33,842 bases of DNA from an uncultured Pirellulales bacterium. GTDB lineage: Bacteria; Planctomycetota; Phycisphaerae; Sedimentisphaerales; SM23-30. The notes beneath the pieces were generated by a model, which did not search any database, had not been told where the DNA came from, and worked only from the letters and a program-made list of their open reading frames with translations. Where the stretch lies: the NCBI GenBank assembly GCA_964574885.1, contig CAZNQT010000001.1, forward strand, positions 1 through 33,842, in the 5' to 3' direction. Position numbers and translations under genes: made by a program. This document shows, piece by piece, positions 1 through 33,842 of the stretch. Position 1 is the stretch's first letter, and every line of letters begins with the position of its first letter.

Positions 1-528
1 ACGTACTACTGGGTAGTTGATTGTTGGGATTACAGTGCTCCCCCCGGGGAGCAATTCCTTCCCGGTGTCCTTTGGGATTTTAACACGAATAACGAGGCCC
101 CGGAGGTAAACGCGGGAGATGACCAATATATCTGGCTCAACAATGCGGGGGATCCTGCAACGGCCACTGCCGAGATTGATGCCACGGTCACCGATGACGG
201 TCTGCCGTCCGGTCAAATTAATTACCTGTGGACGCAACTGTCCGGACCGGTGAATATTTTAATCGATCCTAATAACACGAAGGACGTTACGCTGGTGCTC
301 CCGGAACTGGGCGCCTATAATTTCCGGTTAACGGCTGACGATACGGATCAGGAAAGTTTCGATGTGATCCAAATTGTCGTAGCGGCGAATCCGTGCCTGG
401 CGGCCCAGGCGATGCCCGGATATACGGCGTTCCCCGGCGATCTAAATCTGGACTGCATCGTGGACCTGCGTGATTTAGGGATTTTAGCAGCAGATTGGCT
501 TAAGTGTAACAGCCTAGTGTGCCCCTAG
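1..528 (+). CDS. 3' part of a secreted multidomain surface protein (5' end outside the window): end of an Fn3-like module, a PKD-like module and a dockerin-like C-terminal tail
   Basis: Frame 1 is open from base 1 (TYYWVVDCWDY...LWDFNT) to TAG at 526-528. The track ORF at 250 is only an internal GTG. Motifs NAGDDQYIWL...TVTDDGLPSG..YLWTQLSGP (PKD-like) and GDLNLDCIVDLRDLGILAADWLKCNSLVCP at the C-terminus. Confidence 0.8.
   Translation, partial: TYYWVVDCWDYSAPPGEQFLPGVLWDFNTNNEAPEVNAGDDQYIWLNNAGDPATATAEIDATVTDDGLPSGQINYLWTQLSGPVNILIDPNNTKDVTLVLPELGAYNFRLTADDTDQESFDVIQIVVAANPCLAAQAMPGYTAFPGDLNLDCIVDLRDLGILAADWLKCNSLVCP
436..525 (+). other. dockerin-like four-Cys C-terminal tag (copy 1)
   Basis: GDLNLDCIVDLRDLGILAADWLKCNSLVCP-stop, with an upstream Cys in NPCLAAQ. 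Confidence 0.7.
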
Positions 529-580
529 AAACGACGGCGGTAGTTAATAACCGTAAATATAGATAAGGAGAATACCAGTG

Positions 581-623
581 CCGACAGCCGAGCACTGACC
601 TACGGTGCTTGGCTGTCGGTTTA
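581..623 (+). terminator. Rho-independent terminator
   Basis: 15-bp stem CCGACAGCCGAGCAC / GTGCTTGGCTGTCGG (one G-U pair), a 9-nt loop, then TTTACTG, about 55 nt after the stop at 528. Confidence 0.7.
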
Positions 624-719
624 CTGAGAGAGGAACTTGTCATATTGTAATCTCCTACGGAGGGTGACGAGGGATAAGAGTGTCGAATCGATGTTCTTGA
701 TCCTGACGCCTACTATTCT

Positions 720-3476
720 ATGTGGCCAAAAATTAAATTGGCAGTCACGATTGAGCTCGTGACGACATTACTTGCTGTAACTATTACCCGGGCGCAGCGA
801 CAAAGGGAAAATCTGGGGCGGGGAATGATCGCCGTCTTTCAGGGCGACGGCGCGGTCTATGTCGGATGGCGGATGCTGGGAACCGACCCGGAGAATATTG
901 CTTTTAATCTGTATCGCTCCACTGGCGGCGGAACGGCTGCTAAACTGAACGGTACACCTATCACGCAAAGTACGAACTGGGTGGATAATGGCGTTACCCT
1001 GAGTCAGTCGAATTCCTATTTTGTCCGGCCCGTGCTAAATGGTCAGGAACAAGAGGCCAGTACCCCGTTTACTCTGCCGGTAAATCCGCCGGAACAGAAT
1101 TATATGTCCATTCCGCTTCAGGGCGATTATGTATTGAACCGGGCCGGAGTCGGCGATCTGGACGGCGATGGGGAATACGATTACATTATCAAACAACCCG
1201 AACAGGTGACCGATCCGGGTGTTTATCATACCAGTGTGGATACCTGGAAGATAGAGGCGTACAAGAGTGACGGAACCTTCCTGTGGCGTAAGGATCTGGG
1301 CTGGAATATAGTGCAGGGCGTTTGGTGGTCGCCGATGATCGTATATGACCTGGACGGCGATGGCAAAGCCGAAGTGGTTGCCAAAACCGCACCCACGGAT
1401 GTTGATTACCGTCGTCCGTCCGATGGTCGGGTCCTGGAGGGACCGGAATGGTTCACCGTATTCGATGGACAAACCGGTGCGGAACTGGCCTCCGAGGACT
1501 GGATCCCACGCGGCAATATCTGTGATTGGGGCGACTGCTACGGCAACCGGGTGAATCGCAACTTGATGTGCGTTGCCTATCTCGATGGGGAACGACCCAC
1601 TATAGTGATTTTTCGCGGCACCTACGCACTAATGAAAGCAGAGGCCTGGAATTACCGCGACGGCCGACTGGAGAACGTCTGGCGTTGGTCCAACGAGGGC
1701 CTGGGTCCTGAATATCAAGGGCAGGGTTTTCATGAGATTCGGGTGGCCGATATCGATGGCGATGGTCGAGACGAAATCCTCAACGGCAGTATTGCTATTG
1801 ACGACGACGGTTCCAATATCTATACCACCGGCGAAGGACACGGAGATCGATTTCACCTGACGGATATCGATCCTAACCGGCCGGGACTAGAAACCTGGTA
1901 CATCCAGGAAGCCGGATATGATCATCCGGTTCATCTGCGGGATGCACGCTCGGGTGATTTGATATGGGGCCTGGAAGGAAACTGGGGCGACGTTGGCCGC
2001 GGTCTGACAGCGGATATCGATCCACGCCAGAAAGGTTTGGAATGCTGGTCGCCCCAGGGGGATTTATACAACTGTAAGGGCGATGTCCTCGGCCCCCAAC
2101 CCAATACCTGTCAATTCGCGATCTGGTGGGACGACGACCAACTGCGGGAATTACTGGAGAATGGCCGCATTCAAAAGTGGAATCCCTATACCCAAAGTTT
2201 GGATCAAATTGCAAACGCGGAATTATATACCTACTCGGATATCCTCATAGCGGATATCTTTGGCGACTGGCGTGAGGAAATTATTACGGTTCCCTCGGAG
2301 GGGGGGGAATTGCGGATTTATACTACTACGATTCCGTCCACGCGCCGCTTCCCCACTTTTATGCACGATCCGGTTTATCGAATCGACGTGGCCTGCATGA
2401 GCATGGGCTATACGCAGTCGGCACATCCCAGTTTTTATTTCGGGGCAGACGAACAATTGTTATGGCCGGTTTCGTTCGAGGCCGTAGCGGATGTGGAACT
2501 TGGCAATGACGATCAACTTGGTCCCAACGCATCCTCCAACGGCGCCGGTTTGGGAGTACGCAACATTCCGGCGAGACGCCGCGTGTCATTTCTCCAATAT
2601 GATATCTCGGACTATAAAACAGCGGGATCAGTATTTACCAACGTGCGGTTTAGTAATTTTGGGCATGACCTGAATGATCCGATAGACGTGTACGGGATCA
2701 TTGAGAGTCAAGATGACCTTCCGTCGGGAGAGGATGTGGAGGATCTCACCTGGAATACCGCTGCCGGGGTTCAGAATCATCCTACGCCGCCATTGGGCGA
2801 TCCGGTGACGCTGGACCTGGCCGACGTGGTCGGACCCTTAATGACCTTCACGCCGCCCGCTTCGGGAGTAAGAGAGCCAACGCCGATTAGCCAGGAAGTG
2901 GCGGATTTCCTCAACGACGATACGGATGGCATCGTAATTTTTATGTTTGCGACGACAATCGAGGGCGATCAGGCTATCATTCGTTCCAGCGAAGATTCCT
3001 CCGGCGGTACGTTTCTTATAGGGCAGGTCAAGATCAATAAAGCGCCTGATGTGGACGTAGGTCCGGATCAATATCTCTGGTTGGGTAATGCACTCGATCC
3101 TGCAACGGCCGTGGTGAATCTCCACGGGACGGCAACGGATGATGGGTTGCCTTCCCATGCCCTTTCGCTTCAATGGGAACAGACCACCGGGCCGGTCCCG
3201 GTCACTATTGCTCCCGATGACACGGCAAACATCACCCTAACACTCTCGGAAACCGGCGTTTACCAATTCCGACTGACGGCAACCGATGCGGATACATTTA
3301 GATCCGATACGGTTAAGATCATTGTGGCAGCGACGCCTTGTCAAGCCGCCCAGACGATGCCCGACTATACCCCCATTCCCGGTGATGTTAATAATGACTG
3401 CTTGGTGGATCTATTCGATTTGGGGATAATGGCATCGTACTGGCTTGCTTGTAACCGCCTGGACTGCCCAGAATAG
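720..3476 (+). CDS. rhamnogalacturonan endolyase, polysaccharide lyase family 11 (YesW-like beta-propeller), with added DNRLRE/CBM-like, PKD-like and dockerin-like C-terminal modules
   Basis: Blocks are near-collinear with B. subtilis YesW as I remember it: LGRGMIAV..GDGAVYVGWRMLGTD, VYDLDGDGKAEVVAKT, DWGDCYGNRVNRNLMCVAYLDGERP, VADIDGDGRDEI, IWWDDDQLRELL, DIFGDWREEII...LRIYTTTIPS..R..TFMHDPVYR. N-terminal signal peptide present. Confidence 0.9.
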   Translation: MWPKIKLAVTIELVTTLLAVTITRAQRQRENLGRGMIAVFQGDGAVYVGWRMLGTDPENIAFNLYRSTGGGTAAKLNGTPITQSTNWVDNGVTLSQSNSYFVRPVLNGQEQEASTPFTLPVNPPEQNYMSIPLQGDYVLNRAGVGDLDGDGEYDYIIKQPEQVTDPGVYHTSVDTWKIEAYKSDGTFLWRKDLGWNIVQGVWWSPMIVYDLDGDGKAEVVAKTAPTDVDYRRPSDGRVLEGPEWFTVFDGQTGAELASEDWIPRGNICDWGDCYGNRVNRNLMCVAYLDGERPTIVIFRGTYALMKAEAWNYRDGRLENVWRWSNEGLGPEYQGQGFHEIRVADIDGDGRDEILNGSIAIDDDGSNIYTTGEGHGDRFHLTDIDPNRPGLETWYIQEAGYDHPVHLRDARSGDLIWGLEGNWGDVGRGLTADIDPRQKGLECWSPQGDLYNCKGDVLGPQPNTCQFAIWWDDDQLRELLENGRIQKWNPYTQSLDQIANAELYTYSDILIADIFGDWREEIITVPSEGGELRIYTTTIPSTRRFPTFMHDPVYRIDVACMSMGYTQSAHPSFYFGADEQLLWPVSFEAVADVELGNDDQLGPNASSNGAGLGVRNIPARRRVSFLQYDISDYKTAGSVFTNVRFSNFGHDLNDPIDVYGIIESQDDLPSGEDVEDLTWNTAAGVQNHPTPPLGDPVTLDLADVVGPLMTFTPPASGVREPTPISQEVADFLNDDTDGIVIFMFATTIEGDQAIIRSSEDSSGGTFLIGQVKINKAPDVDVGPDQYLWLGNALDPATAVVNLHGTATDDGLPSHALSLQWEQTTGPVPVTIAPDDTANITLTLSETGVYQFRLTATDADTFRSDTVKIIVAATPCQAAQTMPDYTPIPGDVNNDCLVDLFDLGIMASYWLACNRLDCPE
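3381..3473 (+). other. dockerin-like four-Cys C-terminal tag (copy 2)
   Basis: GDVNNDCLVDLFDLGIMASYWLACNRLDCPE-stop, with an upstream Cys in TPCQAAQ. Confidence 0.7.
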
Positions 3477-3507
3477 CGAGGGATAAAGTAATACAGCCCA
3501 AAAATGG

Positions 3508-3536
3508 TTGTAATCGCGGCCATACTATATTATAAT
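3508..3536 (+). promoter_or_regulatory. candidate sigma70-type promoter (TTGTAA-17 nt-TATAAT)
   Basis: Near-consensus hexamers with a 17-nt spacer in the 222-bp AT-rich gap upstream of the pseudopilin gene. Sequence match only. Confidence 0.3.
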
Positions 3537-3698
3537 GTGCTCACAGCGCAGATAGACATAAAAGCATTTTAAAATTAACAAACAGAATATATCTGACAAT
3601 ACGCATCGTTTTGGATATTTTATACTCGTCAGGCAGTTTTCGCAAGACAGGTACTTCGCGAATATCGATGTAACATCTTGTCCTGAAAGGATTTAAAG

Positions 3699-4562
3699 AT
3701 GTCCGTTATGCGAAGGGCGTTTACGCTGATCGAATTATTGATCGTAGTGGCCATCATTGCGATTTTGCTCTCTATTCTCCTGCCGGCACTTCAAAGCGCC
3801 AAGGAAAAAGCGCGTCGGATTGCTTGCGCCGGGAATCTCAAAGTGACTGGTTCGGCCCTGAATTTCTATGCGACGGAATACAAAGGAAATTATCCCATCC
3901 TCTATGAATCGCACTGGCCTCATGACGTTTCGTTCTATACCGCCGATTACATCATCAAGCAGGGCGCCACGCGTGATGCTTTTTTTTGTCCGTCGCGACG
4001 AAAATATTCCGAGGCGATTGGCGGAGGCAAGGACGATCCACGCTTCTGGCAATACACTCTCCAAAGTAATAATGTAACGGGCCCCTGGCCTTGGTTGGAT
4101 GAGACAAACGTGGACAAATATCGAAATTACCGCGTGACTCATTATTTTTGGTTGATGGATGTCGAGCAGGATGACTTACCGGGTCGGGAATGGGAGATTG
4201 CCGGTTATCCTCAAAAAGGCTGGGTGCGAAAAGTGAATGCGTATCGTCGCAAGCAGGGGCATGGATTAGAGCCGCTGAAATATCCGGAAACGTTCGAACT
4301 GATTACCGAGGCCACCTATAGCGAGCAACCGAACGTAGAAAGTGCTAATTATGGATCTATCCATACTGATTTCTGGAATAAATGGCAAATTCCTCATCGA
4401 ACCAATCATCTGGCTCCCGGAGGCCGCCCTGCCGGCGGCAATATCTTTTTTGTGGATGGCCATGCCTCCTGGCGTCCTTTCGAGCAGATGTGGCCGGACA
4501 AAAACCGGCCCCAGGAACCCCGCAGTCTGGACTGGGACCGAAGTCCCTATTTCTGGTGGTAA
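3699..4562 (+). CDS. prepilin-type N-terminal cleavage/methylation domain protein, DUF1559 / H-X9-DG-like pseudopilin family
   Basis: N-terminus [28 protein letters not shown] (class III signal, conserved Glu at +5). C-terminus [32 protein letters not shown] lies 7 nt upstream of the ATG at 3699. Confidence 0.85.
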
Positions 4563-4836
4563 ATAACGGTTATAGCGATATATTGGTTGGATTGTAGCAT
4601 CTAACCAGATGCTGGAAACACGACAAAGGAGGGTGTTTTATAGCCTGGATCGAGATTCTTATCAAGGCGAATTATCTACGTATTGATATGGCAGGAGGAG
4701 TCTATTACATGCTCAAACCTCGGATACAGATGAGGAAAATGAAATCATATTTTGGAGGTATATGTCTATGACGGAGATTACCAAAAATGGATTCCAGAGG
4801 ATAAATTCAAGACATATTGTATTGGAGGATTTAAAA

Positions 4837-6513
4837 ATGAGAATAGGAAAATTATGTGTATGGTTTGCGATCTTGAGTTTATTAAGCAAGAGTTCTTTTG
4901 GAGCGTTTGAGTGGATTAATACGACTTCCGGATATTGGAATGATCCGTTGAATTGGCAGGCTGCGGACAGTACCAATAAAGTACCGGATGGTACGGACGA
5001 AATCAAGATCCGACAAGGGAGAGAGACCATCCTTAATACTGTGGAGGATAACGATAGTGCCCGGCTGCGATTATATGTCGGCACCATGACGATTCACAGC
5101 GGCGCCAACCTTACTATTGGGTGGACGCGCATTGGCCATACCAATGCACAAACCGCGGTGATCAATCAGGATGGCGGCACCTTCGATCACCAGGACGGCA
5201 GATTGTCCCTGGGTAATGATTATGCCACCGGTATCTGGAACATCAGCGGGGGAACGCTCAGTTCGACGGGCAGCGGTATGTACATCGGATACACCCGTGG
5301 CAGCGGACTCGCACCCAGCACCGGCAGATTAGTGGCTATCGGCAGCAATGCCGCTATCACGGTAGATGATATGTACGTGGGAGTGGGAACCGTGGCTTCG
5401 GGAGATACGGGCATTCTCGAATTTCAGATGGATGCCGGCGGGGCCAGCACGATGGTCATCACCAACAGACTCGAACTGGACGTAAGTGACGCCGACTCGA
5501 TTGCTCGACTGGAAGTGAGCGCATCGGCTACCCTGGCGAAGACCGACATCGTTTTAGTGAATGTGACCAGCGCCACTGCCATCGCCGGCGCCGGCGCCTT
5601 TGATAGCATGAACGGCGGTCCCGCCGCGGAAGGGACCATAATTCTGGTAGGCGGTAACCTTTATTCCCTGACCTATCAATATGATGCTGATGGCGACTCC
5701 GCGAACAACGACGTTGCATTAGTCTTTGTCGCGGGAGAAGATGAGCTGGCACACGACCCAAATCCAGCTAACGGTATAAGTGTGGAAACCAGCCTGTCCA
5801 CATTGTCCTGGACGAATCCCGAGCCAAATACTCCGGGTGCTCCGATCACCTGCGACGTGTACTTCGGCGTCGATCCGAACCGCCCGGATATGGATAAAGT
5901 GACGCTGGGTGCAGATATTTCCAGTGTGGAAATTAACGCGACCAATTTCCCCCATCATACACCGCTGACAAATAACACTTGGTATTATTGGGTGGTCGAT
6001 TGTCACGATCCCAGTGGGGGCGGCTTGATCGAAGGTTTGATGTGGTCGTTCTATACCGATGATAATGAGCCGCCCACCGCCGATGCAGGCCCCGACCAAG
6101 TCGTTTGGCTCGGCAAGAGCGGCACGCCTAATCAGGAGATGATCCAGTTGGATGGTACGGCCTCCTCCGATGACGGCAAGCCGAATCCTCTCACGTATCT
6201 CTGGGAACAAGTGCCCAACGATGCTCCCGAAGTAACCGTCACTCCCGATAACATAGCAAATCCGACCGTAACCGTTACCGAGAGAGGAGTGTATGAGTTT
6301 AGCCTAACCGTGGACGACGGGGGCAAACAAAACTCCGATACGGTGCAGATTAGCGTCGGAACGGATGCCTGCGACGCTTCCCATCTGAGCACGGGAGATC
6401 CGTATAACGAATGGGACCAAAATATGGATTGCCTTGTGGACCTGAAGGATTTTGCCTCATTCGCGCTGAATTGGCTGGATTGCACCGATACTCTGACCTA
6501 CTGCGGCATCTAA
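4837..6513 (+). CDS. secreted beta-helix/adhesin-like surface protein with Fn3-like, PKD-like and dockerin-like C-terminal modules
   Basis: The track ORF opens at 4762, but GGAGGA at 4824-4829 lies 7 nt before the ATG at 4837, which gives the signal peptide MRIGKLCVWFAILSLLSKSSFGA. Then W..TSGYWNDPLNWQ plus Gly/Thr/Ser-rich strands, an Fn3-like block (LSWTNPEP...WYYWVVDCHDP...MWSFYT), a PKD-like block (ADAGPDQVVWLG...LTYLWEQV) and the tail. Confidence 0.75.
   Translation: MRIGKLCVWFAILSLLSKSSFGAFEWINTTSGYWNDPLNWQAADSTNKVPDGTDEIKIRQGRETILNTVEDNDSARLRLYVGTMTIHSGANLTIGWTRIGHTNAQTAVINQDGGTFDHQDGRLSLGNDYATGIWNISGGTLSSTGSGMYIGYTRGSGLAPSTGRLVAIGSNAAITVDDMYVGVGTVASGDTGILEFQMDAGGASTMVITNRLELDVSDADSIARLEVSASATLAKTDIVLVNVTSATAIAGAGAFDSMNGGPAAEGTIILVGGNLYSLTYQYDADGDSANNDVALVFVAGEDELAHDPNPANGISVETSLSTLSWTNPEPNTPGAPITCDVYFGVDPNRPDMDKVTLGADISSVEINATNFPHHTPLTNNTWYYWVVDCHDPSGGGLIEGLMWSFYTDDNEPPTADAGPDQVVWLGKSGTPNQEMIQLDGTASSDDGKPNPLTYLWEQVPNDAPEVTVTPDNIANPTVTVTERGVYEFSLTVDDGGKQNSDTVQISVGTDACDASHLSTGDPYNEWDQNMDCLVDLKDFASFALNWLDCTDTLTYCGI
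6415..6510 (+). other. dockerin-like four-Cys C-terminal tag (copy 3, ends CGI)
   Basis: DQNMDCLVDLKDFASFALNWLDCTDTLTYCGI-stop, with an upstream Cys in DACDAS. Confidence 0.65.
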
Positions 6514-6547
6514 GGAAGCTGTGCACCTTTTTTTAATTTTCATCCAG

Positions 6548-6574
6548 AAGGGGCGCTTCCGGGCGCCCCTTTTA
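6548..6574 (+). terminator. Rho-independent terminator
   Basis: GGGGCGC-TTCCGG-GCGCCCC stem-loop (extendable by A-T pairs) followed by TTTT, 35 nt after the stop at 6513. Confidence 0.75.
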
Positions 6575-6644
6575 CTTGAATCACGGTATAATATTACCTA
6601 TTACAATGAGGGGTATATTAATTCCTAAGTGAGAATGAGTATAG

Positions 6645-8690
6645 ATGAACAAGAATTTCAACATAGTCTGTAATCGAATTCTCATAATTGTAGGCACCGG
6701 GATTTTTCTTGTGAGCAATGCACTTTATGCCCAAGAAAAAGGAAAATATCAAACATCTCAAATCGCTATTACTCCTAAAGTTGAGCGAGTCGAGCGATCT
6801 CTTTCACCCAAGAACATACGAAAAATCGGCGGCTTTATAGGTACGAGATTCAAGGCTAACTTAAATGAGTATCTACTTGTTTTTGACATCGATCATTATG
6901 TTCAGATGTTCGAAGAGAAACAACATCGGGACTGGTGGTGGATCGGCGAGCAGGCGGGCAAGTGGATGGAATCGGCTGTGTTGGCAGCAAGCCAAACCGA
7001 AGACATGGCACTTCGGGAAAAAGCGGAAAAGGCTCTGGCACGTCTGATAGCGTCGCAGGAACCGAGCGGGTATCTCGGAATTACCGATCCGGCGGTACGC
7101 ACGGATCAACTTCCCCTGCGCGGCATGGATGCGTATGAACTCTATTTCATGCTGCATGGTCTAATAACCGCATATGATCTATGGAGTGAAGAGCAGGCGC
7201 TGCAAGCCGCATCTCGTCTCGGTGACTACTTTGTGAATCACATTGGCCCCGGTAAAGCCCAGTTCTGGCCCCGGCCCAAGGGGAAAACCATTGCCGGTCA
7301 CAATATTCATTACTGCCTGGAAGGAACGTTACTGGCCAATCCCATGCTGCGTTTATACCTTGCCACGGGGGACGAGAAATATCTCAAATGGTCCAAGTGG
7401 GTAATTGACAACATTGATCTTTGGTCGGGTCACAATACCTTCTCGAAACTCGATCAGGTAGCCATCGGCGCTATGGGCGTTCACGAACTGCAACCAAAAG
7501 TACATTCCCATACTTTCCACATGAATCTACTCGGGTTCCTGCGTCTCTATCAGATTACCGGAGATGAGTCATTGCTGCGCAAAGTCCGGGGCGCCTGGCG
7601 CAATATTGCCAAGCGCCAGATGTATATTACCGGGGGCGTCAGTGTGGATGAATACTATAGAGCGGGACAAAATTTACCCGTTTCCGGTTCGGTGGTGGAA
7701 ACGTGCGCGATGATGTCGTGGATGGAACTGAGCCAATATTTGCTCGAGTTGACGGCGAATCCTATTTATGCCGATGTGATCGAACGGCTATTGTGGAACC
7801 ATTGGTTTGCGGCACAAGCGGTTGACGGCGATTCTTTTCGCTATTACGTACCACTAAACGGCGCCAAACCGGCCGGTTATTACCACGGACCCGACTGCTG
7901 TACGGCGAGCGGGCCCCGTATGACTGCTATGATCCCTACTTTGTTTTATGCGGTCGGGAAGGATGGGATTTATATTAATCAGTTTGTTGAGTCCGCTGCC
8001 GAAATCAAACTGGATTCCGGTAATATTGTTTCCTTAATCCAGGAGACGAAGTATCCCAGCCGAGGGGAACTGACGTTCAAAATCAATCCTCAACAGGCTG
8101 AATTCTTTGTCTTATCTATTCGTTTACCAGCCTGGTGCTCCAATCCATCCCTCAGTATAAACGACAAGATTATCGAAGGATTACATCCGGGAACCTATGT
8201 AAAACTTAAGCGTCACTGGCAGAAGGGGGATTATATCAAACTCACTTTGCCGATGCAGGCGAAATGGACTAAGCGCACCCACGCTACTGAAGATGCGTGG
8301 GCCTTGGTACGCGGACCGGTGGTCTATGCCGTGGATACCGTTTGGTGGGATTCTTCGATCTCAGAAATATTTGACAGGGCGATGCCGAAGGATATGTCGA
8401 AAGTAATTGGCGTGGTACTGGATGAATCAAACTTGAATGCCGATTTGAAATCCGAAATAACTCTTGAAAGAACTCTGGGACTCGCCTACCTCGTCACCAT
8501 TGCTTTTCCCAACGGTCAACGCGCGGAAGTACCTGCCTTGCCGTTTGCGAACGTGGGACGCTGGTATGCCGATCCGGCCCGAAAACCCGATTATAATGAA
8601 CGCCGATATCATTACGCCGTTTGGCTGCCTAACGTAGGCAGCGAAAGATATGCAGAGATCATGCGACAGTATAGACGAAAGCAAAAGTAA
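6645..8690 (+). CDS. glycoside hydrolase family 127-like (DUF1680, beta-L-arabinofuranosidase type)
   Basis: Signal peptide present. (alpha/alpha)6-type helices (YELYFMLHGLITAY). Motifs VVETCAMMSW and GPDCCTASGPR match the Glu/Cys and Cys-Cys zinc/nucleophile motifs known from HypBA1-type GH127 enzymes. The usual CCPPN is replaced by CCTAS. Confidence 0.8.
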   Translation: MNKNFNIVCNRILIIVGTGIFLVSNALYAQEKGKYQTSQIAITPKVERVERSLSPKNIRKIGGFIGTRFKANLNEYLLVFDIDHYVQMFEEKQHRDWWWIGEQAGKWMESAVLAASQTEDMALREKAEKALARLIASQEPSGYLGITDPAVRTDQLPLRGMDAYELYFMLHGLITAYDLWSEEQALQAASRLGDYFVNHIGPGKAQFWPRPKGKTIAGHNIHYCLEGTLLANPMLRLYLATGDEKYLKWSKWVIDNIDLWSGHNTFSKLDQVAIGAMGVHELQPKVHSHTFHMNLLGFLRLYQITGDESLLRKVRGAWRNIAKRQMYITGGVSVDEYYRAGQNLPVSGSVVETCAMMSWMELSQYLLELTANPIYADVIERLLWNHWFAAQAVDGDSFRYYVPLNGAKPAGYYHGPDCCTASGPRMTAMIPTLFYAVGKDGIYINQFVESAAEIKLDSGNIVSLIQETKYPSRGELTFKINPQQAEFFVLSIRLPAWCSNPSLSINDKIIEGLHPGTYVKLKRHWQKGDYIKLTLPMQAKWTKRTHATEDAWALVRGPVVYAVDTVWWDSSISEIFDRAMPKDMSKVIGVVLDESNLNADLKSEITLERTLGLAYLVTIAFPNGQRAEVPALPFANVGRWYADPARKPDYNERRYHYAVWLPNVGSERYAEIMRQYRRKQK

Positions 8691-8768
8691 AACGATTGAA
8701 ATGATATTTCATACTATGCATTCAAGGCTGGTGCTATTAATATGTTTTTTAATGCACAGGAGACCATG

Positions 8769-10247
8769 ATGAAACCAACATTTAAAATCCGGAGAATGGG
8801 ATTCCTGCTTTTGATCACCCTTTTGAGTATCTCTCTATCCGTCCAAGCTGCAAATAAAATTCAATCTACCGTTAAAAGAATCATACCGGCGTTTCCCGGC
8901 GCCGAAGGCGCCGGAGCCATCACTCCGGGGGGACGCGGTGGAAAGGTTTTTGAGGTTACTAATCTCAACGATAGCGGTCCGGGCAGTTTGCGTGCAGCAT
9001 TAGGAGCCGAAGGCGCCCGGATTATAATCTTCCGTGTATCGGGTATAATTACACTAGAAACGAAACTCACGATTGAGAATCCGTTTATAACTATTGCCGG
9101 CCAAACCGCACCTGGCGACGGTATTTGTATCCGTGGACAGACCACGGAAATTAACACGCACGATGTGATATTGCGTTACTTGCGTTTTCGTCGCGGCAAT
9201 ATCAAGGATCGCAACGATAGTCTGGGCGGATATCCGGTGGGCAATATCATCGTGGATCATTGCTCCGCCAGTTGGGGACTGGATGAAAATCTCTCGCTTT
9301 ATCGTTATATGAAAAAAATGCCCGACGGCTCAAGTAAGAAAATGCCGACCGAAAATCTTACGATTCAGTGGTGCATTTCGAGCGAGGCCCTCGACCTGAA
9401 CAATCACGCGTTCGGTGCCACCTGGGGAGGGAAGAATGGCTCGTTCCATCACAATCTGTTTGCCTGTAACACAGGACGTAATCCCAGTATTGGCTGGGGC
9501 GATCATTTTGATTTTCGTAACAATGTGCTTTTCAACTGGCGACATCGAACGGTGGACGGTGGTGATGCCAGTTCCATGGTCAATATTATCGGTAATTACT
9601 ATAAACCGGGACCGGTTACCAACGAGGGTTCCATTCGGTATCGGATATGCCGGCCTCAGCATTTGGACATGTTCAGTGAAGCACAGCGGCAGGGGAAATG
9701 GTATGTGGCCGACAATTATGTTGTCGGTTATCCGAAGGTAACTGCCGACAACTGGAATGGCGGCGTACAGTTCGACAAAGAAAATGCCGCGACCGAGGCG
9801 GAACTCAAGTCTCTCATAACCAAGATACGCGCGACCGAACCAATTTCCGCTACTCTCATAACCCAGCAATCCTCCCAGGAGGCGTATGAACTCGTATTGG
9901 CCCAAGCTGGCGCCGTACTGCCCAGGCGCGATCCCGTGGACATGCGTATTATCAATATCGTGCGTACCGGCAAACCAACGTACGGCAAGGGAATTATCGA
10001 CCTTCCTCACGATGTCGGAGGTTGGCTTGAATATAAATCTACATCTGCACCCTCCGACGACGATCATGACGGCATGCCGGACGACTGGGAGAAGAAATTC
10101 GGATTGAATCCGAACAATCCCTCCGACGCCGCTGCAGATAGCGACAACGATGGTTTTACGAATGTCGAAGAATGGTTTAACGGTACGGATCCAACGCAAT
10201 ATATTGATTACCGAAAACCGGAAAATAATATAAACACACTTCATTAA
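8769..10247 (+). CDS. pectate lyase, polysaccharide lyase family 1, with C-terminal thrombospondin-type-3-like Ca-binding repeats
   Basis: AFPGAEGAGAITPGGRGGKVFEVTNLNDSGPGSLRAAL...IIFRVSGIITL...ITIAGQTAPGDGICIRG is the typical PL1 N-terminal beta-helix signature. Signal peptide MKPTFKIRRMGFLLLITLLSISLSVQA. The start is ambiguous (ATG at 8742, 8766 or 8769); 8769 has the best spacing from GGAG at 8759-8762. Confidence 0.85.
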   Translation: MKPTFKIRRMGFLLLITLLSISLSVQAANKIQSTVKRIIPAFPGAEGAGAITPGGRGGKVFEVTNLNDSGPGSLRAALGAEGARIIIFRVSGIITLETKLTIENPFITIAGQTAPGDGICIRGQTTEINTHDVILRYLRFRRGNIKDRNDSLGGYPVGNIIVDHCSASWGLDENLSLYRYMKKMPDGSSKKMPTENLTIQWCISSEALDLNNHAFGATWGGKNGSFHHNLFACNTGRNPSIGWGDHFDFRNNVLFNWRHRTVDGGDASSMVNIIGNYYKPGPVTNEGSIRYRICRPQHLDMFSEAQRQGKWYVADNYVVGYPKVTADNWNGGVQFDKENAATEAELKSLITKIRATEPISATLITQQSSQEAYELVLAQAGAVLPRRDPVDMRIINIVRTGKPTYGKGIIDLPHDVGGWLEYKSTSAPSDDDHDGMPDDWEKKFGLNPNNPSDAAADSDNDGFTNVEEWFNGTDPTQYIDYRKPENNINTLH

Positions 10248-10275
10248 ATCCTCATAATAGAATTGATAAACAGGA

Positions 10276-13200
10276 ATGGAACCGAAGACTAAACGACGAA
10301 TCTACTTGTGGATTTATATAACTTGTGGCACTATCAGGCGATGTGCAGAGCAAATTCATTCTCCATGCGTTCCTATATCTTTTATATCTTTGCCTTGTTT
10401 CATATTTTGTCTGATTACCAGCCTACATCTGGTTTTATCTGTCTCTGATGCAGACGATAAAGAACCGCCCTCTATCCGCATGGGCACCGACGGCAAACTA
10501 ATTTACCAGATTGACGAACACGGAAACCGGATTCCAGATTTTTCCCACTGCGGATACCTGGGTGGGAATAAGCCGATTCCCGACGTTCCTATTCGGGTAG
10601 TAGTTTCTCCGATCCAAGGTGACAATACGGATCGCATTCAAAGGGCATTGGATTACGTCGCCTCTCTACCGGCCAATGATGATGGCATTCGCGGTGCGGT
10701 TCTACTTCTAAAGGGCCGCTATGAGATTTTTGGCAGCCTGACGATGTCTGTTTCAGGCGTTGTTTTGCGGGGCCAGGGTATCCAAGATGACGGCACGAAG
10801 CTGATTGCGGCCGGTCGTGACCGACGCACACTTATCCGAATCATCGGCAGGAAGGACCGAACAAATCCCCTGGGTAAAACCTACCCTATCAAAGATAGTT
10901 ACACACCGGTCGGCGCGCTCCGCATCCATCTTAATTCCACGGAGGGACTCAAAGTCGATGATACGGTAAACATCATCCGTCCCTGCACTCAGGAGTGGAT
11001 CGATCAATTGAGTATGAACCGTTTTGGTGGCGGCTTGCACGGCTACTTCGCCTGGAAACCATGTTCTCGCGATCTAATCTGGGATCGTGTTATCATGTCC
11101 GTCACCGCGGATACGATTGTTCTGGATGCTCCCCTTACAACCGCCATCGAATCTTCCTTTGGCGGCGGTTGGGTAGAACTTTATTCCTGGCCCGGTCGGG
11201 TTAGTCACGTCGGGGTGGAAAACCTTCGCTGTGTCTCCGTGTTTGATTCCGAAAATCCTAAAGACGAAGACCATTCCTGGATGGCTGTCACGATGGAAAA
11301 TGTCCAAAACGCCTGGGTCCGACAGGTCACCATGAAGCACTTTGCCGGCTCCGCCGTGGCTATCTGGGAGAGTTGCAAATGGATCACCGTGGAGGATTGC
11401 CTTTCGCTGGCGCCTGTCTCGGAAGTGGGCGGTTACCGACGGCACACCTTCTTTACCATGGGGCAGTTAACGCTGTTCCTACACTGCCTGGCGGAACAAG
11501 GCCGGCATGATTTCTCCATGGGATATTGCGCCGCCGGGCCCAATGCGTTTGTACAATGCAAGGCTCGGTCACCTTTGAATGATAGCGGTCCCATTGAGAG
11601 TTGGGCCGCCGGCACTCTATACGATAATATTGAGATAGATGGAAATGCATTGCGATTATGCAATCGGTTAAGCAAGGGCGAAGGCATCGGCTGGGTGGCG
11701 ACCAACAGCGTTCTCTGGCAATGTAATGCGGCGATTATCCAATGCGAGAATCCTCCCACGGCGTACAACTGGGCGTTTGGCTGCTGGGGAGAATTCGAAG
11801 GTAACGGCGTCTGGCAAGAATCTAATTCGTTCGTTAAACCGCTGAGCCTCTACCGCGCGCAACTCGCGGATAGATTAGGCCACGAGGCAACCGAGTGGGT
11901 ACCCTGGATGCCGTTTTCCACATCAAGTTCTTCCAGACCCTCGGTTCAACAAGCCGAGGAATTAACGGTCGCATCCCGTAAGCCGGCGCGGCAACTGGCG
12001 GATTACATTACCGAAGCGGCTAAACGTCATACGATTTCTGTCGATCCCGGTGACGCTAAAACTCTGGAAGAAATTCTTCCCGTTACCTCCCTTAAAAAAC
12101 CGAATTCAACGCCCAAAAAACTATTGTCTCTTACTCAGGGGATTATAACCTGCAATAACCTTCTACTTACGGGCAGCAGTATAGGCGTAGCATGGTGGCG
12201 AGGTAGTATCCATCCCTATAAAGCGCCGTCTTTTGGTTTGGGGATTACGCGATTTGTACCAGGCCGCATCGGACTTGGTTTCACGGATGATTTAGATGAA
12301 CTCACAAATAGCATGGCAGCGAGGGGGCAAACGATACTCGATTATAATTATGGTCTTTGGTACGATCGTCGTCGAGACGACCACCAGCGCGTACGACGTA
12401 TGGACGGAGAGGTTCGGCCGCCCTTCTACGAGTTGCCTTTCGCCCGTAGCGGCCAAGGTGTCGCCTGGGACGGGCTGAGTAAATATGATCTGACAAAATA
12501 CAATCCCTGGTACTGGAACCGATTGAAAGAATTTGCCGACCTGTGCGACCAAAAGGGATTACTCCTGCTCCATCAGAATTACTTTCAGCATAACCTTTTA
12601 GAAGCAGGCGCCCACTGGGCGGATTTCCCCTGGCGCTCAGCTAATAATATTAACGATACGGATTTTCCTGAGCCGCCTCCCTATGCCGGTAACAAACGTA
12701 TTTTCATGGATGAATTGTTCTATGATATCTCTCACCCCGTCCGTCGCTCGATCCATCGAGCCTATATCCGTAAATGTCTCAATAATTTCTCAGACAACAC
12801 CAACGTAATTCATCTAACCAGCGCCGAATACTCTGGACCGCTCAATTTCGTTCAGTTCTGGCTCGACACCATCATTGAATGGCAGCGGGAAACCGGACGA
12901 AAACCTATGATTGGATTGAGTTGTACCAAGGATGTCCAGGACGCCATTCTCGGCGATCCTGTTCACCGTGGAGCCGTTTCCGTGATAGACATTCGCTACT
13001 GGTGGTATCAGTCCGACGGCAAACTCTATGCTCCGAAGGACGGTCAACATCTGGCGCCGCGCCAGCACGCCCGATTGTTGAATCCCAAGCGTACCTCATT
13101 CGACCAGGTTTTCCGCGCCGTGCGGGAATACCGAATCAAATATCCTGACAAGGCTGTTTTGTATTCTGCCGATGGTTCGTATGGTTGGGCCGTACTCATG

Positions 13201-13524
13201 GGCGGCGGGTCGATTCCTAATCTTCAAAATCTTACGAATGAAACTCTACTTGCGACAATCCCGCGTATGAAACCGTTCGATCTGCCCCGTGATATTGAAG
13301 GGCAATATGCGTTAGCCGATCCCCCGCGTTCCTACTTGGTTTATGCTAAATCGGGCGAAACAATACAAATAGATCTTAGCAACATTCAGGGGAAATTCAC
13401 AACATACTGGTTTGAGCCGAAAAGTAATCAGATAGTTTCGAGTCGTGATCCCATTACCGGGGGATCGAAGGTGGAAATCACCATTCAATTTAAACCGTGC
13501 GTACTCTGGCTGAGGCGACAATAA
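10276..13524 (+). CDS. large secreted two-part protein: N-terminal pectate-lyase-superfamily right-handed beta-helix plus C-terminal TIM-barrel-like glycosidase-like domain and terminal beta-sandwich
   Basis: DNTDRIQRALDYVASLP....GAVLLLKGRYEI.GSL....SGVVLRGQG is the Pectate_lyase_3-type opening. The C-terminal half carries W.DFPWRSANNIN and ends in a YALADPPRSYLVYAKSG...beta-sandwich like those that follow DUF4038/GH140-type barrels. The start is uncertain: the N-region is long and no in-frame ATG lies near the hydrophobic segment. Confidence 0.55.
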   Translation: MEPKTKRRIYLWIYITCGTIRRCAEQIHSPCVPISFISLPCFIFCLITSLHLVLSVSDADDKEPPSIRMGTDGKLIYQIDEHGNRIPDFSHCGYLGGNKPIPDVPIRVVVSPIQGDNTDRIQRALDYVASLPANDDGIRGAVLLLKGRYEIFGSLTMSVSGVVLRGQGIQDDGTKLIAAGRDRRTLIRIIGRKDRTNPLGKTYPIKDSYTPVGALRIHLNSTEGLKVDDTVNIIRPCTQEWIDQLSMNRFGGGLHGYFAWKPCSRDLIWDRVIMSVTADTIVLDAPLTTAIESSFGGGWVELYSWPGRVSHVGVENLRCVSVFDSENPKDEDHSWMAVTMENVQNAWVRQVTMKHFAGSAVAIWESCKWITVEDCLSLAPVSEVGGYRRHTFFTMGQLTLFLHCLAEQGRHDFSMGYCAAGPNAFVQCKARSPLNDSGPIESWAAGTLYDNIEIDGNALRLCNRLSKGEGIGWVATNSVLWQCNAAIIQCENPPTAYNWAFGCWGEFEGNGVWQESNSFVKPLSLYRAQLADRLGHEATEWVPWMPFSTSSSSRPSVQQAEELTVASRKPARQLADYITEAAKRHTISVDPGDAKTLEEILPVTSLKKPNSTPKKLLSLTQGIITCNNLLLTGSSIGVAWWRGSIHPYKAPSFGLGITRFVPGRIGLGFTDDLDELTNSMAARGQTILDYNYGLWYDRRRDDHQRVRRMDGEVRPPFYELPFARSGQGVAWDGLSKYDLTKYNPWYWNRLKEFADLCDQKGLLLLHQNYFQHNLLEAGAHWADFPWRSANNINDTDFPEPPPYAGNKRIFMDELFYDISHPVRRSIHRAYIRKCLNNFSDNTNVIHLTSAEYSGPLNFVQFWLDTIIEWQRETGRKPMIGLSCTKDVQDAILGDPVHRGAVSVIDIRYWWYQSDGKLYAPKDGQHLAPRQHARLLNPKRTSFDQVFRAVREYRIKYPDKAVLYSADGSYGWAVLMGGGSIPNLQNLTNETLLATIPRMKPFDLPRDIEGQYALADPPRSYLVYAKSGETIQIDLSNIQGKFTTYWFEPKSNQIVSSRDPITGGSKVEITIQFKPCVLWLRRQ

Positions 13525-13849
13525 AAAATATTGAAACATAATTGGGAGTATGTGGTGACGAAAATGAATATGACATTGAAGGATTGATCGCCATCACCTC
13601 CGTCTGGCTCCGGGATAAGGTGCGGCCTGACAAGATCCGGGAACGGGTGGAGGCTTTTGGCCTGGTGCTCAACAATCTGCTAAAGCACGCCTCCGCCTAG
13701 GAGATGTCGGGACTTCTGCAACGGATCACACCGAATTTACGTGTACAGGGATTGCAAATCATGTAACCGTCTTTGTTTTGCCCGAAACTGTCTTGTAGAT
13801 CTTGCCGATGGCTTCAGAATCTTCACAATGAAAAGAGAATTCAGTGGTA

Positions 13850-15349
13850 TCATGTAAAAGCAGAATTGTACCCGGGGATGCTGCAAATCGTTGCTGAGTT
13901 GCCTGAAAATGACCTTAAGTATTTCAGCTTCACTAATACGTCGGTTATCAAGGAAACGATAGGCCGCTTTCGTGTTTGCCCAATCCTGACAAAGAGCTTC
14001 GTACCCTTAAATGTCAAGGGGCGGGTAATAATTTTTCCCGGTTTCTGAGCAGCGTTTAAAGAAACAAAGCCGTCACGGCGGAGTTTGGCCAAGCCTATCC
14101 AGAACAGCCCCCAGTGATCGAGATTATCTCTTTTTCCATTGCGTGAACCATAATAGTAAAACCATAATTCATCCCCGACTAGGGTGGGGCCATATTTGGC
14201 ATAACAGGAATAATCCGCTTCCCAGCTATCTTCATTACCCAACGCAATAAAGGGTTGTCGATGGAGCGGGCGCAGCCAGTGTCTTCCGTTGCGACTATAT
14301 GCTAATTGTAGATCGACCTGTTTGAAGCCAGCTAGAATTACGTGGTGTACACGAATCATTCCTATCCACATGCTTTCGTATGGAAAACCGATGTGGCCGT
14401 AGATTTGACAATCTGGAGCGTCATACTTGTCAGGGAATAGTATAAATCGTGGACTGCTCCAGTGAATGAGATCGTCGCTTTCCATAAACGTACGCAATCG
14501 CAAACGGGGCTTGTGGTCATCCACGATACCGAGCTCTTTAAACTTTTCTTTAGGCATATAAAGGTTGAACTTGGCTGAACATGTGTATGTCTTTAGTACC
14601 GGATCGTACTGAAAGATACTTGTATCCCCAACTCCACAAGACTGGAAATGTTTCGGTTGTGTCCACTGAAACCCGACAGCGCTGTCAAAGCCTCTCACCT
14701 CCAACTCAGAGGGCATCATATGGTTAAAAGTGCGTTGCAGAATCGGGCGTTGAGGGCTACGCTGCCAATGCAGTCCGTCATGCGAATGATAGAGATAAAA
14801 ACCACCCGGTTCGCCAGTCTCCTTGTTTGTCCGTATTTCCAAAACAATTTTATAACACCCCTCTTGTTCGGGAATATCAGGGTTGTATATAAAACCTCTA
14901 ACCTCCCCGTGATCTTTGATAATCATATTGCCGTTGGGACTTAAATCAGGTTTTGTCCAATGGATACCATCGTTACTTTCGGCATAATGACGATTGTACC
15001 ACATCCGAAACATTTGACTCTTATCGTCATACAGTACAGCCACTGGCTGGCCGGGCATTAAAGGATTGCCTGGATATTTCTCTGGCTGATGGAACTCTCT
15101 GGAAAGATTCTCGACGAAACTGATTATATAGTTATCCACAAACAACTGACTTTTTGAGTCTATTTTAATCGGCCAGTTGCTAACATTATCCGGAAACATG
15201 ATATGATCGCTCGTAAGGATGCTATAGGCTTCCGGGAATCGGTTTCGATCTATCCACGGTCTATCTTCGCCTGTGGCGGTCGGCATGCAACATGCTATCA
15301 AAAAAAACGCTGCTGCTAAATATGCAATATAGTAATCTGAGTTTTTCAT
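13850..15349 (-). CDS. beta-propeller glycoside-hydrolase-like lipoprotein (GH43/32/68-superfamily-like, four Asp-box-like D/NG.HW motifs); C-terminal beta-sandwich possibly truncated
   Basis: Lipobox-like LIAC. Recurrent SNDGIHWTKP, SHDGLHWQR, SDDLIHWSSP and SRNGRHWLRP blades. LRRDGFVSL marks entry into a C-terminal sandwich that ends after only about 60 aa. This is the only minus-strand gene in the enzyme cluster, and its GC content looks lower. Confidence 0.55.
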   Translation of the reverse strand: MKNSDYYIAYLAAAFFLIACCMPTATGEDRPWIDRNRFPEAYSILTSDHIMFPDNVSNWPIKIDSKSQLFVDNYIISFVENLSREFHQPEKYPGNPLMPGQPVAVLYDDKSQMFRMWYNRHYAESNDGIHWTKPDLSPNGNMIIKDHGEVRGFIYNPDIPEQEGCYKIVLEIRTNKETGEPGGFYLYHSHDGLHWQRSPQRPILQRTFNHMMPSELEVRGFDSAVGFQWTQPKHFQSCGVGDTSIFQYDPVLKTYTCSAKFNLYMPKEKFKELGIVDDHKPRLRLRTFMESDDLIHWSSPRFILFPDKYDAPDCQIYGHIGFPYESMWIGMIRVHHVILAGFKQVDLQLAYSRNGRHWLRPLHRQPFIALGNEDSWEADYSCYAKYGPTLVGDELWFYYYGSRNGKRDNLDHWGLFWIGLAKLRRDGFVSLNAAQKPGKIITRPLTFKGTKLFVRIGQTRKRPIVSLITDVLVKLKYLRSFSGNSATICSIPGYNSAFT

Positions 15350-15434
15350 ATTATACCTTTTTCAAGAAAGCATTTACACGAACATTTCACTTCTACATGA
15401 TTTGGGTACATTAATGTATGTCATGATGCTGCCC

Positions 15435-15462
15435 ATTATATCATATTAACTGAAATTATCAA
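15435..15462 (-). promoter_or_regulatory. candidate sigma70-type promoter for the minus-strand beta-propeller gene (TTGATA-16 nt-TATAAT on the minus strand)
   Basis: The plus strand reads ATTATA at 15435-15440 and TATCAA at 15457-15462, about 85 nt upstream of the ATG at 15349. Sequence match only. Confidence 0.3.
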
Positions 15463-15505
15463 GAGGTCTTGGAGGTAAAACCAAATTCTGGTACGTGGCA
15501 GGAGC

Positions 15506-15534
15506 TTGAAATTTACAGATCCATCGATTATTAT
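15506..15534 (+). promoter_or_regulatory. candidate sigma70-type promoter (TTGAAA-17 nt-TATTAT) for the DUF4838-like gene
   Basis: Lies in the 196-bp AT-rich divergent intergenic region. If this promoter is used, the true start codon is more likely the ATG at 15570 or 15615 than the one at 15546. Confidence 0.3.
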
Positions 15535-15545
15535 ATATATGAGGA

Positions 15546-18014
15546 ATGAGTAATCGGAGCTATACAGTAATGAAAATTGCTACGTCACGGAGTTATGAGC
15601 TTAGGAAATTCTTAATGTTGTACAAAATCGTTTTGTTTTTCAGAATCATATTTATAGTGATGGTGCTTACGAATGGCGCCAAGAGCAAAGCGGTTACACT
15701 GGTCCGGGACGGTAAACCAGCCTGTACTATTATAACAACGGAGAATCCGACACTGGCAGCGCGGCTGGCGGCAAAAGAACTCCAATATCACATCCAAGAG
15801 ATTACCGGGGCAGTATTGCCTGTCATAACATCCAAACAGAAAGTTAAGGGTACAATTATCCTGGTAGGTGAAAGCGAGACTACACGCCAACTTGGCCTGA
15901 AGTCAGAAGATTTCATGCCGCAAGAGTATCTTATTCGAATTAAAGACGAAATGGTTATCCTGATGGGTCGGGACTGGCAGGACACCGAGGCCAACCACAA
16001 CAAAGTTGACAACGATATGCTATACTCAATGGCTAAGACAAGAAAGAAAATCAACTACGCGGTAGCCGTGGGGCAGGACAATGCGAAAGCGGAAATCATT
16101 GAGTTACCAGGTATTTTGGATGATCAAGGGACTTGCTATGCGACGTATGATTTTTTAGAGCGTTTTTGTAACGTACGCTGGTACGGTCCATCCCTGCTCA
16201 ATATCGTGATTCCATCGAAAACAACTCTCACAATATCGCCTGCCGAAATCCGACGGATGCCATCTCTTTTACATCGTAATGCTCCGGGCGGCGGCTGGCC
16301 TATTATCCGGAAGCAGTGGGGGCCGCATCATGGAATACAAAAGGATCTTTTCGATCGCAGGATACGCTTCGGGGGTGAAAAATGGGCTTGTAACCACTCC
16401 TTTTCGAGTTTTAGAGACCGCTTCCTGGTAAAAAATCCCGATCGTCCGGAATTATGGGAGCGTTATCGACCGGATTTCTTTGCAGTAGGATGGGAAAACG
16501 AAGGATTTTGGCGTCAGCTATGCCTGACAAATCCAGATCTTATCGAACAGGTCGTTCAAGATGCACGAGATTACTTTGATGGCAAGGGTGTCAAAGGCCG
16601 ACAAGTTGCCTGTGGCGACTATTTTGCTATCGTACCGCAAGACTCCGACCACTGGTGTAAGTGCGATAGATGTCAGGCGATTCTTGCTCGCGGCAAATCC
16701 CGAAATATTAAGTATGCCTTCGGTACTGGGACTGCCAGCGACTATGTGTTTGGTTTCGTAAACGCAGTGGCCCGTGAAGTTCGCAAGACGCATCCGAATA
16801 AGTATATAGCTACGTTAGCTTATCACGTGTATTCCTATCCGCCGACCTTCCCGCTGGAGTCAAACGTCGCAGTCGCTCCGTGCGTACAGTTGTGCTATGA
16901 CTATCAGAAAGGAACGTTCGAGAACGACGCCAGGTTTTACAACCAGTGGATCTCCGAAAATAAGGGCCGGAGACTGTACCTGTGGAATTACTTCCATCAC
17001 CCGATGGAACGTGCGCTAATAGGCGGTTGGAAGTGCTTTCCCTGTTTCATGCCTGAAGTAATATCCAAATGGGTTAAACGCTACCATCATGATGGAGTGC
17101 GGGGATATTTCTTGTGCGGCATCCCCCAGCAATTAGATTACTACTTATATATGCAAACCGCCTTCAATGCTGATACGGATTACGTTAAGCTCGTAGATGA
17201 GTTTTTTGCCCGTTACTTCGGTTCGGCGGGAGAACCCATGAAAAAATTCTATTATCGGATTTCCGAAATTAACCGCGAGGAAGGGGTGCTGGGTACGACT
17301 CCGGAGGCTTCCTGGGAGCGACTCGGCACAGAACCACGTATGAACGAACTCGGCGCCCTGATCGACCAGGCCAGGGAATTGGCTCAGACAGACCTGGAGA
17401 AGAGGCGTGTGGAAACCTGGAAAGAGGGCGTCTGGGACTATATGCTTGAAGGCCGCAGAGAATTCGTTAAGAAAAAACGAGCCTACGAACAGAAAGAGTT
17501 GCCGATCGCTGTGTACAGCACTGGTGTGGATGATGAACATCGACTTCTCCCGGATGGATCCATCGATACGCACTGGCGGCTTACCGACAGCAGTGACGAT
17601 AAATGGATCGGTCCGAATACCTACACGGTTCGGTCCGCGACGGCGCCAATTCCACCATGGAGCGAACAGACGTCGGACTCAAAATCAAAGTGGATTACAC
17701 CACGAGCGGATAGCGTCGATGTCGCACCCGGTATATATATTTATGAACAGACATTCAACATAGACGAACGTGTAAACCTGGAAACGGCAAGCCTATTTGG
17801 CCGGTTCATGGGTGATGATATAGTGGAACGCATCGAGATCAATGGAGTGAAAATCGACGGAACCGCTAGTTTCGCTACGTGGATCAATTTCCTCATTATA
17901 GAACATCTTGTCACCGGTGAGAACATACTGCGAATTGTCGTCAAAAACAGTGGCAATAACTCGAATCCACACGGTATTCGCATCGAAATAAGCGGTTCAG
18001 CAGACAGAAAGTAG
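15546..18014 (+). CDS. DUF4838-like secreted protein (GH20/GH67-type N-terminal zincin-like fold plus TIM-barrel-like core) with a C-terminal beta-sandwich
   Basis: VTLVRDGKPACTIITTENPTLAARLAAKELQYHIQEITGAVLPV......GTIILVGES is the typical opening of DUF4838 proteins. Also CLTNPDLIEQV and HWCKCDRCQA. The start is ambiguous (15546, 15570 or 15615). Confidence 0.6.
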   Translation: MSNRSYTVMKIATSRSYELRKFLMLYKIVLFFRIIFIVMVLTNGAKSKAVTLVRDGKPACTIITTENPTLAARLAAKELQYHIQEITGAVLPVITSKQKVKGTIILVGESETTRQLGLKSEDFMPQEYLIRIKDEMVILMGRDWQDTEANHNKVDNDMLYSMAKTRKKINYAVAVGQDNAKAEIIELPGILDDQGTCYATYDFLERFCNVRWYGPSLLNIVIPSKTTLTISPAEIRRMPSLLHRNAPGGGWPIIRKQWGPHHGIQKDLFDRRIRFGGEKWACNHSFSSFRDRFLVKNPDRPELWERYRPDFFAVGWENEGFWRQLCLTNPDLIEQVVQDARDYFDGKGVKGRQVACGDYFAIVPQDSDHWCKCDRCQAILARGKSRNIKYAFGTGTASDYVFGFVNAVAREVRKTHPNKYIATLAYHVYSYPPTFPLESNVAVAPCVQLCYDYQKGTFENDARFYNQWISENKGRRLYLWNYFHHPMERALIGGWKCFPCFMPEVISKWVKRYHHDGVRGYFLCGIPQQLDYYLYMQTAFNADTDYVKLVDEFFARYFGSAGEPMKKFYYRISEINREEGVLGTTPEASWERLGTEPRMNELGALIDQARELAQTDLEKRRVETWKEGVWDYMLEGRREFVKKKRAYEQKELPIAVYSTGVDDEHRLLPDGSIDTHWRLTDSSDDKWIGPNTYTVRSATAPIPPWSEQTSDSKSKWITPRADSVDVAPGIYIYEQTFNIDERVNLETASLFGRFMGDDIVERIEINGVKIDGTASFATWINFLIIEHLVTGENILRIVVKNSGNNSNPHGIRIEISGSADRK

Positions 18015-18086
18015 AGTGGGTAAAAACCGAAGATAAGCCTTTTCCTGCATTCGACCATAAAGTTAGGAAAATAATAGATCTTGACA

Positions 18087-20375
18087 ATGGAACTGAATAT
18101 GATAAATCAAAAAGGTATAGCGGTAATTTTCTTTTGCATAATCTCTTATTTTGTGTTATTTCCCCGGACTTGGGCCGCGAACGAAAGTAAGTTGCCCCCT
18201 GCGAAGACCAACATTGTCTCTCAACTCATGAAAAATGTTCCCACTGATTTTCCTCAATTTACTTTTGCTAATTATCCTGAGCAAGCTCAATTGCTCAGTC
18301 ATTTTCTCTGGTATCACTTTCAGCACCGTCTGGGCAACAGCATGGTCCTGTTCAATAAGGAGTACCTTCTAACTGCCGACATCTGGCTGGGTAACGCCAG
18401 TCCTCATAGTTCGCACGAAATAATCCAGGATGTTCATCGTCGTGCACTATTAGATATACGAATAGATGATGAAGGTTATGTTTCCAGTCACCAGCATTTC
18501 TCTCAGGCCCATGACCTGGGTTGGCCTTTTCCTTCCTGGGGGCAGGCCCACAAAGATCTTGCTCGAGTAAAGGGCACAACCGCCGGCTGGCACTTTCAAC
18601 CGCTCAAAAGTGTACGAGGTTGGATTGGCGGGCATCTCCGCGCCTCAAATGGAAAAGAATATACCGGCGAAACCGCAGTGTCCCTCTGGGAACTGCATAA
18701 CCTAAAATCCCTGGGCATCCAAAACAACCGTTGGCATCTGGATGCTACAGGCCCTTCCCCCGCTATCATTACTCCCAAAGGATATTCTATTGATGCCTTC
18801 AATGCACCATATCTGCAATTGCGCTGGAAACGCACGGGCGCTGCTAAAAATCATACGACTCCCTATGTCGAATGGCTGCGGGAGGACGACAACGGATTCA
18901 GTGCCGAACGTCGGGTCTATTTCTATCCCGACAAAACGCCGCTGGCGCGCGAGTTTTGTCATTCCATTATAACCATGTATCGCCATCCCCTGTGGCAGGG
19001 TAAGATCAAGCGGATTCGTATTTCGCTGGCGCCCGGGGAATCGGATGTCAAATTTGAAATTGATTCCTTCTTCACCGTCTATGATACACGCCATACGATT
19101 AATAATCCTATTTTCATTCTGGCCTCTTGTCGTTATTTCAACTGGACAGGCGATCTGGATTTCCTACGCCGTCAGATCGATCGGATGCGTCTGGCCCTGC
19201 GGTATCAACAGACCGTTATGGGCGGTCTTAAATATAATCACATCCGCAATCCCTGGCCCGGCCACGACGGCCTGCCCGGGTGGCACAAAGACAACAATGG
19301 AAAATTAACCTTTAACTCCGGTCATGGCATTGGCAACAACTATTGGGACATCTTACCCTTCGGGTGGGATGATTTGTATGCCACCAACCAGTATTATGCC
19401 GCCACGCTCGTCATGGCCGAGATGGAAGAAGCGATTCGGCAAAATCCCGGTTGGAATATACCCCTCGGAGCTCTGAAATTCGATCCGCATCAATTGCGCC
19501 AACACGCCCGCCAGGTGAAAGAAACCGCGAATCGCCTTTTCTGGAACGAGAAAAATGATCGATTTATTGCCTGCATTGATAAAAAGGGCCGCAAGCATGA
19601 TTTCGGCTACACCTTCCTTAACCTTGATGCCATCTGGTACGACTTGGCAAATAAAGATCATGCTCGACAGATTATGGATTGGATTACCGGAACACGTATC
19701 ATCGAAGGCGATACCTCCACGGGTAAAGATATCTACCGTTGGCGTTTCGGTCCCCGCGCTACTACTCGCCGCAATATCGAATGGTACGGACAGGGCTGGT
19801 GGGCGCCCGAGAGTCTCGATTGGGGTTACCAGGTACAGGACGGCGGCGCCGTGCTCGGATTTACATTTTACGACCTCTGGGCTCGATTAAATATCCTCGG
19901 TCCCGACGACGCCTGGCAGCGACTGACCGAAATCCTCGCCTGGGAAAAGGAAATCCACGCCGCCGGAGGCTACCGAAAATATTACGAAGGCGGCAAACGA
20001 GGCACCACTCTCCAGGGCGGCGGCGCCTGCGGTGGGCTCGGTATCGATTACGAGTTTTACGAAAGCTCCCTTTTACCCTCGATCATCCCCTACGGATTTC
20101 TCGGTTTGTATGCCCGATCCGACGGCTTTCTGGTTATCAATCCCCGACTCCCTAATGCCTGTCCGGAGATGGCCTTGAACAATCTCCTGTATCATAATGT
20201 TCGATTTGACATCCGCGTGACCAATAATACGATCGAACTAAATTGTAAAGACCTTCCCGCAGAATCGGTTCGTATTGTGCTTCAGGGAACCTGGAAACGA
20301 AACAAATCAGACTGGTGTGGCTCTACTTGCGTTCTTAGTCAAACCGGCGTATATTGTTTTACAAAATGTGAATAG
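18087..20375 (+). CDS. secreted putative (alpha/alpha)6-barrel glycoside hydrolase (GH63/GH78-like fold), family unassigned
   Basis: Signal peptide MELNMINQKGIAVIFFCIISYFVLFPRTWA. Helix-pair motifs FILASCRYFNWTGDLDFLRRQIDRMRLALRY, YATNQYYAATLVMAEMEEAI and NLDAIWYDLANKDHARQIMDWI are typical of six-hairpin glycosidases. The track start at 18081 is a TTG; ATG at 18087 is preferred. Confidence 0.45.
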   Translation: MELNMINQKGIAVIFFCIISYFVLFPRTWAANESKLPPAKTNIVSQLMKNVPTDFPQFTFANYPEQAQLLSHFLWYHFQHRLGNSMVLFNKEYLLTADIWLGNASPHSSHEIIQDVHRRALLDIRIDDEGYVSSHQHFSQAHDLGWPFPSWGQAHKDLARVKGTTAGWHFQPLKSVRGWIGGHLRASNGKEYTGETAVSLWELHNLKSLGIQNNRWHLDATGPSPAIITPKGYSIDAFNAPYLQLRWKRTGAAKNHTTPYVEWLREDDNGFSAERRVYFYPDKTPLAREFCHSIITMYRHPLWQGKIKRIRISLAPGESDVKFEIDSFFTVYDTRHTINNPIFILASCRYFNWTGDLDFLRRQIDRMRLALRYQQTVMGGLKYNHIRNPWPGHDGLPGWHKDNNGKLTFNSGHGIGNNYWDILPFGWDDLYATNQYYAATLVMAEMEEAIRQNPGWNIPLGALKFDPHQLRQHARQVKETANRLFWNEKNDRFIACIDKKGRKHDFGYTFLNLDAIWYDLANKDHARQIMDWITGTRIIEGDTSTGKDIYRWRFGPRATTRRNIEWYGQGWWAPESLDWGYQVQDGGAVLGFTFYDLWARLNILGPDDAWQRLTEILAWEKEIHAAGGYRKYYEGGKRGTTLQGGGACGGLGIDYEFYESSLLPSIIPYGFLGLYARSDGFLVINPRLPNACPEMALNNLLYHNVRFDIRVTNNTIELNCKDLPAESVRIVLQGTWKRNKSDWCGSTCVLSQTGVYCFTKCE

Positions 20376-20427
20376 CATCGATAAATCATAGCTGAGCTTA
20401 TCTTTTATGAAATAAGGAGATCGTATT

Positions 20428-21480
20428 ATGACTATGCGGCCCAGAAATCTATGGTATATTTTAAGAACGAGCGTAGTAGTTGGTGTTCTGGGGATATTAC
20501 TAATTGGCTGTAAAAGTAGCAGACCACTACATTCCCCGCAAGCGATCCCTATCATCTTTGATACAGATATGGGTACGGACGTGGATGATGCAGGGGCCTT
20601 GGCGATATTACATATAATGGCGGATCGGGGCGAGGCGAAAATACTAGCCACGATGAGCGCTAACCAGAATCGCTGGAGTGCACCGGCCATTGATGTAATC
20701 AATACCTATTACGGTCGGCCCGACCTGCCTATCGGCTCATCTAAAACGGGCCCCAATCCCGAAGAATGGTATCACGACAGCGTTGGCAACTATCCGCATG
20801 ACTTGAAAAGCGGCGACGATGCCCCGGATACCGTCACCCTTTATCGCAAGATTCTAGCGGTTCAGCCCGACAACAGCGTGACTATCGTCGTGGTAGGATG
20901 GCTTACGAATATGGCCGACCTGCTCAACAGTAAACCGGATCAGTACAGCTCTCTTACTGGCGAAGAACTGGTAAAGGCCAAAGTCAAAGAATTAGTCTCT
21001 ATGGGCGGCACATGGCCTAATTCACCCAAAAACGAAGGCGAATATAATTTTCACATGGACGGAGCGGCCGCACATAAGGTAATCAGCGACTGGCCGGGTA
21101 AGATCATGTTCACGGGTTTAGGCAAAGATGTAATGACAGGCGCCCGGTTAGTAGCGCAAGCGCCGAAAGAGAATCCGGTGCCGGCGTTTTATCGAAATTT
21201 CTTTAAGGGTCACGATGTGTCCGAGAGATCAAGCTGGGATTTGATTGCCGTATTGTATGCTGTGCGGAGTTTATCCAATTATTTCACCGCTGAATCAGGG
21301 GGTAAATCCGTCAGCCAAAAAGACGGAAGTAATACATGGATTCCCGGCCCCACCTCCAACCATGCCTATCTGAAAGCGAAAAAAAATAACGCCGAATTGG
21401 CAAAGATTATCGAAGACCTAATGGTAAGCCCTCCCGCCTCCGTTACTTCGCCTCTGACCGAATCGAAAGGCGGTCATTAA
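20428..21480 (+). CDS. inosine-uridine-preferring nucleoside hydrolase (IUNH) fold lipoprotein
   Basis: RBS AAGGAGA lies 7 nt upstream. Lipobox LLIGC. PIIFDTDMGTDVDDAGALAILH resembles the IUNH DxDxxxDD Ca-binding fingerprint but has one extra residue (DTDMGTDVDD). Confidence 0.75.
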   Translation: MTMRPRNLWYILRTSVVVGVLGILLIGCKSSRPLHSPQAIPIIFDTDMGTDVDDAGALAILHIMADRGEAKILATMSANQNRWSAPAIDVINTYYGRPDLPIGSSKTGPNPEEWYHDSVGNYPHDLKSGDDAPDTVTLYRKILAVQPDNSVTIVVVGWLTNMADLLNSKPDQYSSLTGEELVKAKVKELVSMGGTWPNSPKNEGEYNFHMDGAAAHKVISDWPGKIMFTGLGKDVMTGARLVAQAPKENPVPAFYRNFFKGHDVSERSSWDLIAVLYAVRSLSNYFTAESGGKSVSQKDGSNTWIPGPTSNHAYLKAKKNNAELAKIIEDLMVSPPASVTSPLTESKGGH

Positions 21481-21660
21481 AAGCACACTAAATTCTACAC
21501 AATGAACTCATCGACGACGTGGATCTCGATAAACTCGACGCATCCCGGAAGCGGCGGGACATCTAAGTCGATACTTTAGGATAAGAGAATGGCCCCTGAA
21601 GGTGATAAGGGCTCTGAGTGCTGCTTAGCGATTATTTGTTATTTTTTATGAAATTTTAAA

Positions 21661-21688
21661 TTTCAACCTCCAATCTTCGCTTTACAAT
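21661..21688 (+). promoter_or_regulatory. weak candidate promoter upstream of the ECF sigma gene (TTTCAA-16 nt-TACAAT)
   Basis: Hexamer match only, in an AT-rich region. It abuts the 17-nt palindrome at 21649-21665. Confidence 0.2.
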
Positions 21689-21738
21689 CAATTAAATATA
21701 TGAGAGGGAGTATATGTTTGATGAGTACCGAATAATTT

Positions 21739-22284
21739 ATGAGTGAGGGAAAAGAATCCAGGACGAAGTTGTTTTTTCGCCTGTTTATGGCGAATGAAGG
21801 TCGTATCTATACCTATATTCTCATGCTGGTTCCCCATCGTGCCGAAGCCGACGATATAATGCAAGAAACCGCCATGGTGATGTGGAAGCGGTTTGCGGAT
21901 TTTGAAGCGGGGACGAATTTCTTGCGGTGGAGCAAGCAAATCGCGTTTTATAAAATCCTCGACTTCCGTAAAAAACGAAGCAAGGAGCGGATTTACTTCA
22001 ACGAAAATCTATTAGGCGCCCTTGCCGAACATGTCGATACAACGCTGGCAGAGGCTAATCCTCGTCTGATCGCACTTAAGAACTGCCTGGAGAAACTTGA
22101 CAAGTCCGACCGCAAGTTAATCTATCTTCATTACGAACAGGGTGTAACCATTAAAAAGATCGCTCAGGACCTTAAGCGTTCCATCCAAGGCATGTACAAA
22201 GTTATGACCCGGATTCATAATCAGCTTTTACGATGTATTAATCATAAATTAGCGTCTGAGGATTTCCGTGAGTTACTGGGATAA
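21739..22284 (+). CDS. ECF (sigma-70 family, group IV) RNA polymerase sigma factor, Rhodopirellula/Verrucomicrobium-type
   Basis: Region 2: ADDIMQETAMVMWKRFADFEAGTNFLRWSKQIAFYKILDFRKK. Region 4 HTH: LSDRKLIYLHYEQGVTIKKIAQDLKRSIQGMYKVMTRIHNQLL. Length 181 aa. Confidence 0.9.
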   Translation: MSEGKESRTKLFFRLFMANEGRIYTYILMLVPHRAEADDIMQETAMVMWKRFADFEAGTNFLRWSKQIAFYKILDFRKKRSKERIYFNENLLGALAEHVDTTLAEANPRLIALKNCLEKLDKSDRKLIYLHYEQGVTIKKIAQDLKRSIQGMYKVMTRIHNQLLRCINHKLASEDFRELLG

Positions 22285-23875
22285 TCAATCCGAACTAGGC
22301 GAGTTGATACTTGCCAACTTAGACGGGACGGCCAACGCCCAACAGCACGGTCAGTTGGAAAAACTGCTCACCGAGAATGCGGAAGCTCGGCAATATTACG
22401 GAGAATTCTTGTTAATTTACGCCGACTTGTGCCATCGTAATATTTTTGTCCCCGGAAAGGAGATTCAACCGGAAATCGGCGCCGACAATATTTTGCTGGA
22501 GGTGCTCGAGAAGGAAGAGAATACTATTACTTATAAGATCGACGAGAACCGATATCAAAACAAGGTAGAAGAAATCAAACGTGATGCGGAAGATGCCCTG
22601 CGGGAATTTTTAGAGCAAGAGCAGCGGCGGAATGCCGCAGACAATATCCCCCCGTATGTCCATGATCCCTCGTATCTGCCGTATTGGGTGCGCTCAGCGT
22701 TGGGCTTTGGCGGTCGGGTGTTGAAATCCGCCGTGTCCTACATGTGGAAAGCAGCGGCGGCCTGTCTGGTGATTCTACTGGGTTTCGGCGTATATCATCT
22801 CCTGAAATCCGGTCCGGTCTTAACAACCGGTGTTAATACGGTTATCGAGCGCCAAGAGAGGCAAATATCCGCCGGCAACGGGATGCGGCTTGAGCCGGGC
22901 GATGTCATCAAGACCGGTCCCGGCGGCAGAGCCGTTGTCAAATACCAAGGCGAGGATACTACAATAGAACTCAAGGAGAATACTTCCTTTAAGCTGGCTT
23001 CCTCCGAAAACATGGGTAAGCTGTTGGAAATCACCGAGGGGACCATCCACGGCCAGGTTGCCCGACAACCGTCGGACAAACCGATGATACTCGACGCTCC
23101 CCAGGCAACCGTCAAAGTACTGGGGACCGACTTCACTTTCGCGCTCAAGCCGGATTCGTCGTGGATCCGGATGAATTCAGGGACCGTAGAAATGACCCGG
23201 AAAGCCGATTGTCGGAGTATAAAAGTAGATTCGAATCATTATGCGGTAGCCGGCAGTAATTATTCCCTGGCGGCAAAACCGGTTTCGGATTTTGAAGCGG
23301 ACTTTTCCGGATTGATGATGGATACCGATTTCGAGAACGATCGGATTGGGTATTTTCCCACTTTATTTCGTCTATCTCAGATGATGGAAGGCGCATGGCG
23401 CGTGGAGGAAATTCAGGGCAATCGGGTTCTGAAAGGGCGGGGTAAAAATCCGATTTGTGATTTTGGCAACCCCGGTTGGCGGGATTACCGACTCTCGGTA
23501 CGGGTGTATTTCGATACTCCTCCGGAACGACTCGGCGTGATCGTGCGGGATGATCCGATTACCGGAAAGAACTATCAGTTTGAGTTGCGACCGACGGGGG
23601 TAATGCTGATCCGAAGTCTGGATCAAGAACACGACAGCCCGGAGATTATCCGGAGCACAAATATTGAGCGAGTCGAACCGGGACAATGGCACGACTTGGC
23701 GGTGATTTGCCAAGGGGATAAATTGGAGTTTTGGGTGGACGGGCGCCTGGCCATTCAAACTCGACAGTCCTGGGCGCCGCAGGGCGTATGCCGACTCATG
23801 ATAATCAATGGCCAAGCACTGTTCGATGATCTGGCAGTGAGTAAATTAAGCGATTTGGCAAAAACCGATTATTAA
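22268..23875 (+). CDS. FecR-family transmembrane anti-sigma factor with a C-terminal concanavalin-like (DUF1080/LamG-like) sensor domain
   Basis: The GTG start overlaps the sigma stop by 17 nt. Anti-sigma N-terminal helix (LEKLLTENAEARQYYGEFLLIYADL), one TM segment (AAAACLVILLGFGVYHLL), a FecR block (GMRLEPGDVIKTGPGGRAVVKYQGEDTTIELKENTSFKL...VKVLGTDF), then GAWRVEEIQGNRVLKG...WRDYRLSVRV...WHDLAVICQGDKLEFWVDG. Confidence 0.8.
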   Translation: MSYWDNQSELGELILANLDGTANAQQHGQLEKLLTENAEARQYYGEFLLIYADLCHRNIFVPGKEIQPEIGADNILLEVLEKEENTITYKIDENRYQNKVEEIKRDAEDALREFLEQEQRRNAADNIPPYVHDPSYLPYWVRSALGFGGRVLKSAVSYMWKAAAACLVILLGFGVYHLLKSGPVLTTGVNTVIERQERQISAGNGMRLEPGDVIKTGPGGRAVVKYQGEDTTIELKENTSFKLASSENMGKLLEITEGTIHGQVARQPSDKPMILDAPQATVKVLGTDFTFALKPDSSWIRMNSGTVEMTRKADCRSIKVDSNHYAVAGSNYSLAAKPVSDFEADFSGLMMDTDFENDRIGYFPTLFRLSQMMEGAWRVEEIQGNRVLKGRGKNPICDFGNPGWRDYRLSVRVYFDTPPERLGVIVRDDPITGKNYQFELRPTGVMLIRSLDQEHDSPEIIRSTNIERVEPGQWHDLAVICQGDKLEFWVDGRLAIQTRQSWAPQGVCRLMIINGQALFDDLAVSKLSDLAKTDY

Positions 23876-23953
23876 CCTAGAGATGTAAAACCGTGGTTCT
23901 TGGTTTGTAGTTAGGAAATTAACGGAAATTATATATGAAGAAGGAGAATGGTG

Positions 23954-25435
23954 ATGGGTAAAAAATCAGTTCTAATACTTGCTGGTTTATGGGTACTGAT
24001 ATTTGTTGGAGCGACATATGCAGCGCCGCCGATGCTGGTCTGGCAAAACTCGTTGGAGAATGACTCCACCAGCACAGTTGATGGTGGTGAAATTATCAAT
24101 CCTCCTTCCAGTTACGTTTCCGGGGCTATAGGCAACGCTTTCGCTGGCAACGGCAGCGTTTATGCCGAATGGGACAACATCGATGTCGCTACCATCTTTG
24201 ACGACGTCTGGGATAATGATGCGGGATTTACGGTCGATTTGTATTTCCGCGGCGACCACTGGGACACCCATTCCGGTGACTCGGGATTTTGGGCGGTCTT
24301 TGACCGAGGCGACGGAAATGACGGTCACATAATCATATCCGTGCGCGACGGTAACTTGCGTTTTCCGTGGAGGGATTCCTATACCGGCTGGAACAAAACT
24401 GCGTACCTGACCGGTATTACGCTGGCCAACAACATAACCTATCGACTAACCGTACGTCAGTATGAAAATAACTTTGAGGTGTATTTGGACGGTGGCGCCT
24501 ACAGCAACAGTTCCCCTGTCTATGCAGAGAACGACTGGAATGAAACGATTGCTTTCCCGGAATATAATTCCGGCTCTCCCGGCCGCGACATGTATGTGGG
24601 CCAACGTAGCGAAACCTTCGGCGGTATTCTGCAGAGCGGCGAATGGGTGGACCAGGTACGTGTCTATAACGGGTACTATACCCCAGTAGAGCTGGATATT
24701 CCCTACGCCACGAATCCCAATCCCGGCATGGATGAAATAAACGTATCACCGGATGTTGTTCTTCACTGGGATGCCCCGGATCCCAATTTCATAAAAGATT
24801 TACCCGCGCGTTATAACGTATATTTTGGCACCGAACCAAACGACACCCATCCAAATTTCGATTTTCCTCTAGTATCCGAAAACCAGTTGACAACCTTCCA
24901 TGATCCGCTGGGGGAGGCGGTTTTGCTGGAGGAAGCAACGGATTACTATTGGCGGATCGACGTGGTCGATCCTAATTTTGGCGAAGCGAAGATATATGAA
25001 GGCGATCTTTGGCACTTCACGACGATTCCGCCCAAAGCAACGGAACCGTTTCCAGAGGATAATGCGACGGATGTGGACCAAAATGTGGAGTTAAGCTGGA
25101 CCCCTGGTTACGGTGCAGTTTCTCACGATGTCTATATCAGTACCGTACAGTCGGAGGTTGAAAACCGTTCTATTCCTCCGGTTAACGTAGAAGTGGAAAA
25201 GTATAAACCGCTGGATTTGGATTGGGAGACGGAGTATTTCTGGCGGATTGTCGAACGTTTTGACGGCGGGGGAGAAGCCATGGGGGACATCTGGAGCTTT
25301 ACCACGGGTACGCCGAAATGTGCGGAAGTCTTGGGCGGCGACTTTGACAATAATTGCATAGTGGATCTAAGAGACGTTGCCATTATGATCGCTAACTGGC
25401 TGGAGTGCAATCTCACGAACGGCTATTGTCCATAA
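23954..25435 (+). CDS. secreted LamG-like lectin-domain protein, paralogue 1 (LamG-like, two Fn3-like modules, dockerin-like tail)
   Basis: GGAG at 23943-23946 lies 7 nt before the ATG at 23954 (the track start at 23948 abuts the RBS). Signal peptide, then GNAFAGNGSVYAEWDN...DLYFRGDHWDTHSGDSGFW...TYRLTVRQ..NNFEVYLDGGAY...GEWVDQVRVYNGYYTP. Two P.P..DATDV...LSWTPG...YYWRIDV/YFWRIVE...W.FTT modules follow. Confidence 0.8.
   Translation: MGKKSVLILAGLWVLIFVGATYAAPPMLVWQNSLENDSTSTVDGGEIINPPSSYVSGAIGNAFAGNGSVYAEWDNIDVATIFDDVWDNDAGFTVDLYFRGDHWDTHSGDSGFWAVFDRGDGNDGHIIISVRDGNLRFPWRDSYTGWNKTAYLTGITLANNITYRLTVRQYENNFEVYLDGGAYSNSSPVYAENDWNETIAFPEYNSGSPGRDMYVGQRSETFGGILQSGEWVDQVRVYNGYYTPVELDIPYATNPNPGMDEINVSPDVVLHWDAPDPNFIKDLPARYNVYFGTEPNDTHPNFDFPLVSENQLTTFHDPLGEAVLLEEATDYYWRIDVVDPNFGEAKIYEGDLWHFTTIPPKATEPFPEDNATDVDQNVELSWTPGYGAVSHDVYISTVQSEVENRSIPPVNVEVEKYKPLDLDWETEYFWRIVERFDGGGEAMGDIWSFTTGTPKCAEVLGGDFDNNCIVDLRDVAIMIANWLECNLTNGYCP
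25337..25432 (+). other. dockerin-like four-Cys C-terminal tag (copy 4)
   Basis: GDFDNNCIVDLRDVAIMIANWLECNLTNGYCP-stop, with an upstream Cys in TPKCAE. Confidence 0.7.
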
Positions 25436-25524
25436 CGGAAAACAAAGATCACGAAGGTTTTGGGGGGTTATTAAAAAATGTAAAGTGTAATCGAAAAACT
25501 TGAAACTGAGGAAGGAGATTGGTG

Positions 25525-27003
25525 ATGGGCAAAAAACTAGATCTAATACTTATTGGTTTATGGGTACTGATGATTGTCGGAGCGACAAGTGCAGTTCCGC
25601 CGGTGCTGGTATGGCAAAACACTCTGGAGAATGACGCTACGAGTACCGTCGATGGGGGGGAAATTATCAATCCCCCATCCAGTTACGTACCCGGGGCCAG
25701 GGGGAACGCATTCGCCGGCAACGGCAGCGTCTATATCAGTTGGGACAACAGCGAGGTCGCTGCCATCTTCGACGACATCTGGGACAATGATGCCGGTTCT
25801 ACGATCGATTTGTACTTCCGCGGCGACCACTGGGACACCCATTCCGGTGACTCGGGATTCTGGTCGGTGACGGACCGATACGGTGGCAATGACGGTTATT
25901 ACATCCTGTCAGTGCGCGATGGAAAGTTACGTTTTCCGTACAAAGATTCTTATACCAATTATAGCCAAGCACCCCATCTGACCGGTATTACCTTGGCCAA
26001 TAATGTCACCTATCGACTGACCGTACGTCAACATGATAATAACTTTGAGGTGTATTTGGACGGCGGCGCCTACAGGAACAGTTCCCCTGTCTTTACCGAC
26101 AATACCTGGTCAGAAACCATCGCTTTCCCGCAATATAACTCCGGTTCTCCGGGCCGACAGATGGCGGTAGGCGATCGCGCTATCTTCGGTGGTACGCTTC
26201 AGAGCGGCGAGTGGGTGGATCATGTACGTGTTTATAACGGGTACTATACCCCAGTAGAGCTGGATATTCCCTACGCCACGAATCCCGATCCCGGCATTGA
26301 TGAAATAAACGTATCACCGGATGTGGTTCTTGACTGGGATGCCCCGGATCCCAATTTCATAAAAGATCTTCCGGCTCGTTATAATGTGTACTTCGGCACC
26401 GAACCGAACGATACCCATCCCAATTTTGATTTTACTTTGGTATCTGAAAATCAGTTGGATACCTTATATGACCCACTGGGGGAGGCGGGTTTGCTGGAGG
26501 AAGCAACGGATTACTACTGGCGGATCGACGTGGTCGATCCCAATTTTGGCGAAGCAAAAGCATATACGGGTGATCTCTGGCACTTCGCCACGATTCCGCC
26601 CAAAGCGACGGAGCCATATCCCGATGACGATCAAACGAATGTGGCCCAAAATGTAGAGCTCAGTTGGACCCCCGGTTACGGTGCAGTTTCTCACGATGTT
26701 TACCTCAGTACCATACAATCTGAAGTCGAAAACCGTTCTATTCCTCCGATCAACGTAGAAGTAGAAAAGTATAAACCGCCGGATTTGAATTGGGAAACGG
26801 AATATTTTTGGCGGATTGTCGAACGCTTTGATGGCGGGGGAGAAGCCACTGGAGATGTCTGGAGATTTACCACCGGTACGCCGCAATGTGAGTATGAATT
26901 GGATGGCGATGCGAACGGAGATTGTGTAGTCGATCTCAGAGATTTCGCCATTATGGCGGGCAACTGGCTGGTGTGCAATCTGACAAACGGCTATTGCCCA
27001 TAG
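25525..27003 (+). CDS. secreted LamG-like lectin-domain protein, paralogue 2 (same architecture as paralogue 1)
   Basis: Collinear with paralogue 1 over its full length and roughly four-fifths identical by eye. Same RBS-to-ATG geometry (GGAG at 25514-25517, ATG at 25525). Confidence 0.8.
   Translation: MGKKLDLILIGLWVLMIVGATSAVPPVLVWQNTLENDATSTVDGGEIINPPSSYVPGARGNAFAGNGSVYISWDNSEVAAIFDDIWDNDAGSTIDLYFRGDHWDTHSGDSGFWSVTDRYGGNDGYYILSVRDGKLRFPYKDSYTNYSQAPHLTGITLANNVTYRLTVRQHDNNFEVYLDGGAYRNSSPVFTDNTWSETIAFPQYNSGSPGRQMAVGDRAIFGGTLQSGEWVDHVRVYNGYYTPVELDIPYATNPDPGIDEINVSPDVVLDWDAPDPNFIKDLPARYNVYFGTEPNDTHPNFDFTLVSENQLDTLYDPLGEAGLLEEATDYYWRIDVVDPNFGEAKAYTGDLWHFATIPPKATEPYPDDDQTNVAQNVELSWTPGYGAVSHDVYLSTIQSEVENRSIPPINVEVEKYKPPDLNWETEYFWRIVERFDGGGEATGDVWRFTTGTPQCEYELDGDANGDCVVDLRDFAIMAGNWLVCNLTNGYCP
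26905..27000 (+). other. dockerin-like four-Cys C-terminal tag (copy 5)
   Basis: GDANGDCVVDLRDFAIMAGNWLVCNLTNGYCP-stop, with an upstream Cys in TPQCEY. Confidence 0.7.
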
Positions 27004-27101
27004 CGGAAAATGAAGAGAAAAAAGTTTTTTGGCGTGTTGCCAGGATATAAAAAGTAGTTACGTAGAATAGTTTAATAGTAAGGAAAGAAAGGTGGTGGAA
27101 G

Positions 27102-27926
27102 ATGGTAAAAAAGTTTTTTCTAGTGTCTGCGTTTTTGTCGCTGCTTTTGTTTAGTGGGTTTGCAATTGCTGCGCCGGTACCGGTCTGGCAGAACACCCTG
27201 GAAAATGATGCTACGAGTACGGTCGATGGCGGTGAAATTGTAAACCCGCCTTCGAGCTACGTTCCCGGTTCGCAGGGGAATGCATTTGCCGGCAACGACA
27301 GCGTCTATGTCCAATGGGACAACACCGATGTCGCTAACATCTTTGACGGCGTCTGGAACAACGCCCTTGGCTCTACGGTCGATTTGTACTTCCGCGGCGA
27401 CCACTGGGACACCCATTCCGATGATTCGGGACTATGGTCGGTGGTGGACCGACTCGGCGGCGATCCGGATGGTTATTTCATCTTGTCAGTGCGTGACGGA
27501 AGCTTGCGTTTTCCGTATAAAGATTCCTATTCCGGTTTAAGTGAGGCTCCTCACCTGACCGGTATCACACTGGCTAACGATACCACGTATCGCTTGACCG
27601 TACGTCAACTTGGCGCCAACTTTGAGGTGTATCTGGACGGCGGTGCCTACAGCAACGGTTCCCCTGTCTTTTCAGAGAGCGACTGGCCCCAAACTATATC
27701 TTTCCCGGAATATAATGACGGGTCTAATAGCGGCGGCCGTGAGATGAATGTAGGCAACCGCAGCAGTTTTTTCGGCGGCGCCCTTCAGAGCGGAGAATGG
27801 GTGGACAGCATTCGAGTTTTCAATGGGTACTATACGCCGGCGGAGATAGGTGAGATTCCGGAACCCTGTTCGCTGCTGTTGCTTTCGATGGGTGCCCTGC
27901 CGCTACTGCGGCGTAAACGCGGGTAA
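27102..27926 (+). CDS. LamG-like lectin-domain protein, paralogue 3, with a PEP-CTERM sorting tail
   Basis: Signal peptide MVKKFFLVSAFLSLLLFSGFAIA. Same LamG-like domain as paralogues 1 and 2. After YNGYYTPAEI it runs directly into PEP-CTERM. Confidence 0.85.
   Translation: MVKKFFLVSAFLSLLLFSGFAIAAPVPVWQNTLENDATSTVDGGEIVNPPSSYVPGSQGNAFAGNDSVYVQWDNTDVANIFDGVWNNALGSTVDLYFRGDHWDTHSDDSGLWSVVDRLGGDPDGYFILSVRDGSLRFPYKDSYSGLSEAPHLTGITLANDTTYRLTVRQLGANFEVYLDGGAYSNGSPVFSESDWPQTISFPEYNDGSNSGGREMNVGNRSSFFGGALQSGEWVDSIRVFNGYYTPAEIGEIPEPCSLLLLSMGALPLLRRKRG
27855..27923 (+). other. PEP-CTERM sorting signal
   Basis: IPEPCSLLLLSMGALPLLRRKRG-stop: a PEP motif, a hydrophobic span and a basic cluster. Confidence 0.85.
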
Positions 27927-27985
27927 GTAGAAAGTGAAAAGAGACTTAAGTTTCTGAATTGGGGCTACATGACCAAAAAACGCAG

Positions 27986-28026
27986 GAGCCCCGGATTGCG
28001 GTACCGCATGATGGGGCTCTTTTCTC
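27986..28026 (+). terminator. probable Rho-independent terminator after paralogue 3
   Basis: GAGCCCC (27986-27992) pairs with GGGGCTC (28013-28019). The 20-nt loop contains the palindrome GCGGTACCGC. TTTTCTC follows. This is the only convincing hairpin plus T-tract between the sigma gene and paralogue 4. Confidence 0.55.
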
Positions 28027-28112
28027 TGGAAAAGAAGAGTGACGAAACCTGAATGACGAAACAATAAATCCTTAATCCCGGGATTCGATTTTATGACAAG
28101 GAGAAAGAAGAA

Positions 28113-31100
28113 ATGCGCAAGAAGCAGCGAATGGTTGTTTGCCTGGTGGCGCTACTATCCTTTTATAGCTGTTCCCTCGACGGCGTTCAGGGAGCGCCCG
28201 ATCCGATCTGGCACTGCAGCCTGGATAATCTGGATTCGATTACCATTGATGGCGGCGCGATTGTGGATGGATCGGCGAGTTTCGTACCCGGCGCCATCGA
28301 TAACGCCTTTGCCGGCAACGGCAACGTCTATGCGAGTTGGGATAACACGGAAGTTGAGAACATTTTCGGCAGTTGGAACAACAGCCTGGGATCTACAGTA
28401 GATCTATACTTTCACGGCGATCACTGGGATGCCCATTCCGGTGATTCAGGTTTCTGGTCGGTGGTGGATAGGCTTGATGGTAATGACGGGTATTTCATTC
28501 TGTCAGTGCGCGACGGGAGTTTACGTTTTCCATACAAGGATTCTTATACGAATTATAATCAAGCTCCCCATCTGACCGGCATCCCACTGGCCAACAATGT
28601 CACGTATCGCCTGACGGTGCGCCAACTCAATAACAACTTTGAGGTGTATCTCGACGGCGGCGCCTACAGCAACAGTTCTCCTGTATATTCCGATAACACC
28701 TGGAGCCAGACTATTTCATTCCCGGAATATAATGGCGGCAGTGGTAGTAGCGGACGCCATATGAATGTCGGCAATCGCAGCGTATGGTTCGACGGTACGC
28801 TCCAGAGCGGCGAATGGGTGGACCATATTCGGGTCTATAACGGGTATTACACGCCGGCGGAGTTGGGTGATCCGCGCGGTGATGAAGACTGCCCCATAAG
28901 CGATATGGATGATGATTGCGATGTCGATATGTTGGACTTGCAGATTGTTCTCAAGCAGTGGTTGAATGTGGACTTTCCCACGCAAGGACTGGTCGCACAT
29001 TGGAAGTTGGATGGCGATTCGTACGACAGCACCGGTAACCATGACGGTATAATCTATGGCAATCCGATCTGGGATCCGAATGGTTATATCGACGGCGCCC
29101 TGAGCCTGGATGGTGACGGAGACTATATCGATGTGAGCAATCCCTCTTCTTTAAAGCCCAACTTGCCGATTACCCTGGCCGCCTGGATCAAACTTGCAGA
29201 ACTGGGTGATTATCAGGTTATTATCAACCTTGATGAAAAAGACAATGATTACTCCACTCGATTTTATGGTGCTGTTCTGTTTGTGTGGAATACAGGACAG
29301 TTGGTCGCTTCTTTCGGTGACGGACAACCAAACTACAGCAGTCGATATAAGATGGGCACAACGATATTGCAGACGCATACCTGGAATCATGTGGCGGCGG
29401 TAATCCGGGGCGCGAATGACTTCAACCTGTATATTGACGGTCATGATGATGGGGGTGAGTATGGCGGTGATGGTGGGGCGATGGTGTATTCCGATGGAAA
29501 CTCCCAGATCGGCTCTCGTAACGGCACGGCTTTATTTCTGCATGGTGATATCGACGATGCTCGAATTTATGATCGGGCCTTACGCTCCGACGAGGTCGGG
29601 ATTTTGGCGAATGAGGCGGATCTTAACAAAGACGGCAGTGTGAATCTGGACGACTTTACCATTCTGGCTGCGGAATGGCTATTCGGAACGCAAGTGTCCA
29701 TAACCCGGCAACCAGAGAACCTGACTCTATATGAAGGAAATACAGCTACTTTCACTGTGTCTGCGGAAAGCGCTGAACCCATCAGCTATCAATGGCAGAA
29801 GAACACCGTTGACTTGAACGACGGCGGCGACATTTCTGGTGTTACAACCGACACGCTGCAAATTACAAATACGGAAACCTCCGATGAAGGCCAATATCGC
29901 TGCGTGGTAAGTAATATTTTTAATTCGGTCATCTCGGACGAAGCCACTTTGACAGTTACTTTCGGGGTGCCGGTCGGCCGTCAAACCCTTTATGATGCGA
30001 CAACCAATCGCCGTTATATCCTCTATGTACCGATGGATTACAATCCTCCCCAAAAGCTTTATCCGCTGATTATCAGTTCCCACGGCACCAGCCAGAACGG
30101 CGATACCGAGATGGACTCGACCGGCCCCAACAGCGGCTACGACCGAGGCACGCCCACCTGGCCCACCCTGGCCGAGGATAACGACGTAATTGTCGCCTGC
30201 CCCGACATGACCGGAGCGTACGGTGAAAGCGGCTGCGCGGTCAGTTCCACGCATCTAAGCCAACTGGCCTCCGATGATACCGCCATAATGGCCATTATCA
30301 ACGATATTGAAGCCACCTATGATATCGACACAAACAAAATAATGTTGACCGGCTTCTCCGGCGGCGGGAACGTGGTACACTATGTAGGGCTCCGTCATCC
30401 GGATGTATTTAACGCCATCTGTGCCCGACACGGCAACTTCCATGAAGATGAGACGCCCAGTCCACTGCCGAATGGTGCGGTCGATACGGATGTATATATT
30501 TTCACCGGCACTAATGACGGCGTCTGCGGAACAAATGAGGCTATCGCTTGGTACACGGCACAAGGATTTAATTATCTGGACACGGATTACTTCAGCACCT
30601 ATCCAAGCAGCGAACATACCACGGACAGACACCATGCGTTGAACTGGTTTCTGAATTTGAATCTGGAAGTAAGCGCTAACGGCCACTACGTAAGATATCA
30701 TGGCCAGAATCTATTACTAATCGGCGACAGCGGCACCCAATGCGCAACCCAGAACAGCAATTTGGACTACCGCCAGTGGATAGATGACTGTGCGGCTCGT
30801 GGCATCAAAGCAATTCACGTTTGGTCGTTCATGGGTGCCCGCCAGAAACAAGATGGCTCGGTCATCGAAAGCCGTTGGGGATACGTATATCCGTGTGTGA
30901 CGCCCTGGGCAAGGCATACTTCAGGGCCGTTGGCCAACGATCAGCTCTATCAGTGGGATTTGCAATCCTTAGATGAAGGTCCGGATGGAGATCTCACCCA
31001 CTACTGGCCTCGCATGCGCGATATGTGTCAATACGCCAAAAGTAAGGGAGTCCTGGTCGGTTATACGATGTTTACCGGTTGGATCAAAGGCAATAGCAAC

Positions 31101-32027
31101 GCCTGGCCATATCACCCGTTTAATGTCGCCAACGGAGGCCATCTGACGACGTATCCGGATGCCGGTGTGACCATCGAGTCGCCCGGTACGGAGGTCTGGC
31201 AGGAAATCTACTCCGACGCCTGGTCGAACGCCAAGAAGACTCAGTGGATATGGGAACAGTTTTCCCTTAAGGCAATCAACGAACTTGGTTCGATTGGTAA
31301 TGTGTTTTTTGTATTTTTTGATGAGCATTCCTATACGGAAGGCAATATGGGCGATCATTTCCGGGACTTCTTCCGCAGCCGCGGCCAGGTATGGATGGAT
31401 TGGAACGCCCGCCGCAGCACCATCGATTGGGTCATGAGCGGCACGTTCGGCGGAGACGATAAAAACTCCAACGCCGTCTCGGGCTTTAACGGCAGTCCTG
31501 CACGACCGTACTTCTTCCTGGAAGGAGAACCTTATATGGGAGACGGCGTGCGTACCGCAATTTGGACTTTCACAATTGGCGGCGGAAACTACTTCTTCCA
31601 CGCCGACGCTGGTCAAGAAACTGTGACTACGGGCATTATGGTGTACGATCCCAGTTCAACGCCGCCGGGACAGAAGGACAAAGTCCTGGAACGGCTTTCG
31701 TGGCTCGGTCACGCCAGCACGTTTTTCAATCAGTATGTGGACGATCTGGACTCGCTCTCACCTGCCAACGGACTGACGAGCAGTACTCCTGGAGTATATT
31801 GTCTGGCCGATAACGGCAGGGAATATGTGGTTTATTCCAAGATCGGCGCGGCGGTAAACTTTACCGTCAATCTCAGCGCCGCTGCCGGTAAAACTCTAAA
31901 CTGCCGGTTCTATAATCCTCAGAACGGCGTATTCAACTCGACCTTCCAGCGCAGCGGCGGAAACAGCGCCGAATCGTTCTCCAAACCGGATTCCAATGAC
32001 TGGGTGCTTCACATCGTGGAAAATTAA
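28113..32027 (+). CDS. 1304-aa secreted chimera: LamG-like paralogue domain 4, dockerin-like repeat, Laminin_G_3 domain, dockerin-like repeat, Ig I-set domain, alpha/beta-hydrolase esterase (CE1/PHB-depolymerase-like), TIM-barrel-like glycosidase-like domain, beta-sandwich
   Basis: RBS AAGGAGA lies 8 nt upstream. Laminin_G_3: LVAHWKLDGDSYDSTGNHDG...GALSLDGDGDYI...WNHVAAV...LYIDG...GDIDDARIYDRAL. Ig: ITRQPENLTLYEGNTATFTV...YQWQKN...DEGQYRCVVSN. Esterase: YILYVPMDYNP...LIISSHG...IMLTGFSGGG (nucleophile elbow). C-terminus: NLLLIGDSGTQ...GIKAIHVW...WPYHPFNVANGGH...FFDEHSYTEG...GVYCLADNGREYVVYSK. Confidence 0.8.
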   Translation: MRKKQRMVVCLVALLSFYSCSLDGVQGAPDPIWHCSLDNLDSITIDGGAIVDGSASFVPGAIDNAFAGNGNVYASWDNTEVENIFGSWNNSLGSTVDLYFHGDHWDAHSGDSGFWSVVDRLDGNDGYFILSVRDGSLRFPYKDSYTNYNQAPHLTGIPLANNVTYRLTVRQLNNNFEVYLDGGAYSNSSPVYSDNTWSQTISFPEYNGGSGSSGRHMNVGNRSVWFDGTLQSGEWVDHIRVYNGYYTPAELGDPRGDEDCPISDMDDDCDVDMLDLQIVLKQWLNVDFPTQGLVAHWKLDGDSYDSTGNHDGIIYGNPIWDPNGYIDGALSLDGDGDYIDVSNPSSLKPNLPITLAAWIKLAELGDYQVIINLDEKDNDYSTRFYGAVLFVWNTGQLVASFGDGQPNYSSRYKMGTTILQTHTWNHVAAVIRGANDFNLYIDGHDDGGEYGGDGGAMVYSDGNSQIGSRNGTALFLHGDIDDARIYDRALRSDEVGILANEADLNKDGSVNLDDFTILAAEWLFGTQVSITRQPENLTLYEGNTATFTVSAESAEPISYQWQKNTVDLNDGGDISGVTTDTLQITNTETSDEGQYRCVVSNIFNSVISDEATLTVTFGVPVGRQTLYDATTNRRYILYVPMDYNPPQKLYPLIISSHGTSQNGDTEMDSTGPNSGYDRGTPTWPTLAEDNDVIVACPDMTGAYGESGCAVSSTHLSQLASDDTAIMAIINDIEATYDIDTNKIMLTGFSGGGNVVHYVGLRHPDVFNAICARHGNFHEDETPSPLPNGAVDTDVYIFTGTNDGVCGTNEAIAWYTAQGFNYLDTDYFSTYPSSEHTTDRHHALNWFLNLNLEVSANGHYVRYHGQNLLLIGDSGTQCATQNSNLDYRQWIDDCAARGIKAIHVWSFMGARQKQDGSVIESRWGYVYPCVTPWARHTSGPLANDQLYQWDLQSLDEGPDGDLTHYWPRMRDMCQYAKSKGVLVGYTMFTGWIKGNSNAWPYHPFNVANGGHLTTYPDAGVTIESPGTEVWQEIYSDAWSNAKKTQWIWEQFSLKAINELGSIGNVFFVFFDEHSYTEGNMGDHFRDFFRSRGQVWMDWNARRSTIDWVMSGTFGGDDKNSNAVSGFNGSPARPYFFLEGEPYMGDGVRTAIWTFTIGGGNYFFHADAGQETVTTGIMVYDPSSTPPGQKDKVLERLSWLGHASTFFNQYVDDLDSLSPANGLTSSTPGVYCLADNGREYVVYSKIGAAVNFTVNLSAAAGKTLNCRFYNPQNGVFNSTFQRSGGNSAESFSKPDSNDWVLHIVEN
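28902..28970 (+). other. internal dockerin-like repeat 1 of the chimera
   Basis: DMDDDCDVDMLDLQIVLKQWLNV, preceded by EDCPIS. It keeps the first two Cys but lacks the terminal C..CP. Confidence 0.6.
29619..29687 (+). other. internal dockerin-like repeat 2 of the chimera
   Basis: DLNKDGSVNLDDFTILAAEWLFG: a canonical DxNxDGxxxxxD Ca-loop plus helix, with no Cys. Confidence 0.6.
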
Positions 32028-32366
32028 ATTGTTATGAGGATGATTATGCGGTGGTACTTGAGGTGCTAAACGGATGGCGGACACTCGGGGAGTAGGTATA
32101 ATGCCATCCCACGAAAGCTCTATCCTTCATTTTAACTGCCAAAACCGCTTTTCTTAAGATAATACATGGCGTCGCTTCAATTCGATGGTCACCTCTTTGG
32201 CAAGACAGGTAAAATGGTTGACTATTGTAAATAAAGGACTTATAATAACGACGTCGAATTTTTAATGCACAAAGATGCAGGCTCATTGCAATTTCTATAA
32301 CAATTTTAGCGGTTTGGACTGATCCAGAGTTTAGATGAATTTTGACATAGGACGGATTGTTCGTCA

Positions 32367-33842
32367 CTACGGACAGTTGACAGGGTGGTTACATTCCAAC
32401 CAGTTATTAGCCAGGGCAACAAGATCCGGGAAAAAGTAGATGTCCATCCAGCCAGTTGCAAGCTCGTCAAAGTCAAACAGATCAATCCGGCAATCTTCGT
32501 TCAGGTCGCCGGGAATTATGGGATGACCCTCATCACCACAAACAGCGCCCAATACAAAGTCGGTTAAAACCACCGCCCTGGGATCAAACAAACTTTCGGA
32601 ACCATAATGCACTACAAAAGAGCCAGTTCCCTCGGCCATGTTAAACCGCTGGCCATTCGAGGCATTGGCAAATTCGCCGTTAATTCCCCCACTGGTTGTC
32701 AGTATCGTGAATACGTCGTTTGGATCGGGAACAAAATCATTTAGCTGACGTACAAGCAAACTCCCGGCCAGGTTAGCCACACCGGCACCGGTTCCACTAA
32801 TAACCAATCGATCATACTGACTACCTGCTGCTGGACCGCCAATCTCGATCTCAAGCCGTGCCGTCTCGCCGTTGTCGTAGTTTCCTACATACTGAAGAAT
32901 ACCTGCTGACAAACCGGGTGAAAAACCGCCAAGGTTCAGGAAGCCGGCTCCACCGCCGATCGTTACAGTACCGATGCCCTCAACAACACCGTTTGGTTCA
33001 TTGGTGAACGAACCGGAAGACACCAAAAGGTTTACCCCGGCTTCTTTGATACTAATCAAGGCATTGTTGAGGTAACTGCCACCTGATCGGTTGAAAGTGG
33101 CACTCTGGCTCAGGTTGACCATACCGTTATTGATTAGGTTGGCCTGCAAAGATCGGGTACCGCCGCCTGAACCACCGAAACTGATGATACCGCTGCCGTT
33201 GTTGGTTAACGTGCCGTTGGACACTATGAAAATAGCGACATTGTTGCTGGAGGTGTTAAGGGCCAGGGTACTGTCATTGCTGAAGCCTGTGGCGGAGGTG
33301 ATGTAGCTATTGTAACTACCATCCGCCTGAGCGGTCAGGAACTGCCCGGCCGCCAGGTCGCCGCTGAAGGTGTTGTTGTTGCCCCGCATAATAAAGTCGC
33401 CGTTACCCGCTTCCGGAGCAATATTCAAATAGGAATTGGTTAACAGCATCGGATTTCCGGTGATTTCACCGCCGTTGTAATTGAAGGTGATGCTCGTCGG
33501 ATCGAACGATCCCTGGACATCGAGAATCCCCCCGTCCTGATTGAACGCCTGAGAGAACCCATTGATCGTCAAGTCCTTGTCCGCCGCGATGTTGAAAGCG
33601 TTGTTATTGGTGTAACTGCCGCTGTTCTTGCTGAAACTGGCGTCCTGATTGATGTTTACGGTACCGTTGTTGATCAGGTTGGCCTGCAATTCCCGCAGGC
33701 CGCCGCCCGTGCCGACGAAACTGATAATCCCGTCAGCGTTATTGGTTAACGCACCGCCGGTCACTGTGAAAATGGCGGCATTGTTGGTGGAGGTGTTAAG
33801 GGCCAGGGTACTGTCATTGCTGAAGCCTGTGGCGGAGGTGAT
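32367..33842 (-). CDS. 3' part of a large repeat-containing beta-helix adhesin-like surface protein with a dockerin-like C-terminal tail (5' end outside the window)
   Basis: The minus-strand frame stays open to the window edge: the track start at 33764 is an internal GTG and the upstream codons read ITSATGFSNDSTLALNTSTNNAAIFT. Gly/Asn/Thr/Ser-rich strand repeats, then ARLEIEIGG...YDRLVISGTG.ANLAGSLLV..L..F.P, then the tail. Confidence 0.8.
   Translation of the reverse strand: MTSATGFSNDSTLALNTSTNNAAIFTVTGGALTNNADGIISFVGTGGGLRELQANLINNGTVNINQDASFSKNSGSYTNNNAFNIAADKDLTINGFSQAFNQDGGILDVQGSFDPTSITFNYNGGEITGNPMLLTNSYLNIAPEAGNGDFIMRGNNNTFSGDLAAGQFLTAQADGSYNSYITSATGFSNDSTLALNTSSNNVAIFIVSNGTLTNNGSGIISFGGSGGGTRSLQANLINNGMVNLSQSATFNRSGGSYLNNALISIKEAGVNLLVSSGSFTNEPNGVVEGIGTVTIGGGAGFLNLGGFSPGLSAGILQYVGNYDNGETARLEIEIGGPAAGSQYDRLVISGTGAGVANLAGSLLVRQLNDFVPDPNDVFTILTTSGGINGEFANASNGQRFNMAEGTGSFVVHYGSESLFDPRAVVLTDFVLGAVCGDEGHPIIPGDLNEDCRIDLFDFDELATGWMDIYFFPDLVALANNWLECNHPVNCP
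32370..32510 (-). other. dockerin-like four-Cys C-terminal tag (copy 6, extended two-helix version)
   Basis: GDLNEDCRIDLFDFDELATGWMDIYFFPDLVALANNWLECNHPVNCP-stop, with an upstream Cys in AVCGDE. Confidence 0.7.
33063..33842 (-). repeat. intragenic direct repeat: an approximately 240-bp segment recurring at a 540-bp offset (33063-33302 and 33603-33842)
   Basis: 33241-33302 and 33781-33842 differ at 1 of 62 nt (TTGTTG[C/G]TGGAGGTGTTAAGGGCCAGGGTACTGTCATTGCTGAAGCCTGTGGCGGAGGTGAT). Flanking similarity is about 70-75 percent by eye. The repeat probably continues beyond the window. Confidence 0.8.

Follow-up and report, generated by a model that had tools for sequence, protein, structure and literature searches.

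A four-cysteine, single-loop dockerin-like tail recurs at the C termini of putatively secreted planctomycete proteins

The window analyzed here is a 33,842-nucleotide stretch of DNA from an uncultured Pirellulales bacterium (NCBI GenBank assembly GCA_964574885.1, contig CAZNQT010000001.1, positions 1 to 33,842). Six of its ORFs end in the same short element, hereafter the tail, which has two further copies inside a long ORF. The features on which our analysis relies, with the means by which they were located, are the following.

394..525, plus strand: Tail 1, from Cys1 to the last codon, with the stop codon at 526-528 (translation, regular expression)
3339..3473, plus strand: Tail 2, C terminus of the PL11 rhamnogalacturonan lyase ORF 720-3476 (translation, regular expression)
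3699..4562, plus strand: gene with a prepilin-type N terminus and a DUF1559 domain (N_methyl and DUF1559 Pfam matches, adjacency statistics)
6370..6510, plus strand: Tail 3, C terminus of ORF 4762-6513, ending in Cys-Gly-Ile (translation, HMM, regular expression)
25319..25432, plus strand: Tail 4, short-spacer subtype, C terminus of the lectin-like paralogue ORF 23948-25435 (translation, HMM, regular expression)
26887..27000, plus strand: Tail 5, short-spacer subtype, C terminus of the lectin-like paralogue ORF 25519-27003 (translation, HMM, regular expression)
27858..27923, plus strand: PEP-CTERM-type anchor ending ORF 27102-27926, with PEP motif, hydrophobic helix and RRKRG
28881..28970, plus strand: internal two-Cys copy (Cys1 and Cys2 only) in ORF 28113-32027 (1304 aa), just upstream of Laminin_G_3
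29613..29687, plus strand: internal Cys-less copy in ORF 28113-32027, just downstream of the same Laminin_G_3, with Gly at loop position 6
32370..32540, minus strand: Tail 6, C terminus of ORF 32367-33764, whose N terminus lies beyond the window (translation, alignment, HMM, regular expression)

As revealed by translation and a regular-expression scan, the full tail pattern, C-x(5-17)-GD-x-N-x-D-C-x-V-D-x-x-D-x7-W-L-x-C-x(4-7)-C, matches the window exactly six times, always one to two residues before a stop codon (394-522, 3339-3467, 6370-6504, 25319-25429 and 26887-26997 on the plus strand; 32373-32540 on the minus strand). Neither the full pattern nor its core occurs in 200 shuffled versions of the window, which rules out a chance motif as the source of the tails and bears out the claim of a first-pass annotation that six ORFs have a C-terminal element in common. 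The tail positions given in that annotation are real, except that its starts mark the GD loop, the first Cys being 8-19 codons further upstream. The two copies that it placed inside the 1304-aa ORF, lacking the last two Cys, were found as described. The Cys-less one, whose Gly is of the classical dockerin/EF-hand type, scores 18.8-19.7 bits against Dockerin_1 and also matches EF-hand_7. Tail 6 has a 16-residue insertion in the six-tail alignment, corresponding to a second helix that duplicates the first (…GWMD / …NWLEC).

The proteins ending in this element are diverse. Pfam identifies the PL11 lyase ORF 720-3476 (RGL11_C, 477 bits), in which a K319L-like PKD domain precedes the tail. The same is true of the carrier of Tail 1 (HMM score 85.9 bits, with 0 residues to the end of the protein), an ORF fragment that runs off the start of the window. 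ORF 4762-6513 consists of a signal peptide, an N-terminal region with no assignment and a PKD domain, followed by Tail 3. The beta-helix adhesin label previously attached to this ORF and to ORF 32367-33764 found no confirmation by Pfam. Contrary to their earlier description, the carriers are not all unrelated: in three of the six the tail immediately follows the K319L-like PKD domain, and two are paralogues. In related loci, carriers match the Pfam families LamG, PKD, Ig, beta-helix, F5/8C, GDSL, BNR and cyclophilin, and 57 of 64 begin with a signal-peptide-like segment. The PL11 lyase, the lectin-like (ConA/LamG-like) proteins and the PKD-bearing proteins of this Phycisphaerae/Sedimentisphaerales-type planctomycete are presumably exported via Sec. 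Many secreted proteins encoded at the same loci have no tail.

In the alignment of the six tails, the four Cys, the loop D1, D9-L10, D12 and the W-L pair are invariant. The set of Ca2+ ligands appears complete by sequence in all six (D1, [ND]3, [DN]5, D9 and D12), so that the loop is predicted to bind Ca2+. Loop position 6 is Cys in the tails instead of the Gly usual in dockerins and EF-hands. This position need not be Gly, since in the profile alignments some solved dockerins have Lys or Asn there or next to it. The Cys-Pro ending named in the first-pass annotation is present in five of the six window tails, but the wider family does not share it. In a set of 78 distinct four-Cys tails, Cys4 is followed by Pro in 23 and by Trp in 17, with 1-11 residues left to the end of the protein. 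Cys-Pro-stop is a local habit, no family rule.

The four Cys, on the other hand, are conserved in homologues, as had been proposed, and their conservation is pairwise. In the genome loci an upstream Cys accompanies 108 of 112 Cys loops vs 16 of 40 non-Cys loops (p 1e-13). The patterns used to select loci themselves contained the loop Cys (and, for the second set, also W-L-x-C), and we therefore counted separately the secondary hits, which played no part in selection: here the upstream Cys is present for 27 of 28 Cys loops vs 16 of 38. The Cys1-Cys2 pairing is replicated in the metagenome loci (67/67 vs 18/67). As for the end of the tail, there are no Cys after the helix in 65 cases, two in 40 and a single one in only 4. 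This pairwise gain and loss of Cys1 with Cys2 and of Cys3 with Cys4, across 160 related loci, implies two local disulfides, Cys1-Cys2 and Cys3-Cys4.

How, then, is the tail related to dockerins? When a profile of 20 tails was compared with solved structures, the best matches were dockerins (2y3n_B, E 7.8e-6), to which profile positions 7-30, that is, the loop and helix, alone align, each dockerin repeat being matched separately. Alignments with the Pfam Dockerin_1 profile (PF00404) cover only its positions 1-23 or 31-53 (1-23 for the window tails). All six tails score below the gathering threshold of 22.9 bits, with 16.7 bits for Tail 2, 13.9 bits for Tail 5 and no match for the other four. 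Among 27 family tails, 18 match below threshold (best E 0.0016), and matches at E<0.001 are limited to 2 of 61 carriers. Judged by these profiles, the loop and helix are homologous to one type I dockerin repeat, as the earlier comparison with half a dockerin had suggested. Both have the F-hand D-x-N-x-D-x-x-V-D-x-x-D followed by a hydrophobic helix, and both usually sit at the C terminus of secreted carbohydrate-active proteins. Classical dockerins of cellulosomal enzymes are mostly C-terminal, and the terminal position is thus no departure from them, contrary to what had been proposed. What sets the tail apart is the presence of one loop and one helix instead of two tandem repeats of ~22 residues in a module of ~60-70, the Cys at position 6, the four conserved Cys, the conserved W-L and the sub-threshold Pfam score. 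It does not correspond to a canonical EF-hand pair either: neither of two structural models shows a helix leading straight into the loop, position 6 is Cys, and most carriers have a single copy.

The tails could nevertheless be ordinary type I dockerins that, in the manner of a classical cellulosome, bind the cohesins of a scaffoldin whose gene lies elsewhere in the genome. Their best sequence relatives are type I dockerins and their carriers are polysaccharide-degrading and -binding proteins. Moreover, cohesins, including a two-cohesin protein, have been reported in a cultured Sedimentisphaerales member (PMC11557425), so that a cohesin partner is possible in principle. However, type I dockerins are cohesin-binding modules of cellulosomal enzymes, whereas the tail belongs to a Gram-negative planctomycete and has no known cohesin partner. 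Pfam detects no cohesin in any long ORF of the window, in agreement with the first-pass annotation, and clustering of neighboring genes in 80 loci gave no recurrent cohesin-like or processing-enzyme family. The single repeat, the sub-threshold scores and the four Cys, absent from classical dockerins, also speak against this explanation, which we consider very unlikely indeed.

AlphaFold2 models of two tail subtypes, each modeled alone, are confident (pLDDT 87 and 84), the latter being that of Tail 4, with a helix at residues 24-41. A Foldseek search of both models against the PDB returned no similar solved structure. We propose that one dockerin-type F-hand gave rise to the tail, an autonomous mini-domain of 40-50 residues in which side chains at loop positions 1, 3, 5, 9 and 12 (D, N/D, D/N, D and D) would hold Ca2+. 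Two local disulfides would stand in for the missing second dockerin repeat: Cys1 would tie the preceding segment to Cys2 at loop position 6, and Cys3, which directly follows the W-L pair at the helix end, would close a loop of 4-8 residues with Cys4, near the stop codon.

Copy number and arrangement bear on a different possibility, namely that two single F-hands come together and so restore a two-repeat unit, giving oligomers in trans or clamping the ends of a domain in cis. EF-hands usually pair, and pairs of copies do occur. In SBBP beta-propeller proteins the signal peptide is immediately followed by a two-Cys copy and the C terminus bears a four-Cys copy, the two internal copies in ORF 28113-32027 flank Laminin_G_3, and exactly two copies are found in many of the top-scoring proteins of an exhaustive search. 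The tail is a single copy in 72 of 77 carriers from the genome loci, though, individual tails give confident monomer models and the predicted disulfides seem to make up for the absent repeat, all of which makes self-pairing rather improbable.

The tail had been described as obligatorily placed at the extreme C terminus. There is indeed a strong preference, but internal four-Cys copies exist. Tail domains end no more than 10 residues from the stop in 81 of 122 and 76 of 96 cases in the two locus sets. When a C-terminal four-Cys copy is defined as one with its loop end no more than 40 residues from the stop, 36 of 40 copies in the genome loci and 57 of 58 in the metagenome loci qualify (90-98%), leaving 4 and 1 internal, respectively. 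Among the top-scoring multi-copy proteins, which are over-represented because the top-150 list of the exhaustive search was ranked by summed score, 23 of 65 four-Cys copies are internal, often ~270 residues before a second, terminal copy.

The window also shows what can replace the tail. The N-terminal domain of tail-bearing proteins has a paralogue, 67-69% identical, in ORF 27102-27926, but this ORF ends in a PEP-CTERM-type anchor. Similarly, most of 70 homologues of the lectin-like N-terminal domain end in an anchor of this type, many with PF07589. This exchange between paralogues lends circumstantial support to a role in localization. The two elements occupy the same C-terminal place on the same lectin-like domain but are otherwise different, since PEP-CTERM comprises a motif, a transmembrane helix and a basic cluster and is cleaved by an exosortase, whereas the tail would be a soluble folded module. 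We rejected other known C-terminal signals: exosortase/rhombosortase-type sorting signals, because the tails are devoid of a hydrophobic span and of an Arg/Lys cluster; type I secretion signals, because the carriers have Sec signal peptides; and type IX C-terminal domains, which are beta-sandwiches of ~80-100 residues, the tail being helical and 40-50 residues long. Type IX-like C-terminal-domain models in NCBIfam and Pfam did not match the tails.

The reading that we favor, to which we give close to but not quite an even chance, is that the tail is a docking handle, with bound Ca2+ and disulfide staples, by which secreted proteins are held at the cell surface. Through protein-protein contact an enzyme or lectin would stay attached there or to a partner protein, so that the tail would do non-covalently what the PEP-CTERM anchor does in the paralogues that have it instead. 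Several observations go against such a handle. Pfam shows no cohesin in the window; the presumably exposed helix positions (10, 11, 14, 15, 18, 19 and 22 of the repeat) vary among the six window tails, which would be unexpected for a single common receptor; the canonical dockerin fold needs two repeats, and the tail models resemble no solved structure by Foldseek; and the internal four-Cys copies raise the possibility that the module is a general building block instead of a terminal handle.

The tail might instead be a passive stabilizer, a Ca2+/disulfide cap guarding the C terminus against proteolysis or unfolding with no binding partner. In keeping with this, strong conservation is limited to core positions (the Ca2+ ligands, the hydrophobic helix face formed by positions 13, 16, 17, W20 and L21, and the Cys), neither the Pfam scan of the window nor the neighbor clustering yielded a partner, and the two-Cys and Cys-less copies are linker-like between domains. 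Yet extreme C-terminal preference on otherwise unrelated proteins and exchange with PEP-CTERM typify localization modules, and a general stabilizer fits poorly with the many tail-less secreted proteins of the same loci. We regard it as unlikely, although it deserves serious consideration.

If the tail is indeed a docking handle, what might it bind? Recurrent neighbors in the 80 loci are pseudopilin-like genes, ECF sigma/FecR pairs, oxidoreductases and sulfatases. In the genome loci, 12 of 37 prepilin/DUF1559-type genes immediately adjoin a tail gene of the same orientation, vs 57 of 729 other genes (p 3e-5). The metagenome loci give 6 of 13 vs 80 of 353, which is not significant (p 0.09), with several start/stop overlaps. 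In the window, gene 3699..4562 is flanked by two tail-bearing genes of the same orientation, and is a candidate partner only, coming from a statistical lead. These adjacencies, together with the disulfides, which imply folding before or during export, would suit an export or loading signal, that is, a folded tail that type II secretion/pilus-like machinery would recognize in the periplasm via DUF1559 pseudopilin-like proteins, leading to outer-membrane crossing or display on fibers. But a single carrier family accounts for 9 of the 15 adjacencies in the first locus set, a sign of conserved synteny; replication in the metagenome loci is not significant; only ~19% of tail genes in the genome loci have such a neighbor; and DUF1559 genes are very abundant in planctomycetes anyway, with 68 in Planctopirus (PMC10632474). 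Such a signal is therefore quite improbable. A more specific version, in which the four-Cys half-dockerin loads secreted enzymes and lectins onto neighbor-encoded DUF1559 pseudopilin-like adaptors, perhaps carried on a pilus or pseudopilus, in a cohesin-free, fiber-displayed system, is a long shot.

The tail family is large and, judging by the labels of the loci, almost wholly confined to Phycisphaerae/Sedimentisphaerales-type Planctomycetota. The exhaustive search returned 17,438 representative proteins at E<=1e-3 and 1,053 at E<=1e-10, both totals including classical multi-repeat relatives, its top being dominated by multi-repeat, Gly-type relatives. A word-indexed homologue search with tail profiles yielded further sequences, all of them fragments no longer than 100 residues. 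With a four-tail alignment as the scan query, 77 of 80 genome loci are labeled Planctomycetota. None of these loci is identical to the window, and exact-match searches with the 495-aa protein and, in JGI metagenomes, with a 42-nt stretch gave no match. The three loci with other labels are assigned to Zixiibacteriota (L007 and L079) and Aegiribacteria (L013), which may reflect binning or labeling problems. L013 is a 4.3-kb contig in which a planctomycete-style pseudopilin adjoins the tail gene. Source annotations name the carriers by their other domains or as hypothetical, the tail itself being named by neither Pfam nor NCBIfam. An NCBIfam scan of the tails matched no model, including no sorting-domain model at E<=10, and among the papers found in a literature search none describes a four-Cys tail.

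Several known modules invite comparison. Excalibur (PF05901), recognizable by its DxDxDGxxCE motif, is likewise a small extracellular Ca2+-binding module with a single EF-hand-like loop and conserved Cys, and it too is often found at a terminus of proteins secreted by bacteria. Its Cys, however, is at loop position 9 instead of 6 and there is no exiting W-L helix, and PF05901 matched none of the six tails at E<=10 and none of the 27 family tails at E<=1. Anaerobic-fungal dockerins (CBM10-like), disulfide-rich modules of ~40 residues on secreted plant-cell-wall enzymes, offer an analogy only, being beta-rich, with no Ca2+ F-hand and unrelated to the tail in sequence and fold. The non-cellulosomal dockerin-like repeats of Planctomycetota, for which a "planctosome" has been proposed (PMC6461901), share phylum and repeat superfamily with the tail. 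These are of the classical Gly type, often in long arrays or paired with cohesins, whereas the tail is single, terminal and apparently Cys-stapled.

Phycisphaerae Planctomycetota play a major part in the breakdown of complex polysaccharides in anoxic sediments, and a tail marking a large set of their secreted enzymes, lectin-like and adhesin-like proteins bears on how secreted enzymes stay near the cell. A dedicated model would improve the annotation of thousands of proteins and define a "tagged" exoproteome, and the tail itself could serve as bait for a receptor, be it cohesin-like, pseudopilin-like or other. A Ca2+-dependent, disulfide-stapled docking domain of ~45 residues might also provide a minimal tag for protein engineering. 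Should loading onto DUF1559 proteins prove true, the largest paralogue family of Planctomycetota, as yet without a function, would acquire its first.

Six ORFs in the window end in the same module (the tail), a single dockerin-like Ca2+ loop of 12 positions plus a helix, carrying four cysteines: Cys1 upstream of the loop, Cys2 at loop position 6, Cys3 after a W-L pair and Cys4 near the stop codon. Translation confirmed the element at all six places where the first-pass annotation had reported it, and a search pattern for the whole motif, C-x(4-22)-D-x-[ND]-x-x-C-x-[VI]-D-[LM]-x-D-x(6-24)-W-[LM]-x-C-x(3-8)-C, has precisely six hits across all six reading frames, each of them one or two residues before a stop codon, with 0 matches in 200 shuffles of the window. 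In the six-tail alignment, the four Cys, loop residues D1, D9-L10 and D12, and the W-L pair are all invariant. The first-pass coordinates start from the Asp/Asn loop and omit the first Cys, which lies 8-19 codons upstream. The two internal copies that the first-pass annotation had described in a 1304-aa ORF exist as well, and the complete modules are as follows.

394-525, plus strand: tail 1
3339-3473, plus strand: tail 2
6370-6510, plus strand: tail 3
25319-25432, plus strand: tail 4
26887-27000, plus strand: tail 5
32370-32540, minus strand: tail 6
28881-28970: internal copy in the 1304-aa ORF 28113-32027, Cys1 and Cys2 only
29613-29687: internal copy in the same ORF, no Cys, Gly at loop position 6

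Tail 6 contains a 16-residue insertion resembling a duplicated helix (…ATGWMD, then …ANNWLEC), a helix copy without a second Ca2+ loop, and could represent a stage between the dockerin with two repeats and the tail with one loop.

Pfam Dockerin_1 matches two of the six window tails, at 16.7 and 13.9 bits where the gathering threshold is 22.9, over profile positions 1-23 only, that is, one repeat; no NCBIfam model matches any of them. When a profile of 20 tails was compared with all PDB sequences, type I dockerins ranked first (2y3n_B, E 7.8e-6, followed by 5nrm_B and 4fl4_A), in an alignment limited to positions 7-30, corresponding to loop and helix, with each dockerin repeat aligning separately. 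Among 27 four-Cys tails from other genomes, 18 gave a sub-threshold Dockerin_1 match and no other Pfam family matched consistently. Because the PDB and Dockerin_1 alignments cover one repeat, the tail is, by sequence comparison, homologous to one dockerin F-hand, in line with its earlier likening to half of a type I dockerin; the accompanying view that a terminal position is un-dockerin-like was not borne out. That the tail is an ordinary cellulosomal dockerin is highly improbable, since it failed both the two-repeat and the Pfam-threshold test. The loop follows the pattern D1-x-N3-x-D5-C6-x-V8-D9-x-x-D12, in which the Ca2+ ligand set is complete by sequence. Position 6, occupied by the second Cys in tails, is normally Gly in dockerins and EF-hands, although the PDB alignments reveal that this loop region is not always Gly in solved dockerins. 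AlphaFold2, run on small alignments, modeled a long-spacer tail with a pLDDT of 87 (short helix 3-8, loop, helix 28-40) and a short-spacer tail with a pLDDT of 84 (helix 24-41), and Foldseek found nothing similar to either model among solved structures.

One genome per GTDB species was scanned by pattern plus tblastn, which yielded 189 confirmed stretches, and an HMM of the six tails was searched against the stop-to-stop ORFs of the window and of the best 80 of these loci. The search gave 122 domains (i-E<1e-3); their distance to the stop is at most 10 residues in 81, 11-40 residues in 12 and larger in 29, and 80 further, independent JGI metagenome loci showed the same C-terminal preference (76/96 domains within 10 residues). 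The cysteines are conserved in these relatives and behave as pairs. When all F-hand-like loops were taken, with or without Cys, those with Cys at position 6 had an upstream Cys in 108/112 cases, compared with 16/40 other loops (p 1e-13), a pairing that holds for hits not used for locus selection (27/28 vs 16/38, p 3e-6) and in the metagenome loci (67/67 vs 18/67, p 2e-21). Similarly, the number of Cys after the helix in the genome loci is 0 in 65 cases, 2 in 40 and 1 in only four. That Cys are gained and lost in pairs argues for two local disulfides, which would be Cys1-Cys2 and Cys3-Cys4. Four-Cys copies are C-terminal in 36/40 cases in the genome loci and 57/58 in the metagenome loci. The family thus forms a series that runs from classical modules without Cys through two-Cys modules, which are often internal, to four-Cys modules, which are almost always terminal. 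The Cys-Pro-stop ending once thought obligatory is not: in 78 distinct four-Cys tails, Cys4 is followed by Pro in 23 and by Trp in 17, and in 52 one or two residues come after Cys4, with up to 11 possible.

Of the best 80 of the 189 loci, none is identical to the window and 77 carry Planctomycetota labels, including Phycisphaerae, Sedimentisphaerales, Anaerohalosphaeraceae, Phycisphaerales and many "uncultured Pirellulales". The other three are labeled Zixiibacteriota (L007 and L079) and Aegiribacteria (L013); their tails are almost identical to ones from Phycisphaerae MAGs, for which mis-binning, mislabelling or horizontal transfer could account. Mis-binning is possible for L013 because it is a 4.3-kb contig in which a planctomycete-type pseudopilin gene adjoins the tail gene. 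A HMMER search through the whole of a set of 1.84 billion representative proteins returned 17,438 at E<=1e-3 and, at the stricter E<=1e-10, 1,053, the top ranks being a mixture of classical multi-repeat Gly-type dockerin-like proteins and proteins with an internal two-Cys and a terminal four-Cys copy. In the sources, carriers are named after other domains (LamG, SBBP, beta-helix) or as hypothetical. Cohesin/dockerin modules have been described in Planctomycetes, including the idea of a "planctosome" (PMC6461901), and a two-cohesin protein is known from the Sedimentisphaerales isolate Limihaloglobus (PMC11557425). We found no published description of a single-loop four-Cys tail in the literature searched. 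The tail represents a new version, as yet unannotated, of a module type that is already known, and it is widespread within a single bacterial class.

The window itself is a pectin/rhamnogalacturonan-type utilisation region, encoding (Pfam) a PL11 lyase, GH127, a bacterial TSP3-repeat protein, DUF6298 and DUF4838, together with an ECF sigma factor and a FecR-type anti-sigma factor. The two overlapping regulator genes occupy 21739-23875, directly upstream of four lectin-like paralogues (23948-32027), for which they may be the regulatory unit; the anti-sigma factor has a C-terminal 3-keto-disaccharide-hydrolase/LamG-like domain. At 8742-10247, a secreted 501-aa protein bears C-terminal thrombospondin type 3 (TSP3) Ca2+-binding repeats in place of the Cys tail, so that the cluster uses another acidic Ca2+-binding C-terminal appendage. 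A K319L-like PKD domain precedes the tail in three of the six window carriers, and two tails are on paralogous lectin-like proteins. Across loci, 57/64 carriers have a signal-peptide-like N-terminal segment, and the Pfam domains of 61 carriers include Laminin_G_3 (17), PKD (14), Ig, beta-helix, Chlamydia-PMP repeats, F5/8 type C, cyclophilin, GSDH, BNR and GDSL. Tail genes form arrays in related genomes too, as seen in the Sedimentisphaerales MAG locus L064, where four consecutive four-Cys-tail genes (…NGDCP; ORFs 1-2163, 2248-3978, 4439-7411 and 8507-10198) have tails preceded by a W-x-F-T-T-G segment, as in the window lectin paralogues. The window encodes four paralogous N-terminal domains, 67-69% identical, with differing endings.

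27102-27926: N-terminal domain, then directly a PEP-CTERM anchor (27858-27923)
Two paralogue ORFs: N-terminal domain, extra domains, then a four-Cys tail
Fourth paralogue: N-terminal domain, two-Cys copy, then a long multidomain protein

Since paralogues occur with either ending, the tail and the PEP-CTERM surface-sorting anchor are alternative ends of one domain family; among 70 homologues of the lectin-like N-terminal domain in the databases, the majority are PEP-CTERM proteins ~270 aa long.

Some carriers have more than one copy. In ORF 28113-32027, the dockerin-like copies at 28881-28970 and 29613-29687 flank a Laminin_G_3 domain (aa 333-495) and might pair across it; further domains of this protein are an Ig, an esterase/PHB-depolymerase-like and, at the C terminus, a Collagen_bind_2-like one. 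In a family of SBBP beta-propeller proteins from the representative-protein search (P0081, P0099, P0104, P0065 and P0061), a two-Cys copy immediately follows the signal peptide and a four-Cys copy forms the C terminus; as the termini of a beta-propeller are close in space, pairing in cis is suggested here too. In P0098, P0114, P0121, P0150, P0175 and P0188, an internal four-Cys copy lies ~270 residues before a terminal four-Cys copy, so that a ~230-residue domain is enclosed by the two. Proteins with copies flanking a propeller or LamG domain suggest self-pairing of half-dockerins, which we nevertheless consider improbable because the single-copy majority contradicts it: 72/77 carriers in the genome loci have one copy, and the module therefore normally stands alone.

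As for a partner, Pfam detected no cohesin in the window, as the first-pass annotation had observed, and no cohesin-like or processing-enzyme family recurs beside tail genes in the 80 loci. Genes of the prepilin-N-terminus/DUF1559 type, one of which (3699-4562) lies between two window tail genes, adjoin a tail gene on the same strand in 12/37 cases in the genome loci, compared with 57/729 other genes (odds ratio 5.7, p 3e-5). Such adjacencies occur in L001, L003, L006, L008, L010, L012, L013, L025, L067, L074, L097, L108, L116, L139, L147 and L149. The metagenome loci gave the same direction without significance (6/13 vs 80/353, p 0.09), and several of their gene pairs overlap start to stop. 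Conserved synteny of one carrier family, to which 9/15 genome-locus adjacencies belong, accounts for part of the signal. In a model planctomycete, DUF1559 forms the largest family of paralogues, with no function assigned (PMC10632474). We hypothesize a link between pseudopilins and the tail; that the tail is a signal for export or loading which pseudopilin-like proteins recognise is slightly more improbable still than self-pairing.

Our leading reading, held tentatively and at a little short of an even chance, is that the tail is a self-contained, Ca2+-bound and doubly disulfide-stapled half-dockerin, a docking handle retaining secreted proteins. It would fold after Sec export and then tether enzymes and lectins to the cell surface or to a partner. 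Structurally, this reading rests on sequence homology, the conserved ligands, the covariation of the Cys and the confident models, and functionally on analogy with dockerins, the terminal position, the diverse secreted carriers and the PEP-CTERM swap. A stabilising cap without a partner, favoured by the variability of exposed residues, is unlikely, if the most plausible of the alternatives.

Follow-up and report, generated by a model that had tools for sequence, protein, structure and literature searches.

A FecR-type anti-sigma factor with a carbohydrate-binding-module-like sensor domain, its ECF sigma factor and their gene neighbourhood in a Phycisphaerae bacterium

The sigma/anti-sigma gene pair and its sensor domain

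The window analysed here (33,842 nucleotides in full, from an uncultured bacterium of the Phycisphaerae) encoded an ECF sigma factor of 181 amino acids (21739–22284) and a single-pass FecR-type anti-sigma factor of 535 amino acids (22268–23875), followed by four genes designated P1 to P4; these six genes and the sequence elements described around them are on the + strand. The upstream genes were pectin-related and encoded a PL11 rhamnogalacturonan lyase, a GH127 protein, DUF6298 and DUF4838 proteins and a GH65C-like protein, which agrees with the pectinolytic island that a preliminary description of the sequence had placed beside the cluster.

The sigma factor matched the TIGR02989 (Rhodopirellula/Verrucomicrobium) family with 150.7 bits against an NCBIfam cutoff of 124.55 and contained the Pfam domains Sigma70_r2 and r4_2. 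Its ORF overlapped that of the anti-sigma factor by 17 nucleotides, the latter beginning with the GTG codon at 22268; this start was backed by an orthologue, P0002, whose sequence opens with MNYWDN where the window protein has MSYWDN. The anti-sigma factor was organised as a cytoplasmic N-terminal anti-sigma region, an acidic linker, a transmembrane segment (approximately aa 160–182, from the hydropathy peak), a FecR domain (PF04773, aa 212–308, E 6e-10) and a C-terminal ConA-like domain. The FecR domain contained a VLGT motif whose Gly-Thr (G286-T287) was invariant across 96 FecR relatives, and structure comparison matched the FecR part of the model to BDI_1681 and PupR. The positions, the translational overlap and both family assignments given in the preliminary description held when the ORFs were re-checked, and we regard the coupling of the two genes, the gene layout and the identities and folds of the domains as established.

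The extracytoplasmic end of the anti-sigma factor (approximately aa 350–528; 23315–23851) was a DUF1080/CBM66/LamG-like jelly roll by profile and fold matches. The HMM search of both regulators that had been proposed earlier matched the sigma factor and the FecR domain as above, and placed this domain just under the Pfam cutoffs, with 23.8 bits for 3keto-disac_hyd/DUF1080 (cutoff 26.8) and 22.4 bits for Laminin_G_3 (cutoff 27.6). The DUF1080/CBM66-like assignment came from four independent results: relatives of the domain passed the PF06439 cutoff; a 9-sequence profile searched against the PDB matched neurexin LNS (5e-11, the best sequence match) and levanase CBM66 (1.7e-7); an AF2 model of the anti-sigma factor had a pLDDT of 88; and the sensor domain of this model superposed on CBM66 with a TM score of 0.78–0.80 and an rmsd of 2.6–3.4 Å (Foldseek). 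These results bear out the earlier reading of this end as concanavalin-like. The view that the end is not a TonB-transducer partner was supported as well: no TonB-dependent transducer or receptor, STN-type partner or SusC/D gene was found among the scanned ORFs of the window. Because PF06439 is named after a hydrolase, we infer glycan binding by the sensor domain rather than regard it as proven.

Analysis of the tails of the 96 nearest FecR relatives revealed PA14 in 25, GLEYA in 8, Laminin_G_3 in 5, DUF1080 in 3 and DUF1349 in 3. At locus L024, where three sigma/anti-sigma pairs lay in tandem, a neighbouring anti-sigma factor carried CBM96 and a DUF5060 protein was encoded 28 nt after it. The variety of carbohydrate-binding tails (PA14, LamG and DUF1080, and CBM96 in L024) thus defines a modular anti-sigma class, and is the pattern expected of interchangeable glycan sensors. 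No paper characterising this class was found; polysaccharide sensing by such switches looks to be both common in planctomycetes and unstudied.

The annotation of PF06439 as a 3-keto-disaccharide hydrolase, and the relatives that passed its cutoff, would suit a membrane-tethered enzyme of that kind in which the FecR part is a scaffold and signalling is secondary or absent. We consider this very improbable, however, as translational coupling to an ECF sigma gene was seen in every case, the GT motif of FecR was kept, the tail was swapped for non-catalytic CBMs (PA14 and Laminin_G_3 among the 96 relatives, CBM96 in the neighbouring anti-sigma factor of L024) and the best fold match, CBM66, is itself a non-catalytic module.

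The P1–P4 cassette and its intergenic regions

P1 (23954–25435, alternative start 23948) encoded a signal peptide, a ConA-like N-domain, two repeats of approximately 100 aa and a Cys-rich dockerin-like C-terminal tail. P2 (25525–27003, alternative start 25519) was a recent duplicate of P1 with the same architecture, and P3 (27102–27926) combined a signal peptide and the N-domain with a PEP-CTERM-type tail (IPEP...RRKRG). P4 (28113–32027) was a multidomain enzyme of 1304 aa by Pfam, NCBIfam and PDB matches. It contained, in order, the N-domain, a dockerin-like segment, Laminin_G_3 (aa 333–495), an Ig I-set domain (529–615), a PHB-depolymerase/CE1-like esterase (627–775) and a C-terminal GH5/GH140-like glycosidase module with Collagen_bind_2 (830–1304; 30600–32024).

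The N-domain of approximately 220 aa was common to P1–P4, with P2, P3 and P4 showing 81, 68 and 58% identity to P1 respectively. It had no Pfam or NCBIfam match of its own in P1–P4, and weak PF13385 matches were seen in a few homologues. Its AF2 model (pLDDT 94) gave as best PDB matches the ConA-like jelly rolls of clostridial toxin Hc-N, sialidase CBM40 and AbnA domain 4 (TMq 0.6–0.66). Approximately 50 homologues were found, mostly proteins of about 270 aa and many with PF07589; the P3 architecture was the commonest form of the family. Four same-strand genes opening with one LamG-like domain had been described at these start positions, and both the common domain and a confidently predicted ConA-like fold were recovered; the four are not simple paralogues, however, as the modules added to the N-domain differ between P1/P2, P3 and P4. 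Comparison of the sensor domain with the N-domain gave an hhalign probability of 3.7%. As the two share only a superfold, the idea of a lectin fold controlling a lectin fold carries no specific meaning.

The gaps from the anti-sigma gene to P3 were 78, 83/89 and 98 nt and contained no significant structure. Between P3 and P4, folding energies identified a terminator-like hairpin with a U-rich tail (27984–28029); the hairpin itself (27984–28021) had a folding energy of -27.3 kcal/mol (z -3.7), and in L004 and L007 a hairpin likewise preceded the P4-like gene at this position. Short hairpin-free gaps and a terminator after P3 had both been proposed and were confirmed. The suggestion built on them, of one sigma/anti-sigma/P1/P2/P3 transcript with P4 apart, was supported as far as the hairpin-free run and the terminator go; P4, which it set outside the main transcript, is nevertheless the gene with the enzyme module that recurs beside this anti-sigma subfamily (below).

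Alignment with the upstream region of L001 revealed a single long conserved stretch, a block upstream of the sigma gene (21665–21699; AACCTCCAAT.TTC..TTTA..ATCAATTA.AATAT), which may serve the regulator operon as a promoter or operator. Searching the + strand gave no sigma-70-like site within it, and no bipartite ECF-type motif was common to the upstream regions of the sigma gene and of P1–P4. A 17-nt element, TTGGTTTGTAGTTAGGA, preceded the P1 start codon by 37 nt (23900–23916), and a second copy, TTGGCGTGTTGCCAGGA, preceded that of P3 by 56 nt (27029–27045). The pattern TTGGNNTGTWGYYARGA, which was derived post hoc, had only these two sites in the window at ≤1 mismatch, with 0.05 expected. 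The position before P1 was also occupied in L001 and that before P3 in L004, a locus where the sigma pair was neither seen nor excluded. A looser form was present in L003, which had no sigma gene within 10 kb.

Distribution of the pair and linkage to a downstream glycosidase

The P1–P4-type cassette was conserved in Phycisphaerae, with 23 loci encoding the N-domain. A search of these with phmmer and a 152-sequence FecR HMM (E≤1) found a sigma or FecR gene at one of the 23, the closest relative, L001, which retained the sigma/anti-sigma/P1 order (73% and 75% identity). None was found at the other 22, P4-like loci included, of which at least eight have 6–10 kb of upstream sequence. The synteny between regulator pair and paralogue family that the preliminary description had put forward for checking thus ended at the nearest relative. 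Regulator and cassette thus need not occur together, and their association may have arisen only recently in this lineage.

The pair could accordingly have been inserted or rearranged beside a pre-existing, independently regulated cassette, regulating itself or distant genes, with P1, P3 and P4 served by promoters or operators of their own (the 17-nt element, and the post-terminator region before P4). Besides the 22 loci without the pair, this would fit L005, in which a P4-like gene lay beside GH65C-like and DUF4838 orthologues in the absence of a sigma gene, the conservation of the 17-nt element ahead of P1 and P3, the strong, positionally conserved terminator before P4 and the 55 nt, containing two hairpins, that are inserted between the anti-sigma gene and P1 in L001. 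We nevertheless think it rather unlikely, as the same-strand gaps are short, no terminator occurs from the anti-sigma gene to P3, and independent distant anti-sigma genes repeatedly precede either a P4 C-module homologue or another apiosidase-like enzyme, for which chance is hard to credit.

The distant anti-sigma factors with the same C-terminal domain all overlapped a sigma gene by 4 nt where upstream sequence was available, and TIGR02989 was the best match of the paired sigma factors. At every locus with enough downstream DNA, a small sample of four independent loci (L024/L025, L026, L028/L029 and L032), a GH-A/apiosidase-like (GH5/GH140-like) enzyme with Collagen_bind_2 was encoded downstream on the same strand. 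The gene directly downstream of P0053 (L024/L025) was 41% identical to the P4 C-module over 451 aa (E 6e-104), this being the only locus for which full-length homology to that module was demonstrated. The 12-member A9 profile comprised 10 members with Collagen_bind_2, three with GH5 Cellulase and one with Apiosidase, and the PDB apiosidase 8t9w was matched at 8e-6. A GH5/GH140-like glycosidase with Collagen_bind_2 is thus the conserved partner to which this anti-sigma subfamily is recurrently linked. Given the 41% identity between one such downstream enzyme and the P4 C-module, the P4 enzyme, rather than the lectin-fold array, is likely to be the core target.

Between the anti-sigma factor and the enzyme, L032 and L025 encoded a small ConA-like protein or domain, as did the window. 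The sensor might therefore contact a protein (the surface-anchored P1–P3, acting in a FecA-like position, or a secretion or envelope intermediate), so that the system would report surface-protein load or receptor state instead of free glycan. The order of sigma factor, anti-sigma factor and surface protein resembles fecI-fecR-fecA, and LamG/LNS domains, among them the neurexin LNS matched above, often serve protein–protein contacts. This is improbable, however, as the middle proteins of L032 and L025 had no homology to the window N-domain, the N-domain family was mostly found without an anti-sigma factor, and in structure the sensor comes closest to carbohydrate-binding modules.

Proposed mechanism and comparison with known systems

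We favour, with moderate confidence, a reading in which the region provides the regulation and the 'front end' of a polysaccharide-utilisation cluster, the lectin-type anti-sigma factor senses glycan and the P4 enzyme is a target. The host is probably a planctomycete of Sedimentisphaerales type. The FecR-type anti-sigma factor would keep the ECF sigma factor at the membrane, its DUF1080/CBM66-like end standing in place of a module that contacts a TonB-dependent transducer. Direct binding of a glycan or oligosaccharide product by this end would start the usual FecR-type proteolytic cascade, a step consistent with the conserved Gly-Thr self-cleavage motif, and release the sigma factor. Acting at putative promoters, the freed sigma factor would increase the transcription both of its own operon and of the cassette that follows on the same strand. 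P1 and P2 would be secreted with their dockerin-like tails and P3 anchored through PEP-CTERM, and terminator read-through or a promoter of its own would serve P4, whose GH5/GH140-like and esterase modules are the putative evolutionarily conserved target.

The FecI/FecR/FecA system of E. coli, with PupR and FoxR in Pseudomonas, likewise has an ECF sigma gene translationally coupled to the gene of a single-pass anti-sigma factor whose periplasmic part contains a FecR domain (PF04773). The Gly-Thr of FecR, its autoproteolysis site, starts the cleavage cascade (PMC12036975) and is conserved in the window protein; the C-terminal signalling domain of PupR superposed on the FecR part of the window model. 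The window differs in that a TonB-dependent transducer is not encoded nearby, the transducer-contacting C-terminal module is replaced by a ConA-like domain, no twin-arginine motif precedes the transmembrane segment, the sigma factor is of the TIGR02989 type and not FecI-like, and the surrounding genes have to do with glycans instead of iron. Bacteroidetes PUL systems with a SusC-like transducer also place an ECF sigma factor and a FecR-domain anti-sigma factor inside a glycan-degradation locus, and BDI_1681, the structural match of the FecR part, is a Parabacteroides anti-sigma factor. The window, however, lacked a SusC/SusD pair, its anti-sigma factor had no DUF4974/STN-binding C-terminus, and sensing would be direct rather than relayed by an outer-membrane transporter.

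The preliminary description knew of no characterised example of such a circuit, but a functional analogue exists in the CBM-bearing RsgI of Clostridium (Acetivibrio) thermocellum. According to PMC11557425, its extracellular C-terminal CBMs detect polysaccharide, whereupon a dedicated sigma factor is set free and switches on glycan-degrading enzymes. Both are membrane anti-sigma factors with a CBM or CBM-like tail, and the several paralogous SigI/RsgI pairs with differing sensor modules recall the three tandem pairs of L024. The two systems are built from unrelated protein families: the clostridial sigma factor is sigma-I rather than ECF, and a Pfam scan of the window anti-sigma factor matched FecR and ConA-like/LamG models only, with no hit to an RsgI domain. 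RsgI also operates in Gram-positive cells with another envelope and a different activation chemistry. By fold and by profile, the sensor was matched best by CBM66 of the B. subtilis levanase SacC and the DUF1080/PF06439 proteins BT3469 and BDI_1869; whereas these are attached to secreted glycoside hydrolases or are such enzymes themselves, the window domain forms the tail of a signalling protein.

The regulator pair and its predicted sensor

The ORF map reproduced exactly the gene layout given in the preliminary description. The ECF sigma gene (21739–22284) and the cognate anti-sigma gene directly 3′ of it (GTG start at 22268, end at 23875) overlap by 17 nt, and four same-strand genes, P1 to P4, start at 23954, 25525, 27102 and 28113. 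The intergenic gaps from the anti-sigma gene to P4 were, in order, 78, 83–89, 98 and 186 nt. The pectin-related genes upstream in the window encode a PL11 rhamnogalacturonan lyase (477 bits) and GH127, DUF6298, DUF4838 and GH65C-like proteins. A profile search of the regulator matched the sigma protein to TIGR02989 ('Rhodopirellula/Verrucomicrobium family') with 150.7 bits against a curated cutoff of 124.55, in agreement with the family first assigned to it; the only sigma domains found by Pfam were Sigma70_r2 and r4_2. In the related loci L001, L024, L026, L027, L028 and L034 the sigma and anti-sigma genes overlap by 4 nt.

A Pfam scan placed FecR (PF04773) at aa 212–308 of the anti-sigma (E 6e-10; 39.8 bits, cutoff 24), which bore out its description as FecR-type. 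Hydropathy analysis revealed one hydrophobic segment (aa ~160–182), with the FecR domain on the extracytoplasmic side. This transmembrane (TM) segment is preceded by an N-terminal region, alignable to the N-termini of FecR-family relatives, and an acidic linker. The VLGT at G286-T287 was the sole invariant Gly-Thr across 96 relatives. An exhaustive HMMER search of the anti-sigma against 1.84 billion representatives returned 2693 hits via the FecR part, seven of them at E<1e-30. Queried with the full anti-sigma, a word-indexed homologue search recovered the protein itself and one orthologue only; the same search with the sensor domain (aa ~350–528) alone gave no match, and a metagenome scan seeded with the anti-sigma alignment recovered no relative.

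Analysis of the sensor domain with Pfam gave two sub-threshold matches at aa 404–500, to 3keto-disac_hyd/DUF1080 (PF06439; 23.8 bits, cutoff 26.8) and to Laminin_G_3. The anti-sigma relatives P0053, P0054, P0057 and P0058, which share this domain, matched PF06439 over the cutoff (28.7–34 bits). Comparison of a nine-sequence sensor-domain profile with the PDB revealed neurexin LNS (5e-11), levanase CBM66 (1.7e-7) and one DUF1080 protein. The AF2 model of the periplasmic part (pLDDT 88) consisted of two parts: a FecR part resembling the Parabacteroides anti-sigma BDI_1681 and the PupR signalling domain, and the sensor domain, which superposed on CBM66 (TM 0.78–0.80, rmsd 2.6–3.4 Å). The lectin fold proposed for the C-terminal domain is upheld by the profile and the superposition as a CBM66/DUF1080-like one, and by its modelled fold the sensor domain would be an extracytoplasmic carbohydrate-binding-like module. 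A domain with a neurexin LNS match could instead contact a protein partner, and one with a 3keto-disac_hyd match could be catalytic; set beside the CBM66 superposition, we regard the first of these minor rivals as quite improbable and the second as having only the slightest chance.

Gene neighbourhoods of the array and of the anti-sigma

The ConA-like N-domain common to P1–P4 was found in 23 loci, drawn from GTDB genome and JGI metagenome scans plus three contig look-ups; the named loci were Planctomycetota MAGs (Sedimentisphaerales, Anaerohalosphaeraceae and Phycisphaerales). The conserved unit comprised a P1-like gene, a gene for a P3-like PEP-CTERM protein, a hairpin and a gene for a P4-like enzyme. 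The closest relative, L001 (anti-sigma 73% and P1 75% identical to those of the window), was the only N-domain locus that also carried a sigma and an anti-sigma gene. No sigma/FecR gene was detected in the others by phmmer or with a 152-sequence FecR-family HMM at E<=1, and the upstream sequence extended for 6–10 kb in at least eight of the loci without the regulator pair. The conserved synteny of regulator pair and LamG-like array on which the preliminary description had made its proposal depend fails beyond L001 in these 23 loci. In L005 (9920–19752), a Sedimentisphaerales MAG, the P4-like gene adjoins GH65C-like and DUF4838 orthologues, with no sigma gene; the three stand in a different order from that of the window, and the locus has evidently been rearranged.

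The neighbourhoods of distant anti-sigma relatives were arranged as follows. P0053 (40% identity; L024/L025) lies in the order sigma, anti-sigma, 696-aa protein, and residues 241–666 of the L025 copy of this protein were 41% identical to P4 853–1301 (E 6e-104). For P0054 (L026) the order is sigma, anti-sigma and a DUF5060, Apiosidase and Collagen_bind_2 protein, and for P0138 (L028/L029) it is sigma, anti-sigma, CotH and a protein with DUF5060, Apiosidase, Collagen_bind_2 and NPCBM. P0056 (L032) is followed by a 243-aa secreted protein and a DUF5060 and Apiosidase protein. Where upstream sequence was at hand, the partner sigma genes had a 4-nt overlap and their products had TIGR02989 as best match. 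A minus-strand ORF of 278 aa called after P0053 in L024 was dropped; the L025 stretch is 100% identical and its plus strand encodes an enzyme like the P4 C-module.

The P4 C-module (aa 830–1304; 30600–32024) matched Collagen_bind_2 with 27.7–29.5 bits (cutoff 22), and no catalytic-domain match (apiosidase PF13204 or GH5) was found for the window copy. Its family of 12 members showed Collagen_bind_2 in ten, GH5 Cellulase in three and Apiosidase in one, and the PDB apiosidase 8t9w matched the family at 8e-6, in the tail region only. Together, these family features and the distant contexts indicate that this anti-sigma subfamily has a conserved neighbour: as judged from sequence, a clan-GH-A, GH140-like glycosidase, whose predicted counterpart in the window is the last module of P4. 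Two distinct GH140-like (clan GH-A) candidates seem to be encoded in the cluster, and their position beside PL11 and GH127 points to rhamnogalacturonan side chains as the substrate. Collagen_bind_2 ends both the DUF6298 protein (10276–13524) and the P4 C-module.

Adjacency of the regulator pair to the cassette without control over it is the main rival explanation. The N-domain loci that keep the array and lack the pair bear on one side of it, the glycosidase that recurs after distant members of the anti-sigma subfamily bears on the other, and we consider it rather unlikely. The explanation that we favour, and to which we give about an even chance, is a TonB-independent ECF switch in which the FecR-type anti-sigma would bind glycan directly through its DUF1080/CBM66-like domain and the ECF sigma would govern the cassette of secreted proteins encoded downstream; the evolutionarily conserved target would be the P4 glycosidase. 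The presence of the rhamnogalacturonan lyase and GH127 in the cluster suggests a pectic side-chain ligand for such a switch.

Homology (E 2e-9) linked the 243-aa protein of L032 to the L025 enzyme, in the N-terminal part that resembles a sialidase CBM. This secreted domain of ~240 aa, with a weak Sialidase-like_CBM match, is encoded by its own gene in L032 (1446–2177) and is joined to the GH140-like enzyme of L025 (2617–3340) in one protein. In both it comes after the anti-sigma and before the catalytic module, a position analogous to that of P1–P3 and the P4 N-domain; no homology of these middle proteins to the window N-domain was detected. The closer paralogues of the FecR part, P0055 and P0063, head operons of pilin-like N_methyl and Laminin_G_3 proteins. 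The related MAG loci L033 (1–4812) and L034 (6466–11835) have the order sigma, anti-sigma, 28-nt gap, N_methyl (pilin-like, DUF1559-type) and LamG/PKD protein, and a similar pair of pilin-like and PKD genes is present in the window (3699–6513) with no sigma gene beside it. The anti-sigma-to-enzyme gaps of L025 (2547–2616) and L026 (2498–2575), two unrelated high-GC contigs, have in common GGGCTCAGGGCGAGCC...CTTCGAC, which resembles a conserved leader or a repeat of the dispersed kind.

Comparison with known systems and a possible class of modular sensors

E. coli FecR and FoxR are both cut at Gly-Thr, and E. coli FecR is exported by the Tat route, with a twin-arginine motif before the TM helix. 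The window anti-sigma shares with FecR-type cell-surface signalling the PF04773 domain, the single TM segment and the Gly-Thr motif, at which cleavage is predicted here; unlike that signalling, it has no TonB-dependent transducer, transducer-binding C-terminal module or twin-arginine motif. No TonB-dependent receptor or STN match was found in any large ORF scanned in the window, a transducer-binding tail was present in none of the 96 nearest FecR relatives, and the sole RR of the anti-sigma (aa 120–121) lies in the acidic linker, 40 residues ahead of the TM helix. The cleavage cascade of E. coli FecR begins with autoproteolysis (PMC12036975). A putative functional parallel is offered by the RsgI anti-sigmas of cellulosome-producing clostridia, as summarised in one account (PMC11557425). 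RsgI proteins combine their own N-terminal domain with sigma-I, whereas the window has FecR with an ECF sigma of TIGR02989, and the proteins are unrelated; an RsgI domain was not matched in the anti-sigma, for which Pfam gave FecR and ConA-like families only. In outline, the regulator pair would work like FecIRA and SigI/RsgI; it is assigned to neither because the defining features of each were looked for and not found. It also differs from a Bacteroidetes-type PUL, as no SusC/SusD pair was present among the window ORFs. In anoxic sediments, Planctomycetes and their Phycisphaerae/Sedimentisphaerales relatives rank among the main degraders of complex polysaccharides. To our knowledge, these groups do not follow the SusC/D logic of Bacteroidetes, and their glycan sensing has hardly been described.

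The tails of the 96 nearest FecR relatives included PA14 (25), GLEYA (8), Laminin_G_3 (5), DUF1080 (3) and DUF1349 (3), with beta-propellers in a few. One contig, L024 (2419–16446), encodes three tandem sigma/FecR anti-sigma pairs, with TIGR02989 as the best match for each sigma. Their sensor tails differ, one being CBM96, another DUF1080-like and the third interrupted by the contig end, and each pair precedes a different large secreted protein; a giant DUF5060 protein is encoded 28 nt downstream of the CBM96-tailed anti-sigma. Extracytoplasmic glycan sensors that are interchangeable would be expected to show such variety of predicted tails.

A wider proposal, which taken jointly with its parts is tentative and somewhat doubtful, is that TIGR02989 sigmas and FecR anti-sigmas together make up a large class, so far uncharacterised, through which Planctomycetota and their relatives would sense glycans directly and independently of TonB. 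Ligand specificity would depend on the interchangeable C-terminal module, which would vary together with the downstream CAZyme; the DUF1080-like sensor would recognise either what the GH140-like (apiosidase-type) enzyme acts on or what it releases; and the small ConA-like proteins that are anchored at the surface and encoded between sensor and enzyme would help to capture or present the glycan. No publication on a FecR-type anti-sigma with a carbohydrate-binding tail was found in literature searches on ECF/FecR anti-sigmas, LamG/DUF1080/PA14 tails and PVC groups. A search on Sedimentisphaerales sigma factors and polysaccharide yielded a cellulosome paper only, and the Kiritimatiella glycovorans paper contains no discussion of such sigma/anti-sigma pairs. 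If CBM-tailed FecR anti-sigmas do sense glycans directly, each sensor module would indicate what induces the adjoining enzymes. It would then be possible to predict substrates for many 'hypothetical' CAZyme clusters, and a set of sigma/anti-sigma switches, orthogonal and gated by ligands, would become available. A concrete, testable case is the DUF1080-like sensor that recurs together with a GH140-like enzyme.

Modules of P1–P4 and their transcription

The N-domains of P2, P3 and P4 were 81, 68 and 58% identical to that of P1. The N-domain of P1–P3 and the P4 N-terminus had no Pfam match at E<=0.01 and none in NCBIfam. About 50 relatives were present in 5.8 billion proteins, mostly of ~270 aa with a PEP-CTERM tail, and a weak precomputed PF13385 match occurred in just three of 50 homologues; by its sequence, the N-domain is an apparently undescribed family. 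An AF2 model from 29 sequences (pLDDT 94.4, pTM 0.92) was compared with the PDB by Foldseek, which revealed tetanus/botulinum Hc-N, sialidase CBM40 and AbnA domain 4 (TMq 0.6–0.66, E ~1e-7). Model and matches confirmed the LamG-like fold that had been suggested, a jelly-roll beta-sandwich of ConA-like type. The idea that a lectin-fold sensor governs lectin-fold surface proteins is right about both folds, but the two domains have only the superfold in common: specific homology between the sensor domain and the P1–P4 N-domain was rejected by hhalign (probability 3.7%).

The C-terminal tail of P3, IPEPCSLLLLSMGALPLLRRKRG, is PEP-CTERM-like; P3 itself had no Pfam match, PF07589 was found in many of its homologues, and no exosortase gene was found in the window. 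A Cys-rich dockerin-like tail, 'GD.N.DC.VDL.DF......NWL.CN....CP', is common to five secreted window proteins: the PL11 lyase (3380–3476, plus strand), the PKD protein (6420–6513, plus strand), P1 (25340–25435, plus strand), P2 (26910–27003, plus strand) and the product of the minus-strand ORF 32367–33764 (tail at 32367–32460). No Pfam or NCBIfam model matched this tail, and no cohesin-like partner was present among the Pfam hits of the window ORFs; it may have a lineage-specific role in anchoring or sorting.

The first three gaps, from the anti-sigma gene to P3, contained no significant RNA structure, and a hairpin at 27984–28021 (-27.3 kcal/mol, z -3.7) after P3 was followed by a U-rich tail, so both the hairpin-free gaps and the strong terminator noted previously were recovered. 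This terminator before P4 is kept in position in L004 and L007. A single transcript from sigma to P3, as had been suggested, is compatible with the short unstructured gaps; there are, however, signs of internal regulation. A 17-nt element, TTGGNNTGTWGYYARGA, precedes P1 (23900–23916) and P3 (27029–27045), and it occurs at the same places in the orthologous loci L001 (6461–6477) and L004 (1627–1643); 0.05 chance matches were expected, for a pattern derived from these very sites. A degenerate copy precedes P2 and a looser form precedes the P3-like gene of L003. The element could act as an operator, belong to a promoter or be an RNA element. A sigma-54 reading of it was ruled out, the GG-to-GC spacing being 4 nt too short, as was a sigma-70 reading for P1, in which the transcript start would fall within the ribosome-binding site.

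Upstream of the sigma gene, a block at 21665–21699 was conserved with L001. The sigma upstream regions of L001 and the window had no exact ECF-type bipartite motif (5-mer, 14–19 nt spacer, 4-mer) in common with two or more of the P1–P4 upstream regions, and visual comparison of the sigma upstream regions of the distant loci (GC 42–67%) revealed no shared motif. The interval from the P3 terminator to the P4 start codon contains a direct repeat, TGACGAAAC (28040–28048 and 28054–28062, 14 nt start to start), which may serve P4 as a promoter element or a binding site. Two GC-rich hairpins, GGGTGGGCACTGCCCACC and GGTGTGCAATGCACACC, lie in a 55-nt insertion in the anti-sigma-to-P1 gap of L001 (6385–6455). 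The insertion, which is absent in the window, could be an attenuator or a small repeat element.

Follow-up and report, generated by a model that had tools for sequence, protein, structure and literature searches.

Four tandem genes, P1–P4, in a 33,842-nt planctomycete contig (the window, analysed at its full length) begin with a common lectin-like domain and, past one shared boundary, run into three different C-terminal continuations. The most probable account, in our view, is that they are tandem paralogues in which a glycan-binding module has been joined to three complementary continuations, the genes having been kept as an array and their N-terminal domains (N-domains) homogenised by recombination.

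Four paralogues share one junction

The source organism is an uncultured sediment planctomycete (Phycisphaerae) close to Sedimentisphaerales, and the closest genomic loci belong to Planctomycetota, Sedimentisphaerales and Anaerohalosphaeraceae MAGs. The array lies in a pectin-type polysaccharide-degradation cluster; PL11, GH127, DUF6298 and DUF4838 proteins are also encoded in the window. Just upstream are genes for an ECF sigma factor and a FecR-type anti-sigma factor (Table 1), the latter overlapping the sigma gene by 17 nt, ending 72 nt before P1 and giving weak matches to PF06439 and PF13385 at residues 404–500. This sigma/anti-sigma neighbourhood is missing at L012, the one related locus assessed.

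Alignment of the four ORFs, all on the forward strand, showed them to be collinear through GEWVDx(V/I)RV(Y/F)NGYYTP(V/A)E(L/I) and to diverge completely thereafter, as the preliminary description had it. The final common codon ends at nt 24694 (P1), 26262 (P2), 27848 (P3) and 28865 (P4); past this point, homology is left between P1 and P2 only. These two are whole-gene duplicates (79% identical in the N-domain, 84% in the C-terminal half), so the four C-terminal fates originally counted are in fact three. Among all four proteins the N-domains are 63–78% identical at the amino acid and 65–81% at the nucleotide level, far above chance, and alignment, AF2 modelling and Foldseek agree that they are truly homologous. 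Junction alignment, chosen beforehand as a check, placed the breakpoint at the same position throughout the window; across the family the junction is less fixed, as several homologues join PEP-CTERM right after ...YNG without YYTPAEL.

A metagenome-type contig carrying repeats of 65–81% nucleotide identity 1.5 kb apart might suggest a chimera, in which assembly at the repeat had fused the N-domain to unrelated sequence. We regard this as extremely improbable, given that 4/4 ORFs are intact, that the copies are too divergent for mis-assembly, and that each architecture recurs with its junction sequence in independent assemblies, in the same gene order.

Table 1. Features of the P1–P4 array and its surroundings (window coordinates)
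Feature	Position (nt)	Strand	Evidence or remark
PL11 rhamnogalacturonan lyase, C-terminal four-Cys tail (about 3333..3473)	720..3476	+	PF21348 8.6e-143; tail regex
Secreted protein, FnIII-like and PKD modules, four-Cys tail	4762..6513	+	Domain searches; tail regex
ECF sigma factor	21739..22284	+	TIGR02989 (Rhodopirellula/Verrucomicrobium-type sigma-70) 150.7 bits (cut-off 124.55); Pfam Sigma70_r2, r4_2
FecR-type anti-sigma factor, C-terminal ConA-like (3-keto-disaccharide hydrolase / LamG-like) domain	22268..23875	+	PF04773 6.2e-10
P1	23948..25435	+	495 aa
P1 signal peptide and family-specific ConA/LamG-like N-domain, ending GEWVDQVRVYNGYYTPVEL	23948..24694	+	Alignments; AF2 model of paralogue P3; Foldseek
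P1 two FnIII-fold spacer modules, motif Y.WR(I/V)D....G..W.FTT	24695..25309	+	AF2 pLDDT 87; Foldseek
P1 four-Cys C-terminal tail TPKCAEVLGGDFDNNCIVDLRDVAIMIANWLECNLTNGYCP, then stop codon	25310..25435	+	One dockerin-type Ca-loop and helix
P2	25519..27003	+	494 aa; P1 duplicate across whole gene
P2 N-domain	ends 26262	+	Alignment
P2 four-Cys tail, after two FnIII modules	26878..27000	+	Similarity to P1
P3	27102..27926	+	274 aa
P3 signal peptide and ConA/LamG-like N-domain	27102..27848	+	AF2; Foldseek
P3 PEP-CTERM-like tail GEIPEPCSLLLLSMGALPLLRRKRG and stop	27849..27926	+	Full-model alignment to TIGR02595/PF07589, sub-cut-off
P4	28113..32027	+	1304 aa
P4 signal peptide and ConA/LamG-like N-domain	28113..28865	+	Alignments
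P4 dockerin-like repeat 1 CPISDMDDDCDVDMLDLQIVLKQWL	28890..28964	+	Sequence reading; aligns with repeat 1 of the L001c, L002e and L004b double dockerins
P4 Laminin_G_3, between the two dockerin repeats	29109..29597	+	PF13385 3.8e-23, residues 333–495
P4 dockerin-like repeat 2 DLNKDGSVNLDDFTILAAEWL	29556..29669	+	PF00404 18.8 bits (cut-off 22.9), residues 482–519
P4 Ig I-set, PHB-depolymerase/S9-type esterase and glycosidase-like region, Collagen_bind_2 end	29697..32027	+	PF07679 6.8e-12; PF12904 2.4e-6
Repeat-rich protein running off window end, four-Cys tail with insertion	32367..33842	-	Tail regex; no match in Pfam or NCBIfam

The N-domain is modelled as a ConA/LamG-type β sandwich

The AF2 model of P3 (pLDDT 90) comprises a β sandwich (residues 29–241) and a short four-residue helix (246–249), and the Foldseek matches of the N-domain are ConA-like lectin jelly rolls (E about 5e-8; TeNT Hc N-lobe, AbnA domain 4, sialidase lectin domains) at 10–17% identity. 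The domain is thus confidently modelled as a ConA/LamG-type β sandwich. The "fixed point" is an ordinary domain boundary, made up of the last strand of the fold, GEWVDxIRVYNG, and the short helix YYTPAEL. Its counterpart in Laminin_G_3 domains is their ...IDDVRIYNRALS.EE.. end; hhalign placed VDSIRVFNGYYTPAEIG on IDDARIYDRALRSDEVG of P4's own LamG_3, in an alignment that was not significant (E=0.07).

Based on fold resemblance, the N-domain is most likely a glycan-binding module. With Laminin_G_3/ConA-like lectin CBMs such as AbnA domain 4 and the sialidase lectin domains it shares the jelly-roll fold, a CAZyme locus and, in P4, attachment to an enzyme. Unlike these, it is always N-terminal and none of the window's four copies reached a Pfam or NCBIfam model, Laminin_G_3 (PF13385) being reached by a few homologues. 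This is a small family of Phycisphaerae/Sedimentisphaerales, most members of which have a short PEP-CTERM form: nearly all of 57 close homologues are 250–300 aa long with a PEP-CTERM end, and only 23 representatives were found at E<1e-30 among 1.84 billion proteins. The match starts within the first ~26 residues in 22 of these 23 (the exception, P0074, is a 328-aa fragment), and their C-terminal parts are diverse.

We found no support for the suggestion of substitutions concentrated in a small number of loops and reflecting diversified ligand specificity. Variable sites among P1–P4 were neither enriched outside strands (Fisher p=0.14) nor clustered (permutation p=0.30) and tracked family-wide variability (Spearman rho 0.60), while pairwise dN/dS values of 0.09–0.24 indicate purifying selection.

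P1 and P2 end in a single-repeat, dockerin-like tail

Past the junction, P1 and P2 run on as DIPYATNP... through two FnIII-fold modules into a 41-residue four-Cys tail; the AF2 model of the P1 C-terminal half, Foldseek and the tail profile bear out the two Fn3-like modules and dockerin-like tail proposed previously. The model shows two FnIII folds and a single terminal helix, and its top Foldseek matches are tandem FnIII pairs (E about 1e-8); FnIII modules with the motif given in Table 1 are widespread in Planctomycetota proteins. The tail has four invariant cysteines, one in place of the loop glycine, and contains a Ca-loop, D-x-[DN]-x-[DN]-...-D, and after it an amphipathic helix that closes with W-L. 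It always forms the final 41–59 residues of a protein, closing with a conserved Cys plus 0–2 residues (C, C-P, C-P-E, C-G-I, C-P-F or C-W-Y). A regex search located it on six window ORFs, including the PL11 lyase; the FnIII-tail cassette was also found on CBM_4_9 and LamG proteins, and a related double-repeat tail on GH11 xylanases.

In the PDB, a profile of 10 tails matched dockerins and nothing else (best 5nrm_B, E=1.8e-4), each dockerin repeat aligning singly. Pfam Dockerin_1 (PF00404) gave 14–17 bits for the tails of P2 and ORF 720..3476, under its cut-off of 22.9, and a profile search with P1's own tail returned no family match. The tail resembles type I dockerins in its loop, helix and PDB matches, and P4 orthologues have the usual two-repeat form; it differs in its one repeat, invariant cysteines, strictly C-terminal position and sub-cut-off PF00404 score, and in that the analysis turned up no cohesin-like partner. 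Earlier work described non-cellulosomal dockerins from Planctomycetes and put forward a "planctosome" (PMC6461901). The four-Cys tail may serve in binding or attachment.

Alternatively, the tail could be a C-terminal signal for secretion or sorting that is specific to this lineage and comparable to the T9SS C-terminal domain, recognised by a transporter and possibly removed, rather than a dockerin-type module. Its strictly C-terminal position on unrelated passengers (PL11 lyase, CBM, LamG and repeat proteins) with a conserved final Cys would suit such a signal, as would the single Ca-loop/helix repeat, by which it fails the two-repeat dockerin definition, and the missing cohesin. We nevertheless hold this to be doubtful: the tail's sequence similarity is to dockerin repeats only, full two-repeat dockerins occupy the same position (P0220/P0242/P0243, L006) as well as an internal one in P4 orthologues, and no candidate transporter is linked to the tail.

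P3 carries a PEP-CTERM-like tail and P4 an enzymatic extension

In P3, GEI and then PEPCSLLLLSMGALPLLRRKRG follow the junction. This tail, modelled as a helix at residues 255–270 (AF2), had been called a textbook PEP-CTERM signal; it aligns across the full length of both models but scores under their cut-offs (TIGR02595, 13.3 versus 16; PF07589, 15.1 versus 20.7), a formal failure of little biological weight, as many homologues pass PF07589. Homologue P0011 is named "PEP-CTERM sorting domain-containing protein" by NCBI. P3 shares with PEP-CTERM/exosortase substrates the signal peptide, PEP motif, hydrophobic helix and Arg/Lys cluster at the extreme C-terminus, and differs in that its own tail, of the PEPCSLLLLS.GALPLLRRKRG subtype, stays under both curated cut-offs. 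PEP-CTERM tails show lineage-specific similarity (Haft et al. 2006, PMC1569441), and here, too, the tail subtype varies less than the passenger domain. As already noted in the preliminary description, there is no exosortase among the ORFs of the window, which Pfam/NCBIfam-type searches bore out; the window is the entire contig. P3 is presumably processed by an exosortase whose gene lies elsewhere in the genome, which would lead to surface localisation.

P4 continues past the junction as GDPRGDEDCPISDMDDDC..., followed by Laminin_G_3, Ig I-set, a PHB-depolymerase/S9-type esterase and a Collagen_bind_2-terminated region. Sequence reading and Pfam and NCBIfam matches bore out the dockerin-like repeat and the lectin, Ig, esterase and glycosidase-like domains described previously; the esterase models NF050058 and TIGR01840 were matched under cut-off, and the last 475 aa had no sequence match in the PDB. 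P4 orthologues keep a usual two-repeat dockerin at an internal position and do not have the LamG_3 insert, by which the P4 dockerin appears, as judged from sequence, to have been split.

Related arrays keep the architectures side by side

Other genomes have mixed arrays with the same gene order: tail type, PEP type and enzyme type in L001; tail type and then enzyme type in L004, L012 and L013; PEP type and then PKD type in L014. In a neighbour-joining tree of N-domains, in which many deep nodes have low support, the tail-type and enzyme-type paralogues of L001 are sisters (99% bootstrap), as are the L004 pair (78%), long architectures nest beside PEP-CTERM proteins, and P3 and P4 of the window fall mostly among proteins that share their respective architectures. 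The N-domain-coding segments of L001a and L001c, which differ in architecture, contain a clear gene-conversion tract of about 360 nt at 87–100% identity, 101 nt of which form an uninterrupted identical run (permutation p<0.0002). Within the window, the sign of conversion is weak: P2 and P3 share a 42-nt identical run (p=0.001), but p=0.011 was obtained for a control pair from different genomes.

Likeness of N-domains among one genome's paralogues would also be explained if the domain were a homotypic assembly module, through which anchored P3 recruits P1, P2 and the enzyme P4 by N-domain/N-domain contacts. Evolution of the N-domains in concert within a genome, the purifying selection on them and the placement of a small anchored paralogue next to larger ones in conserved arrays fit this idea. 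It is nonetheless quite unlikely, as LamG/ConA folds of bacterial CAZyme loci are usually glycan binders, tandem-repeat gene conversion needs no selective reason, and the window's N-domains differ by 22–37%, much for a specific self-interface.

The preliminary description further took the four-Cys tail and PEP-CTERM to be equivalent, mutually exclusive surface-attachment devices, either of which displays the same recognition module. Both are strictly C-terminal after the same domain boundary, no window protein bears both, secreted proteins often bear the tail (six ORFs within 34 kb), and Haft's choice-of-anchor families provide a precedent for one domain with alternative sorting signals. Homologue P0070, a single protein with both a PEP-CTERM tail and a double dockerin-like module, speaks against mutual exclusivity, and the genomes that retain both forms in conserved gene order speak against interchangeability. 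Moreover, P4 and its orthologues have dockerin-like repeats at internal positions, the four-Cys tail also ends enzymes such as the PL11 lyase, PEP-CTERM within the N-domain family is nearly confined to the minimal protein, and no cohesin or other receptor was found. The tail has no transmembrane segment and always follows spacer domains, which makes it a folded module, not a signal of the sortase type. Equivalence of the two devices is therefore unlikely.

Discussion

What stands of the preliminary description is its core, one recognition-type domain to whose C-terminal boundary a PEP-CTERM-type signal, a dockerin-like tail cassette or enzymes are joined. In the paralogue model that we favour, each protein begins with a signal peptide and a ConA/LamG-type sandwich, and the continuation follows at the natural C-terminal edge of the fold. 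The first continuation, a PEP-CTERM-type signal and the commonest form in the family, would be processed by exosortase; the second comprises two FnIII spacers and the four-Cys tail, a cassette borne by other CAZymes and binding modules of these organisms; and the third is a multi-enzyme of dockerin, Ig, esterase and glycosidase-like parts, on which the N-domain may act like a carbohydrate-binding module. Recombination between the N-domain-coding segments of neighbouring paralogues would homogenise the domain up to the end of homology and not beyond, so that the junction stays sharp.

The closest concept is that of Haft's "choice-of-anchor" domains (NCBIfam/InterPro COA A–X), in which one extracellular homology domain is found with varied C-terminal sorting or anchoring signals, for example PEP-CTERM or LPXTG (PMC11878542). 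The N-domain of P1–P4 similarly precedes PEP-CTERM, a dockerin-like tail or enzymes. In contrast to that concept, no NCBIfam choice-of-anchor model matches P1–P4, PEP-CTERM alternates with a folded dockerin-like module, set behind FnIII spacers, instead of with a second sortase-type signal, and the variants, which exchange sequence through gene conversion, are neighbours in one conserved tandem array. P1–P4 add a new example to a modular design already known and do not constitute a new type of system. The recurrence of mixed arrays points to non-redundant roles of their members: three forms maintained together as a conserved array would be complementary, not interchangeable.

The shared N-terminal domain and its boundary

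In a MAFFT alignment, the four tandem paralogues P1–P4 are collinear from the signal peptide to the motif GEWVDx(V/I)RV(Y/F)NGYYTP(V/A)E(L/I), with 146 invariant columns and one end of homology, the last common codon ending at nt 24694 (P1), 26262 (P2), 27848 (P3) and 28865 (P4). The collinearity up to one motif given in the preliminary description was thereby borne out, and the sequence details quoted there are otherwise correct. Its count of four C-terminal fates has to be revised. Divergence past the junction is complete, with P1 and P2 as the only alignable pair, and because the C-terminal halves of these two proteins are 84% identical, they are whole-gene duplicates, which leaves three fates in the array. 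An assembly artefact as the source of the repeated domain was rejected on account of independent recurrences in other assemblies.

No Pfam or NCBIfam model matches the N-terminal domain of P1–P4. P3 was modelled with AlphaFold2 from an alignment of 39 family members (mean pLDDT 90); the model contains a helix at residues 2–19, corresponding to the signal peptide read from the sequence (MVKKFFLVSAFLSLLLFSGFAIA/AP), a β-sandwich (residues 29–241), a four-residue helix (246–249; YYTPAEI) and a C-terminal helix (255–270). Foldseek comparison of this model with the PDB gave 522 matches (E ≤ 0.001), with jelly rolls of the ConA-like lectin type ranking first, among them the N-lobe of tetanus/botulinum toxin Hc, domain 4 of the GH43 arabinanase AbnA and sialidase lectin domains. 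The domain is predicted to be a jelly-roll β-sandwich of the Laminin_G_3/ConA-like lectin superfamily. The Pfam model PF13385 (Laminin_G_3) found nothing at E ≤ 0.1 in P1–P3 or in the N-terminal domain of P4, and precomputed matches to it are present in few homologues (P0036, P0043 and P0046). In hhalign comparisons, the family profile placed VDSIRVFNGYYTPAEIG on IDDARIYDRALRSDEVG of P4's own LamG_3 domain with an E-value of 0.07, and aligned to the C-terminal domain of the anti-sigma factor encoded upstream with an E-value of 0.12; neither is significant, and LamG membership is therefore assigned by fold only. Based on the modelled fold and the Foldseek matches, the fixed-point motif comprises the final LamG-type strand and a short capping helix, and the junction is an ordinary domain boundary. 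Across the family this junction is variable, with PEP-CTERM following directly after ...YNG in several homologues.

A short element, GTTTTTGG ... AGGATATTAAAA, which precedes a purine-rich ribosome-binding stretch, is common to the intergenic regions 5' of P1 (23876–23947), P2 (25436–25518) and P3 (27004–27101); the duplicated unit thus seems to include 5' non-coding sequence. The region upstream of P4 is longer and has no obvious copy of the element. The start of P2 was called at TTG (25519–25527), after which the protein reads MVMGKK, identical to P1, so that the start may be the in-frame ATG two codons downstream. Terminator-like sites from P1 to P4 are fewer than in shuffled sequences, and none is intergenic (terminator and promoter scan).

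Features of the array, its surroundings and related loci (loci designated L lie in other genomes)
Feature	Position	Strand	Size, basis or remark
P1	23948..25435	+	495 aa; four-Cys tail
P2	25519..27003	+	494 aa; four-Cys tail
P3	27102..27926	+	274 aa
P4	28113..32027	+	1304 aa
P4 dockerin repeat 1	residues 260-284	+
P4 Laminin_G_3	residues 333-495	+	Pfam
P4 dockerin repeat 2	residues 482-519	+	Pfam PF00404, 18.8 bits, sub-threshold (cut-off 22.9)
P4 Ig I-set	residues 529-615	+	Pfam
P4 esterase	residues ~630-840	+	strongest match PHB-depolymerase type
P4 Collagen_bind_2	protein end	+	Pfam
ORF with four-Cys tail	1..528
ORF with four-Cys tail	720..3476
ORF with four-Cys tail	4762..6513
ORF with four-Cys tail	32367..33842	-
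ECF sigma (TIGR02989) and FecR-type anti-sigma	21739..23875		genes overlap, end 72 nt upstream of P1
Further encoded proteins			PL11 rhamnogalacturonan lyase, GH127, DUF6298, DUF4838, GH65-like
Other protein			DUF1559 pseudopilin-type
L001 tail-type gene	64..1608
L001 P4 orthologue (enzyme-type)	2520..5852
L002 P4 orthologue	10001..13279
L004 P4 orthologue	2160..4769
L002 second N-domain, PEP-CTERM protein	5587..6243		218 aa
L002 second N-domain, long protein	6434..9823		1129 aa
L006 P4-like enzyme	1..645
L009 P0070	656..1837		393 aa

The PEP-CTERM-like tail of P3

P3 ends in IPEPCSLLLLSMGALPLLRRKRG, with a PEP motif, a hydrophobic stretch (modelled as part of the helix at 255–270) and a basic cluster. 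The PEP-hydrophobic-basic layout is thus present at the extreme C-terminus, and an N-terminal signal peptide, the other hallmark of PEP-CTERM proteins, is predicted from the sequence and the model. Among 39 family members, the P, E and P of the motif are each at least 90% conserved. The tail aligned over the full length of both available models, scoring below their cut-offs (TIGR02595, 13.3 bits, cut-off 16; PF07589, 15.1 bits, cut-off 20.7). The earlier designation as a PEP-CTERM signal is therefore upheld by motif layout and full-length alignment, but not by the model thresholds. PF07589 is carried by many homologues with PEPAT..LLGLGG..RRRKA tails, and NCBI names the homologue P0011 a PEP-CTERM sorting domain-containing protein.

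The P3 subtype, PEPCSLLLLS.GALPLLRRKRG, recurs near-verbatim in the homologues P0054, P0056 and P0057, whose N-terminal domains are 41–43% identical to that of P3. This recurrence on divergent N-terminal domains fits the lineage-specific tail conservation described for PEP-CTERM proteins (Haft et al. 2006; PMC1569441). A precomputed PF07589 match is systematically absent from tails of the form IPEPCSLLLLS(V/M)G(A/V)LPLLRRKR(G/S) (P0054, P0056, P0057 and window positions 27849..27926), and current PEP-CTERM models therefore appear to under-call this subtype. Consistent with the preliminary description, no exosortase was found with Pfam and NCBIfam among the ORFs of the window, which makes up the entire contig of 33,842 bp, and literature searches turned up nothing pertinent to PEP-CTERM or exosortase in Sedimentisphaerales or Phycisphaerae.

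FnIII-like modules and a four-Cys tail in P1 and P2

The C-terminal half of P1/P2 was modelled (pLDDT 87) as two β-sandwiches followed by a single terminal helix. The top 50 Foldseek matches are mostly tandem FnIII pairs (E about 1e-8), and two consecutive FnIII sandwiches are predicted; Pfam fn3 did not match these modules. A profile of ten tails, compared with PDB sequences, retrieved dockerins only (best E = 1.8e-4) and aligned to dockerin repeat 1 and repeat 2 separately, so that the tail corresponds to a single dockerin-type Ca-loop plus helix. The two Fn3-like modules and dockerin-like tail initially proposed for P1 and P2 are thus recovered by model, structure search and profile. The tail is framed by four invariant cysteines, following the pattern C-x(n)-D-x-[DN]-x-[DN]-C-x-[VI]-D-x2-D-x(n)-W-L-x-C-x(n)-C, and has one loop and one helix where a type I dockerin has two repeats of ~22 residues each. 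The tails of P2 and ORF 720..3476 scored 14.1–16.9 bits against PF00404 (cut-off 22.9), and the other four of the six tails tested, P1's included, matched neither PF00404 nor any other family.

The tail, for which Pfam and NCBIfam have no model, ends six ORFs in 34 kb, one of them the PL11 rhamnogalacturonan lyase. A 41-residue tail profile run against 5.8 billion proteins gave 11 candidates, every one a fragment; the distribution of the tail was judged from the window ORFs and from proteins found by other searches. In proteins from elsewhere, the cassette of FnIII modules and tail comes after CBM_4_9 and LamG domains; one carrier is P0262, encoded in the complete genome of Anaerohalosphaera lusitana, a cultured species. 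A related tail with two repeats follows GH11 xylanases. Pfam Cohesin did not match among the window ORFs scanned.

An apparently split dockerin in P4

Of the P4 domains first described, the lectin, Ig and esterase ones were matched by Pfam, whose sub-threshold dockerin match falls on repeat 2. The glycosidase-like label is suggested by Collagen_bind_2 and the conserved orthologues; the last 475 residues of P4 found no match among PDB sequences. LamG_3 separates dockerin repeats 1 and 2 of P4 (window 28890–29669, residues 260–519). In the orthologues of L001, L002 and L004, the repeats are adjacent and lie directly after the N-terminal domain, with no LamG_3. From this comparison of sequences, LamG_3 in P4 looks like a domain insertion that split a dockerin.

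The family and its arrays

Among 1.84 billion representatives, only 23 proteins matched the family profile at E < 1e-30; the match starts within the first ~26 residues in 22 of them, the exception being P0074, a 328-aa fragment. Nearly all close homologues (n = 57) are 250–300 aa long and end in PEP-CTERM, and many pass PF07589. A P1-specific search of the contigs of 185,579 species-representative genomes gave no close relative. The C-terminal parts found in the family are PEP-CTERM; two FnIII modules plus the four-Cys tail; dockerin, Ig, esterase and glycosidase-like domains; a PKD-rich region ending in a Cys-rich double dockerin; Ig plus LamG; and, in P0070, a double dockerin-like module followed by PEP-CTERM. 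P0070 thereby combines the N-terminal domain, the double dockerin-like module (GDYNGDQKVDAGDY...GDGNGDGNITSADY...) and the PEP-CTERM tail in one protein.

The nearest genomic loci lie in MAGs of Planctomycetota, Sedimentisphaerales and Anaerohalosphaeraceae. The window represents a cluster for pectin-type degradation from a planctomycete of the anaerobic Phycisphaerae type. The ECF sigma/anti-sigma pair was dropped as a defining part of the system, as it is missing upstream of the L012 array; the C-terminal domain of the anti-sigma factor is itself ConA-like (3-keto-disaccharide hydrolase/LamG). Gene order is P1-type, P3-type, P4-type in L001 (a Planctomycetota MAG) and P1-type, then P4-type in L004, L012 and L013 (Anaerohalosphaeraceae); in L014, a PEP-CTERM-type gene is directly followed by a PKD-type paralogue. 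In L006, from a more distant lineage, a P4-like glycosidase-type enzyme ends in a Cys-rich two-repeat dockerin tail and lies immediately upstream of the PKD-type member P0068, with an ECF sigma factor and a Ser/Thr kinase-TPR protein after it. The design of a shared domain with alternative tails is thus recurrent across loci.

In L002, two adjacent genes carry a second, unrelated N-terminal domain (VIYPNDD...RG..NYNA...) with the same dichotomy: the shorter protein ends in PEP-CTERM, and in the longer one the domain leads on to a dockerin-like repeat, FnIII-like modules and regions resembling enzymes.

That one module is displayed through alternative C-terminal routes, as proposed at the outset, is real as far as domain sharing goes, but the equivalence of the two tails is unsupported: the different architectures are kept together in arrays, and this speaks for roles that complement each other and are not interchangeable.

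Gene conversion and selection

In a neighbour-joining tree of 78 N-terminal domain sequences, with 100 bootstraps, L001's tail-type and enzyme-type genes are sisters (99%), as are their counterparts in L004 (78%), and the long architectures P0059, P0062, P0065 and P0068 each stand beside a PEP-CTERM protein. The C-terminal parts, by contrast, are orthologous across genomes, with 53–69% identity. Within the N-terminal domain of the L001 pair, ~360 nt (CDS nt 294–650) are 87–100% identical, including a 101-nt identical run not reached in any of 5000 permutations (p < 0.0002), with flanks 40–78% identical. It marks a clear case of gene conversion between paralogues that differ in architecture. 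For P2–P3, a 42-nt identical run gave p = 0.001 and a cross-genome control pair p = 0.011; since such control pairs also reach low permutation p-values, we claim conversion for the family and not for the window contig, where the signal is weak and conversion is not taken as proven. A sharp fusion point common to paralogues need not imply repeated swapping. It can instead be a domain boundary whose sharpness is maintained by recombination in the homologous stretch; confinement of recombination to that segment explains why homology stops so abruptly at the domain edge.

The loop-clustered substitutions and diversified ligand specificity of the preliminary description were not supported. Variable sites are neither enriched outside strands (p = 0.14) nor clustered (p = 0.30), in tests that have little power with four sequences, and they track family-wide entropy (rho 0.60). 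Pairwise dN/dS of the N-terminal domain is 0.09–0.24 (dS 0.6–3), and positive or diversifying selection was rejected at this resolution.

Discussion

The closest concept for P1–P4 is that of choice-of-anchor domains, single homology domains with different C-terminal anchoring signals (Haft; PMC11878542), combined with PEP-CTERM modularity. As that concept has it, one domain occurs here with at least two sorting or anchoring regions, namely PEP-CTERM, two FnIII modules with the four-Cys tail, a Cys-rich double-dockerin tail after PKD, and dockerin plus PEP-CTERM. No named choice-of-anchor HMM of NCBIfam matched; P1/P2 hit no family and P3 gave weak PEP-CTERM-related matches only. Non-cellulosomal dockerins in Planctomycetes have also been noted before (PMC6461901). 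Since it is established already, as a principle, that one shared domain can bear modular sorting tails, the value of the present observations is incremental. New here is an unmodelled family, with two modest extras: a four-Cys dockerin-like tail of one repeat, and evidence that the shared domain evolves in concert.

Anaerobic Phycisphaerae are abundant degraders of sediment polysaccharides; to our knowledge, essentially nothing is known of how they retain binding proteins and enzymes at their surface. The glycan ligand, localisation and tail function of the P1–P4 proteins are putative. A joint reading, which we consider rather unlikely, would take the four-Cys tail as an undescribed C-terminal attachment or sorting module of Sedimentisphaerales-type planctomycetes and P1–P4 as the planctomycete counterpart of a Sus-like or cellulosome-like system, in which one glycan-recognition domain would be shared by a binder anchored through PEP-CTERM, binders tethered by the tail, and a multi-enzyme, and gene conversion would actively keep that domain matched among the paralogues, so that all of them target the same polysaccharide. 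The locus defines two families without Pfam or NCBIfam models, namely the LamG-like domain at the N-terminus and the dockerin-like tail with its one repeat and four Cys. Its small, conserved array connects one domain to three C-terminal modules. It also supplies a concrete, testable set of proteins for localising PEP-CTERM versus dockerin-tailed proteins in a planctomycete.
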